Position numbers and translations under genes: made by a program | In this document: one piece after another, positions 1-64,000 of the stretch | How the letters are laid out: each line of letters opens with the position of its first letter | Position numbering within the stretch: the first letter of the stretch is position 1 | The notes under the pieces: model-generated | Told to the model about the DNA's origin: nothing | Databases searched by the model: none | The model's input: the letters and a program-made list of their open reading frames with translations, nothing else | Source of the DNA: Azolla caroliniana | Lineage: Eukaryota > Plantae > Polypodiophyta | Length of the DNA stretch: 64,000 nucleotides | Direction of reading: 5' to 3' | NCBI GenBank assembly: GCA_043228905.1 | Contig: JBHGNT010000007.1 | Coordinates: 806,001 to 870,000, forward strand

Positions 1-16
1 AAGCTGACGTCCTCTA

Positions 17-3000
17 TGTTACGAAGGCGCTACGGCTCTTCTGTGTGCACAGAGGATCGTGGTGTGCTGGATCGTTTAGTGCTCAAGACAAAAAAAAAGG
101 AAGGGGAAGGAGGCTTACCTTTGCACAATCCAAAAAGCTTCTACTTCATTACACGCAGAGCTCAACTCGCTCTCGTCTGTTTTCTGTTCTTTCTACTCTC
201 TACACTACTCTCGCTCTTCTCTTACTACTTACTACAACTTACTTTTTACCTAGTACATAAGTGACTTATATATGCAACTAATTAGCTGTCAGTAGCTAAA
301 TAGCTGTAAGTAGCTAAATAGTTGTTTCACCTTTATGTCCATTAGTAGCTAATTAGCTAATAGCTACTATAGCTTTTTCTCAATAAGCATCACATACCTT
401 TGTTGAACTTGCTTCTCAACACTCCCCCTCAAGCTCAACTTATCCTTTCTTGAGGTCATCTTCAATCTTCTTTTCTTCATGCTTTTCAGCTACCATGCCG
501 ATGGTTATAACTCCCATCATGTCTCTAAACTGTGTATGTTTTTCCATGCTCAATCCCTTCGTAAGAATATCAACAACTTGCTGATTTGTACTTACATATA
601 ACAAATCCACTTCTCCATCAATCACTTTTTCTCTAACAAAATGATAATGCACTTCAATGTGCTTTGTTCTTGCATGGAACACTGGGTTTTTTGCCAGCTA
701 AATGCTACTCATATTGTCACACCAAATTGTGATCTTCTGATCTTCTCAGTTTCTGATTTGCATCCTTCATTGCCTTTTCCATACCAGGGATTTTCAGGGA
801 TCCTATACCAAGCTCATCATCCAATGATGTATCTGAATCTACATCTTCCATGTTTCTAGATCCATAATCAAGCATTTCATACTCTGGCATTTTCTGTTTT
901 CCTTTTCTATCATCATAATTTTTGTGTCTTGCATGTTTTCCACTCCATGCATTAGATTCAAATTTACTTCCTGCGCTTCCAGATGGTCCAGTACATTCCA
1001 TTGATGTTGAACTTTGTTGTCCAACATTGCTTCCGTTTCTGTGGTTATCTCTTACATTTTTAGATTTATCCTCACAGTCTTCATCAGTTTCTACATTTTG
1101 TTTTGGGTTGTACCAGCTACCGAACTCATCAAATATTACATCCCAATTTACCACAATCTTTTTTGTGAAAGGGTTATAACATATATACCCTTTTTGCTCC
1201 TCTAAATATCCAACAAAAATACATTTTTTAGCTTTTGGATCAAGCTTATTTCTCACTTCAGCAGGTACATGTACATATGCAAGGCATCCAAACACTTTTA
1301 AGTGTTCTAAACTAGGCTTTCTGCCATAGAAGCATTCTTCAAGAGTTACCTCATGTACTCCAAATGTTATACACCTATTTAGAATGTAGTTTGCTGTGTT
1401 TACACCTTCTGCCCAGAAATACAATGGCATATTTTTTTCTGTCATCATGGCTCTTGCTATGTTCACTAGAGTTCTGTTTTTTCTCTCAGCAACTCCATTT
1501 TGTTGTGGAGTATATCTGCATGTAAACTATCTCCTTATTCCTTGATTGCATAGAAAATCAGAAAACTCATTTGAGAAGTACTCTCCTCCTCCATTAGATC
1601 TTAAGCATTTTATTCTAGTTCCAGCCTGTTTTTCTACCATACATTTGAACTTACGAAAGCAATCAAATAATTCACTTTTTTCTTTCATGAAGTACACCCA
1701 TGTTTTCCTTGAGCAATCATCAATAAATGTTACATAAAATCTGTAGCCACCAATAGATACATTTTGTGTTGGTTCCCATACATCCGTATGTACCAAATCC
1801 AACAGATTTTTACTTACATGTCTTTCATGAGGGAAAGGCAACCTGTTTTGCTTTCCATGTTGGCATGCTTCACATATTTTTCCCATCTCACAATCTTTGA
1901 GCTTAGGCAGTCCAACCACTGCATCTTTCTTCAACATATTTTTCAATGTTTGCATACTTATGTGACCGATTCTTTTATGCCACATTTCCCCTTCTGAGAT
2001 TACACTCATTCCTTCTGTAAACATGGCTGTAATCTTCCTAGCTATATCCACATCTAACACAAACATCCTTCCTTCTCATTTTCCTTTTGTAGTGAGCTTT
2101 CCATTTTTCTCTATGAAGCATCCACTTTGCTTAAACTTCACTTGTATTCCTTGCTCTACTATCTGTCCAACAGAAATCAGATTTTTTGCAAGGTTTGGAT
2201 CATGCATAACATTTAACATACACTTTGTTTTTCCTTTTTCTTCCCACAATGGGATATCTCCAACATGCTCTATTTGCTGAGTAGTATTATCACCTGTCTA
2301 TACATAACCAGGAATATCTGGTTCCCTTAACCTTTCAAACCTGTTTTTATGTCCTGTCATATGATTAGATGCCCCTGAATCTACATACCACATAAACTCT
2401 TCATTGCATCTCTGTGAACATTCAACCATTGTTGTTGTTTCATGTTGCACCACAAATACAACATCTTTATCACAATCTTCACTAGTTGAGGCATAGTTAT
2501 TTTGCTGTCTCTTTCCTTTTCTTTTCATCATTTTGCTTTTTATAACATTCAGCCTGTGTATGGCCTAGTTTTCCACAATACTAGCAGCCATCATCATTCA
2601 AATAGGTTTGCTTACCTCTGCCTCGATTGCTCCCCATGACTCTGATGTTGTTTCTTCCACTAATGGCTTGTTGTCCTCTTCCTTGATAACTATTATTGTT
2701 GGTTCTAGCTGAACCAAATCTTCCATGGCCTCTTCCTCAGCCTCTTCCAACACTATTGTAGAGGGCTTGCCCCTCATTCTCTGCGTTTCCTTTGTTTACA
2801 TCATCCATTTGATTTGTTTCTTCTACCACAAGCATTGAAACCAGATCTGGAAAACTTGGGATACTATCCCTTGTGAGAATAGATGTTTTGAAACTCTTAT
2901 ATTGAGGTCCTAAACCTCTTAAGCATATTTGCACCTTATCATCATCTTCTATCTTCACATTGATAGAAGCAAGTGATTCACATATGCTCTTTATTTTCAG

Positions 3001-3929
3001 AGCATACTCATTCACTAACATCTTACCTTTTTTCCAATGTATTTAGCTTAGTCTTCAACTGGAGCTTTCTTGCCTTTGTATTCACTACAAACAGTCCCAA
3101 GCTTCTTTTGGAAGCATTGCATCCTGTATGTGTCCAAGAATCGAATCTGAGATGCTAAGTGACAACCAATGCAATACCTTTCTTGACCCTTGGTTCCATT
3201 CCTTAAATGCTTTAATATGTGCAACAGATGCATTTTTTTCAGGGATCTCTAGAGCCTCTTCTAGGTCTCCTTCAATATAATCCTAGTATCCTTTCCCCAT
3301 AAGGAAGTTTGTCATTCTCAATTTCCACGCCGGGAAATTGTTTTTATCCAATTTCTCTGTGACTATTTGGATTGCATTCTCTGTAGCCATTTTCTCTTTC
3401 AACTAGGGTTAACTTCACAGACAACTCTCTCTCTGATTCAGATAAGCAAGCAGAGAACCAACCTTTCTCAGATCTGTACTGTTCTAATCTTCTTTACGAG
3501 CAACTCAGCTCTGATATCATGTTACGAAGGCGCTACGGCTCTTCTGTGTGCATAGTGGATTGTGGTGTGCTGGATCGTTCAGTGCTCAAGACAAAAAAAA
3601 AGGAAGGAGGTTTACCTCTGCACAGTCCAAAAAGCTTCTACTTCATTACACGTAGAGCTCAACTCGCTCTCGTTTGTTTTCTGTTTTTTCTATTCTTTCT
3701 AGTCTCTGCACTACTTTCGCTCTTCTCTTACTACTTAGTACAACTTACTTTTTACCTAAGTACATAAGTGACTCATATATGCAGCTAATTAGCTGTGTGT
3801 AGCTAAATAGTTGTGCATAGCTAAATAGTTGTTTCACCTTTATGTCCACTAGTAGCTAATTAGCTAATAGCTACTATAGCTTATTTCTCAATAAGCATCA
3901 CATACCTTTGTTGAGCTTGCTTCTCAACA
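17..3929 (-). mobile_element. Ty1/Copia LTR retrotransposon, intact ends, RT internally deleted (non-autonomous)
   Basis: LTRs 17-421 and 3520-3929 (TG..CA); 5-bp TSD CTCTA at 12-16 and 3930-3934; iMet-type PBS (TGATATCAGAGC, 1 mismatch) next to 3520; PPT at 422-429. Broken minus-strand ORFs: gag (2737-3021), protease WYVDSGASNHM (2298-2531), GAG-pre-integrase/integrase (1527-2066, 717-1466), RNase H tail HARTKHIEVHYHF (440-682). Confidence 0.93.
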
Positions 3930-3967
3930 CTCTAGAAGAAGATTAGCGTAATGTTCGAAAACAAGAA

Positions 3968-4408
3968 TGTTGTCTGCCAGAATAGTAACCGACGGCCAAA
4001 AGCGTAGGAATAAGAAACTATATAAAGCGTAACGTATGTAACGGTTCACGCGGGGAAGCGTGAACGGCTAATTAGACCCTGCATATATAAAGGGCAGAAA
4101 ACCTCTTAAGGAGGTGCGTGTAAATTTTGGGAAATGTAAAAGAACGCCTGATAATAGAATACTATCTTCTCTGAGTTTCTGTGTATAGCTACGACTAATT
4201 CAGTGTCTGTGTCTCGGATACGTAAACGTAGTAGTACGTAAGCGCAACCTGTGATAAGGAGTCGGTTGTAGCCGTCTCCCCTTACACACGAAGGAATCAC
4301 AGAGGTTCTCTCCTTACGCAGTAAGCTTAAGCTCTGTTCGTTGTTCCACACCCACCTTGGGGTCTAGGTCGAAGGACTGACCACGAACCGTGTTCCTAAG
4401 AGGCAACA
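3968..4408. mobile_element. Solo LTR (441 bp)
   Basis: TGTTGTCT..GAGGCAACA termini; TSD AAGAA at 3963-3967 and 4409-4413; interrupts a Copia gag that reads ..FENK|N..RLLVFRK; TATA-like TATATAAA inside. Confidence 0.85.
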
Positions 4409-5865
4409 AAGAACGCCGACTCTTAGTTTTTAGAAAGATTGTAAGACTCCAATATCAAGATAGCTCCAACATGGCGGAGTATATTAATGCCTTCCAAGGA
4501 TTGATGAACCAAATGACCTCTCTAGATGTACCTCTTGTCAATGAGTTATTAGCTTTATTCTTGCTCAGATTCCTTCCAAACAGATTGGAGACGCTTGTTG
4601 TCACATTGGGCAACGCCGGGCTAGAAGGGAAGCATCTATCGCTAGAGTAGGTGAAGTCGAGCTTACTAAATGAGGAAGCTCGCCGGAAGGACCGAGAGTC
4701 CAATACCGACACGAAGGCCCTTGTCACAAAAAATGACATGAATTGAGGAAGAGGCCGAAATTGAAGTCCCTAGAATCGAGATAAGTCGGTGACAAGGTCA
4801 AAGTCGAGGGGAAGGCCCACATGTTTCTATTGTGGGAAGCCGAGGCAATTTCAAAAGTGCTTCTCATCATACAAAGATGGAGACCACGGTCTTCTAAAGA
4901 TGGGGAATGAAGGAGCATGTCGAATCGTCGGCATTGGAAATGTGTGTCTAGTAACGTCAACCGGGTGTAGACTTGTATTGAGAGATGTTTGATACATCCC
5001 GAAAGTCTGATTGAATCTGGTATCAGCCAGTCGGCTAGATGATGAAGGCTACATGGATAGCATCTGGAACGATGTCATGAAGGTCTGCAAGGGGATCCTG
5101 ATTGTGGTTCGATCCTAGAAAACCAGCACACTATACATAATGAATGCTCAATTATGCCGAAATGAGGTAAACGTGGCAGCTGACACAACCAGTGAGATGT
5201 GGCATAAGAGGTTGTGCCACATGAACTAGAAGGGAATGTAGATTCTAGCTAAGAAAGACCTCCTGCTGGAGATGAAGAAAGTGCATCTCGACAATTGTGC
5301 TAATTGCTTGGCCGACAAACAGAATAGAGCCGCGTTCTGACCAAGGCCTCGGATTTGGAGGAAAACTGTCTTGGAATTTGTACGTGCACCAATGTATGCT
5401 ATGTAGATGCAAAGTCTCGTTCTGGTGGACAATAATTTGTTACCTTCATTGATGATCACAGTCGTAAGTTGTGGGCTTACGTGCTGAAGATGAAGGATCA
5501 AGTACTACATGTTTTCAAGGAGTTCCAAGGAAGAGCCGAGAGAGAAATCGGTCGAAAATTGAAGGTGGTTCGAACAGACAATGGCGGTGAATACCGAGGG
5601 TAATTCGAAGAGTACTGCCGAACTCAAGGAATTTGGCTAGAGTACACAATGCCAAAGACACTGGAACTAAAATGTGATGGCCAAGCGAATGAACCAGACT
5701 ATCATGGAGAGAGTTTGATGTATGTTGGCACACACAAAATTGTCGGAGATATACTGGGCCGAGGCACTGATCACAACCGTTCATGTGATAAACAGGTCTC
5801 CCTCGGTCCCACTAGAAGGTCACATACCACAAAGGGTATGGTCCAACAAAGATGTGTCATATGGC
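4409..5865 (+). pseudogene. Degenerate Tork/Tnt1-like Copia gag-pol (host of the two insertions above; also 1-16 and 3935-3967)
   Basis: VFRKIVRLQYQD..MAEYINAFQ gag, CFYCGKP knuckle, GNEGACRIVGIG, integrase remnants; clearly homologous to ORFs 43778-44215 and 52133-54679; many stops and frameshifts. Confidence 0.85.
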
Positions 5866-5989
5866 CGTGTATATGGCCTTCTGTAGCCTCGACTGCCATA
5901 TACTCGGAATTGTCGGCTTCTGCTACGGCCATATACTCGAGGCTGTGTCAAACCGAGTATATGGCCGTAGCAGAAGACGATAATTCCGA

Positions 5990-6950
5990 ATGCATGGATT
6001 GATAAGTAAGACACAAGTGTTTTGTATGTTTAAGATATCAAAGAATTCTTTTTTAAGTGTTTGCCAATGTTTAGGACTAGGGTTCATCATAAAGCATGAT
6101 AATTGTCCAGTACTGAAACATAGATCTGGTTTGGTGCTATTGACTAGATATCGTATGGAGCTTATTACTTTTCTATAGGGGATGCTTTTTATTTTGGTTT
6201 CTTCTATTGGTGATTTTGGCTTATCTTCAATGGACAATTTAAATGTGGTAGATATGGGTTTGCAGTGTTACATGTCAAAATGTTTTAGAAGATCATCGAT
6301 GTATTGAGATTGTGAGAGTGATATTTGTCCTAATCTTGTATTTTGTTTGACTTCTATTCCTAGAAAGTAGGTCATGGGTCCAAGATCGGTAATTGGAAAT
6401 GCTGATTTGAGCTTTGATGGTTGATTCATTGTGATTTGCAGAAATTGATGAAGTCTTTTGAGTGGTATTCCCCTCCTTCGATTTGTAAGAGTTGAAGTTT
6501 GTGGTTAGTTAAATTTTCAACAAGAAGAAGGTAATTCTTGAATGCAAATAGAGCTCGATCTTTAGTTTTTAAGAAAGTACGAACAATGAATTTATTATAG
6601 TCATCGATAACGCTTATGACGTATAATGATCCAAGTCTCATGGATTTTGTAGGAAAGGGGCCACAGAGATCATTGTGGAGAAGTTGTAGTGGTCGACTAC
6701 TTGTGGTTTGCTAACATGGAAAGGGATGTTGGGGCATTTTTCCTAGAATGCACCCTTTTTTGTAGATTTTCAGATCTGTGGGATGGGCTTTTGGAAGGCC
6801 TAATGTTATGTTATGTAGTTGGCATATTTTTTATTGCTTGTAGATGTGTGTCTGCGACTCAATGGTGCCACAAATTTATTAGGGCAGACTGTTCGTTTGT
6901 TGAGGTATAATGTGCTTCTAGTATGATGGTTGTGGGTGATGGTTGTGGGT
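5990..6950 (-). pseudogene. Degenerate Copia pol fragments (integrase, RT C-terminus), similar to the 48001-58522 family
   Basis: YVISVIDDYNKF..EGGEYHS (6426-6641); DLGPMTYFLG-type DNA and PYRKVISSIRYLVNSTKPDLCFSTG (5923-6237) match RT at 56902-58245. Confidence 0.75.
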
Positions 6951-7402
6951 GTGCTTACATACATACGAATACATACATGTATATATATACGTGAGAATAC
7001 ATGCTTACAAGTTACATACATACGAATCCATAACCCTAGGCTACTAGGCATCTCTAGAGTCTAGACAATAGACCAGAGAGAGAGAGGGAGAGAGGGAGAG
7101 AAAGAGCAGCCTTTGTGTATGTATTTTGAATTGAATTGAAAAGCTAAGCGTCTGCAGAGTAATAGGGATTTGATGAGCATAGCCCACCCCAAGGCTAAAA
7201 GAACCATCGCGAGAGCCAGTCAATCATCGTCCCAATTTTAGAACGCAGAAAATACAGAGAAAATAGAGAGTTAGCCACCATATCCTCGCCTGAATTTGTT
7301 AAAGACTCAAAGAAAGAAATTGATGTCCTAATGGAAACAGAAAGAGTGGGGGTGCCATTACACATTTTGATTGAGCCTTTGCATTTCCATGTTAAGATAG
7401 AA

Positions 7403-7687
7403 TTAAAGCAGAAAAAGCAGCAACCCAACAACAGAAAAAGCAGCAGTACTAGTACCAATAATTGCACTTAGTCCTGCAATAACAGTGGGGGCTGCATTTA
7501 CTGCGGCTTCCACTGCGCGTGCCCCCGCGTCCGCCACTTCCGGAACATCCTCCGGAACCTCCACTTTCTCCATGTCAACTCTCTTCTTCACATATTCGGT
7601 GGCCCTGTATTCCTTGGCTTCAGAGGCCATCATCGATTGGGAGAGTGGCAGCAGAAGCAGAAGCAGAAGCATGGCCATCTTCTTCAT
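7403..7687 (-). CDS. Small 94-aa secreted/membrane-anchored protein (signal peptide, acidic linker, hydrophobic C-terminus; possible GPI anchor)
   Basis: MKKMAMLLLLLLLPLSQSMMA signal-like N-terminus; C-terminus VIAGLSAIIGTSTAAFSVVGLLLFLL; GC-richer than flanks; TATA box ~70 nt upstream; no TE motifs. Confidence 0.65.
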   Translation of the reverse strand: MKKMAMLLLLLLLPLSQSMMASEAKEYRATEYVKKRVDMEKVEVPEDVPEVADAGARAVEAAVNAAPTVIAGLSAIIGTSTAAFSVVGLLLFLL

Positions 7688-7758
7688 GGTGGGTGGGTTT
7701 TGATTTTGTGTTGGCCAATGGAGGAGGAGTCATGGAACTAACACAAGAAAGGAGACAT

Positions 7759-7768
7759 GTATTTATAG
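7759..7768 (-). promoter_or_regulatory. TATA box (CTATAAATAC) of the small secreted-protein gene
   Basis: Canonical plant TATA on the minus strand, ~70 nt before ATG 7687. Confidence 0.55.
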
Positions 7769-7899
7769 TCATGGAGGGAGACAGGGGGGGAGGAGGCAAC
7801 AAGAGTGAAAGAAATGGAAAATTCTTTCACAATTTTGTTACTCATGATATTGGATATTTCGACGGACATGAGGGGGGTGATACTCTATTGATTGATGCA

Positions 7900-9792
7900 A
7901 CCTTACCAATCTAGCCTCATATGAATCCTTACTTTGTGATTCATACTCATGTCGTTTACCAATCATTTTGTGGGTCGTTGGCGATATTTAATATCCGATA
8001 TTCGACCACGTCTCTAATCTATACTTTGTGATTTATGCTCCTGCCCAAGTAAGAGGAGACCTTGGGTCATACCTGACGGAGTCAAGAGGAAAAGAAGAGG
8101 TATAATCACTCCTCAAAATTAAGACACGTCACTCTTTTTTCTTTCTCAAGGAGTCTAGAGGAAAAAAATATGTATAATAACTCCTCAAAATTATGACAAT
8201 TCACTCTTTTTTGTTTCTCAAGGGGTCAAGACGAAAAGAACAGGTATAATCACTCCTCAAATTTAAGACAATTCACTCTTTCTTGTTTCAGAAGGGGTCA
8301 AGGGCAAAATAAGAGGTATTTTCACGCCAGCTAGTAAGTACCCCAATTCACTTTTGAGCTACATTAACTTGAGCAGGTAAGGACTAAAATTTGTTCTTAA
8401 GAGGAAAAAAGAGAGGTATATTCACTCATAAGGTGCATAATTTACTCTTTTTTGTTTCAATAGGTTATCATGAAATGATATCAACAAAAATTTCCAACTT
8501 TACTTGTAAACAAACATACAAATAAAACCACCAAGCTAAACTAGTATCCCATCCTTAGCCATTGATACTCTTGCCAACCAAGAGCAAACCTTGGTACCTA
8601 TCTTAACAATGTCATTGTCTCCCAAGCTAAGAAAACAAGTGTTATATTCAATCCAACACCTAATTAACACAATTAGGTCACAGTAGCACGGAGATGCATA
8701 ATGCAAGTTAATTTTAAATATCACAATTAACCCATTTATGTTTCAAAACGTTGTCTTTTAGCAATCATCCAAAGATGGGCATTATGTGCGTGGTTAATAA
8801 TATTCAATCTCATTTTATTCAGTTTCTAGAATAGCCAACAAAACCACCTTTGGCATCCTAAGATTGTGATTGCTACTCAGGCCTAGTACAAGGAGACCTA
8901 GGGACCTACCTTCATGATTCACTCTTTTTGTTTCTCAAGTTTGGGAAGAGGTATATTCACTCCAAAACATAAGTAACACATGTAGTCCTTGAGAAAAAGA
9001 ACTTAGAGGCATCTTCTTGCAATAATTGTCATGATTCATTGCTTTGGTTTTGAGAGGTTATAATTTTTAACAATTGTTCGATACATGGGCATTATATCAT
9101 CGTTTAGGCAATATCACATGTCAATTTATTCACTTTTAGAATAGCCAACAAAACAACCTTTGGCTTCCTAACTTTATGATTGCTACTCAAACCAATAAAA
9201 AAGAGACCTTGCCACCTACCTTCACAATTTGTTTCACAATGTGGGAAGAGGAAAAGAAGAGGTATATTCACTACAAAACATAAGTAACACATATTATAGT
9301 TCTTGGGGAAAAGAAAGAGATACATTCACATTCTCACGATAAGTGGCACCATTCACTCTTTCTGTTGCAAAAGGTTGTCATTTTTAACAATAGTTCCAAG
9401 CGTGGGCACTATATCATCGGTTGGCCAATATTGGATGTCACTTTAGTCACTTTATAGAATAACTAACAAAACCAGATTTGGCATCTTAATTTTGTGATTG
9501 CTACTCATGCCAGGTACAAACAGACCTTGCTAGTACCTACCTTTATGATTCAATCTCCTTGTTTCTCAAGGTGGGAAGAGCAAAAGAAGAGGTATATTCA
9601 CTCCAAAACATAAGTAATATATGCTGTTCTTGAGGAGAAGAAAGGGTAAATCCATATTCTCGTGATAAATGTCACGATTCACTACTTTTATTTCAAACAG
9701 TTATGGTTTTTAACAATAGTTCAACACATGGGCATTATATCATCGGTTGGCCAATATTGGATGTCACTTTCGTCACTTTATAGAATAGCTAT
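7900..9792 (+). repeat. Degenerate tandem array: 72-bp subunits (8080-8330) plus ~320-bp monomers; inverted homolog of 60830-63540
   Basis: AAGAGGAAAAGAAGAGGTATAATCACTCC at ~72-bp spacing; GGGCA(T/C)TAT landmark at ~8777, 9087, 9404 and 9730. Confidence 0.85.
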
Positions 9793-9922
9793 TTGATATT
9801 ACGATTCTTTTAATATATGCACATGAGGTCACGTGTATACGTATTTGATCGTATATATCTGATAAATATACATATGCATATATCAGTTATTACGTGATTT
9901 CTGTATCGTATGTGTATATTCG

Positions 9923-10133
9923 GGGAAAGGATCTTGGTGGCCGTCCTCACATTTTATTGAGAATGGTGTAGTCACCATCCTTTTTTCAACAAATTTTTTT
10001 GTTGACATCCTCGTTGATCACTTCGATTTCTTTACGTAATGAAACGATCATAGCCACAATGATATTAAGAACATAGGGCTTGACCCACTTCATGTGAGGT
10101 CACTCCTATGACACACATATCCAACATCCCTCC
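9923..10133. mobile_element. Possible short MITE
   Basis: Imperfect terminal inverted repeats GGGAAAGGATCTTGG / CCAACATCCCTCCC and inverted internal CCTCACAT/ATGTGAGG; no clear TSD. Confidence 0.25.
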
Positions 10134-10450
10134 CTCATTACATGGATACGATGCCACCATGAGATCATTCTTACGAAAGGCATTCGTAATGACGTAACCA
10201 TGTGATGGGCCACGTGGGCCTACTCCAAAAAGAGGGCTTATTTGTCTTGACTATTAGGTTGCACTTTGTTGTATGCCATCGTAATTATGAGACTTGAGGT
10301 TAGGTAACATACCAACATAGTTTGTGGTAAATGAGAGGGAAATAAGGACTCTTGACATATATGTTTCTTTAAAAAAACATATATTGGCAAATGCCTCGCA
10401 TATCTCTTATACTTATAAAACGTTAAACATTCAACGTGAGCAATCTATTT

Positions 10451-10512
10451 GGTTAGCTCAAGTGTTTAATGCATTTGTTCTTGAGGTCTAGGTCTCGAGT
10501 TCAAATATGACC
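10451..10512 (+). other. tRNA-derived (SINE-like) remnant
   Basis: A-box-like GGTTAGCTCAAGTG and B-box-like GAGTTCAAAT at tRNA-like spacing; no intact cloverleaf. Confidence 0.3.
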
Positions 10513-11376
10513 AAGACCATACAACATTGTTGATACATACGACTATAATACATGTTTAGACTTTAGGTCTAAGTGCACTTCGGGGTCCTCATAATAGAAC
10601 TTAAAGAGTCGAAACCACATACGTGGGCACATAAACATAATTCATTGTTAACATTTTTTTTTCGTATATAAACTCTTCATGATGCGAACATATATGGTTG
10701 AGCCTCGGGGAGCCGCCATGAAAAAATCGATATAGAGATCAGGGAAAGACATTCATTTGTCACACCCATGGTTTTTAAAACACCTTTGTGTTACCATAGT
10801 GACCAAATCTTGAACCTCATCTCATACGTCTAGAGGGGTATTGACGTGAGATCATGACATCGATTAATGTTGGCCCATGATATGTTTATATCACGACATG
10901 ATGGTATGACTATTTGTATGACCTTATCCTATTTCTTTGCCAGAAATTATCATTCAATAACTCATAAAAATGACCCGATGCCATCCGCTCAAGCGGAAGG
11001 AACTCAAGAAAATCCTCCTGGGCCAATCTCCATTGAGTCATATTTCTTACAAATACAAAATTTCCTTAGTTGAACTGCTCATCAGATGTCTGAACTTCAG
11101 GAATCTCAAAGTCTCGAGGCATGTGTCATTAGTTTATAACGTGACACTAATAGACCCAATGAGCGTCAGGGTGAACCATCATTTGTCGTAAAGCTATTTA
11201 CGAGAGAAAGAAAGGAATGAACCGAAGAAGCAATCTGCACGTAGCTGTCATGAACAGTACTGAGACAGAGAAGGAATTAGTACTAAACGAAGGATTAGTA
11301 CTAAACGAAGGATTAGTACTATGAGAGGTGTGGAACTTCTTCGAGAGAAGGAAGAAGTGAGCGAGACAGAGAGAAA

Positions 11377-11417
<41 letters not shown>

Positions 11418-11707
11418 TGATGATAAGAAAGATATTTATTATATGAAGAGAATATACAACGGTGGCTAAAAGGCTTAAGTCTGGCGTTGAACCAATTTGG
11501 TTCAACATAATGCCTAGTGCCCTCTTTTATAGTGTTTTCAGGAGTAATCCTGAAGCTTCTAGAATGTTCCAGAGAAATCTGGAATATACACTAATTTCCT
11601 ATAATAAAATGTAAATGAAAATAATATCCTACGTATTACAATAGATGGTCTAATGGTCAAGAGCTCGACCCATATAACCTAAGGTCATGGGTTTGAGTCT
11701 TGCCATA

Positions 11708-14700
11708 TCATGACACTATCCCCCCTTTAAAACGACGAGTGTCACGAGTCGTCTTGGATTGAGGACGATGGAAGTCTTCAAGGAGAGCACGAGCATTGGT
11801 TACATTCTCGATCGGTTCCCAAGTACGTTCGCTGGGACTATAGCCTAGCCAATCGACTAGATAGTAGAGCTTGTTGCGAACAATCTTGGAATCAAGAATG
11901 GCGGCAACCTCGTACTCCGGCCCATCTTCAAGCTCGATCGGGGGTGGAGGTTGGATAAGACGTTCTGGGATGGTGCTCTCGTGGTAGGGTTCGAAGAGAG
12001 AACTATGAAACACCGGATGTATCTGAAGTTGAGGAGGTAGATCGAGACGAAAAGCAACATCATTAATCTTTCCAATAATACGGAAAGGACCTAATCGCCG
12101 ATAATCCAACTTCTCACATGGGCGAGTAGTCTTGATGTGTCGTCGTAGCAACCACACCCGATCTCCAATATTAAAACTAGATGGAAGTCGATGACGATCC
12201 GCGTAGACCTTGTGTGTTTGTTGAGCTTGCTGGAGATGAGTAGATAAATCCGCTTGTATCTTGCGTAACCGCTCCAAACGATCCTCCGCGCACGGATTTG
12301 TGGACACCTCTGGGGTTTCAAGTACACTCCACCGGGGGTGACATCCCGTATAAGCATAAAATGGCGTAACTTTAGTGGATGCGTGGATAGAGTTGTTATA
12401 GGCAAATTCGGCGAAGTGGAGAATATCTGCCCAGTCGTCCTGATGATAGCTGAGAAAGCACCGCAGATACTGCTCCAACGTTTGATTTGTTCGTTCAGCT
12501 TGGCCGTCAGTTTGTGGGTGGTAGCCGGAAGAGAGGTTACAAGTGACCTTGAGCATGTTAAAAAGGTGCTTCCAGAATTTTGACACGAACTGGGGTCCAC
12601 GGTCGCTGATGATACTATCGGGGAGTCCATGATGCCGACATACTTCACGCATGACAATTTCGGCAGTGTCTTCACTGGAGATCTCCTTAGTACATGGCAA
12701 GAAATGAGCCATCTTCGTATATCGATCGACCACCGTTAGAATCGCATTGAACCCCTTAGAGACTGGAAGATCTGTGATGAAGTCTAGAGCAATGGATTGC
12801 CACGGCTTGCTTGGAATTGATAATGGTTCTAATAAACCATATGGATGATGCCTTGGCATTTTCTCTCTACAACATGTATCACAAGTCTGAACAAAATCCT
12901 CGACAAATTGTCACATACAGGGCCACCAGAATGATCGTTGTACTAAATGTAATGTTTTAGTACTACCAAAATGCCCAGCTGTATATGTGTCATGACAGTT
13001 TTGTACTACTCGAAGGCGGCAAGAACCATTAGGAACATACAAAAGTTCTTTAAAGAAGAGTAATCCATCATAGTATTTGAATTGTCGATAGTCCGTACCT
13101 GGTGGTTGCGACTGTGAACACGACGCTCGAGAGGGATCAATTTGTGCTAGTATAGCTTGGGCGAACGCATCTGTCTTCAAGTCTTCACGTATGGTATCGA
13201 TAACGCGGGAATCCATAGGCATGTCAAAGATTTGTGTTGCTTGTAATCGTGCCGGTCCCAAGATGACTTGTTTTTGGTTATCGAAAGCTGGCTCGCCGGG
13301 ACGGGGTGCTAGATACGAACGCCGTGATAATGCATCTGCCTTCCCTTGGTGCCTCCCCGGACGATATGTAATTTTGAAGTCGAAACGCGTGAGGAAGTGG
13401 GCCCACCGAGCTTGACGTCGATTCAACACACGAGCATCCTGAAAGTAGGCAAGATTCTTGTGGTCACTAAATACGGTGACTGGATGAGAGGATCCCTCCA
13501 GAAAATGCCTCCATTGCATAAAAGAATCCACTATTGCCAATAGCTCCTTATCATGGATTTCGTAGTTGATTTCGGCGGCATCAAACTTGCGTGAGTGAAA
13601 AGCCACAGGATGTAGCTTTTCATCATTCCCCTGTTGTGACAGAATGCTCCCCAATGCAAAATCCGATGCGTCAGCTTCGATAATGAATGGTTTCTCCGGA
13701 TCGACATGAGCTAGAATTGGAGCCGATGTAAATGCTTTTTTAAGACTCTCGAAAGCCATGTCCGTTTCTTCAGACCAGATGAATGGTTGTCCCTTCCTGG
13801 TAAGTTGTGTGAGAGGTAGAACGATCTTTGAGTAATCCTGTATGAACTTCCAGTAAAAATTGGCAAAGCCTAAGAAGCATTGCACATCCCGTACCGAACG
13901 CGGAGTCTGCCATTCTACCACCGTTCTGACCTTAGCTGGGTCCATGGAGATGCCTTCTGACGAAATGATGTAGCCGAGAAATTCCACTTGGTTGCACCCG
14001 AAACTACATTTTTCTAGCTTTGCATACAGACCATGTTCTCGAAGTCGTTTTAGTACTAATAGTACATGAGAATCATGTTCTTCTTGGGTCTTTGAATAAA
14101 CCAGTAGATCATCCAAATAGATGATCAAACAATCATCCAATAGATCTCGGAATATATCATTAGCCATGTGCTGGAAGACTGCCGGCGCATTAGTGAGGCC
14201 GAACGGCATGACAGTATACTCGAAGTGCCCATATCTGGTGCGAAACGCGGTCTTCCATTCGTCTCCTGGTCGGATCCGTACGAGGTTATATGCTCCCCGT
14301 AAGTCGATCTTCGTGAAGAACCTGGCACCATTGATCCGTTCTAAAAGACTTGAGATAAGGGGAAGAGCATACCTATTCCTGATTGTAACCTTATTCAAGC
14401 CACGGTAATCTACAACGAGACGAAGCGATCCATCCTTTTTTTTGACGAAGAAAATGGGCGCACCGGCTGGAGATTTCGAATGCCGAATGAAACCATTTTC
14501 CAAATTCTCCTCTATATAGGCCCGAAGGACTTCCAGCTCGGTTGGTGACAAATTGTAGATCGGTCCCCATGGCGGCTCTTTTCCCGGTTGTAAATCGATG
14601 GGGCAATCGTACGGTCGATGATGAGGAAGTGTGTTGGCTTGTACTTTATCGAACACATCGGTGTAATGGCGATACTTCTCGGGAAGTTGAACGGTGGATT

Positions 14701-15244
14701 CTTCTTTAGTGGTGTTGGAGGGGTTTACTGATATTGCAAAGAGGAACATTTCCTCCTTGTGCCCTTCTTTACGCAACTGACGTAGCGAAATGGTTGCCAT
14801 CTTCTGAGTTGACCCTTGGGTTTGTCGACACCGGATTTCTCTTGTTCTCCAATCTATGTCAGGGTTATGTAACTCGAACCACGGTAGTCCTAAAACTATA
14901 GGATGTTCTGGGATACTAATAATATTAAATGATACTACACATACTAAGTTATCTAGGACAATATTAATGGGCTCTGACTCTTCTAGGATATTTCCGGAAG
15001 CAATGGGACGTACATCAATGACTACTACAGAGGCTGGACACTGGAGTTTTCTTAGGGATATCTTATGAGCTTGAGCAAATTTCTTATCCATAAAGCAAGA
15101 GTTAGCTCCGGAATCTAGGAGTGCTAGGACATGTACTGGAGGGGTACTTTTAGTACTAACTATTACTTGGGCTACGAACACATCACTAACTTGCTTAGAG
15201 GGAATGGAACCACTAATGGGCTGCACAGATCTAGGGCTGTCCAA
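11708..15244 (-). CDS. pol: Pol (PR-RT-RNaseH-INT-chromodomain) of Tcn1-like element 1, one in-frame premature stop at 12911-12913
   Basis: LLDSGA, YLDDLL, EADASDFALG, integrase with D,D35E, chromodomain EYEVAAILDS..YYLVDWLGY..TWEP; ORFs 12911-15244 and 11708-12859 are in the same frame. Confidence 0.92.
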
Positions 15245-15270
15245 CCAAACGGCTCCTATTTTGGCTGGAC

Positions 15271-16422
15271 TTAGTCGTTTAACTCTTCTTCTAACTGACT
15301 AAGGACATCAAATTTGTTTGCTAGATCTGGGATATTAGTACTATTAGGACTATCAGATATCCCTACTGAAATAGGTTCGGATTTAGTACAATTAGAACTA
15401 GCGACTATTTGGTTTACCTGTCTTCTTGGCCTATGGGGGCAATTTATTGCGATATGTCCTGGTCCACCGCAGTAAAGACATAGTCGATTTGTACGGCGTC
15501 GCTGCTTTTCTTCTTCGGATAATGGCCCTCGACGACGTGTAGTGTCAATCTCCATCGGAGTCGGAGTATTCGCTGGAGACACATTATATGACTCCCTCGG
15601 AAAAGGTCTTGCTACCACTGAGGCGTAGGTGGGCTCTGATCTTGCCCTCGGCATCTGTAGCTGTCGTTCCGAACGTCGCTCAAAGAGGCGGTTGTCACAT
15701 CTCACTGCGCGACTGATTGCTTCTGTTAAGGACTTTGGCTCTTCGGGGAAGGTCAAGAGTAAATCCTTGACGTCGTTGCGTAAACCATAACGGAATTGCT
15801 CCATCAACGCTTGATCATCCCAAGGGATATCGGCGGCGAGTAGGCGAAAATCTGCAGCGTATGCGGAGGCTGGACGGTCACCTTGGCGTAATCGCCGGAT
15901 TTTGTTGATTGCGGTCCTGATGCTGTTAGTATCTCCGAAACATGCTTTAAACTCACCTAGAAACTCTTCAAAATTGTTGAGTAACGGAGATTCCTTTTCT
16001 AATAGTGGAGCGAACCATGACAACGCTGAGCCACTTAACAAAGTGCCTACTAAACCCACTCGTGATGCATCGGTGGGATATCGGGAAGGATGCATTTGAA
16101 TAACTAATCGTACCTGGTTAAGGAACCCTCTAAACTGCGATCGCGTTCCATCGAACTTCGTGGGAAGGCCAATCTTAGGTTCTTTATGAATCCCTTGTGT
16201 TCCGGGCCCATGTTGTTGCATCGCTACGATGGTGGCTTCGAGTTGTTGCACGCGTAACGCAAGTTCCCCATGTTGTTGTTGCGTTTGCTGCTTTTCTAAG
16301 GAGATTTGTTGAAGATCCCCCAGCAACCGTTGGTTTTCTTGTTCCAAAGCATGGAACTTCTCCTTCAAGCATTGGAATTCCGAGAAAACAGATTGATATT
16401 CTTCAGCGCTAACAGTGGCCAT
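15271..16422 (-). CDS. gag: Gag (PEG10/RTL1-like capsid, CCHC knuckle) of Tcn1-like element 1
   Basis: 383-aa intact ORF: PTKFDGTRSQFRGFLNQV, LRQG..ASAYAADF, PTPMEID, CLYCGGPGHIAINC. Confidence 0.93.
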   Translation of the reverse strand: MATVSAEEYQSVFSEFQCLKEKFHALEQENQRLLGDLQQISLEKQQTQQQHGELALRVQQLEATIVAMQQHGPGTQGIHKEPKIGLPTKFDGTRSQFRGFLNQVRLVIQMHPSRYPTDASRVGLVGTLLSGSALSWFAPLLEKESPLLNNFEEFLGEFKACFGDTNSIRTAINKIRRLRQGDRPASAYAADFRLLAADIPWDDQALMEQFRYGLRNDVKDLLLTFPEEPKSLTEAISRAVRCDNRLFERRSERQLQMPRARSEPTYASVVARPFPRESYNVSPANTPTPMEIDTTRRRGPLSEEEKQRRRTNRLCLYCGGPGHIAINCPHRPRRQVNQIVASSNCTKSEPISVGISDSPNSTNIPDLANKFDVLSQLEEELND

Positions 16423-16599
16423 GGGATGAAAGAAAAGAGGAATAAAAGATTAGTAGGAAATGAGAGAGACAGAAGGTAGGAAAATTGGTTCAAACTGTCA
16501 TGAACAGTACTGAGACAGAGAAGGAATTAGTACTAAACGAAGGATTAGTACTATGAGAGGTGTGGAACTTCTTCGAGAGAAGGAAGAAGTGAGCGAGAC

Positions 16600-16642
<43 letters not shown>

Positions 16643-19600
16643 TGATAAGAAAGATATTTATTATATGAAGAGAATATACAACGGTGGCTAAAAGGCTTAA
16701 GACTGGCGTTGAACCAATTTGGTTCAACATAATGCCTAGTGCCCTCTTTTATAGTGTTTTTAGGAGTAATCCTGAAGCTTCTAGAATGTTCCAGAGAAAT
16801 CTGGAATATACACTAATTTCCTATAATAAAATGTAAATGAAAATAATATCCTACGTATTACAATAGATGGTTTAATGGTCAAGAGCTCGACCCATATAAC
16901 CTAAGGTCATGGGTTTGAGTCTTGCCATATCATGACAGTAGCTAGGCCATTGGGAGTCTCATTTTGAGCTCTATCCCACGCCAGATACTATGAAGATTGC
17001 ATATGCCAGCCGAGAACTAGGGGGTAAGGCTACTGCCTGGTATCATGGGCTATGGAGATTGGGGAAATTGCCCGATACCTGGACAGATTTTGTCACAGTT
17101 TTCAAGGGCCGATTTCTGCAACCTCCATCTTGAACCGGGGCAGCACTAGCTTTAATGAACCTCTCTAGTAGGAAGTTTTCCTCTCTAGAAGACTATGTTC
17201 ACCATGCTAGAACCCAAAGCCAAAAAATCGGGTCTAGAAGGGGTCAATTGGTTGATAGCTTGTTTCGTCAATGGCATCCCCAATTCGTACTATCACAGGA
17301 TAGTGCACGATAAGGATCCAAAATCCTTCAAAGAGGTCATTGAAATAGTTCTTCGCTATCAACGCACTGCGAAGAAGGACCATAACAAACCCAACGAAGT
17401 ACCCAGGACTAAATAGTCGCAATTCGCTAGGAAACGCAAGACACCCAACGAATTCATGGATCACAATTGTAAGCGACAACATCCTTTCTGCGTATTCTGC
17501 AAAAAGAAGAGTCATACAAAAGAGCAATGTCAAAAGCTCCAACGGAAAGAGCACGACAACAAAACAAAAGTTGTAGACTGTAAAGGTCATATTCATAATG
17601 TCCTTGAGGTTTATACACACCATTTAAATAATTGTAAATGTTCTTTCCCTCACTATGTATTGGGACCCAATGATTTACTACGTGGAAACGGGTATATCAA
17701 TGGATCTCCCGTACAATTTTTATTTGATTCGGGAAGCTCACAAAATTTTGTGAATGATCGTTTGGTTCAGATATGGGGAATCCAACCTACCGTTAATGAT
17801 CACACCTATAGGGTGCACTTGACTGATGGAAGAGTATAGTCCATCAACGGGGCGATTGATTCATTAGGAATTTCTATTGATACATATATAGAGGAATTAG
17901 ACTTTCATGTAATGAATCTTTGTACCATTGATGTAATACTAGGTTATCCCTGGTTTTATAATAAGAACTCTTCTTTGTCTATTGATTAGGTTCACCATTC
18001 CATCTCCTTTGTACTGAACGATTGTACTCATTTTATTCAATGTGTAAATAAACAATCTCTTTTGATTGTTTCCTCTCCATCAATATCTGAGTTTACTTGT
18101 TCTTCTTTATTTTATTGTGTACTTGATCCAGACATTCACATTTACAATATTGATAATGTGTCGGTTCAATTATCATATTTTGAACAACAACAACTCAATG
18201 AAATCTTAAATGATTTTCGTGATGTTTTTCCGAGTGAACTACCACATGGGTTACCTCCTCAACATAATATAGACCATCATATAGATATTGTACCTAGCGT
18301 TGCACCAATAAGTATACCTCCTTATCACTTAAGTCGTTCTGAAGAGGATGAGGTATCTAAGCAACTCAAGCACTATTTACGAATGGGTTATATATATGTT
18401 ATAGTAAATCTCCATAGGGTGCCCCTATTCTCTTGGTAGAAAAGAAAGAGGGCACATGGCATATGTGTATTAATTACCAACGCCTAAATAAAGTGATGAT
18501 CAAGAATTCATATCCATTGCCCCGAGCTAACGATATAATTGACTATCTCCAGGGAGCTTCGTATTTTACGAAACTTGAGCTTTGTACAGGCTACCATCAA
18601 ATTCATATAAGTGAGGACGATGTTCCTAAAATGGCATTTCGTATGCGTTATGGTCATTATGAGTTTTTGGTTATGCCGTTTGGTTTGACCAATGCTCTGG
18701 CCACATTTCAACAAGAAACGAATGACATTTTCCGAGAACAACTTGGAAAATTTGTCGTTATGTTCTTGGATGATATTCTAGTTTATAGTCATACATTAGA
18801 AGAATATGCTAAACATCTCCACTTTGTTTTACAAACATTTTGAGACAAGAAATTCTATGCGAAGATCTCAAAATGCGAGTTCTTCAAGAAATGAATTACT
18901 TATCTTGGACATCTCATAACCGAACGAGGAGTTGAAATTGATCCTTCTCGCATCGAGAAAAGAAAACTGTGGCCTACTCTTCCGAATATTCAAGAAGTTC
19001 AATCATTCCTTGGTTTTGTCGAGTTTTTGCGAAAATCCCTTCGTAATTACTTCCAATTGACGACGCCGTTTAGTGATATTCTAAAAGGTCAAACACGTAA
19101 GTCTACAAAACCTATTGTGTGGAATGCTACACTAGAGCTCGCCTTTAAGGAACTAAAGGACCTGGTGTGCAAGGCTCCTTAGCTTCTTTTACCCGATCCT
19201 TCAAAACCATTTGAGGTTGAAACCGATGCACGTGTTTATGCTATAGGTGTTGTCTTTTATCAAGATGGTAAACCAGTAGCATTCAAGAGTAAGAAACTTG
19301 ATTCTGCTCAATGTCGGTATACTGTTCAAGAAAAGGAATTATTTGCAGTTATACATTCGCTTAAAACATGGCGCCATTATCTTTATGGACATCATTTTGT
19401 GGTAAGTACGAACCATGAGTCCGTGAAATATTTCTGTGACCAAGAAAACCTTAAAGGTCATAAGGCATGATGGGCTGATCTCATCCAGGACTTTGATTTT
19501 TCCATATGATATCGTAAAGGTTCCATGAACACTGTCGTTGATGCACTAAGTCGCTTCAGTGAAATAACATCAAATCTTTATGATCACCTTTGAGGAAAGT

Positions 19601-21509
19601 ATCCTGATGACAATTATTTTGCGAAATATTGGGCAAGAGTTGAGTCTGGAATAGACACCATCACATCCTCAAAGGAATCCTTCGACATTGCTAACGGTCT
19701 GCTCTACTGTAGTGGGAAGGTTTGTGTTCCAGATTTACCTGAGGTCAAAAAGAAAATTCTTTTTGAATGCTATGATGCACCCTTAGCAGGGCAGCCTAGA
19801 ATACATCATACACTCGTTCTCATCTCCACTTAATTCTATTGGCCTAAGATGCGTCTTGACATACATAACTATTGACTAAATGTTACCAATGTCAGGTTAA
19901 CAGAGTCAAGCGACTTAACGCCGCGAGACTTTTACATCCCTTGGACATTCCCAATAATAAGCGAGAAAGTATATCCCTGGATTTTATTGTTAGCCTTCCT
20001 CGCACCCAAAAAGGCCATGATGCCATCTGGGTTGTGGTTGTAGACTAACTAAAATGGCCAGATTTGTTTCTACTAAAACCACGGTAATAGCTCCTGAATT
20101 AGCTTACTAATTCATTGACGAGTTATTTTGTTTTTATGGGTTACTGATGGATATTGTGAGTGATCGAGATCCAAAGTTTACTAGTGACTTCTGGACGCAA
20201 GTCTTTAAGAAGTTAGAAACTACGTTGAGCATGAGCTCCACGGATCATCCTCAATCTGATGGACAGACAAAACGAGTAAATCAAATTATTGAGGACATCC
20301 TTCGAGCATACATTGGTGCAAAACCAACAAAATAGGAACGTTATCTCCCAATTTTGGAGTTTTCTTATAACACCTCCAAGCATACGTCGACAACATATAG
20401 TCCTTTTATGTTGATGTATGGTTTTTAGCCACGCCCCCCGATTGATGTTAATATACATAATGATGAGTTGCGAACTACGCAAAACTTTCTTCGGGATATG
20501 CAAGATATGTTGCATATTGCACGAGATAATATAAAAACAGCTGAAGATAGAGCGCGCTTTTACAACGATTATAATAGGCAACTTCGTGTATTCAACCCTG
20601 TACAAAAGGTATTTTTATGTGTAGCATACAAGTCTAAGACATTGTCTACGGGAAAGTGCGCTGAGTTAGCCCCACGATTTTGTGGACCTTTTCAAGTCCT
20701 CAAACGGATTGGTTCATTAGCCTATCGTCCCGCTCTTCCCAATGGCATTGAAATTCATCCAATTTTTCATGTAAGTCATCTAAAAGAACATCTAGGTTCT
20801 TGCGACAATACAATTACAACTGAAACTCTAGTTACTTTTGAAGAATTATCTTCTAAACCACATGTACCAGAAAGAATTCTCGATGTTATAACAAAAAGTC
20901 TAAGTACTAAAATAATATGAGAATTCCATAAATTAAATGGATGGATAAATCTATCAAAGATGCCACATGGGAACGCGAAAATACTCTTAGAACAAACTTC
21001 CTTAACTTTCCATTGCAAGAGTGCAATGTTTTAAAGAGGGGGAGTATGTTATGGGCATGACCATATAATATCCCGTGGTGAGAATTTACCGTAGTATTCT
21101 ATACACGTGCATAAGTGTGAGGTTTAAACGAGAGTGTAAAGAAGGGGAGGATTACTTTTAATCCTCGGGATTGAGACAACCCATTAGGCCAAGTGTGAAC
21201 TTGCCTGGGGGCCTTTGGTGTCACTATAAATATGAGCCTAGCCTAGCTACCCTCATTTCATCATCTCTTGACTACGTCGAAACTCTGTTTCATGGTGGGT
21301 AAACTCATGTAGTGAGCGTGCCAGCACCAGGTACGTCTTGATGCCACAACGGTGGTATGGGACGCCGATCAAGGCTCGAGTCTGTCTCGATCCCTTCGCT
21401 CAAGGGTAGTCAGGTGGATCGGTACCTGGCTTTCTCTCTCTCTCTCTCTCTCCTTTCTTATTTCATATATATTATATCCTCATCAGATGATTACATTAGG
21501 TCATCACTC

Positions 21510-22234
21510 TCACAACTCTACCATCTTAATTTTTGGATTGCTACTCTTGCCAAGTACAAAGAGAGCTTGGACCTACCTTCACGATTCAATATGTTTGTTT
21601 CTCAACGTGAGAAGAGGAAAAGAAGAGGTATATTCACTACAAAACATAAGTAACACATATAGTTCTTGGGGAAAAGAAAGAGATACATTCACATTCTCAA
21701 GATAAGTGTCACCATAAACTCTTTCTGTTGCAAAAGGTTATCATTTTTAACAATAGTTCCACACATGGGCATTATATCATCTGTTCGCAAATATTGGATG
21801 TCACTTTAGTCACTTTATAGAATAACTAACAAAACCAGATTTGGCATCTTAATTTTGTGATTGCTACTTAGGCCAAGTAGAAAGAGACCTTGGGACCTAC
21901 CTTTATGATTCATCTCCTTGTTTCTCAAAGTGGGAAGAGGAAAGAAGAGGTATATTCACTCCAAAACATAAGTAACATAGGTAGTTATTGAGGAGAAAGA
22001 AGAGGTATATTCCCTCCAAAACATAAGTAACATATGTAGTTATTGAGGAGAAGGAAGAGGTATATTCATATTCATATTCATATTCATTTTCCGAACCTAG
22101 GCATTAATTTATCTAGTGGCCAATATTGGATGTCGCTTTAGTTACTTTATAGAATAGCTAACAAAACCACATCCAATCTTGTATACTTTGTTATTGATAC
22201 TCATGCTAAGTAAGGGGAGACTTTGAGACCTACC
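21510..22234 (+). repeat. Continuation of the ~320-bp repeat array after the Gypsy insertion
   Basis: Same monomer as 9087-9790 (GGGCATTATATCATC, GAGGTATATTCACTCCAAAACATAAG); ends abruptly at the Copia LTR at 22235. Confidence 0.85.
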
Positions 22235-22618
22235 TGTTGAGATATCAGTCCCTCCAGAATGGGAATCGGAGAAGCCGGAGAAGAACGAGTCAGATCAGAG
22301 TGATCCGGAAGGATACCTGGAAGGGGTCTGGCTCGATTCGGCATGAACCGAAAGAGAGACAGATTTGTAAATATGTTTCTTATGGGCTATTAAGGCCACA
22401 TTTGTAAATATGTTTCTTATGGGCTATTGAAGCCACATTTGTAAATAGCCCGTAAGTTATATGAGTATAAATATAACTACGGCAAATGGGTAGTGTCTGG
22501 TGGCTATTATCAGTCTTGTTGTACAAAGAGAGAGAGAGGGAGAGGGAGAAAGAGAAAGATACAAAAAGCTTCTCTGTTGTAACCTCTAGTTGGCAAAGTC
22601 AGAGCTCGAGGTTGTTGC

Positions 22619-25600
22619 TATCAAGATTCGAACTCTTGACACGACCATGTTATAATCTAGTATTATGAGTTAACCAAGATATCTAGTACTAGTTATGTAT
22701 ATAATTGGTCCTTATTTTTTTGCTAGCATCATGTGCATAGTTGCTCCCTTGTAGTATTTATACTTGGCACATGCATGCATACCTACATGCTCTATTGTAG
22801 ATTCACATGCGTGCAACAAGTATGCATGCCATGTAGTATAAATAGAGGAGTTCACCTTGAAGGAATTCAAGGTGAACAACACCAGTTATGGAGTCTTTCC
22901 TTTAATACTATCTTCTTTCTTGTCCATTTGGTTATCTTCTTGCTTGTCTCTTGAGCTTATGATCCGTGACAGTTTGTTCACCTTCCCATCCTCATAGCTC
23001 TCCCTCTCATAAGCCATAGCTATGTCCGACTCAACTAGTGAGTTAGGCCAAATAATGGTAGCCTTACGACAACTGCAGCTTGAAAATGAAGCTCTTCGAA
23101 ATTCTTTACAAGAACTTCAAGTCGGTACCTCCCTATCCTCACAACCCCTGATCTTCTCCCACAACAACCTAGCCTAGAGCCCGATCTTCTACCAACATCT
23201 AGCCTAGCTTCGTCACAGTTTCTTGAGCCTAAGGTTAGCCTCCCAGAAAAATTTGATGGAACAAGGTCGCGTTTCCGAGGGTTCATCAACCAAGTTCGAC
23301 TTATCATTCGGCTACAACCTCAACGTTATGGAGATGGTCTTCGACAAGTCGGCCTTGTGGGCACCCTTCTCTCCGGTCCGGCCCAAGCTTGGTTTGCACC
23401 ATTGGTAGAAACCTCATCACCTTTATTGGAGGACTTTCCCGCCTTCCTCGCCGAGTTAGAGGCCACATTTGGAGAGACGGACCGACGACGGATAGCTCTT
23501 AACAAGATTTATGTACTCGAACAAGGTTCACGTGCAGCTTCGGTCTATGCTTCCGAATTTCGACAACTAGCATGCGACGTTAATTGGGATGATCAAGCTT
23601 TAGCTGATCACTTTCGGCGCGGCCTTCGAAGCAATGTCAAGAATCTTCTCTTAAACTTTCCGGAGCACACCTCGTTATCCCAAGCGATTTCACAAGCAGT
23701 CCATTGTGACAATCGTCTTTTCGAATTTCGCCAAGAAGAGCGCCGGACTTGGGTTCCACCTCATTCACTTCCACGCCACGCCCCGATCATACAACCCCAA
23801 GCATCCTCACACTCGCCTACTTCGGCAGATGCTCCTGTCCCCATGGAAATTGATCAAGCCCGATTTCGGCCATTGACTGATGTTGAACGACAATTTCGGC
23901 GGGCTAATGGCTTGTGCATGTATTGTGGCGCCTCCGGTCATGTCCTAGGAGTACTCGCCCACAATTCCATCGAGCTAACGGACCCCAACATCCGGAAAAC
24001 GACATTGTTCGGTTGCAGTAGGAGCCATGCAACTGGACATCTCTCGTCGCCCACATTCTCTTGGTTCCATTGCCGGACCATCAGGCAATTTCACATTGGA
24101 GGTATGGCTTTTGTTTAACTCTAGTTCCATTCAGTCTGTTGCTTTACTTGATTCTGGGGCATCTTCTTGCTTCATCGACGTCGCGTTTGCCCAAGCACAT
24201 GGCCTACCTGTCATTGGCCTCTCAAAACCCATTCCAGTTGAAGCCATCGACGGGTGCGTCCTCTCGTCAGGTGCAATTACTCAAGCTACAATCCCATTAG
24301 GGCTTCGGGTGGGCTCACACCAGGAGGAGCTCACCTTTTACCTCATCGCATCTCCTCGACATCCGATCGTCTTAGGACTAACGTTGTTGGAGGCGCACAA
24401 TCCAATAGTATATTGGTGCAACTGCACGATCACATTTAGCAAGCCAAGATGCTCATGCAAAAGTATGAAGGTAAATTTAGTTTCCTATCCTTCAGAGACG
24501 GTCGACTCCGAATTGACTACCCCAGCATCGGTCCAGGATGGGTTTGTTTGTGGCGCCATTTCTAACACACTCCATGTTATTCCCGAAAAATACCAACACT
24601 TCTCCGACGTATTTGAAAAATGTAATGCTGATCGTTTGCCTGAACACCGGCTCTACGACTGTCCGATTGATCTTCAAGAAGGTGTGTGTCCACCCTTTGG
24701 TCCTCTATATGCGTTGTCTGCACCAGAGTTGAAGGCCCTTCGTGTGTATCTCGATGAGAACCTCGAGAAAGGATTTATTCAACCTTCTAAGTCACTAGCC
24801 AGGGCCCCCATTTTATTTGTGAAGAAGAAGGACGACTCTCTACGCTTATGCGTCGACTACCGAGGTCTCAACAAACTCACTGTTCGCAACCGCTATCTGC
24901 TACCTCTGATCCCCGAACTCCTTGATCGGCTCCGAGTTGCGCATGTCTTCTCCAAAGTTGATTTGCGTGGAACGTACAATCTAGTACGCATCAAGCCGGG
25001 GGATGAATGGAAAACCGCATTTCGAACACGGTATGGGCATTTCGAATACAAGGTAATGCCTTTTGGTCTTACTAACGCTCCCGTAGTTTTTCAACATATG
25101 ATGAACGATATTTTCCGGGAATATCTTGATCTTTTTGTTGTCATTTACCTCGATGATATTCTCATTTTCTCGCCAAACATGGAGGAGCACACTCACCAAG
25201 TCCGATTAGTTCTTGCCAAACTTCGCGAGAATGGCCTTTATGCCAAAGGCGAGAAATGCGAGTTCGACCGTACCTCGATCGAATTTCTGGGCTACATCAT
25301 CTCGCCCACTAGCATCACCATGGATATGAAGAAGGTCTCTGTCATTCAGGCGTGGGCGACTCCAAGGCGACTTAAAGATGTGCAATCCTTCCTCTGCTTC
25401 GCGAATTTTTACCGTTGCTTCATCAAGGGGTTTTCCACCCTAGCACAACCTCTTATCGCTCTCACCCATAAAGGCACTCCATTTTTATGGACCTCGGAGG
25501 CACAAAATGCGTTCGACTCACTCAAACACGCATTTATCACTGCCTCGGTGCTGCTACATGCCTACCCCACAAAACCCTTCCAAGTCGAAACCGATGCCTC

Positions 25601-27558
25601 TGACTTTGCCATTGGCGCCATCTTATCCCAGGCAGATGACAAAAACCTAATGCACCCAGTGGCTTACTATTCCCAAAAATTTACGGCATCCGAAATCAAT
25701 TATCCCATTTACGACAAGGAGCTTGCTGCTATCATTGCTGCCTTTGAAGAATGGCGACCCTACTTGGCCGGCGCACAACATCGTGTCCAGGTAGTGACTG
25801 ATCATAAAAATTTAGTTTATTTTTCCACCACTCGTACTTTGAATCGAAGGCAGGTCCGTTGGTCGACATTTCTCGCCGACTACAATTTTGAGATCGTATT
25901 TCGACCTGGTGGCCAACATGGGAAGGCTGATGCCCTTTCTCGCCGAGCTGACCTTGCACTCTGCCCTGGGGATGCTGCTTATGCTCAACAATCTAGATGT
26001 TTGTTGAAACTCGACCAATTGCATCTTTTTGCCACTTGTATGTTGCAGGATGATTCTTTACTCCAACAAATCACTGATGCATCCAAGACCGATGTGTTCG
26101 CCAACGAGATTCGAGATAGTCTGCAAAACCCCTCCAAGGCGACCAAAAGGAAGGATCTTGACACCTTCACCATACAAGAGGGTTTGTTGTTCCGAGATCA
26201 TCTCTTATACGTCCTAGAGGGCCCATGTCGCACCCGGGTGTTGCGGGAATGCCACGATGACCCACTTGCAGGTCATTTCGGGGTTGTGAAAACCCTCGAG
26301 CTAATCTCTCGGGGGTATTGGTGGCCACAACCATGGAAGTTGGTCAAAGAATATATAAAGAGTTGTGAGGTTTGTGCTCGCTACAAAGCCATTCATCATT
26401 GGCCATACGACTTACTACAGCCACTTCCATGTCCTCGTCGTCCTTGGGCCTCTATCTCTATGGACCTGATAACTGATCTACCCTTGGTCAATAGCTATGA
26501 CTCGGTGTTGGTCGTTGTCGATCGGTTTACGAAGATGGCTCACTTCACTCCCTTTTTTGCCAACTACGGTTTACATCCTTGCTTCAACATTTCCCTTCCT
26601 ACCACTTCCGTGAACCCTTCGGCGGAGGATCGCGCCCGCATTTTGGAAGAACTACATCATGATTTATCCTTGGGGCTTAGTCTTGCTAGTGAACGATACA
26701 AGAAGCAGGCTGATCACCATCGATCTTCCACTCCACACTTTGTCGTTGGAGACATGGTCTGGTTGTTACGTCGACACATCTCTACTACTCATCCATGTGT
26801 GAAACTTGATTACAAGAAGTTGGGACCATTGCGTATCATCGAGTGCATCAATCCCGTCGCCTTCCGGCTCGCCCTTCCATCCCACTTCTGGATTCACGAT
26901 GTTTTTCATGTCTCCCTCCTCGAACCCCATTATGCTTCACAACTCCTAGGACGTCAAGCCCCACCACCACCACCTGTGCAATTGACGACAGGGGAGGAAT
27001 ACGAGGTCGACCAAATCCTTGACTCGTGTTGGCACCGTCGACACTTGCAATACCTCGTCCTATGGAGGGGTTACCCCATGTTTGAGGCCACATGGGAACC
27101 ATCGGCAAATTTACAAAATGCCCCAGAGGTCGTCCAAGATTTTCATCACCGATATCCTCACAAACCAGCGGCCGATTTGGGAAGGCGGCGTAGGAGGGGG
27201 GATAATGTCAAGATTCGAACTCTTGACACGACCATGTTATAATCTAGTATTATGAGTTAACCAAGATATCTAGTATTAGTTATGTATGTAATTGGTCCTT
27301 ATTATTTTGCTAGCATCATGTGCATAGTTGCTCTGTTGTAGTATTTACACTTGGCACATGCATGCATACCTACATGCTCTATTGTAGATTCACATGCGTA
27401 CAACAAGTATGCATGCCATGTAGTATAAATCGAGGAGTTCACCTTGTAGGAATTCAAGGTGAACAACACCAATTATGGAGTCTTTCCTTTAATACTATCT
27501 TCTTTCTTGTCCATTTGGTTATCTTCTTGCTTGTCTCTTGAGCTTATGATCCGTGACA
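22619..27558 (+). mobile_element. Tcn1-like chromovirus element 2, inserted in a Copia LTR
   Basis: LTRs 22619-22971 and 27206-27558; TSD GTTGC/GTTGG (1 mismatch); PPT AGGAGGGGGG; frameshifted gag from ~23022; pol 24027-27242. Confidence 0.93.
24027..27242 (+). CDS. pol: Pol of Tcn1-like element 2, open but with an in-frame deletion of the integrase core
   Basis: LLDSGA, YLDDIL, ETDASDFAIG, chromodomain EYEVDQILDS; KMAHF joins directly to TPFFANY (about 111 aa missing relative to element 1). Confidence 0.88.
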   Translation: MQLDISRRPHSLGSIAGPSGNFTLEVWLLFNSSSIQSVALLDSGASSCFIDVAFAQAHGLPVIGLSKPIPVEAIDGCVLSSGAITQATIPLGLRVGSHQEELTFYLIASPRHPIVLGLTLLEAHNPIVYWCNCTITFSKPRCSCKSMKVNLVSYPSETVDSELTTPASVQDGFVCGAISNTLHVIPEKYQHFSDVFEKCNADRLPEHRLYDCPIDLQEGVCPPFGPLYALSAPELKALRVYLDENLEKGFIQPSKSLARAPILFVKKKDDSLRLCVDYRGLNKLTVRNRYLLPLIPELLDRLRVAHVFSKVDLRGTYNLVRIKPGDEWKTAFRTRYGHFEYKVMPFGLTNAPVVFQHMMNDIFREYLDLFVVIYLDDILIFSPNMEEHTHQVRLVLAKLRENGLYAKGEKCEFDRTSIEFLGYIISPTSITMDMKKVSVIQAWATPRRLKDVQSFLCFANFYRCFIKGFSTLAQPLIALTHKGTPFLWTSEAQNAFDSLKHAFITASVLLHAYPTKPFQVETDASDFAIGAILSQADDKNLMHPVAYYSQKFTASEINYPIYDKELAAIIAAFEEWRPYLAGAQHRVQVVTDHKNLVYFSTTRTLNRRQVRWSTFLADYNFEIVFRPGGQHGKADALSRRADLALCPGDAAYAQQSRCLLKLDQLHLFATCMLQDDSLLQQITDASKTDVFANEIRDSLQNPSKATKRKDLDTFTIQEGLLFRDHLLYVLEGPCRTRVLRECHDDPLAGHFGVVKTLELISRGYWWPQPWKLVKEYIKSCEVCARYKAIHHWPYDLLQPLPCPRRPWASISMDLITDLPLVNSYDSVLVVVDRFTKMAHFTPFFANYGLHPCFNISLPTTSVNPSAEDRARILEELHHDLSLGLSLASERYKKQADHHRSSTPHFVVGDMVWLLRRHISTTHPCVKLDYKKLGPLRIIECINPVAFRLALPSHFWIHDVFHVSLLEPHYASQLLGRQAPPPPPVQLTTGEEYEVDQILDSCWHRRHLQYLVLWRGYPMFEATWEPSANLQNAPEVVQDFHHRYPHKPAADLGRRRRRGDNVKIRTLDTTML

Positions 27559-27935
27559 GTTGGTTCTGAGTCTCAAATTGTTGTACCTCTCCTCTATAGT
27601 GATCCTGTTTAGAGTTCTGAGAACTGTCGTGGTTTTTCCCGATTAGGGTTTTCCACGTTAACATCCTCTGTCATGTTGTCTTAATTGTATAAGTGCATTC
27701 TATCTATTGTTTTATTTCTCGTTTCTTCCATCGAGAGATTGAGACTCGGTTGTGGCCGAGCACTCTTTCTATCCATTTGGTATCATAGCATGGAAGATCC
27801 ATTTGGCGACATGTTCAAGTTCATCGGCTCCAATTACCCAGTGTGGAAGTCGAAGATAAGGGTCATGTTCATGGTCAAAGATCTTTGGATGCCGGTATAG
27901 TTTGGAGACAAAAGACCAGATAAAATCGATGCCGC

Positions 27936-28714
27936 TATCATGAAATATATGTCACTATGTGCGGATCGTGAGGCGGAACCGCCAGGGTTATGGAATGGAA
28001 GGAATTACAGCTCACACACACAACACAATCAAGATTTACACATAAGACACATAGATGAAAGAAATCATTCGTTTATGTCAAAATAATAGATTCTTTTATA
28101 ATATAAGAATCATGTTACAACGGGTTGGATGTGAATATGAAGGATTGTTTATAAAGGAATGGGGGAAGAGAGGTGGAGAAAAGAAGAGAGTGGAATATAG
28201 GAGTTCTTTTGTTGATGGTGCCTCTTGATGTTGTTGATCCTTTTTCTTATGCGTTCCAATTGAGTAGAGCTTCCATGTTCCTCCTCCCTCCGCCCTTCTT
28301 CTTAAAATGAGCTCATATTATAGGTTTAGGATTTCTTGCTTCCTTTCTCTCTTTTTTCGTAAAAGTTTGTCTATATAAGTTGAGTTTCTATTTATCACTA
28401 TTTCTGTTCTGTAATGTCAAATCTGACATGCAAGATATTCTTAGAAAGCTCTTTCTAGTAGCGTTCTTATGCATATTTCCTTTTCTAATTTGGACATTGG
28501 GTGAGGAAATTACGAGCTTTTTACTTGACCTTGCTCCTCATATCCACGCCTAGCTTTTCTTTTCCCATCTTTTTCTCTACTTTCGAAAACCACTTCTAAC
28601 TTTTTATCCTTTCATTTATTACAATAGTTGATTTAACAACATTAGTTTATTTGGACTACTATTTTATTCTCTTTTGAGGGTGGTTTTGCACTATGTGTTG
28701 AAAACATCAGGACA
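27936..28714. mobile_element. Probable solo LTR (~780 bp) inside Copia gag
   Basis: TATCATGA..TCAGGACA ends, CCGC on both sides; gag reading resumes after it. Confidence 0.65.
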
Positions 28715-28792
28715 CCGCGAACTGGGGGTGATGCATATGAAGACGACGACATACATTCGATGCTTCATCGACATGAGCCTGTACAACAACTT

Positions 28793-28987
28793 TTAAAGCC
28801 TCAATTTTAAACAGGAATTCGATACGGCGTACCGAGTTCTTATTTAAAGGCCTCTCCTTACACACAAGCTCGATACGACGTATCAAGTTTGTGTTTCCAA
28901 TAGAGCTTTAAACACAAACTCGATACACCTTTAAAAAGGAACTCGATACGCCGTATCGAGTTCTTGTTTAAAATAGAGGCTTTTAAA
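28793..28987. repeat. Foldback of ~55-bp inverted repeats containing nested palindromes (MITE or DNA-transposon subterminal-like)
   Basis: 28796-28850 is the near reverse complement of 28928-28983; perfect palindrome GAACTCGATACG-C-CGTATCGAGTTC at 28939-28963, with 3 degenerate copies. Confidence 0.75.
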
Positions 28988-30499
28988 CAATCAAGTTTGT
29001 GTTTGAATCAGGACCTATGTATATTTGGACATGGCTGGAAAAGATACAAAACATGAAGTGTCTGTATAGTTAGGTGCATACCTGGAGTCCGTGTGCTCAA
29101 TCTTCTTGGAAGACATGATTTTCGTGCTTGCTGGTGATAGGGAGATGGTCGCGTGCTCTTGCGTTTGTGATACTCTGTGTGCTCTTGGGCTCTAAGTGCT
29201 CTATGTGCTCGATTGCGCGTGTGAGATCCCATAAATGACGAGGTCCTCCTATTTATAGGGCTTTAAAACCATGGTTAAAGTAACTATAGTTAGTCTTCCA
29301 AAGTTGGTTTACATGCAAGTTAGTTCCCCTACATTAGCTAGTTGTTAGTACAGTTTGGTTAGTACAAAGTCACGACATAGGGGATTAGCACTAAATGATT
29401 ATGAACTTATGATTAAAGTGAAATAAATAAAGGAATAAATTAATATATCTCCCAGATGGGGGATTAACACTTCCAAATGATTATGATCTTCATGAATGAA
29501 CCAATGATTGAAGACTGGAAACAAACATATTTATGACTCTCTAATGGTTATGAATGTATACTATATGTATGTAAAGTCTATATATATTTTATTTAATACA
29601 CATTATGGGAATAGCAAGTTGATTTACACATGGGGAATGACACTTTTAAATGATTGTGATCTTCATTATTGAACTATTTGTAATAATATACTATTTGTAT
29701 ACAGTAAATTAAATTTTAAATATAGACTATATAATTAATAAGGTACAAAATAAAATTTATGTCCATTATAATGACAAATGTATAGATTTATTTATATAAT
29801 TAATAAAATATATTTTATATAATAATAATATCTTTCTTTATAATATTATTTGTTTATTTTATATAATAATAAATAATATAGACATTAAATTGAGGGAGCT
29901 TATGTATATAGAGGCACTTATCATTTGTTTCAATCTCTTATATTAGATTAAGCACATAATTTTGAGACCTTTTATGGAACTTAAGCCATTAGTGAAAACT
30001 CACCGTTTTTGGTTGAAGAGTATTGTCTGTCGACAAATACATCATATTCCGTCGAAGAAGATTGTTTGAGCTCATCTTCTCCTATACCTCATGTGAATAA
30101 CGACTCATGTGAAGAGTTCTCTATCGAAGAATACGATGTCAATAAAGATACAAACAATGAAGGTAATGCCAATGAAACATCGAAGATCATGGGTGGTCAA
30201 CCTAACAACAACGTAATTGACTCTAATGTGGCTACCCCTATTTCTACTCAAGAAAAGAAATCGTGAAGCCCTATGCATCTTAGAAGAATCCCACGTAGAA
30301 TTCATTTGGCTAGATTTAACTTGGTGACATCAGATAAGCAACTTGGATTTGAGGATTGGATTATGAGACATCAAATAGGATATATTGGATTTCGATGCTT
30401 GAATGAACGATAGAAGAGTAGATATCACGACTCCACCATAAGTTTATAGGTCCAAGATTGTCTCTTTGTCTATAGTAATATTATTCTTGATAGTACTTA

Positions 30500-30730
30500 A
30501 TACTACAAGGTGTCCTCTTACTTGGCATGAGTATGAATCACAAAGTATAGATTGGATAGGTGGTTCTGTTGGCCATTATATAAAGTGAACAAATTGTCGT
30601 GGAATATCAAATGTCATGTATGGCTAACCATCCTCATGGAATGTTTGCTAGACAACACGAGTATCAATCACGAGGTTAGGATGCGATACTACTAGAGTGG
30701 CAAGGTTGGTTGGTCTATAAAGTGAATAAA
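30500..30730 (-). repeat. Remnant of the repeat-array family, same orientation as 60830-63540
   Basis: CCTCTTACTTGGCATGAGTAT..ATAAAGTGAAC matches 63360-63450 and 62460-62530. Confidence 0.7.
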
Positions 30731-30779
30731 GCATCATCGAGTTTACATCCTTCCGAAATATCCTATATATTCTCGAATA

Positions 30780-30926
30780 TCAAAGTTGTTAAACCATTTT
30801 ATGGCACTCCTGGATTTGGAACTTGTCCAAGGATCAATCTGAAATATCCTAAGTGTAAACTAGGAATGTGGAGATTGTTGCCAAAATGGGAGAGACGATT
30901 TACCTGGTACAATATGAGTGATCTAT
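30780..30926 (-). pseudogene. 5' fragment of a paralog of the 490-aa membrane gene
   Basis: Aligns to 60470-60616 (TAAACC.TTTTATGGC.CTCC..GATTTGG, CCTGGTACAATATGAGT); start ATG changed to ATA; upstream homology continues at 30927-31018, 31693-31722, 38647-38700 and 45437-46405. Confidence 0.8.
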
Positions 30927-31018
30927 ACTATTATTATTCAATAATGTTGCGCACAGTTCCAAATCTGACTTATATCTATAAGTATTATATGTTTAAACCC
31001 CCTTATTTCCCTCACAAC

Positions 31019-31290
31019 TGTAAGGACTACACGCTCTCTAAGACAACGCTCGGCTACAACCGAGTCTAGGATCAAACACAGAAAACGGGTAATGTACGCA
31101 CGACACAATAAAGAGAAGAGTACACAGGATGTTTACGTCGAAAACCCAAACACGGGAAAAACCACGATAGTCCACAGATTGCAAACTATCACTATGTTAC
31201 AATATACAATAGATGAACACAGAGGCAACGACCTCTTGTTCACTGTCTTCGCCACAAGCGGCGGTTACAACAGAGACAACGTCCTCTTCG

Positions 31291-31323
<33 letters not shown>

Positions 31324-31692
31324 ACGGTTGCACTCAAATCTTGCACCAACAAGAATGGCAACTACACTATGTTTGCCCTAAGTCATATTTATACTAATAT
31401 GACTTTTTGGCTATTTACAAATATAGCCCCAATGGACTCTCAGAAACATATTTACGAATATGTCCCTTCATCCGGTGAGCACTCCTCACCGGGCCTACAT
31501 CATCCGGCTCTTGCCGGGCACTCGTCATCCGGTTCTCACCGGGTCTGCAACATCTGGTTCTCACCGGGTCTTCCTTGCCGGGTACTTGTCATCTGGTTCT
31601 CACAGGGTCTTCCGTTGCCGGGTACTCCACATCTGGATTCTCATCAACACTGTTCTTCTCACTTCCCATCTGGAGGGACCTATTTCCTAACA
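31019..31692 (-). mobile_element. Solo LTR of the Tork-like Copia family
   Basis: TG..CA; shares CGGCTACAACCGAG, GCCCTAAGTCATATTTATAC and GGAGGGACC motifs with LTRs at 40282 and 49893; absent from the paralogous site near 60730; TSD degenerate. Confidence 0.8.
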
Positions 31693-31999
31693 ACTCATTA
31701 TTATTGAAGATAATTTAGGTTTGGGTAAAAGCATGCGAGTGGAAACACTATTATAGCTAATTAGCTACTAAAATGGCCACAACTAATTAGCTATTTGTTT
31801 AGCTAGTTTTTTGTGGGAAAATCATAAGGATGGTTTACGACATTTTATGTTTTATTAGTTAAATACATGTAATTTAATTGATGAGAATACTCAAATATTT
31901 GAACTTTGGTTTCTGACATAGTGGAACATGGGGAATAGTGCCATCATCTAAGGTCGACTTGAATGTCATCAAATTCTTGATAATCCTGAGTTCAAGTTC

Positions 32000-33938
32000 G
32001 AACTCCAAATAGAGGGAGTACTCTGAGCATGAATGCAGATGAAGCCCCCGCAGCAGCACAAAAACTCCGAGATCGACATTGCACCTTCAGAACTACAACA
32101 CACGAGCTAGTCGATCCTCGTCCAGGTATGTATTAGTTACATATTAAATCAACTTATTTTTTCCTAATTTATAACTGTCTGTAACTTTGGTGCCTGTTCA
32201 TCTTTCCCAAAAATTGAATAGGGCGAAGTCGTTGGAGTCCCAAACAAGGATGTCTCGAAGATCAGGGTATAGCAACAAGTGTGTTTCTGATTGACAGATT
32301 TCCGTAGTATGGTTGATTTCTGCCTTTAGTGATGATTAGGGTTTGTGTTTCCCTTCAGTGGTTTAGGGTTTCTGACTACAAATTTCAGATTGCAAGTTTC
32401 TGGTTACAAATTTCTGATTACTGTCGCAATCTGTTGTAATTTTGCACCAATTCTCATGACAAATTCTGATTAGGGTTTCTGATTTTTTAAGTGGTTGAAA
32501 CGGACAGATTACAAATTTCAGATTACTGTCTCAAAGTGTTGTAATTTTGCACCAAATTCACATTAAAAATTCTGTTTTTGCACCAATTCTTACTACTGGT
32601 TTTCTATTTCAGGTGGCTCGTTCCTCCCTATCCTAGAGTGCTGAACTTCGCAAAATTTTGCGAGACAAAGGAGGACTTTCACAACATATATGGTTTGTCG
32701 CTTGAGGGTATTGATTCTGCTGTTCAAACGGATAGATTGATTAGTGATGTAGACTGGATGTCAGTATATAAATTGTCTAGAGTGAAAGGCAAGGTCAAGC
32801 TCAATCATGTCCGATCGGACCTATACGACGGCTGCATGAGATTGCACCAGAAAGTACATCAAGAGATCCCGGTCGACAAAGAGTTGTCCATTTCATTTTC
32901 CAGAGCTTTTGCATACGAGTATTACAAAACAACGAAGGAATCTCGTGACCCTAAAATGTACAGGGTAGCTTGGGCAATTTATGGTGAGGCATCGGTAGAA
33001 AGCTGTCGGAAGATGGGGAGCTTGCAACAAAGAATGGCAAGATTTTGGAGCATGGCAGTTGATGATGCAATTGCCAACTCCCAACAAACCCGAAAGTATA
33101 CGCCACACCGACACACAATGAAAGCCAATGTCGATGATACAGGTGAGACATTGATTAGCTATATGCTAAAAAATGTCCATGAAGCCTGTGAGACATTGGA
33201 GTTTTTTAAGACTGATTTAGAGAAAGCAACATTGGTTGTTGCGATGGAGAGCAAAGTCACTTTGGCAGTTACAACAATCAGAAATAAGATTCAGGTACCT
33301 ATTGTTTTGCTAGTATGTAATATGTTATAAGTAACTTGTACATGAAAATGTGCTACTGAGGCATTATTTGGAACATGTTGCTCAACATGAACTTGAAATT
33401 GAGGGGTCGTTAGATCCCCAGCGGAAAATTCAACTACAGACAGAGATCAAAGTTCTTTCAATGAACCTGGACCTTCTAGGTGTAAATACTATTGTTGATT
33501 ACAATTTGGAAAAGCTACAAGTAAGTTAATGATTCTGGTTTCGTGTTGTTGTATCTTCCTCATTAAGGAATAATTAATCGGTAAATTTCTCGGCTGCGTT
33601 GAAGGAACAATACTCCCGTCAAGAACAGGTAGTTAGCTGCCTTAAGAAGCAGCTACATTTTGCGCAGGGGATGGTAAGGAGCAGACAAGATTTGGACCTG
33701 AACAGTCTTGTTCCCTTACCAAATGAAGGAGAACCAAGAAACGATATATTGATTGTTCAAGCACATTGCATCGCTTCTGGATTACGTGTAAAGGACAAAT
33801 CTACTACTCTGTTGGTTCACCTACAAGCATGCCAACACACATACCATATCGTTTGTTTTCAATATGCTTGTCGCATTGCCGCATTCTGTTAGGGGGATTG
33901 TAGTACAACTCTCCCAGATGAATGGAGAAAACACATAG
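32000..33938 (+). pseudogene. Spliced accessory gene of the DNA transposon (coiled coil plus RING-like C-terminus), degenerate
   Basis: GT-AG junctions at 32126/32221, ~32268/32612 and 33295; large exon in ORF 32578-33330; ORF 33599-33892 has CQHTYHIVC followed by further Cys residues. Confidence 0.55.
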
Positions 33939-33959
33939 GTAAAATTGTTGCTTGTGACC

Positions 33960-36320
33960 ATAGTGTAGCTAATTAGTTCCATCTTTGCTAATTAGGTAAG
34001 CTGTATAAATTGTAGAAACTATTTAGCTATTATGGTTGTAGTGTCGTCGCTAATTACCTAACATGTAGTTAATTAGCTAAGTGGTAACTATTTAGCTACT
34101 ACCATACTTTAGCTGAGTAGCTAATTAGCTACCACTTAGCTAATTAGTTACTATCATAGTTTACTACAGTAGCTAATTAGCTACTACCATACTTCAACTA
34201 AGTAGCTAATTAGCTAAGTGGTAGCTAATTAGCTAAGTGGAAGCTAATTAGCTACTACCATAGTTTAGTACAGTAGCTAATTAGCTAAGTGGTAGCTAAT
34301 TAGCTACTACCATATGTTAGCTGAGTAGCTAATTAGCTAAGTGGTACCTAATTAGGTAAGTGGTAGCTAATAAGCTACTACCATACGTTAGCTGAGTAGC
34401 TAATTAGATAAGTGGTAGCTAATTAGCTAAGTGGTAGCTAATAAGCTACTACCATAGTTTAATACACTAGCTAATTAGCTAAATGGTAGCTAATTAGCTA
34501 CTACTATAGTTTAGTACAGTAACTAATTAGCTAAGTGGTAGCTAATTACCTACTACCATAGTTTAGTACAGTAGCTAATTAGCTAAGTGGTAGATAATTA
34601 GCTACTACCATAGTTTTGTACGGTAGCTAATTAGCTAAGTGGTAGATAATTAGCTACTACCATAGTTTAGTACAGTATCTAATTAGCTAAGTGGTAGATA
34701 ATTAGCTACTACCATAGTTTTGTACGGTAGCTAATTAGCTAAGTGGTAGATAATTAGCTACTACCATAGTTTAGTACAGTATCTAATTAGCTAAGTGGTA
34801 GCTAATTACCTACTGCCATACTTTAGTTGAGTAGCTAATTAGCTAAGTGGTAGCTAATTAGCTACTACCAAATTTAATACATTAGCTAAATGGTAGCTAA
34901 TTAGCTACTACCATAGTTTGGTACTGGAGCTAATTAGCTATTACTATATTTTAGTGTAGTAGCTAATTAGCTAAGTGGTAGCTAATTAGCTACTACCATA
35001 GTTTAGTGCAGTAGCTAATTAGCTACTAGCATATTTTAATACAATAGCTAACTAGCTAAGTGGTAGCTAACTACTAACATAGTTTAGTACAGTAGCTAAT
35101 TAGCTACAAACATAGTTTAGTGCAACAACTAATTAGCTAAGTGGTAGCTAGTTAGTTACTAGCATAGTTTAATACAATAGCTAATTAGCTAAGTGGTAGC
35201 TAATTAGCTACTACCATAGTTTAGTGCAGTAGCTAATTAGCTACTAGCATATTTTAATACAATAGCTAACTAGCTAAGTGGTAGCTAACTACTAACATAG
35301 TTTAGTACAGTAGCTAATTAGCTACAACCATAGTTTAGTGCAACAACTAATTAGTTTAGTGGTAGCTAGTTAGTTACTAGCATAGTTTAATACAATAGCT
35401 AATTAGCTATTAGCATAGTTTAGTACAATAGCTAATTAGCTGTTATGTACACATAACGTTGGTGAGGGTAGGTCACTAATATTTACATTAGTGAAGGGTA
35501 TGTTCACTATTATTAAAAAGGGGACTAATGATTGGATAGAATGAATGATATGTGCATGCACTATCATGATTTAGACAACCAATGAATAGAGAGCCTTTTA
35601 GAAAGGCACCTCTATTCAAGGGGCCTAGGAAAAGGTATAAATATGAGGCTTAGCTACCCTCATAGAGATCATCACGTCGGAAGGCTGCTGTCGTAGACAC
35701 CGGTGGTGCGGGCTAGGCTTTCGTCTCGACGATCGTGTTTATCTCTTCCAAGGTATTAGTCATCCTAATATCCGGCGGTATGGGACGTCGGTGGTAGGTT
35801 GGCTATGTCTAGATCATAGCTCGGGGGTGGTCGGGTGGAACGGGTTCTTCTATCCAATCTATTTTCTTCCTTTTTACTTGATTTGGTCTATTGATTAGTA
35901 ATAGACTCTTAACATTAGCTAACTGGTAGCTAAATAACTACTACCATACTTCAGCTGAGTAGCTAATTAGCTAAGTGGTCGCTAATTAGCTACTACCATA
36001 CTTTAGCTAAGTAGCAAATTAGCTACTACCTTACTTTAGTTATAGTGGCTAATTAGCTACTACCATACTTTAGCTGAGTCGCTCATTTGCTAATTGGTAG
36101 CTAATTAACTACTATTATACTTTAGCTGAGTAGCTAATTAGCTACTACCATACTTGAATGGTAGCTAATTAGTTATTCTGGTAGCTAAATAGCTATGTTT
36201 GATATGCTTAGGGAGCTAATTAGCTATTATTGGTAGATAATTAGCTATGGGCATATTTTGAGGTAGGTAATTAGCTATTCGGGTATGGTCATATTCACAA
36301 GTAGCTAATAAGCTAACTAA
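33960..36320. repeat. Dense minisatellite of palindromic TAGCTAATTAGCTA units inside the DNA transposon
   Basis: Dozens of AGCTAATTAGCT cores in ~19-57-bp units (AGTGGTAGCTAATTAGCTACTACCATAGTTTAGTAC); interrupted by the solo LTR at 35441-35914. Confidence 0.92.
35441..35914 (+). mobile_element. Solo LTR related to the Gypsy LTR at 21047-21495
   Basis: TGTTA..TAACA; TSD TTAGC at 35436-35440 and 35915-35919; shares ATAAATATGAG..TAGCTACCC and GGTATGGGACG motifs with 21047-21495. Confidence 0.85.
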
Positions 36321-36364
36321 CTAAGCTCAAAAGTCAAAACAAATGTTGAGATAAATGTAAATAC

Positions 36365-37138
36365 TTGAGGTACATCAAGAAGATGAATGGGATGCTCCTC
36401 GTATTAACTCCTTCCAACACGTTTCCTGCATAAATCCTTCTTATTCGGTGAAACCCTACTTTCATTAGTCCAAAATATTGTGATTATATCCTTGATTTTT
36501 GATGTTATGGGTGTCATTGGCTTACATCTTGTTGTTAGCTTTAGCAGACTAGTTCCTTCACCCGAGGAAACTATTCGGTTCAATGTATTGTACACACTTT
36601 TTCTACTAACACCAATTACCTTAGAGAGGACACTGATGTTAATATCGTCAACATCACTATTAAGTAACATCATTAGACTAGACCTTTTTAAGAAAATATC
36701 ATCTTCTGACCTACTCATAGATACGAAACTATTACGGAGATTATTTACTAGTACAGATGTTATGTTTGCATTAAGACCATCACAATCAACTAACTCCTTT
36801 ATCGATGGATCATTTAATATTCCATAAGGTACTACCTTCTTGTCTTCATTATTGATGTGCTTGGTTTGAACATTGAAATAGTCTACAACCTTTCTCTCTA
36901 TGATAGTAGTCTCATTACTTCCATTCTCAGTGATATTTAGACCTATATCCCAACCTATACTATCTTTACCTTTAGTGAGTGTGGCTTTCGTGTCCTTCAA
37001 CAATTGATGATGTTTTTTTTTTTTTTTTGCCCAATACTTTCGTATCGCTTGTTGTGTCCTGATAGCGTCATCCCTATCCTGATAATCATTGAGGGGTAAT
37101 TCTAAACATCCTCCTTCCCCTTCCATTTGACTTGACAA
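36365..37138 (-). pseudogene. N-terminal part of a Sola-like transposase
   Basis: 244-aa ORF with HTH-like LSKVIGVSRKSVYN and FWTNESRVSPNKKD motif, a stop, then YEEHPIHLLDVPQ before a GT donor; no catalytic core visible. Confidence 0.6.
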
Positions 37139-37289
37139 GTTTAAACCCTAATTTTCCCGAAAAAAAGACACGTATTAAAGATGGCTATGGGTAACAACTA
37201 TACACAAAAAACAAAAATATTCCTCAATACACAAGATTATACACAACAATACACAAGATAATCAATAGACAGAATAGTTATTCAAATCC

Positions 37290-38340
37290 AAGACCGAACA
37301 ATGGCGGTAATCTAGGGCCGAATAGTGGCGGCAATTGAGTGTAGAATGGCGGTAGTGGAGTGAACTCCGTTTGATCGAACAGTTTTGACAATCCAGGACC
37401 GAACAATGGCGGAAACTGAGTGTAGAATGATGACAATGGAGGAGTGAATTCCGTCGGATCGAACAGTGGCAGATGGTGCTTGGAATGCACAATGATGACA
37501 ACTGAGGGTAGAATGGCAGCAATGGAGAAGGAGTGAACTCCTTCGAATCGAAAAGTGGCAGCAATACACCATCGAACAGTAGCAGCAACTAAGTGTAGAA
37601 AGATGGCAATGGATGAGTGAACTCCGTCAAATCGAAAAGTGGCAGCAATCCAGGACCAAACAATAGCAGCAACTAAGTGTAGAATGATGGCAATGGAGGA
37701 GTGAACTCCATCAGATCGAACAGTGCCAGATGATGCTTGGAACGCATAGTGACGACAATTGAGAGTACAATGGTGGTAGTGGAGAAGGAGTAATACACGA
37801 CCGAACAGTAGTGGCAACTAAGTGTAGAATGATGGCAATGAATGATTGAACTCTATCAAATCGAAAAGTGGCAGCAATACACGACCGAACAGTAGTGGCA
37901 ACTAAGTGTAGAATGATAGCAATGAATGATTGAACTCTATCAAATCGAAAAGTGGCAGCAATCCAGGACTGGTCACTAAATAGTAGCGGCAATTGAGTGT
38001 AGAATGATGGCAATGGAGGAGTGAACTCTGTCAGATCGAACAGTGGCAGATGATGCTTGGAACGCACAGTGATGGCAACTGAGAGTAGAATGGCGGTAGT
38101 GGAGAAGGAGTTGACTCCGTCGGATCGAAAAGTGGCAGCAATATACGACATTCACAGTAGCGGCAATGGAGTGAACTTGGCAGATGATGCTTGGACTAAA
38201 CAGTGACGACACTTGAGTGTAGAATGGCCGCAATGGAGGAGTGAGCTCCGTCAGATCGAACAATGGTAGATGATACTTGGACCACATAGTGCCGGTAACT
38301 GGGTGTAGAATGGCGGCAATGGAGGAGTGGACTCAATAAG
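37290..38340. repeat. Degenerate tandem repeats upstream of the transposase
   Basis: Recurrent GTGTAGAATGGCGGCAATGGAGGAGTGAACTCCGTC and GATCGAA(C/A)AGTGGCAG blocks; explains the repetitive shadow ORFs at 37262-38287. Confidence 0.85.
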
Positions 38341-38684
38341 GTTTAGTAACAGTGGTAGTAATCTAAGCCAGAATACTCAACCAAAGATGGCCCACGTGAT
38401 GTGGCAAAGGATCATGCATAATGGACCTAGGAATTCGATATATAATTTATGGTGCACATATTAATTTATGTTGCACGTTTATGTTGCACATTTATGGTGC
38501 TCATTTATATAATTAAAACTCACTACTATTTTCAATGGTAGTTTTTTGCATAGCTAATTTATCAATGGTAGCTTTTTACAAAAATGACTATTTATCAATG
38601 GTAGCTTTTTGCATAGCTAATTGTTTCCACTCGCATGCTTTCACCCGTTTCCATTCTACACCTTATATAAATAATACAATCTCC

Positions 38685-38704
<20 letters not shown>

Positions 38705-38725
<21 letters not shown>

Positions 38726-41700
38726 CATATGCATGGAGGTGTGGCTCCTATGGTTGAGAAAATTGAAACACCATGCACTACATATATCGATATTGAGGAT
38801 GTCAATAAGGGAATAAAGAAGATGGCGAGTGGAAAAGCAGTGGATGCAACCTACATCTCAAGTGAGCTTTTAAAATGGAAAATGCCATATACTCATCATT
38901 GGATAATGACAATTATAGAGCAAGCTATAAAACAAGGATTTCCAAATGATTGTCTTATGAATTGGATTAGACCAATATTTAAAGCCGGAGACAAGAATCA
39001 AGTATCAAATTATCATACAATAATGGAGAGCTTAACTATTGCTAAATTATATAGCACTATTATGGAGCAAAAGATAAGCACATCGGCTAAAACTACAATC
39101 AAAAGAGAACTTGGGCAAGTAGGATTTAGACCAAAACACTCCACTGTGGAGCATTTTGTCACATTGAGAGTAATCATGGAAGAGAGTCGACTACAAGGAA
39201 AAACACTTTATTGTTGTTTTGTTTATTTTAAGAAAGCTTTTGATACCGTACAATGAAGTGAGCTTTGGAATAGAATGGTAGAGATTGACATGCCATTAGA
39301 GTACCGAGTTGTTGTTGCATGCCTATATGAACAAGTAAAATGCCAACTAAAAATGGATAGTGGATTCTCAAAGCACTTTTTAAGTAACATGGGGGTCAAG
39401 CAAGGATGTCCACTATCACCCACACTTTTTGACTTATGTATTAAAAAATTAGAAGAAGTGGTAAATAAGGTTGCAAGAGAAGAAGGATTGAATGCTCCCA
39501 AATTGATGCAACATGTTATCTGATTGCTTCTATATGCTGATGATGTGGTACTCTTCTCATATGATGTTGATAGTATGCAAAATTTGCACATTAGTATAAG
39601 AAGAATTTTGCCATAGTATTGGACTAGCAGTGAATGTGGAGAAAACAAAAATGATGGTAGTGCATTCAACCTCATCATTACCCTATGCTCACATATAGAG
39701 GTGAACATATACAATTTGTTCAAAGCTTTAAATATCTTGGTATTGATGTACCTACCACAAATAAATGCAGTGCATGCTTTGATTCTAGGCTCCAAGCCGG
39801 TTGGAAATCGTATTACCTTTTGGAGAACTAATGCAACCAAAGTGATACTTGTGGATGGGAAGTAAAACTAATGTTGTTCAATGCCATGGTAACTCAAGTA
39901 TTGCTTTATGGAGTAGAAGTATGGGGTGGCAACATCTCTCAAGTTAATGCATGGAATGAGATTGAGAAAATTCAAAAGATGTTTTTAAGGAGGCAATTAG
40001 GAGTTAAATGCACTACCTCTTACCAGGTTATGCTCTTGGGAATAGGTGTTCGACCCATAGAACTATTGGCACTCCAAAAAGTATATACATACATTACAAA
40101 AGTAAAGAATATGCCGAATCATCAATTACCACATCTTGCTTGGAATGTTGGATGTAAGCTACAAAAGAATCACAAAAGTAAGATTCTCTCATGCGGTTGG
40201 GTTGTTGATGAAGAAATGGTTTAGAAGATGGGGTTTGGATGATCTTTTAGAGCTTTCGGGCAATGTTATGTAGTATGTAATTGAAGAGAATAGCATGGAA
40301 TATTGCTCGGCCACAACCGAGTCTTGAATCACAGAAATGGGAATGAAACACAGAAACAAGAAGAAGAGGGTACACAGAATATTAACGTGGAAAACCCTAA
40401 TGGGGAAAAATGACAGGAGCCCATAGACTCCAAACTATCACTATATAAGAAAGGTACAATGAGAGACTCGGAGGCAACGACCTCGAGCTTTGTATCTTCG
40501 CTAGCGGGCGGTTACAATAGAGTATCGCTCTATATCTCTCTCTCCCTCTCTATACAGCAGTTATACACATACAACATTATCATAACAACTAACAAAGTGA
40601 TTGCCCTAAGTCATATTTATACTTATATGAACTTAGGGCTATTTACTGAAAACATATTTACAAATATGTCTTCACTTCCAATTCTCACCGGGTCCATCCG
40701 ATGCGGTTTCCGGATCTCTTCCAGTTCTTCACCAGGTCCTCTTCATTCATAACCGGATCCCATATGGAGGGACCGATTTCCCAACAATCTCCCCCTTCAC
40801 TCTGGCATGGGATGTCTCGTTAGCCTGATCCGCTTTCGGCACGCGTCCAGCTTGTCGATCGTCAACACCTTGGTCAACATATCTGACATGTTCTCCTCCG
40901 TGTGGATCTTTGTCAACACACACTCTTGATCTTCTACTCTCTCCTAGATCTAGTGGTACCTCCGCTGGATATGTTTCGTCCGAGAATGGAAGGCAGTGTT
41001 CTTTGCAAGGTGGATGACACTTTGATTGTCGCCCTAGAGCCAGTATTCCTCCTGTTGGATCCCTAGCTCTCCGATAAAGTCCTTCATCCAGATTATCTCC
41101 TTGCTCGCTTCTACAATTGCCATGTCCTCCGCATCCATGGTTGACAACGCAACCGTCTTCTGCAGCCTTGACTGCCACGAAATAGCTCCCCTTGCATAAG
41201 TCATAACATATCAGGATGTCGACCGGCTGGTATCCGCATCAACCGACATATCCAAATCTGTGAATCTGTCAAGTTGGGGATTACCGGAGCCAATCCAGAG
41301 ACACATACTCGAGGTGCCTTTCAAATACCGGAGTATCCACTTAACAACGTTCCAGTGCTCTTTTTCCGGGATTGCTCATGAACCGGATCACCACTCCGAC
41401 TACATATCTGATATCCGGCCGGGTGCATACCATTGCGTACATTATGCTTCCGATGGCAGAGGCATATGGTATCTTCATCATATCCGAAGTCTCTGCCTTT
41501 GTCTTCGGGAAGTGTTGATCCGATCGGTTTCACCTCCGACATGTTGAACCTTTGGAGTATCTTTGTCACGTACTTTTCCTATGATAGCCACAACAGCTTC
41601 TTTGACCGGTCCTAGATGATGTGCATTCCTAATATCTGTCTTGCTGGCCCCAAGTCTTTCATTGAGAAGGTCCAAATCAAAGCCTTCTTCAGTATCCGTA

Positions 41701-44700
41701 TCTTGACTTGGTCTCGTCCAACAATCAGCATATCATCCACATATAGGAGGAGCATCAGGAAATCTCCTCCGTCAAATTTCTTCACAAACACACAGTGATC
41801 GGTTTGCGTTTTGTGGTACCCTTGGTCGGTCATGAAGGAGTCGAACTTCCGGTACCATTGCCAAGGGGCTTGCTTCAATCCGTATAGGTTCTTCTTTAGC
41901 CAGCACACCAGGTGCTCCTTCCCTTTCTTCTCAAATCCTTCCGGTTGCTGCATGTAGATTTCTTCTTCGAGGTCGCCATGTAGGAATGTCGTCTTGACGT
42001 CTAGTTGCTCTACCTCGAGGTCCATGTTTGCCGCTATGCCCAATACCGTCCGGATGGATGTCATCTTTACTACCGGGGCAAATATCTCATTGAAATCCAC
42101 TCCTTTCTTCTGCTGGAACCCGTTTACCACAATCCGGGCTTTGTATCTCGGTGGGTTTCCGTCATCTCTTAGTTTTAGCTTGTACACCCACTTGTTCCGG
42201 AGTGCCCTCTTTCCTTTCGACAACTCCGTCAATTGATACGTGTGGTTCTCATGTAGGGAATCCATCTCATCTTGCATGGCACTCAACCACTTGCGGCGGT
42301 GGGTGTCTTTCTTTGCTTCTTCGAAGCTTTCCAGCTCCTCCTCATCGGTTAGCAACACATGCTCTACATCCAGAAATCTCCAAGGGGCTCTTCTCTCTCG
42401 GAGGGGATATCTCCGTCCTTGGTTTCTGACTACCAGTTCCTCCGTTTGTTCCTCATCCTCATCCGATTTGGGATCTTGTTTGGTTCTAGTGTCTTCTTCT
42501 TCTTCTTCTTCGGTCGGTTCAGTTTCTTGTCCGTATCCCGCCGGTTCGTCGAGTGTCATTCGGTTACCGGCTAGCATCCAGTTTTCAACGGGGCATATCC
42601 TTGTGTCCTCAAGCCGGTTTTCATTGGATGATCCGGAGTTCATCATCTTCTTCTCCGACTCCCAGTCGGCAATGGTCCTGTCTTCCATGAAGACTATGTC
42701 CCGGCTCTGGAACACCTTCTTGTCGACCAGAACCCACACCCAGTAACTGAACTCATCATCGTCATATCCAAGGAATATGCATGTTCAGGACTTCAGATCC
42801 AGCTTTGCTCTCTTGTCCTTCGCCACTTGCACGTAAGCGAGACATCTGAATACCTTTAGATGCCGGTAGGACATGTCCTTACCGGTCCATACTCTTTGCG
42901 GTGTGTATCCGTCCAAGGGTACTGAGGGTGATCTATTTATCACATAGGTCGTCGTCGTCAGCGCCTCGGCCCAAAATGTCTTGGGTAACTTGGCATGTGC
43001 AAGCATGCACCAGACTCTCTCCATTATGGTCCGGTTCATCCTTTCGGCCAGCCCGTTTAGTTTCGGCGTCTTCGGCACGGTAAATTCGAGCCAGATTCCA
43101 TTTGACCGACAATACTCCTCGAACCACCCCCGGTATTCTCCTCTGTTATCTACTCGAACCTCCTTCAGCTTCCGGTTGGTTTCTCTTTCCACTCTCGTGT
43201 GGAGCTCCTTGAAGACGGATAACACTTGATCCTTCATCTTCAGTGGTGCAACGCACAACTTCCGGCTATGGTCATCTATGAACGTCACGAAGTACTGCGA
43301 TCCGGCATGTGACTTCCTGTCCACTTGACACACATCGGTATGCACCAGCTCTAGTGGTGCATTCCGTCTCATCGGTGGTCTTGACCGGAAGGAGGTTCGG
43401 TTTTGTTTGCCGACCAAGCAATCAGTGCACTTCTCAAGTTGCACGTCCTTCACCGGAATAAGTTTGTCTTCGCTTGTCGCGATTGCCGACGTTCCCTTCT
43501 GATCCGGGCATCTCCGGTCCGAACACTTCTTCGAATCAGTAGTTTCGGTTTCTTTCTCTTTCGGGAAATGCCTACAGTTCTTCTGGAAGTGCCCTAGCTC
43601 CCCACAGTAGAAGCAAGTAGGCCTCCCCTTGACTTCGACCTCGTCCCCCGATTTGTCCCGGTTTTGGGAACTCTAATACCGGCCTCTTCCCTGGTTGTGG
43701 TCATCTTCTGTGACCAAGGCCTTCGGATCATTTCCGGACTCCCAGTCCTTCCGGCGAGCTTCTTCATCTACCAAGCTTTATTTTACCCTTCCTAGGGACA
43801 ACTGTTTTCCTTCCGGCCCGGTGTTGCCCAACATGACAAATAACGTCTCCCAACTATTTAGGAGGGAACCAAGTAGGAGTAATGCGAGTACCTCATCGGC
43901 AAGAGGTACTTCCAACGAGGTGTCTTGGTGTATCAGCCCTTGGAAGACATTCATGTGCTCTGCCATACTGGAGCAGTCCTGGTACCAGAGCCTCGCTAGC
44001 TTCCAGAATACCGAAACCCGATTAACAACATTCTTGTTCTGGAACATGATGCCGATCTTCTCCCAGAGTTCATGAGCCTTGCTCTCTTCATTGAAGTTGT
44101 TGTACAGGCTCATGTCGATAAAGCACCGGATGTATGCCGTCGTATTCATGTGCATCACCTCCCACACTATGCCATCGATCTTATCCAATCTCTTCTCCCC
44201 GAACTGAACCGACAATTAAAGATCTTTAACCACCAGCATATCCCTCATCTTCGACTTCCACACTGAGTAGTTGGAGCCGGTGAGCTTGAACATGCCACCG
44301 AACGATTCTTCCATTTCTTGTGCTGTTCACTCTGATACCAGATTGAAGAGAATAGCGCGGAATATTGCTCAGCCACAACCGAGTCTTGAATCACAGATAT
44401 GGGAATGAAACACAGAAACAGGAAGAAGAGGGTACACAGAATATTAACGTGGAAAACCCTAATGGGGAAAAACCAGGAGCCCATAGACTCCAAACTATCA
44501 CTATATAAGAAAGGTACAAGCAAAGACTCGGAAGCAACGACCTCGAGCTCTGTATCTTTGCCAGCGGGCGGTTACAATAGAGTATCGCTCTATATCTCTC
44601 TCTCCCTCTCTATACAGCAGTTATACACATACAACAATATCATAACAACTAACAAAGTGATTGCCCTAAGTCATATTTATACTTATATGAACTTAGGGCT

Positions 44701-45436
44701 ATTTACAAATATAGCCTCAATAGGCTTAATGAAAACATATTTACAAATATGTCTTCACTTCCGGTTCTCACTGGATCTTTTCCGGTTCTTCACCGGGTCC
44801 TCTTCATTCATAACCGGATCCCATCCGGAGGGACCAATTTCCCAACAATAATGATTGAGGAAAGGTTGGTGGAATCATTAAGGATGAAGTGGGAAGATGC
44901 TAAGAGGACAAAGCTAGAATACTATATTGCAAATGCCAACCCTCAATGTTGGTCTCAATATAAAGCAAGAATGCCTATTGATCGTATCCAACCTTATCTC
45001 ATTACCAGTATGAGTAGTAATGCTCGTAGAGCCCTTACATTACTTCGGACTCGATCTCACAAGTTAGTTATTGAAGTAGCATCATGGTATCAAAATGTAA
45101 CTAATTTGAAGACATGCAAAGTATGCAACGGAGGCATGGTAGAGGATGAATGTCACTTGCTCTTCACATGCTCAACATATAGTGCAATTTGTTCAAGATA
45201 TGCTGACATACTAAGAGGGAGCGATAACTTAAGTGCTATACTTAAAGACACCACCGAGAAGGTTGAGCTCATCTGTGTATGATTTATTCACACAGAGAGA
45301 CTTTGTGTATCAATGTATGAATACCCCTTCTTAGGAAGGAGACACATAATATCAAGAACACATGTATACTCTGGTCCCATAGATCAAAATTGGCCTCTTT
45401 ATGGACGATACAAATTCTAATTCTAATTCTAATTCT
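38705..45436 (+). mobile_element. 5'-truncated RTE-like LINE, interrupted by a Copia at 40282-44847
   Basis: RT motifs PIFKAGDK..NY, QVGFRP, FKKAFDTV, GVKQGCPLSPTLF, YADD, YLG; C-terminal RTRSHKL..CKVC..EDECHLLFTC (44853-45282); (AATTCT)4 tail at 45413-45436; (CT)n on both flanks. Confidence 0.88.
40282..44847 (-). mobile_element. Tork/Tnt1-like Copia, degenerate, protease region deleted
   Basis: LTRs 40282-40786 and 44344-44847; TSD GTAAT/ATAAT; PBS TGGTATCAGA at 44331-44340; gag 43778-44215, integrase 42785-43453, RT YVDDML 41612-42739. Confidence 0.92.
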
Positions 45437-46405
45437 CTCTCTCTCTCTCTAAGAGGATATACTTTAGCCTAGAATATATTTGCAATACACTTTTGGTGAA
45501 GTGATATTGACCCTTAGCATGGAAACTCAAGAAGAAACAAACAATCATGGCTTATATTTGCTCTTTTATGTAGTTAAACATTCTTAGCCTTCATTTCTAG
45601 ATGCGTTAAAATGGTAACCTTTTGAAATAAAAGGAGTGGATATATTAGTGTTAAAAATGATAACCTTTTTGAAATAAAATGATACACTTTAGACTAGAAT
45701 GCAGTACACTTTTTGTGGAGTGATATTGACTATTGTATGGAAAACTTAGGAAGAAATTGTTACAAACGGTCATGGCTTATATTGTCTCTTTTATGTAGTT
45801 AAACCTTCTTAGCCTTCATTTCTACATGCTCACCACCACCTTGAGAAACAAAAATAAATAGATTCTATTGGTTAGGAGTTGGAATAAAAATACCTCTTCT
45901 TTTCCATCTTCCCCCTTGACAAACAAATAGATGGAATGTGAAGGTAGGTCGCAAGGTCTCCTCTTACTTCTCATGACTATCAACACAAAGTATACAAGAT
46001 TTTCCATGTGGTTTTATTGGCTATTCTATAAAGTGGATAAAGTGACATCCAATATCACCAAACCAATGATGTAATGCCAATAATTGGAAATATTGTTAAA
46101 AAGGATAATCTTTTGAAACAATACAAAGTGACTTGTGATGCTTATGGTGAGGATGCTTACGAGAACTACATATGCTACTTATGTTTTGGAGTGAATATAC
46201 CTCTTCTATTCCTCTTACCACCTTTAGAAACAAGGAGATTGAATCGTGACGGTAGGTCTCAAGGTCTTTTTGTACTTGGCTTGAGAGGCAATCACAAAGT
46301 TAGGATGAAAGGTGGTTTGGTTGGCTATTCTACAAAGCGAATAACGTGACATCCAATATTGCCTAACTGATGATATAATGCCCATGTTTGGAACTAATGA
46401 TATTT
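45437..46405 (-). repeat. Promoter and repeat-array segment of the middle module copy
   Basis: Direct homology to 60800-61725 (GTGATATTGAC..CATGGCTTATAT, GGAGTGAATATACCTC, TGATGATATAATGCCCATGTTTGGAAC.AATGATATT). Confidence 0.8.
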
Positions 46406-46702
46406 GACCGACAAGGTATTGGTTCATCTTATATTCCCAAGATGCAAAGTTATTTATGTCCAGCTTTTCAGTGGGAAGAGAGCCGCCCATCTGAGTGTTC
46501 ATGATGGTTGACTTGGTTGACTGAGTTTTCTTCTTCTTCTTCTTCTTCTCTATGATACGAATTGTGTAGGGTTGCTACTACAACCATCGGGTGGTTCTTC
46601 ATGAATACTAGCGTATATACAATACATGCGGATGGGCTTGGATCAAGCAGCCTACCAAACGCTCTGATAAAGAGTCAAATCCGATTTTGTGCAACAGAGA
46701 AA

Positions 46703-46747
<45 letters not shown>

Positions 46748-47039
46748 AGGGAGAGAGAGAGAGAACCCAAGCTATACAGAAAACTAGAAAATAGTTCATT
46801 AATAAGAATGACCAACAATTACAAAGAAGAGGAGAAGGTGTTTATGTAGTCACCTTCTCTCTATAATCTCTCACTACCGCCATCGGTTGGTAAAGAGGTG
46901 AAGACTTAACTACCTGCTAACTATGTGTCAATTCTATGACACATTAGTTTTCATACAAAGTGATGTGATGGGTGTTCACACGCTTGGATGCTCTTAGGGT
47001 GTGTTCCCACACTACGGAAGTGAAGTTTGATTCTCAACA
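46406..47039 (-). mobile_element. Copia 5' remnant (LTR-like piece plus gag start)
   Basis: MGGSLPTEKLDINNFASWEYKMNQYLVGQ gag N-terminus; PBS-like GCTCTGATA at ~46660; ends TTCTCAACA. Confidence 0.55.
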
Positions 47040-48173
47040 AGATCGATAGTGATGCATGGTTCTATGAAGATCATCTAAATCCTAATAGAATGAATATAAA
47101 TCATTTGATGGTAACATTTCAAATAAGCAAGGAGAATGTTTCCATGTTTAAGGATTGAGGGATCTCACATTGATTACAAGGTGGAGCATGTGAAGCTATT
47201 TAGTTTATTAATATTACTCTTGATAGTACTTATATTACCCTTACCTAGCACTTGCCTATATATAAGTATGATGCCAATCAAGGTGTTCCATATAACATTT
47301 AGAAGACAAGGAGATTTGGTACTAATTAAAAACTTGGATACGAGTGTAATTGATGGCTGTCCCAAGTCTCCGTAACCTATAATGTGGGTTGCAATGAGCA
47401 CAATCTTTGTTTCCGTAGTAGATCTTTGGGGTCAGTCCAAATATAGACCTATTTCAAATGAAAGTGAGCCATGGAAAAATTTATGCGGTCATTAAAGTCT
47501 ACTCCAAATGGTTCTGTCCCTACAATTCATCAAGGGAAGGCGATCTACACCTTCACATGTGGCTTTGAGTTTTTTTGACAAAATGCTTGGAAGTGTGGCT
47601 TGAAAGTTAGATGGAATCTCTATTGTTCCCATTGCCCAATGAGTGACCTCATATCCCAATGATAAGAAAGTAGTTGCATAATCTTAAGGTTCATCTAGTT
47701 CCTTCTGTTTTACCCACATTGTCCTTTAAAATAGTTCTAAAATTTCCGAATAAGGTTTGATTATTTTTCTTCTATTTTTAGTATTATCTCCAATCTAGCT
47801 CTTTTGTTCAGCTTGTGTTGTCGTGAAAATAACATGTGTGCATGTAAATTAAGATGGTTCAACGCTAGACTAGACTGTAGACCTAGAGTCGAGAGCATGG
47901 AATCCATCAATAGATAATACGTCGTAAGAGTGTGCTCGACTACTACTATAATCATATTTTTCGAACATGCAGATGCAGGTTAAATTTAGGAGGTGAAGGG
48001 TGAGGAAAATAATAAGCAAAAATAAAATAAAATATATTAATATGTAGTTCTTATGAAATCAGTTTCCTTCATGAAAAGGAAACCGTAAGTCTATTGGTGG
48101 GTCCTATAAAGCCACCACCAACGTTGTATTCATTCTAGGGCATTATAATAATAAAACTCTTTCTCTATTTCAT

Positions 48174-48219
<46 letters not shown>

Positions 48220-49892
48220 TTCTTTCTATCTCTCTTTCTCTTCTTTCCCAACATGGTATCAGAGCCAAACGACCTAATAGCCTTATAGCCTATGCCTTTC
48301 TAAAACTTACAAAACACGTGCCCTTACCATAATTTAACTTTCATGCCCATACAAAAATAATAATTATTATATTCATAGTGTTCAAGATCGTCAAATAACG
48401 AACGACAATTTTGTGTTTTCCATGCGCTGATCCGGACAGCCCTCTGCAATAATGGCACAATCTATGTCGTCGTCACAACTCAACATGCGAAAATTCATGA
48501 TCGAGAAATTATCGAACACAAATTATCAAATTTGGAAGGCAAGATTAGGATTACTTTTTAAATATAATAAAGTATGGGACATAATTTTAGGATCGTCGAC
48601 AAAACCTGAAAAAGGCGAAGAACTTGAAGAATATGAAGAAAAAGACTTGTGTGCAAGAATGGAAATTCTAACGCACATAAGTGATGGCACCAGAGAAACA
48701 TTGCGAAAAATGGAGACGGCTCATGAAATGTGGAAGCACTTACAAACTATCTACGAGCCGAAAAACGATGCCCAACAAGCGTATACACTTCAAGCGCTTG
48801 TTAATTACAAAATGAATGATGAACAACCAGTTGGTGAATTTCTATTAATATGGCAAAAGAAATTAGATGATGTGTTAACTTCGGGATTAGAAATCCATGA
48901 TAAATTACAAAAGATTCTCCTTCTTGGTGCTCTTCCTCACTCGTGGTCCACTTTTAGAACCACCCAAAACTCTGTAAATTGCCCAACGCTAATTGATCTT
49001 CTTGCAAACATTAGACAGGAGGAAACAATGCGTTCACAAAGGTCTTCAAATTCAACTCCAAGTGTGGCAATGGTAGCATACAAGAACAAAAGGTTCACCC
49101 AAAGAGGAGAAAGCTCGAAGCCGTGGATAAAGAAAGATCAAAACACAAAACAAGGAGGAATGCGGTTCAACAATACCTATTGTAAAATATGCAAATGTAC
49201 AAATCATGCAACCAAAGATTGTCGCGCAAAGTCAAATTTCAAGAGTTATCAACCATGGAAGCGTGTACAAGCCCATCTTGTTGAAGAAGAGATGGATGAT
49301 GAAAAAGCCATAGGAGATGGATATCAAAATGGAGACAAGTATGACGACGTCCTTCAAGCATTCAATGCTGAATCACTTTCCGCGACGATTCCAAACCCAA
49401 GTAATGTAAATGATATATGGTATCTCGACACTAGTGCTACTAACCACTTAACTAATAGAAAAGATTGGTTATGTAACTATAAGGATGTTGAACCTCCTAT
49501 CATTGTAAGATTTGGAAATAATGGGACTAAACAAGCTATTGGCAAGGGGGATATTACGTTTAAAGTCACAGGAGGAAGACATTTCACAATCAATGAAGTT
49601 CTCTATGTCCCGGGCATCACCAAACACTTGCTATTGGTTAGTCAAGCAACGACAAATGGTACTATCATTGAATTTCATCCTAACCATGCTATTATTAAAC
49701 ATAAAGCCTCAAATGGAGAACATATTAGAACATGTTGTAAACGAGAAGGAGGCTTATATCCCATAAAATGTATTCCTACATCTCTTATTTTAGAAGCACA
49801 TCATACTACCCCAATACAATCATCCATATCTTTGATCAATCTTCATTCTCTTTCTTCTCTTTGGCACTTTCGTCTAGGTCATATGCCTTTCA

Positions 49893-52800
49893 TGTTGTAA
49901 ACGGTGCTCGGCCACAACCGAGGAATAGGATCAACTCCAGAAAATAGGAAATACAAAGTACACGAAGACTATAGAGAGAAGAGTACACAGGATATTTTAC
50001 GTGGAAAACCCTAAACAGGAAAAACCACGGGAGTACAAGACTCCAAACCAACACTATACAGAGAAGTATACAATGACGAGCTGCAAGGCGACGACCTTGA
50101 GCTCGCTGTCCTCGCCACAGGCGGCGGAAATACACAGAGGCGTCTACCTCTTCGTCTCTCGCGCTCTATCTCTCTCTCTCTCTCTCACGGCTGCTCTCTC
50201 TTCACTACCCTTGAGTGGAAAAACAGAAAATGAGTAGCAACGCTAAAACTGTTTGCCCTAAGTCATATTTATACACATATGACTTTGGGCTATTTACAAC
50301 TATAGCCTCAGGGGCCCATAGCGAACATATTCACGGATATGTCCCTACATCCGGATCGCTCTCCGGGTACATTCGTCATCCGGCACCGTAACCGGGGTCT
50401 TCATCATCCGGCTCCGTAACCGGGGTCTTCATCATCCGGCTCCGTAACCGGGGTCTTCATCATCCGGCTCCGTAACTGCAACCGGGCTTGCCGTCATTCA
50501 TCTCCGGACATCCCATCCGGAGGGACCGAAATCCCAACAAACTCCCCCTTCACTTCGGCATGGGATGTCTCTCCAACCCGATCCTCTTCCGGCATGCTTC
50601 CAGCTTGTCGGGTGTGAGCACCTTGGTCAGCATATCTGACCCGTTCTCGTCCGTGTGAATCTTCGTCAGCACAAACTCCTTGTCTTCTATCCTTTCCCGG
50701 ATCCAGTGGTATCTACGCTGGATGTGTTTCGTCCGGGAATGGTAGGCCGCGTTCTTCGCAAGGTGGATGGCACTCTGACTATCGCAGTAGAGTCGGTACT
50801 CCTCCTGTTGAATACCGAGCTCTCTAATGAAGTCCTTCATCCATATTATTTCCTTGCCGGCTTCAACAGCCGCCATGTACTCCGCCTCCGTGGTTGACAA
50901 TGCAACCGTCTTCTGCAGCCTCGACTGCCATGAAACAGCTCCCCCTGCATACGTCATCACATACCCTGATGTGGACCGGCTGGTATCTGCATCAGCCGAC
51001 ATATCCGAATCGGTGAAACCGTCGAGTTCGGGTTTACCGGAGCCGAATCGGAGGCACACATTCGCTGTGCCCTTCAGGTATCGGAGTATCCACTTGACCG
51101 CGTTCCAATGCTCTTTGCCGGGATTGCTCATGTACCGGCTCACCACTCCGACTGCATATCCGATGTCCGGTCTCGTACACACCATGGCGTACATCAAGCT
51201 CCCGACGGCTGAGGCATACGGCACTTTCATCATATCCTCCTTTTCAGCCTTTGTCTTGGGACTTTGCTTGCTGGACAGCTTGCAGTTTGTCGGGAGGGTC
51301 GATCCGACCGGTCTTGCTTCCGACATGTTGAACCGTTTAAGCACCTTTGTCACGTACTTCTCTTGTGACAGCCACAACTGCTTCTTGCTCCGGTCCCGGA
51401 TGATGTGCATCCCTAGTATTTGTCTCGCCGGACCCAGGTCCTTCATTGAGAAGGTTCGGTGAAGAGCCTTCTTCAGCATCCGGATCTTGACCTGGTCCCG
51501 TCCGACGATCAACATGTCGTCCACGTACAGGAGGAGTATTAGAAAGTCTCCTCCTTCGAACTTCTTCACAAACACGCAGTGGTCGGACTGCGTTTTGAGG
51601 TACCCTTCGTCGGTCATGAAGGAGTCGAACTTCCGGTACCATTGCCGGGGAGCCTGCTTCAGTCCGTAAAGGCTCTTCTTCAACCGGCATACCAGGTGCT
51701 CCTTCCCTTTCTTCTCGAATCCTTCCGGTTGCTGCATGTAGATCTCTTCATCGAGGTCGCCGTGAAGGAATGCCGTCTTCACGTCCATCTGTTCTACCTC
51801 GAGGTCCATGCTCGCCGCTATGCTCAGCACCGTCCGGATGGAGGTCATCTTCACTACCGGGGCAAATATCTCGTCGAAGTCGACGCCCTTCTTCTGCTGA
51901 AACCCCTTCACCACGATCCTGGCTTTGTATCTCGGGGGGTTTCCGGCATCTCCCGATTTCAGCTTGAACACCCACTTGTTTCGAAGTGCCCGCTTTCCTT
52001 TCGGCAACTCCACAAGTTCATATGTGTGGTTCTCATGCAGGGAATCCATCTCGTCCTGCATGGCATTCAACCACCTGCGGCTCTGGGTGTCATGTTTTGC
52101 TTCTTCAAAGCTCTCCGGCTCCCCCTCGTCGGTTAGCAACACGTGCTCTGGTTCCGGAAATCTCCGGGGGGCCCTTCTCTCTCTTTGAGGGTATCTCCGT
52201 TTCGGAGCTTCGGTAACCGGTTCTTCCGATTCTTCTTCTTCATCCGAATCCATTTCGGGATCGGGCCGGTTCCGGTATCATTTTCATCTTCTTCGGCCGG
52301 TTCTGTTTCTTCACCGTCTTCGGCCGGGTCCTCGAGTGCTAACCGGTCCTTTGCCGGTCGGGACTGCTCCTCGTAGAGTTGATCCTCACCGGTCGACTTG
52401 GAGCTCTTCATCTTCTTCTCCGACTCCCAGTCGGCGAGTGTCTTGTTCTCCATGAAGATGATATCACGACTCCGGAATATCTTCTTGTCGACCGGGTCCC
52501 ATACTCGGTAGCCGAACTCGTCGTCGCCGTAACCGAGGAATATGCATGGCCGGGTCTTCGGATCTAGCTTTCCTCTCCGGTCCTTTGCCACATGCACGTA
52601 TGCGAGACACCCGAACACCTTCAGATGCCGGTAGGACACTTCCTTACCGGTCCACACTTTCTGCGGCGTGTCTCCGTCCAAAGGTACTGAGGGTGATCTG
52701 TTTATCACGTATGTCGCCGTCGACATTGCCTCAGCCCAAAACCCCTTGGGTAATTTCGCATGCGCCAGCATACTCCGGACCCTCTCCATTATGGTCCGGT

Positions 52801-55275
52801 TCATCCTCTCGGCCAGCCCGTTCAGTTCCGGCGTCTTCGGCACAGTAAACTCGAGTCGGATTCCCTTCGAGCGACAGTACTCCTGGAACTGCCCCCGGTA
52901 TTCCCCTCCGTTATCCGCTCGTATCGCTTTCAGCTTCTTGCCGGATTCTCTTTCCACTCTCGCGTGGAGTTCTTTGAAGACGCACAACACTTGGTCCTTT
53001 GTCTTCAACGGTGCCGTCCACAGCTTCCGGCTGTGGTCATCAATGAATGTTACGAAGTACTGGGCTCCGCCATGTGACTTCGTTTCTACCTGACACACAT
53101 CAGTGTGCACCAACTCCAAAAGTGCGCTACGTCTCGTCGGTGGCCTTGAGTGGAAGGAGGTTCGGTTCTGTTTACCGGCCAGGCAATCGGTGCACTTCTC
53201 CAGGTGCACATGCTTCACTGGAATAAGGTTGTCTTCTGCAAGCCTCTTCATCCCCTTCTCACTCATGTGGCACAGTCTCTTGTGCCACAGCTCACCGGCA
53301 GTGTCGGCTGCCACGTTCAACTCTTCCGGACACAACCGGGCATTCATCAGGTACAGTGTGTTGTCTTTCCGGGCCCGAGCCACTATCAGGCTCCCCTTGC
53401 TGAACTTCATTACGCCGTTCCGGATGCTACCTGTGTAGCCTTCATCGTCTAGCCTCCCGGCCGAAATCAGGTTCAATCGAACCTCCGGAACGTGTCGAAC
53501 ATCCTTCAGCAGCATTTTGCATCCGGTCGGGGTTGTCAACCACACGTCTCCGATGCCGGCAATCCGGCACGTACCTTCATTTCCCATTCGAACACAGCCA
53601 TGCTCACCGGCTGTGTAGGATGAGAAGTATCTTCTCTCCGGGGTCAGGTGGAACGATGCTCCGGAATCGACCACCCAGGTCGTCTCATCGCCGGCAATGT
53701 TTAGCTCACCTTCTTCGGTGATGAGCATAATTTCTTCTTCACTTGCCGCGAGTGCCGTCGTTCCTTTCCGGTCCTGCCCTCGCCGATCCGGACCTCTCCG
53801 GTCCGTGGCTCCCCGGTATGCACCGTTTCTCTCCGGTGACTTCTTCGAATCGGTGTCGTCGGCTCCGTTGTCTTTTCGGTAATGCCGACAATTCTTTCGA
53901 AAGTGCCCCGGCTTCCCACAGTGGAAGCATGTGGGCCTTCCTCTTGACTGCGACCGGGTCCCCGACTTCTCCCGTCTTTGCGGACTCCGGTTCCATTGTC
54001 TTCCCCGATCCGATTCGGCAAGCAGCATCTTCTGATCAGAAACCGGTTCTTTATCTCTCCGACGCGCTTCTTCGTTCAAAATACTTGTCTTTACCGTTTG
54101 TAGAGACAGGTTATCTTCGGTGCAGGAGGTGCTGAGAGTCACCACCAAGTTCTCCCAGCTTTCCGGCAATGTACACATCAGAATGATGGCTTGCATTGCA
54201 TCCTCCAACGGGAACTTGATCGCCGCAAGCTGGTTCACGAATCCCATGAACGTGCTTACGTGTTCCACCATACTCTCGCCGTCCCGGTACTTGAGGTTCA
54301 CTATCTTTCTCATCAGGGAGGTCCGGTTCAACGCATTCTTCCTCTCGTAGAGGCCCGACAGCTTCCGCCACATCTCATATGCGTTGGTGTCGTTCGCCAC
54401 GTGTTGTAGAACGCTCACGTCGACGTATTGCCGAATGGTTGCAACGGCTTTCCGGTTCAGAAGCCTCCACTCCGTCTCAAGTACCCCCTTGGGTATTTCC
54501 GACCTGTCGATCGGTTCATACAGGTCCCGAACAATGAGCAGATCCTCCATCTTTATCTTCCAGTCGGCGTAGTTCTGCGCATTTAGCACCATCATCCCCG
54601 GCTGCCCGCTGCTGCCGCCTTCCATTTTCTGTGTTACCGTCGCTCTGATACCACTTTGTTGTAAACGGTGCTCGGCCACAACCGAGGAATAGGATCAACT
54701 CCAGAAAATAGGAAATACAAAGTACACGAAGACTATAGAGAGAAGAGTACACAGGATATTTTACGTGGAAAACCCTAAACAGGAAAAACCACGGGAGTAC
54801 AAGACTCCAAACCAACACTATACAGAGAAGTATACAATGACGAGCTGCAAGGCGACGACCTTGAGCTCGCTGTCCTCGCCACAGGCGGCGGAAATACACA
54901 GAGGCGTCTACCTCTTCGTCTCTCGCGCTCTATCTCTCTCTCTCTCTCTCACGGCTGCTCTCTCTTCACTACCCTTGAGTGGAAAAACAGAAAATGAGTA
55001 GCAACGCTAAAACTGTTTGCCCTAAGTCATATTTATACACATATGACTTTGGGCTATTTACAACTATAGCCTCAGGGGCCCATAGCGAACATATTCACGG
55101 ATATGTCCCTACATCCGGATCGCTCTCCGGGTACATTCGTCATCCGGCACCGTAACCGGGGTCTTCATCATCCGGCTCCGTAACCGGGGTCTTCATCATC
55201 CGGCTCCGTAACTGCAACCGGGCTTGCCGTCATTCATCTCCGGACATCCCATCCGGAGGGACCGAAATCCCAACA
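49893..55275 (-). mobile_element. Very young full-length Tork/Tnt1-like Copia
   Basis: LTRs 49893-50539 (647 bp) and 54657-55275 (619 bp), apparently identical except for one 28-bp repeat unit; TSD TTTCA at 49888-49892 and 55276-55280; PBS TGGTATCAGAGC 54642-54653; PPT next to 50540. Confidence 0.96.
50550..54625 (-). CDS. Gag-Pol polyprotein with a single 1-nt frameshift near 52260
   Basis: MEGGSSG start at 54625; CFHCGKPGHFRKNC, VDSGAS, integrase DDHS/DNGGEY/AERMN, RT YVDDML, RNase H TDSD..AEY..HSRTKHI. Confidence 0.92.
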
Positions 55276-58200
55276 TTTCAATGCTCTAAAAACACTACAA
55301 TGTAATAATCTAGTCCATGGTTTGCCAAAAGAACCTTTCAAGCCCATCTCTTTGTGTGAAAGTTGTATCCTTGGGAAAATGCCCCAACAACCATTCCCAA
55401 AGCATAGATCTAGAGCCACTACCCCTCTTGCATTAGTACATAGTGATCTATGTGGACCTTTTCCAACCCCTTCTCTTAGTGGAGCCAAATATTTCATTAG
55501 CTTTATAGATGACTTTAGTTGATTTGCAATCTTGCATTTTCTCAAGTACGAAAGTCAAGCTTATCAAGCATTCAAAGAATACAAGGCTCGAGTCGAAGTG
55601 CAAACATCATCAAAGATTAAAAGTCTTCAAACCGATGGTGGTGGTGAGTATATGTCTCATGAATTTCAAAGTTTATATCAAAATGAAGGCATACATCATA
55701 GAATATCAACACCACACACCGCAACAAAATGGTGTATCCGAAAGGAAGAATAGATCACTTCTCAATATGGCTCGAAGTATGTTACAATTTGCTCACTTAT
55801 CACCTCAATTTTGGGAGGAAGCGGTTGGCACCGCTTGCTATATTCAAATCGAGGATTTCATAGATCCTTGGGGCTCCAAACCCCTTATGAACTATGGCAT
55901 GGTCACAAACCTAACTTCAGTAACCTTCGTATTTTTGGTTGTGATGCTTATGCTTTTGTGCCAAATGTTCAAAGAAATAAGCTAGATCCAAGGGCTACAA
56001 AATCCACTTTCATCGGATATGGAGAAGCTTCGGGATACAAGGCATACAAGCTCTATGATCCACAAAAACGAAGAATATTCTTTAGCCATAATGTCATATT
56101 CCAAGAAAATTGGCCTTCTACAAAGGTTTCTTCTTCACTCTCTTCTAATCTACCTCCCTTATTACCTATCCCTACCCACTTACAACCATCTTCCTCAACC
56201 ATCTCTAATATTAATAGCTCTCATATTGAAGGAGCCAACATTAGCTCATCCTCTACTTCCACTATTTGTGTTGCTCTTCCATCTATTCACAAGGCAAAGA
56301 TCAATCCTACTCAACCAACTAATTCTTCTTCTCATCTTCCCTCATTCCAAGCTCTAGATGATTCTCTTTCTCATACTCCTTTAAATACACATTGTTTAAC
56401 TCCCTCAAATAATATAAATAATGTTTTCTCCATTACCTCTCCTAATCCTTCATTCCAAGCGTCATCACCAACTTCTCCACCAAACTCTCCACCTCTAAAG
56501 TATAGATCTCTAAGTAGTATTTATGAACAACTTGATCAAATGGAAGCACATTTCATGGACTTGGACCATGAAGCTTATATTCAAGAAGAAGATATTCCAA
56601 CCCTTAGTGATGACATAAATCTATTGGCCAAAGATGCACTTTCCGGATCGGATTCTATCAAATGGAGAAAGGCTATGGAAGAAGAAATGAAGGCTTTACT
56701 TAAAAATGGTACGTGGACCCTCATTGAGCCTCCAAAAGATCGACAAATAATTGGTTTAAATGGGTCTTACGCATAAAGCGAGATAGTAATGGCAATCCAA
56801 TTTGTTTCAAGGCTCGTGTAGTTGCTCGAGGATTTTCGCAAGTACTAGGTATTGATTTTCAAGATACATTTAGTCCAACGCTAAAAATATGTGGTTTTCG
56901 AATGCTCGTTGCTCTTGCCGCACAACATGATCTAGAATTGCATCATTTGGATGTACAAACGGCTTTTCTTCATGGAGATTTAGATGAAGAACTTTATCTT
57001 CAACAACCACAATTTTTTGAAGATCCAAGTCATCCGACACATGTTTGTCGACTTCGTAAATCTATTTACGGCCTTAAGCAATCTCCACACATGTGGCATC
57101 ACAAACTACACTCTTTTCTTATAAAAGTTGGATATCATCGTCTAAACAATGAGCCAAATATCTATGTTAGAAAAGCCAAATCCAATTTTGTTATCATAGG
57201 TGTCTATGTTGATGATTTGCCTTTGATCTCTAACTCTAAATTTTATCTAGCTATTGCAAAGAAGGAACTTGCATATGTTTTTCCTATTTCCGATTTAGGC
57301 CCTATGACCCATTTTCTAGGCATCAAAATAACTCAAAATAGAACAAATCATACTATCTCATTATCACAATCAAATTATATTAATTCTATCCTCCAAAGAT
57401 TTGATATGCTCCATAGTAAACCTATTAATACTCCTCTTACCTCTCCATGTAAACTATCAAATGATGATTCTCCCAAAAATGAACGAGAAATTTTCGAAAT
57501 GAAGGATGTACCCTATAAGCAAATCCTTGGGTGTATAAGATATCTAGTAAGTTGCACAAGTCCCGATATTTGCTTTGCCACCGGTTTTCTTTCTCGTTTC
57601 ATGGCTAATCCAGGACCAAAGCATTGGATCGCACTCAAAAGATTACTACGATACTTGAAGCATACTCAACATTATGCGTTGACTTACTCCGCCACACAAT
57701 CCGAGTCAACCACACTTGTGCAAGGATGGACAAATCCCTCTGGCCAACTAATTGGTTGGTCAGACTCGGATTGGAGGGGAGATGTAGACGATCGCAAGTC
57801 AACAGGTAGATATGTTTACACACTCGATGGCGCTGCAATTTCATGGAAGTCGAAGAAACAAACTACCGTAGCATTGTCATCCACCGAAGCTGAATATGTT
57901 GCCGCGGCTTTTGCGGCTAAAGAAGGCATATGGATTAAAGCTATGCTCAATGAATTTAAGTTATTTACTATTCCACCAGTGACTTTATTTTGTGATAATC
58001 AATCTTGCATCAAGTTAGCCAACAATCCGAAGATGAGCGACAATATTCGTCATGTGGATTTGAAGCATCACTTTCTTCGTGATCTTATTGAAACGAAGAA
58101 GATAGAATTAAAGTTTGCTCCCACTCATCAAATGTGGGCCAATTTTCTAACGAAGCCTCTTCAACATTCTAAGCACATTATTTGTTCCAAGCAAGTTGGA

Positions 58201-58440
58201 TTAATTGATGTAATCGAAGATAAAGATGAAAACCTACACTTCTAGAAATTTTTGCTTAGGGGGGAGTGAGGAAAATAATAAGCAAAAATAAAATAAAATA
58301 TATTAATATATAGTTCTTATGAAATCGGTTTCCTTTCATGAGAAGGAAACCGTAAGTCTATTGGTGGGTCTTATAAAGCCACCACCAACGTTGTATTCAT
58401 TCTTGGGCATTATAATAATAAAACGCTTTCCGTGTTTCCC

Positions 58441-58488
<48 letters not shown>

Positions 58489-59143
58489 TTCTTTCTATCT
58501 CTCTTTCTTTTCTTTCCCAACAAAAGGGTACAAATCCACAAATATTCTCACTTCCACTTCAGTTTAATCTAGTCTAATCGCCATGCTAATTAAACACTGA
58601 GCACTTAATGAAAATAAAACGAAGCTCGATAAAGAAAATTATGAAGCCTCAATGTAGTAGTTTAAGTGCGTGCATGCTAGCACAATAATGAGGACTACTT
58701 ATATGGAAACATAACCAAAACCATGATCAATGGCTGATTAAGGAGTAGATGGGAAAGAAAACAATGGACACAAGAAGCATATATATAGTCGATGTATATA
58801 AGAAAAGCATGGAATTACGGTAGATGTGGATGTAGCGGGTTGGAGAATGAATATAATAACGATATAGAAGGAGTGTGGACATATAGACTTGCATGATGCA
58901 TACTACATTCATATTATATACATACTCGGGGTAGGATATACATATCTGTATACATCTGTATGTTAATGTATGTTATGTAGGTGAAAAGGAGGCTGCAATG
59001 GTGATTGAATTGAGTGTGAAGGAAAATGGCTACTGGAAGAAAAGGTAGAAATATTATACAAAGGGAGTCTGCTGAGTGTGTAAGGGTAAAGAACCAAAAT
59101 AACAGACAAGAAGGAGAGAGAGATCTATATGTATAGAGAGATA

Positions 59144-60616
59144 TTATATGGTAGCATACTGGTCATAGGAACACTTGTGCCAATCAGAGATGGTGAGATA
59201 CAGAGCGCTCGAGAAGGCCACCACCATCACGACGAGCCGAATGAAGTTGCACATTTTGTTCCAAAGCTTATTCGGAGAACACACTTGTAGACCGGTAAAA
59301 GTGACAACGATATAAAAGCATAGATATGGCACCTGAACAATTCCCTTACCACAGTTAAGGACATCCCGATTTCCGAAAGATTGAACGAGGCTTGGAAGAA
59401 TGATCCAGCACACTAAATAGTCGAAGGCAATGACGGAGAATAGTCGCCAATATCTTTTGATGTGTAATGCCCCTACAGATATTAGTGTCGCAGGAGGAGG
59501 AGGATCAGGATTGTCGCAACGCCATTGTGGCCGTCGTGCGGACATATCGCTAGAAATGCGATGGATTGTATCGGGTGTAAGGTGGATGAGGAGGGGTTTC
59601 CGAATACTGTACGTGATGCCCAAGAGATGGGTTAGTGCGCGCCTGAGCATAGGGACCGCATAGAACATGGCGATGGACTCTATGGGGCTGATGCTTACCC
59701 CCTTTCTCCAGCGATTGTAGACACTGTAGAGAAAGCCGACAGCTTGGACCAGGAGGACAATGGTCGCGAACAGAGTGGTGTTCACCGCCCCTCTCGCATC
59801 ACTCAGTATGGAGCCGCTTCGCTCCCACAAAGGCGATACAATCCCGAGACCGGATTTCAATAGCCGGGGGAGCGGTCGATGAGCTACTACGCCTGCATCA
59901 TCCTCAGCGGCAGAAGCAGACTGGGCTTGAGTCGAATGGAGGACTCCCCATTCCAGCAGCCTCAATGCCGCTTTTCTTGTCCCGTGGCTTTCCGATGAAG
60001 AAACTGCGTAGCGCAGCAATCCCATATCCGGCCTCGTCTTCACCTTCAAGATTGTTGCAATCTTCTTCGCGACATTGCAGCTGAGCGGAACCTCGCCCAC
60101 GATCAAATGACTGTTCTTCACTATGTCCTTCTTTGTTTTCTTGTCCGTCACTTCCTTAGTAAATTCCTCAGGGATGAGCTCCCGCACCAACGCCATCAAA
60201 TCTCCTCCTCCATTGGCAGCTGCATTTGTAACAGGAAGTGGTGGTTCTAGGTAGATGTAGAATTGGCAACATGCTACCATCATCCGACTCTCTCTATCCA
60301 CATCAACTAATTCTCCATCTAAGTAAGACTCGGTTTGCAAGTTGAAGGCATCGGTAATCGAGAGTAGCATCGATTCCATGATAGTGTCGAGTATTGTGGA
60401 GACGAATCGAATTATGATGTCGAATACCCGATTGTTGCCATCGATTCCCAGTTTCGTGCTGCCATGTTTCAAAGCATTGTAAACCGTTTTATGGCGCTCC
60501 TCGATTTGGGACCTGTCCAGGGACCAATCCCAAATCTCTGCAGTGTAAACCAGGAACGTGGACACTGCTGCCCAAATGGTAAAAAATCGTGACCTGGTAC
60601 AATATGAGTCATCCAT
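59144..60616 (-). CDS. Intronless 490-aa multipass membrane protein of unknown function
   Basis: Long clean ORF, GC-richer than flanks, about 6 hydrophobic segments (1 N-terminal, about 5 C-terminal), no TE domains; degraded paralog at 30780-30926. Confidence 0.85.
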   Translation of the reverse strand: MDDSYCTRSRFFTIWAAVSTFLVYTAEIWDWSLDRSQIEERHKTVYNALKHGSTKLGIDGNNRVFDIIIRFVSTILDTIMESMLLSITDAFNLQTESYLDGELVDVDRESRMMVACCQFYIYLEPPLPVTNAAANGGGDLMALVRELIPEEFTKEVTDKKTKKDIVKNSHLIVGEVPLSCNVAKKIATILKVKTRPDMGLLRYAVSSSESHGTRKAALRLLEWGVLHSTQAQSASAAEDDAGVVAHRPLPRLLKSGLGIVSPLWERSGSILSDARGAVNTTLFATIVLLVQAVGFLYSVYNRWRKGVSISPIESIAMFYAVPMLRRALTHLLGITYSIRKPLLIHLTPDTIHRISSDMSARRPQWRCDNPDPPPPATLISVGALHIKRYWRLFSVIAFDYLVCWIILPSLVQSFGNRDVLNCGKGIVQVPYLCFYIVVTFTGLQVCSPNKLWNKMCNFIRLVVMVVAFSSALYLTISDWHKCSYDQYATI

Positions 60617-60800
60617 GCTGTTATAACTTATTATTATTATTGTTATTCAATAATGCAGCTCACACTGCCAAATCTCACTTAATATCTCTATTAAGTATTA
60701 TACACATACATTTTAAACACCCTTATTTCACTACCACCTTATTATATTTGAAGATAATTTAGGTTTCCATTGTACACCTTATATATATATGTAATCAATA

Positions 60801-60829
<29 letters not shown>

Positions 60830-60832
<3 letters not shown>

Positions 60833-63540
60833 ACATATACATTACCCTAGAATAGATATGCATTACACTTTTGATGGAGTGATATTGACTCATAGTACGG
60901 AAAACTCAAGAACAAACAAACGATCATGGCTTATATTTGCTCTTCACTTGCTCTTAAGCATTCTTAGCCGTCATTTCTAGATGCTCACCACCACTTTCAG
61001 AAACAAAAATAAGTAGATTCTATGGTTAGGAGTTGGAGTGAATATACCTCCTCTTTTCCTCTTCCCCCCTTGAGAGATGGAAAGTGAAGGTAGGTTACAA
61101 AGAGACTATCAATCACAAAGTATACAAGATTCTATAAAGTGACATCCAATATTACCAAACCAATGCAATGATATAATGTCAATGTTTGGAACGGTTGTTA
61201 AAAAGGATAAGCTTTTGAAAAAAACAGAATGAATTGTGACACTTACCGCGAGGATGTGAATATACCTCTTTCTTCTCCTCAAGAAGTACATGTGTTAAAT
61301 ATGTTTTGGAGTGAATATACCTCTTCTTTTCCTCCTCCCACCTTGAGAAACAAAGAGATTGATTCGTGAAGGTGCGTCCCAAAGTTGGGATGACAAAAGT
61401 TGTTTTGTCAGCTATTTATGACGCGAATACATTGGCATCCGATATTGCGTAACCGATGATATAATGCCCGGGTGTAAAACTATTGTTAAAAATGACAACC
61501 GTTTGAAATAAAAGGAGTGAATCGTGAGTCCTCTTACCACCTTAAGAAACAAGGAGATTGAATGGTAAAGGTAAATCTCAAGGTCTCTTTGTACTTGGCT
61601 TCAATAGCAATCATAGAGTTAGGATGCCAAAGCTAGTTTTGTTGGCTATTCTATAAAGTGAATAACGCGACATGCAATATTGCGTAGCTGATGATATAAT
61701 GCCCATGTTTGGAACCAATGATATTATAAGCTAGGTCCTAGTCCTAAGGTCTCTTTGTATTTGGCATGAGTATCAATAACAAAATACGAACACAAGACTA
61801 CACTCGTGATGTGGTTTCGTTGAACATTGTATAAAGTGAACAACACGTGATTGAAGATTACCAACCACCATCAATGTAATGCCTATCTCTGGATTGATTC
61901 CTAAATGAAAACCTTTCGAAACATAAAAGAAAGTTGATTGTGATATTGACAAGTAGGGATTGTAACCCTAATTACCCTCAAGAAGTACTTATGAGCAGAG
62001 AATATATGTAAAGAGATTGAATGAATAAAGTAGGCACCACAGTCTGCTCTTAGTTGAAGTGAGTATTAGTCACAAGTTTTGGATGTCAAACTTGATTGGC
62101 CTAGTGGTTTTGTTTGTTTCTTTATGTATAAACTACTAATATAAAATTGTGTTATTTACATGTTGGCGTGGAAATACCTCTACTTTTCCTCTTGACCCCT
62201 TCAAAAACAAGAAAGAGTGAATTGTCTTAATTTTGGGGGGTGATTATACCTCTTCTTTTCCTCTTGATCCCTTGAGAAACAAGAAAGAGTGAATTGTCGT
62301 AATTGTGAGGAGTGATTATACCTCTTCTTTTCCTCTTGATCCCTTGAGAAACAAGAAAGAGTGAATTGTCGTAATTTTGAGGAGTGATTATACCTCTTCT
62401 TTTCCTTTCGACCCCTTGAGAAATAAACGGATAAATTGAATCATGCAAGTACGTCCCAAGGTTTCCTCTTACTTGGCATGATATAGATTGGAGAGTGGTT
62501 CTATTGGCATTTTAATAAAGTGAACAAAGTGTGGTCGAATATCGAATACCGCCAACCATACACAAAGTTAGGATGCTAGAGGTGCTTTCGTTGGCTATAG
62601 TATAAAGTGAATAAACTGGCATCCAATATTATCTAACAGATGGTAGAATGCCCATGTGTGGACAATCCTTACGCTTATGTCAAGAATTTGAATATACCTC
62701 TTTCTTCTCCTCAAGAAATGCATGTGTTACTTATGTTTTGGAGTAAATATATCATTTCTTTCCCTCTTCCTAGGTTTGAGAAACTAAGAGATTGAATCGT
62801 GAGGGTAGGTCTAAGGGTTTCTTTGTACTTGGCCTGAGTAGCAATCACAAAGTTACAATGCGAGAGGTGGTTTTGTTGCCTATACTATAAAGTGAATAAA
62901 CTAACATGTCCAATGTTGTCTAACAAATGGTAACATGAGTATCAATGGCAAGTTAAGTATGCCATACTAGATTAGCTTGGTGGTTTTCGTTGTTTGTTTA
63001 CTAGTAATGTGGAAACGTTGTTGATATCACTTAAAGAGTGAATATACCTCTCTCTTTTCCCTTGATGAACAAATTGTACTCCTTAATAATTGGAGTTCAT
63101 CTAGCTCAAAAGTCAATTGGGATACTAACAAGTTAGCGTGAAAATACTACTTTTTTTCTCTTGACCCCTTAGAAATAAGAAAGAGGGAATTGTCTTAATT
63201 TTGGTGAGTGATGATATCTCTTCTTTTCCTCTTGACCCCTTGAGAAACAAGAAAGAGGGACTTCCTTTAGTTTTGGGGAGTGATTATACCTCTTCTTTTC
63301 CTCTTGGCCCTTTGAGAAATAAATCCAAGATTTGAATCATGCACGTATGTCCCAAGGTCTCCTCTTACTTGGCATGAGTATAAATCACAAAGTTTAGACT
63401 AGAGAGGTGGTTGGTTCTAGTGGCCATTCTATAAAGTGAACAGAGTGTGGTCGAATATCGCCAACAACCCACAAAATGATTAGTAAACTACAAGAGTATC
63501 AATGACAAAGTAAGGATTGATGCAAGAGTACTAGATTGGC
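60830..63540 (-). repeat. Degenerate ~320-bp/72-bp repeat array upstream of the membrane gene
   Basis: CTCTTCTTTTCCTCTTGA at 72-bp spacing (~62250, 62322, 62394 and 63140-63320); ~320-bp monomers are reverse complements of 8770-9790. Confidence 0.85.
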
Positions 63541-63760
63541 GACGTTGCATCAATCAATCGAGTATCACCCCCCATCTTACATCCATCGAAATATCCAATA
63601 TTCCAAATATGAAAGTTCTAAAAGAATTTCCATTTCTTTCACTCTTGTTACCTCCCTTCCCCTAAACCCTTCCTATTTATATGACTATTCTCATGTACAG
63701 TTTCTTGCACTTATGCCCTAACCCTCCGGTTTTGAATTAAATTCAAAATACACAAATGTT

Positions 63761-63796
<36 letters not shown>

Positions 63797-63880
63797 GTTG
63801 AATGTCTAGACATGCCTAGGGTTATGTATGTGTATATACATGTATTTGTATGTATGTAAGAATGTACGTATGTGTGTATA
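63540..63880 (+). other. Inverted homolog of the flanks of the small gene, lacking the ORF
   Basis: 63540-63710 matches the reverse complement of 7735-7915, and 63730-63865 matches that of 6955-7145; about 570 bp including ORF 7403-7687 is absent. Confidence 0.75.
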
Positions 63881-64000
63881 TACATATATATATACATTAG
63901 ACAAAAATATATAACAATCAATTTTTGTAAGGCATATAAAGGAATCGTTGGATAGGTTTTCAAAAAAAATTGGATTGTATATGACGCAAGAATTAGAATA

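Follow-up and report, generated by a model that had tools for sequence, protein, structure and literature searches.

Anatomy of a repeated two-gene unit

The window, a stretch of 64,000 nt of Azolla caroliniana DNA, carries three occurrences of one unit after removal of transposons, each of them partial and interrupted by transposons (Table 1). Within the unit, gene A comes first, followed by a short (CT)n-bearing promoter, an array of monomers of about 320 bp with 72-bp sub-repeats, and gene B. The intact gene A and the intact gene B belong to different copies and are separated by 51.5 kb of the same segment. The right copy keeps gene A but lacks a clean 571 bp; since the downstream remnant of gene B joins the upstream remnant directly there, it is the entire gene B transcription unit that is missing. 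The left copy is inverted and has an intact gene B, and neither tblastn nor sensitive BLAST found gene A sequence beyond the left array. The middle copy, in direct orientation, is down to 45 codons of gene A, with about 1 kb of array left. Its pieces at 30927-31018, 31693-31722 and 38647-38722 are collinear with 60617-60842 of the right copy, and its segment 30780-31019 aligns to 60469-60739. The copies are 70-87% identical to each other, with 70-83% in the unique flanks and 60-91% among monomers. Where the unit ends on the A side is known from one copy only.

Table 1. Features of the three unit copies in the window, with strand and basis of assignment
Position	Strand	Feature	Basis
6977..7151	-	Gene B downstream flank, left copy; right-copy homology stops here	BLAST
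7152..7722	-	571-bp segment with B ORF and 5'/3' untranslated flanks; absent from right copy	alignment, BLAST
7403..7687	-	Gene B, intact 94-aa ORF: signal peptide, acidic middle, C-terminal hydrophobic tail, no cysteine	ORF, homologues
7760..7767	-	TATA box TATAAATA, 73 nt upstream of gene B start codon	sequence, alignment
8023..9791	.	Left array part 1, in reverse orientation to right copy; 72-bp sub-repeats 8078-8319	TRF, self-BLAST, nhmmer
21510..22236	.	Left array part 2, continuing part 1 past retroelement	self-BLAST, monomer phase, nhmmer
22460..22563	.	Tentative A-side (CT)n edge of left copy; weak match (67% identity), largely microsatellite	BLAST
30506..30799	.	Monomer and B-upstream-like piece adjoining middle-copy A fragment	aligns to 63353-63629, 70.5%, E 8e-40; nhmmer
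30792..30926	-	Gene A fragment, middle copy, codons 1-45, 58% amino-acid identity	tblastn
45408..46404	.	Middle array, direct: A-proximal (CT)n edge and about 2.5 monomers	self-BLAST, BLAST, nhmmer
58752..60564	-	Stretch under X5 contigs: gene A and about 390 nt of 3' flank, genome-collinear	contig layout; X5 guessed to be RNA
59144..60616	-	Gene A, intact 490-aa ORF without introns, no Pfam family	ORF, hydropathy, homologues
60617..60842	.	Gene A upstream region, (CT)n run at 60800-60826	matched by middle-copy 38647-38722 and 45408-45604
60843..63478	.	Right array, degenerate monomers of about 320 bp; 72-bp sub-repeats 62174-62423, 63153-63322	TRF, nhmmer monomer map
63332..63727	+	Gene B upstream remnant, right copy, degenerate TATA region	aligns to 8085-7723, 72%
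63721..63897	+	Gene B downstream remnant, right copy	aligns to 7151-6977, 72%

Much of this anatomy had been described in an earlier note on the same DNA. All the blocks named there were recovered at accurate coordinates by self-BLAST and more sensitive BLAST (E 1e-15 to 1e-159, well outside chance), and self-BLAST bore out its claim of a unit occurring three times after excision of the transposons, all three copies being partial. It was also right that no single copy holds both genes: the right has A only, the left B only and the middle just the A stump. The 320/72-bp repeat that it placed between the genes corresponds to TRF periods of 326 and 72 in an array of about 2.6 kb. The excision itself was correct. 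The left array is split by an 11.7-kb retroelement insertion (9792-21509) with reverse transcriptase (RT) and integrase domains inside, and the monomer phase runs unbroken across the junction, with model position ~300 resuming at ~303. Finally, the right copy supports an ancestral unit in which a membrane-protein gene and a small signal-peptide gene diverge across the array. We infer the divergent A/B layout because this copy keeps gene A, the array and both B flanks.

The two genes and their relatives

Judging from its reading frame and homologues, gene A is a real, conserved coding gene. Its product would be a membrane protein with four to five hydrophobic helices in total, including those at about 281-299, 393-411, 425-443 and 458-476 in the hydropathy profile. 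Homologues fall into six clusters (E 4.5e-40 to 6e-07; 31-47% identical), and one homologue, on contig L001, is full-length and collinear. When 1.84 billion representatives were searched exhaustively with phmmer, six short homologues came from ENA, JGI and Logan contigs, besides one repetitive 963-aa protein. The ENA contigs with homologues were judged to be fern-derived. There was no Pfam family in gene A, gene B or any A homologue, no match in a PDB profile search, no match to gene A or the A-family profile in word-index protein searches, and no database record for either protein by exact-protein look-up. An AlphaFold model of gene A from an 11-sequence alignment (pLDDT 42.7) was too poor for fold comparison. 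No array-like or B-like sequence occurs 0.9-1.5 kb upstream of the diverged A homologues (L001-L003, L007 and L008), which carries little weight at 35-40% protein identity.

Two other origins of gene A were considered, and neither is supported. A retrogene origin is without support, there being no poly(A) remnant downstream. Kinship with Ascomycota was suggested solely by a language-model feature match (0.95, with a low recognition score); no sequence homology to fungal members was found and, since the word-index searches were empty, fungal kinship or horizontal transfer is without sequence support.

Gene A is probably transcribed, given the contigs of run X5, which is guessed to be RNA. In the right copy these contigs do not extend over the array. 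Variation in gene A was sampled in two further samples, X2 and X5. Between the assembly and X2, 4 nt of 1437 nt differ, changing 3 of 479 codons (99.7% identical), and X5 contigs spanning the differing sites show the same changes. All three codon differences are non-synonymous, which hints at relaxed or diversifying selection over simple constraint. Paralogous A contigs are found elsewhere in the same genome, with a summed depth of 3-5x single-copy over parts of the gene. A close relative has at least five A-family paralogues (77-97% nucleotide identity), mostly broken by stops, frameshifts and deletions, one of which adjoins a retroelement.

Gene B, too, is a real, conserved coding gene as far as its alignments tell. 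Its homologues P0020 and P0021 (E 1.8e-15 and 4.8e-14) are 53-55% identical to it, and the four coding indels among the homologues (60, 6, 12 and 18 nt) are all in-frame. The dN/dS is 0.56 at dS 0.24. The ends of the protein are conserved and its middle is variable, and the 5' and 3' flanks of the gene are conserved as well. B-bearing sequence homologous to the 571-bp segment of the left copy is also present in L005/L009, and a TATA element, TATAAAAT, stands at the matching position in L004/L005. The product may be a secreted, membrane- or GPI-tethered peptide. It resembles the small GPI- or tail-anchored secreted peptides of plants, such as arabinogalactan peptides, in having a signal peptide, a short ectodomain and a hydrophobic C-terminus running to the last residue. 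However, it lacks Pro-rich glycomodules except for one Ala-Ala-Pro-Thr. Cysteine is absent from gene B, P0020 and P0021 alike. Look-alikes of gene B in the Atlas score just 0.79.

The array and the age of the copies

The monomer HMM places array blocks at 8023-9791 and 21527-22235 (left), 45864-46402 (middle) and 61025-63478 (right), about 18 monomer equivalents in the window (nhmmer). The array is not scattered genome-wide (such dispersal without the two genes was what the earlier note had named as refuting its module): in run X1, where single-copy contig depth is about 21 and the array peaks at 235, the summed contig depth of the array is at most about 11x single-copy, Logan contig depth being a rough proxy and no true copy number. 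In total, 67 contigs match 5.3 kb at 80% identity or more. In the close relative, an intact gene B on contig L009 has about 740 nt of the same array immediately upstream (nhmmer E 1e-43). This array is up to 89% identical to 46162-46403, which makes the middle array its closest known relative; its monomers are 83-89% identical to those of the window, and the B region about 67-73%. By depth and linkage, then, the array is low-copy and tied to the A/B module. A genome-wide satellite was rejected: the depth is low, and the monomers (60-91% identical) have not been homogenised within arrays. No Rfam family was found anywhere in the window, and the folded monomer had no structured RNA on either strand (z-scores +1.6 and +0.5). 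The array is therefore not a cluster of RNA genes such as 5S rDNA or snoRNAs.

The LTR pairs in the window are 89-100% identical in self-BLAST, and each transposon insertion is private to a single copy. It follows that the duplication preceded the insertions; on this comparison the unit copies predate all datable LTR insertions.

Origin of the locus

We consider it probable that the locus is a lineage-specific fern gene pair with a common intergenic minisatellite, which was locally duplicated and has decayed by birth-and-death. The ancestral unit would have been about 5-6 kb long, with gene A leftward, a promoter of about 200 bp with (CT)n, about 2.6 kb of monomers, a TATA promoter and gene B rightward, and the 72-bp sub-repeats would have been placed toward the B end of the array. 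The array may have been born by unequal exchange or slippage of B-upstream sequence. It may act as regulatory sequence upstream of B and perhaps of A, and would be neither product-encoding nor mobile. The unit would have gone through at least two local duplications, one of them inverted, long before the present transposon insertions. Reciprocal loss then removed the B unit from the right copy by the clean 571-bp deletion, left the left copy without A and reduced the middle copy to a stump. Since the copies lost A or B reciprocally, each gene can do without the other within a unit. Genes A and B would be neighbours by descent and not a proven functional pair.

This history has the features of local segmental duplication with birth-and-death, namely adjacent partial copies in both orientations that are 70-87% identical, keep different genes and were later invaded by private transposon insertions. 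In contrast to the usual plant tandem gene clusters, the unit has a 2.6-kb minisatellite core, and both gene families are uncharacterised and lineage-restricted. The locus reveals these two fern-restricted families, one of a predicted multi-helix membrane protein from an intronless gene and the other of a putatively secreted peptide that lacks cysteine and ends in a hydrophobic stretch.

One further reading adds to local duplication and decay and does not compete with it. The array could be an epigenetic switch, with 24-nt siRNAs and RNA-directed DNA methylation (RdDM) co-regulating A and B, which we regard as unlikely. In Arabidopsis, the tandem promoter repeats of FWA and SDC attract siRNAs and are known targets of RdDM. 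As at these genes and the upstream repeats of maize b1, direct tandem repeats here lie just upstream of a TATA promoter, and the repeat-gene association is conserved between loci: the array adjoins the B TATA promoter in the left copy and on L009, and it begins about 200-400 bp upstream of the A start codon. This locus-specific minisatellite stays with the peptide gene at loci that are paralogous or orthologous. However, with about 8 monomers of 320 bp it is much longer than its counterparts, and it is flanked by two genes that diverge from it. The higher identity of the L009 monomers than of the B region is in keeping with a switch, but orthology of L009 with the middle copy would account for it just as well. 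Moreover, the monomers are old and degenerate with no maintained homogeneity, and X5 yielded no array transcripts.

It is unlikely that the unit, or gene A alone, is the cargo of a large low-copy mobile or self-propagating element whose internal repeat is the array, as the earlier note had offered for a fallback. Both orientations occur within 57 kb, gene A has paralogous contigs elsewhere in the genome, and the multi-copy, mostly broken A family of the relative, with one member beside a retroelement, might likewise reflect mobile or selfish behaviour. It is this decaying family that keeps the reading alive as a minor rival. Direct support was lacking, however. The unit ends have no terminal inverted or direct repeats, only microsatellite matches, and self-BLAST gave no repeat pair flanking the unit, its A-side end being seen in one copy only. 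Neither A nor B has a transposase, RT or helicase domain, copy number is low, the 17-30% divergence of the copies means that they have not moved recently, and the copies in the window are all adjacent, as expected of local duplication.

We consider it very unlikely that A and B are a co-evolving pair, whether a recognition locus with an atypical multipass receptor and a secreted ligand, or a poison and antidote kept by tight linkage. Several observations are consistent with such a pair. In the ancestral unit A and B stand head-to-head, and the families of both are confined to the lineage and evolve fast, with birth-and-death turnover in that of A. All A codon changes between samples are non-synonymous, and the intact genes still lie within 52 kb. 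In the Papaver S locus, as here, a novel multi-helix membrane gene (PrpS, the multipass 'atypical receptor') stands beside a signal-peptide gene (PrsS, the small secreted ligand), neither with a known domain (PMC13033167, PMC3695568). However, the ligands of S loci are small secreted cysteine-rich proteins with at least four conserved Cys (PMC13033167). PrsS is cysteine-rich with four conserved Cys, whereas gene B contains no cysteine and terminates in a hydrophobic tail. Papaver S alleles are about 50% identical (PMC13033167, PMC3695568), whereas gene A of the assembly matches both X2 and X5 at 99.7% identity and is not hyper-polymorphic. In addition, no copy retains both genes here, and ferns are not known to have a pollen-pistil interaction. 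The dN/dS of gene B gives no sign of positive selection, the relative has at least five A paralogues against one B locus seen, and the structure model of gene A is too poor for binding analysis. The self-incompatibility-like receptor/ligand pair of the earlier note receives no support from the cysteine-free B, the three codon differences in A or the reciprocal losses.

Its toxin/antidote alternative fares no better. Such a pair would be expected to keep both partners in every maintained copy, since loss of the antidote alone is lethal, and the copies here keep A only, B only or neither whole gene. That A and B are halves of a fern-lineage cell-cell recognition or transmission-distorting system, an atypical multipass receptor with a tethered secreted peptide, with the minisatellite as joint epigenetic control and the decayed copies as former specificities, is a reading that we also consider very unlikely. 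The importance of the locus would be far greater if the pair were a recognition system, but no test run here supports one. The locus has the appearance of a local duplication in ordinary decay. It illustrates cleanly how genes can be lost reciprocally after such a duplication in a fern genome rich in transposons, and the nested insertions provide a relative time order.

The repeat array and the three partial copies of the unit

The array that the earlier note described between gene A, a putative membrane-protein ORF, and gene B, a small signal-peptide ORF, is real. TRF reports periods of 326 and 72, and a monomer HMM places approximately 18 monomer equivalents in four blocks of the window (8023-9791, 21527-22235, 45864-46402 and 61025-63478). 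The coordinates given in that note hold up. The monomers are 60-91% identical, with no homogenisation within the array. The left array is full-length (~2.5 kb) and keeps its monomer phase across an 11.7-kb insertion at 9792-21509.

Each copy of the unit is incomplete in its own way. In the right copy, the stretches homologous to the DNA upstream and downstream of B are joined directly, so that a clean 571 bp, left-copy 7152-7722, is missing there. The missing segment contains the B ORF and its untranslated flanks, and what is left of the TATA region in this copy is degenerate. In the left copy, no trace of gene A was found past the weak match to the A-proximal (CT)n edge. All that remains of the middle copy is codons 1-45 of A (at 30792-30926, with 58% identity), along with the promoter of A and ~1 kb of array. 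Its pieces at 30927-31018, 31693-31722, 38647-38722 and from 45408 onward are collinear with right-copy 60617-60984 and are separated by three insertions, of which one is a solo LTR and another a Sola-like element. The opposite end of the A stump adjoins a piece of monomer and B-upstream-like sequence (30506-30799), an arrangement that fits former tandem units collapsed by deletion. Between copies, the unique flanks share 70-83% identity. The last homology of the right copy with the left lies 103 bp before the end of the window at 64000. No transposon insertion is common to two copies, and LTR identity falls no lower than 89%, in the most diverged pair, so the duplications are older than the transposon insertions.

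Features of the right and left copies and LTR pairs in the window
Feature	Positions	Strand	Remarks
Right copy: gene A	59144-60616	-	ORF
Right copy: upstream DNA of A, ~200 bp	(CT)n run at 60800-60826		array next
Right copy: B-upstream homologue	63332-63727		matches region upstream of left-copy B
Right copy: B-downstream homologue	63721-63897		joins B-upstream stretch directly
Left copy (inverted): gene B	7403-7687		TATA box 7760-7767
Left copy: A-proximal (CT)n edge	22460-22563		weak match
LTR pair	16-424 / 3519-3932		90% identity
LTR pair	11289-11715 / 16520-16937		97% identity
LTR pair	22621-22979 / 27208-27566		97% identity
LTR pair	40280-40788 / 44342-44849		89% identity, most diverged
LTR pair, older copia-type element	48000-48253 / 58266-58522		94% identity
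LTR pair, young LTR retrotransposon	49893-50448 / 54657-55212		556-bp LTRs, 100% identical

Genes A and B and the putative role of the array

The product of gene B has 94 aa, with a signal peptide, an acidic middle, a hydrophobic tail reaching the last residue and no cysteine. Two homologues were found at 53-55% identity. All four indels in the aligned coding region (60, 6, 12 and 18 nt) are in-frame. Conservation extends to the 3' flank and to the promoter, TATA element included, and dN/dS is 0.56 at a dS of 0.24. The transcription start of B is predicted to lie ~30 nt downstream of the TATA box at 7760-7767. Taken together, the homologues, in-frame indels, conserved flanks and dN/dS ratio indicate, at the level of sequence comparison, that B is a genuine, moderately constrained coding gene.

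An intact B homologue occurs on the public contig L009 (1452 nt), which comes from an ENA study that also supplied homologues of A. It is directly preceded by ~740 nt of the same array, with a 72-bp unit and the B-proximal monomer (nhmmer E-value 1e-43). The L009 monomers reach 89% identity with the middle array (46162-46403) and 83% with 61529-61955. On the simplest reading, L009 would be a close relative's orthologue of the middle copy, whose B end is gone in this genome. The contigs of relatives are all 3.6 kb or shorter, which limits the view of A-array-B linkage to this window.

By its predicted role, the array would most likely be regulatory DNA upstream of B, and perhaps of A as well. 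The promoter repeats of FWA and SDC are targets of RdDM, and by analogy it is plausible that this array could be one as well. No Rfam family matched anywhere in the window, a folded monomer showed no RNA structure beyond expectation, and the array is left uncovered by the contigs of X5, a run guessed to be RNA.

Gene A is an intronless ORF of 490 aa with four clear hydrophobic helices within its C-terminal 210 residues. No Pfam or PDB relative was found, and its AlphaFold model is poor (pLDDT 43). An exhaustive phmmer search recovered homologues in six clusters (31-47% identity). They lie on short contigs from ENA, JGI and Logan, and contig L001 carries a full-length collinear homologue. At least five paralogues at 77-97% nucleotide identity are present in the same organism as L001, most with a stop, frameshift or deletion. 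Contigs of X5 span 58752-60564 at 99% identity or more; if X5 is indeed RNA, which is a guess, the coverage would match an unspliced transcript of A carrying ~390 nt of 3' UTR. X5 and X2, a run under another organism label, have in common four nucleotide differences from the assembly (59264-59265, 59922 and 60222), and the resulting codon changes, L451R, Q232P and A132E, are all non-synonymous (3/3). The public ENA 'metagenome' assemblies ERZ1034375-ERZ1034399 (L001-L003, L005, L007-L009) and ERZ27227295 (L004) contain low-coverage DNA from a close relative of this fern; the contigs, at 1.2-4.5x, include both the B-plus-array locus and the mostly broken A family. In the language-model features of the ESM Atlas, A lies nearest to hypothetical-protein clusters of Ascomycota (score 0.95, 217/256 features, low recognition). 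Fungal kinship gains no support from any sequence search.

Copy number and origin of the unit

In X1, the run of the source sample, contig depth, a rough proxy only for copy number, is ~21 for single-copy contigs and sums over the array to a peak of 235, mostly 30-130; parts of A reach 3-5 times the single-copy depth. The window's own monomers can explain most of the array depth. Across 5.3 kb, only 67 contigs match with an identity of at least 80%. The low depth and few contigs indicate that the module is a low-copy family rather than a genome-wide repeat. A loose end at 63656 represents one more B-promoter variant, absent from the window.

The above observations fit a divergent, lineage-specific gene pair that was duplicated locally long ago together with its intergenic minisatellite, after which the copies would have undergone reciprocal loss and transposon invasion. 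A minor rival, raised by the earlier note, is that the unit was cargo of a mobile element. Such mobility would be in keeping with the relative's A family, which is multi-copy and decaying; however, no terminal repeats were found at the unit ends, and the copy number is low. That note had also proposed a recognition locus. On the features tested from the definition given in PMC13033167, this proposal fails: B is not rich in cysteine, and A hardly varies between samples. Nor does any single copy hold both genes. The reciprocal loss of A and B contradicts a toxin/antidote pair.

Transposon background

The window as a whole is a patchwork of transposons nested in one another. Self-BLAST gives the LTR pairs of the table, and ORFs in the DNA between them encode RT, integrase-SH3 and copia gag domains. 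The young LTR retrotransposon at 49893-55212, whose identical LTRs point to a very recent insertion, lies inside the older copia-type element (48000-58522), and both of its LTRs carry a 28-bp tandem repeat (50372-50476 and 55136-55212). The solo-LTR-like insertion at 31019-31692, which splits the promoter of the middle-copy A stump, is 75% identical to these LTRs (49906-50354 and 54670-55118) and related to 40305-40551. The Sola-like element (31723-38646) contains long internal tandem arrays at 34046-36285 and 37309-38166, built of 33/52/104-bp units on a palindromic AGCTAATTAGCT core, plus 84-bp units. Its empty site is seen in the right copy at ~60740-60790, where the homologues of 31693-31722 and of 38647 onward are contiguous. 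Finally, (CT)n and GTAT-like microsatellites recur in the 3' flank of A (58899-59123), the A promoter (60800-60850), the 3' flank of B (6977-7151 and 63740-63897) and several LTRs of the window. This recurrence probably points to a microsatellite bias across the genome and not to termini of the unit.
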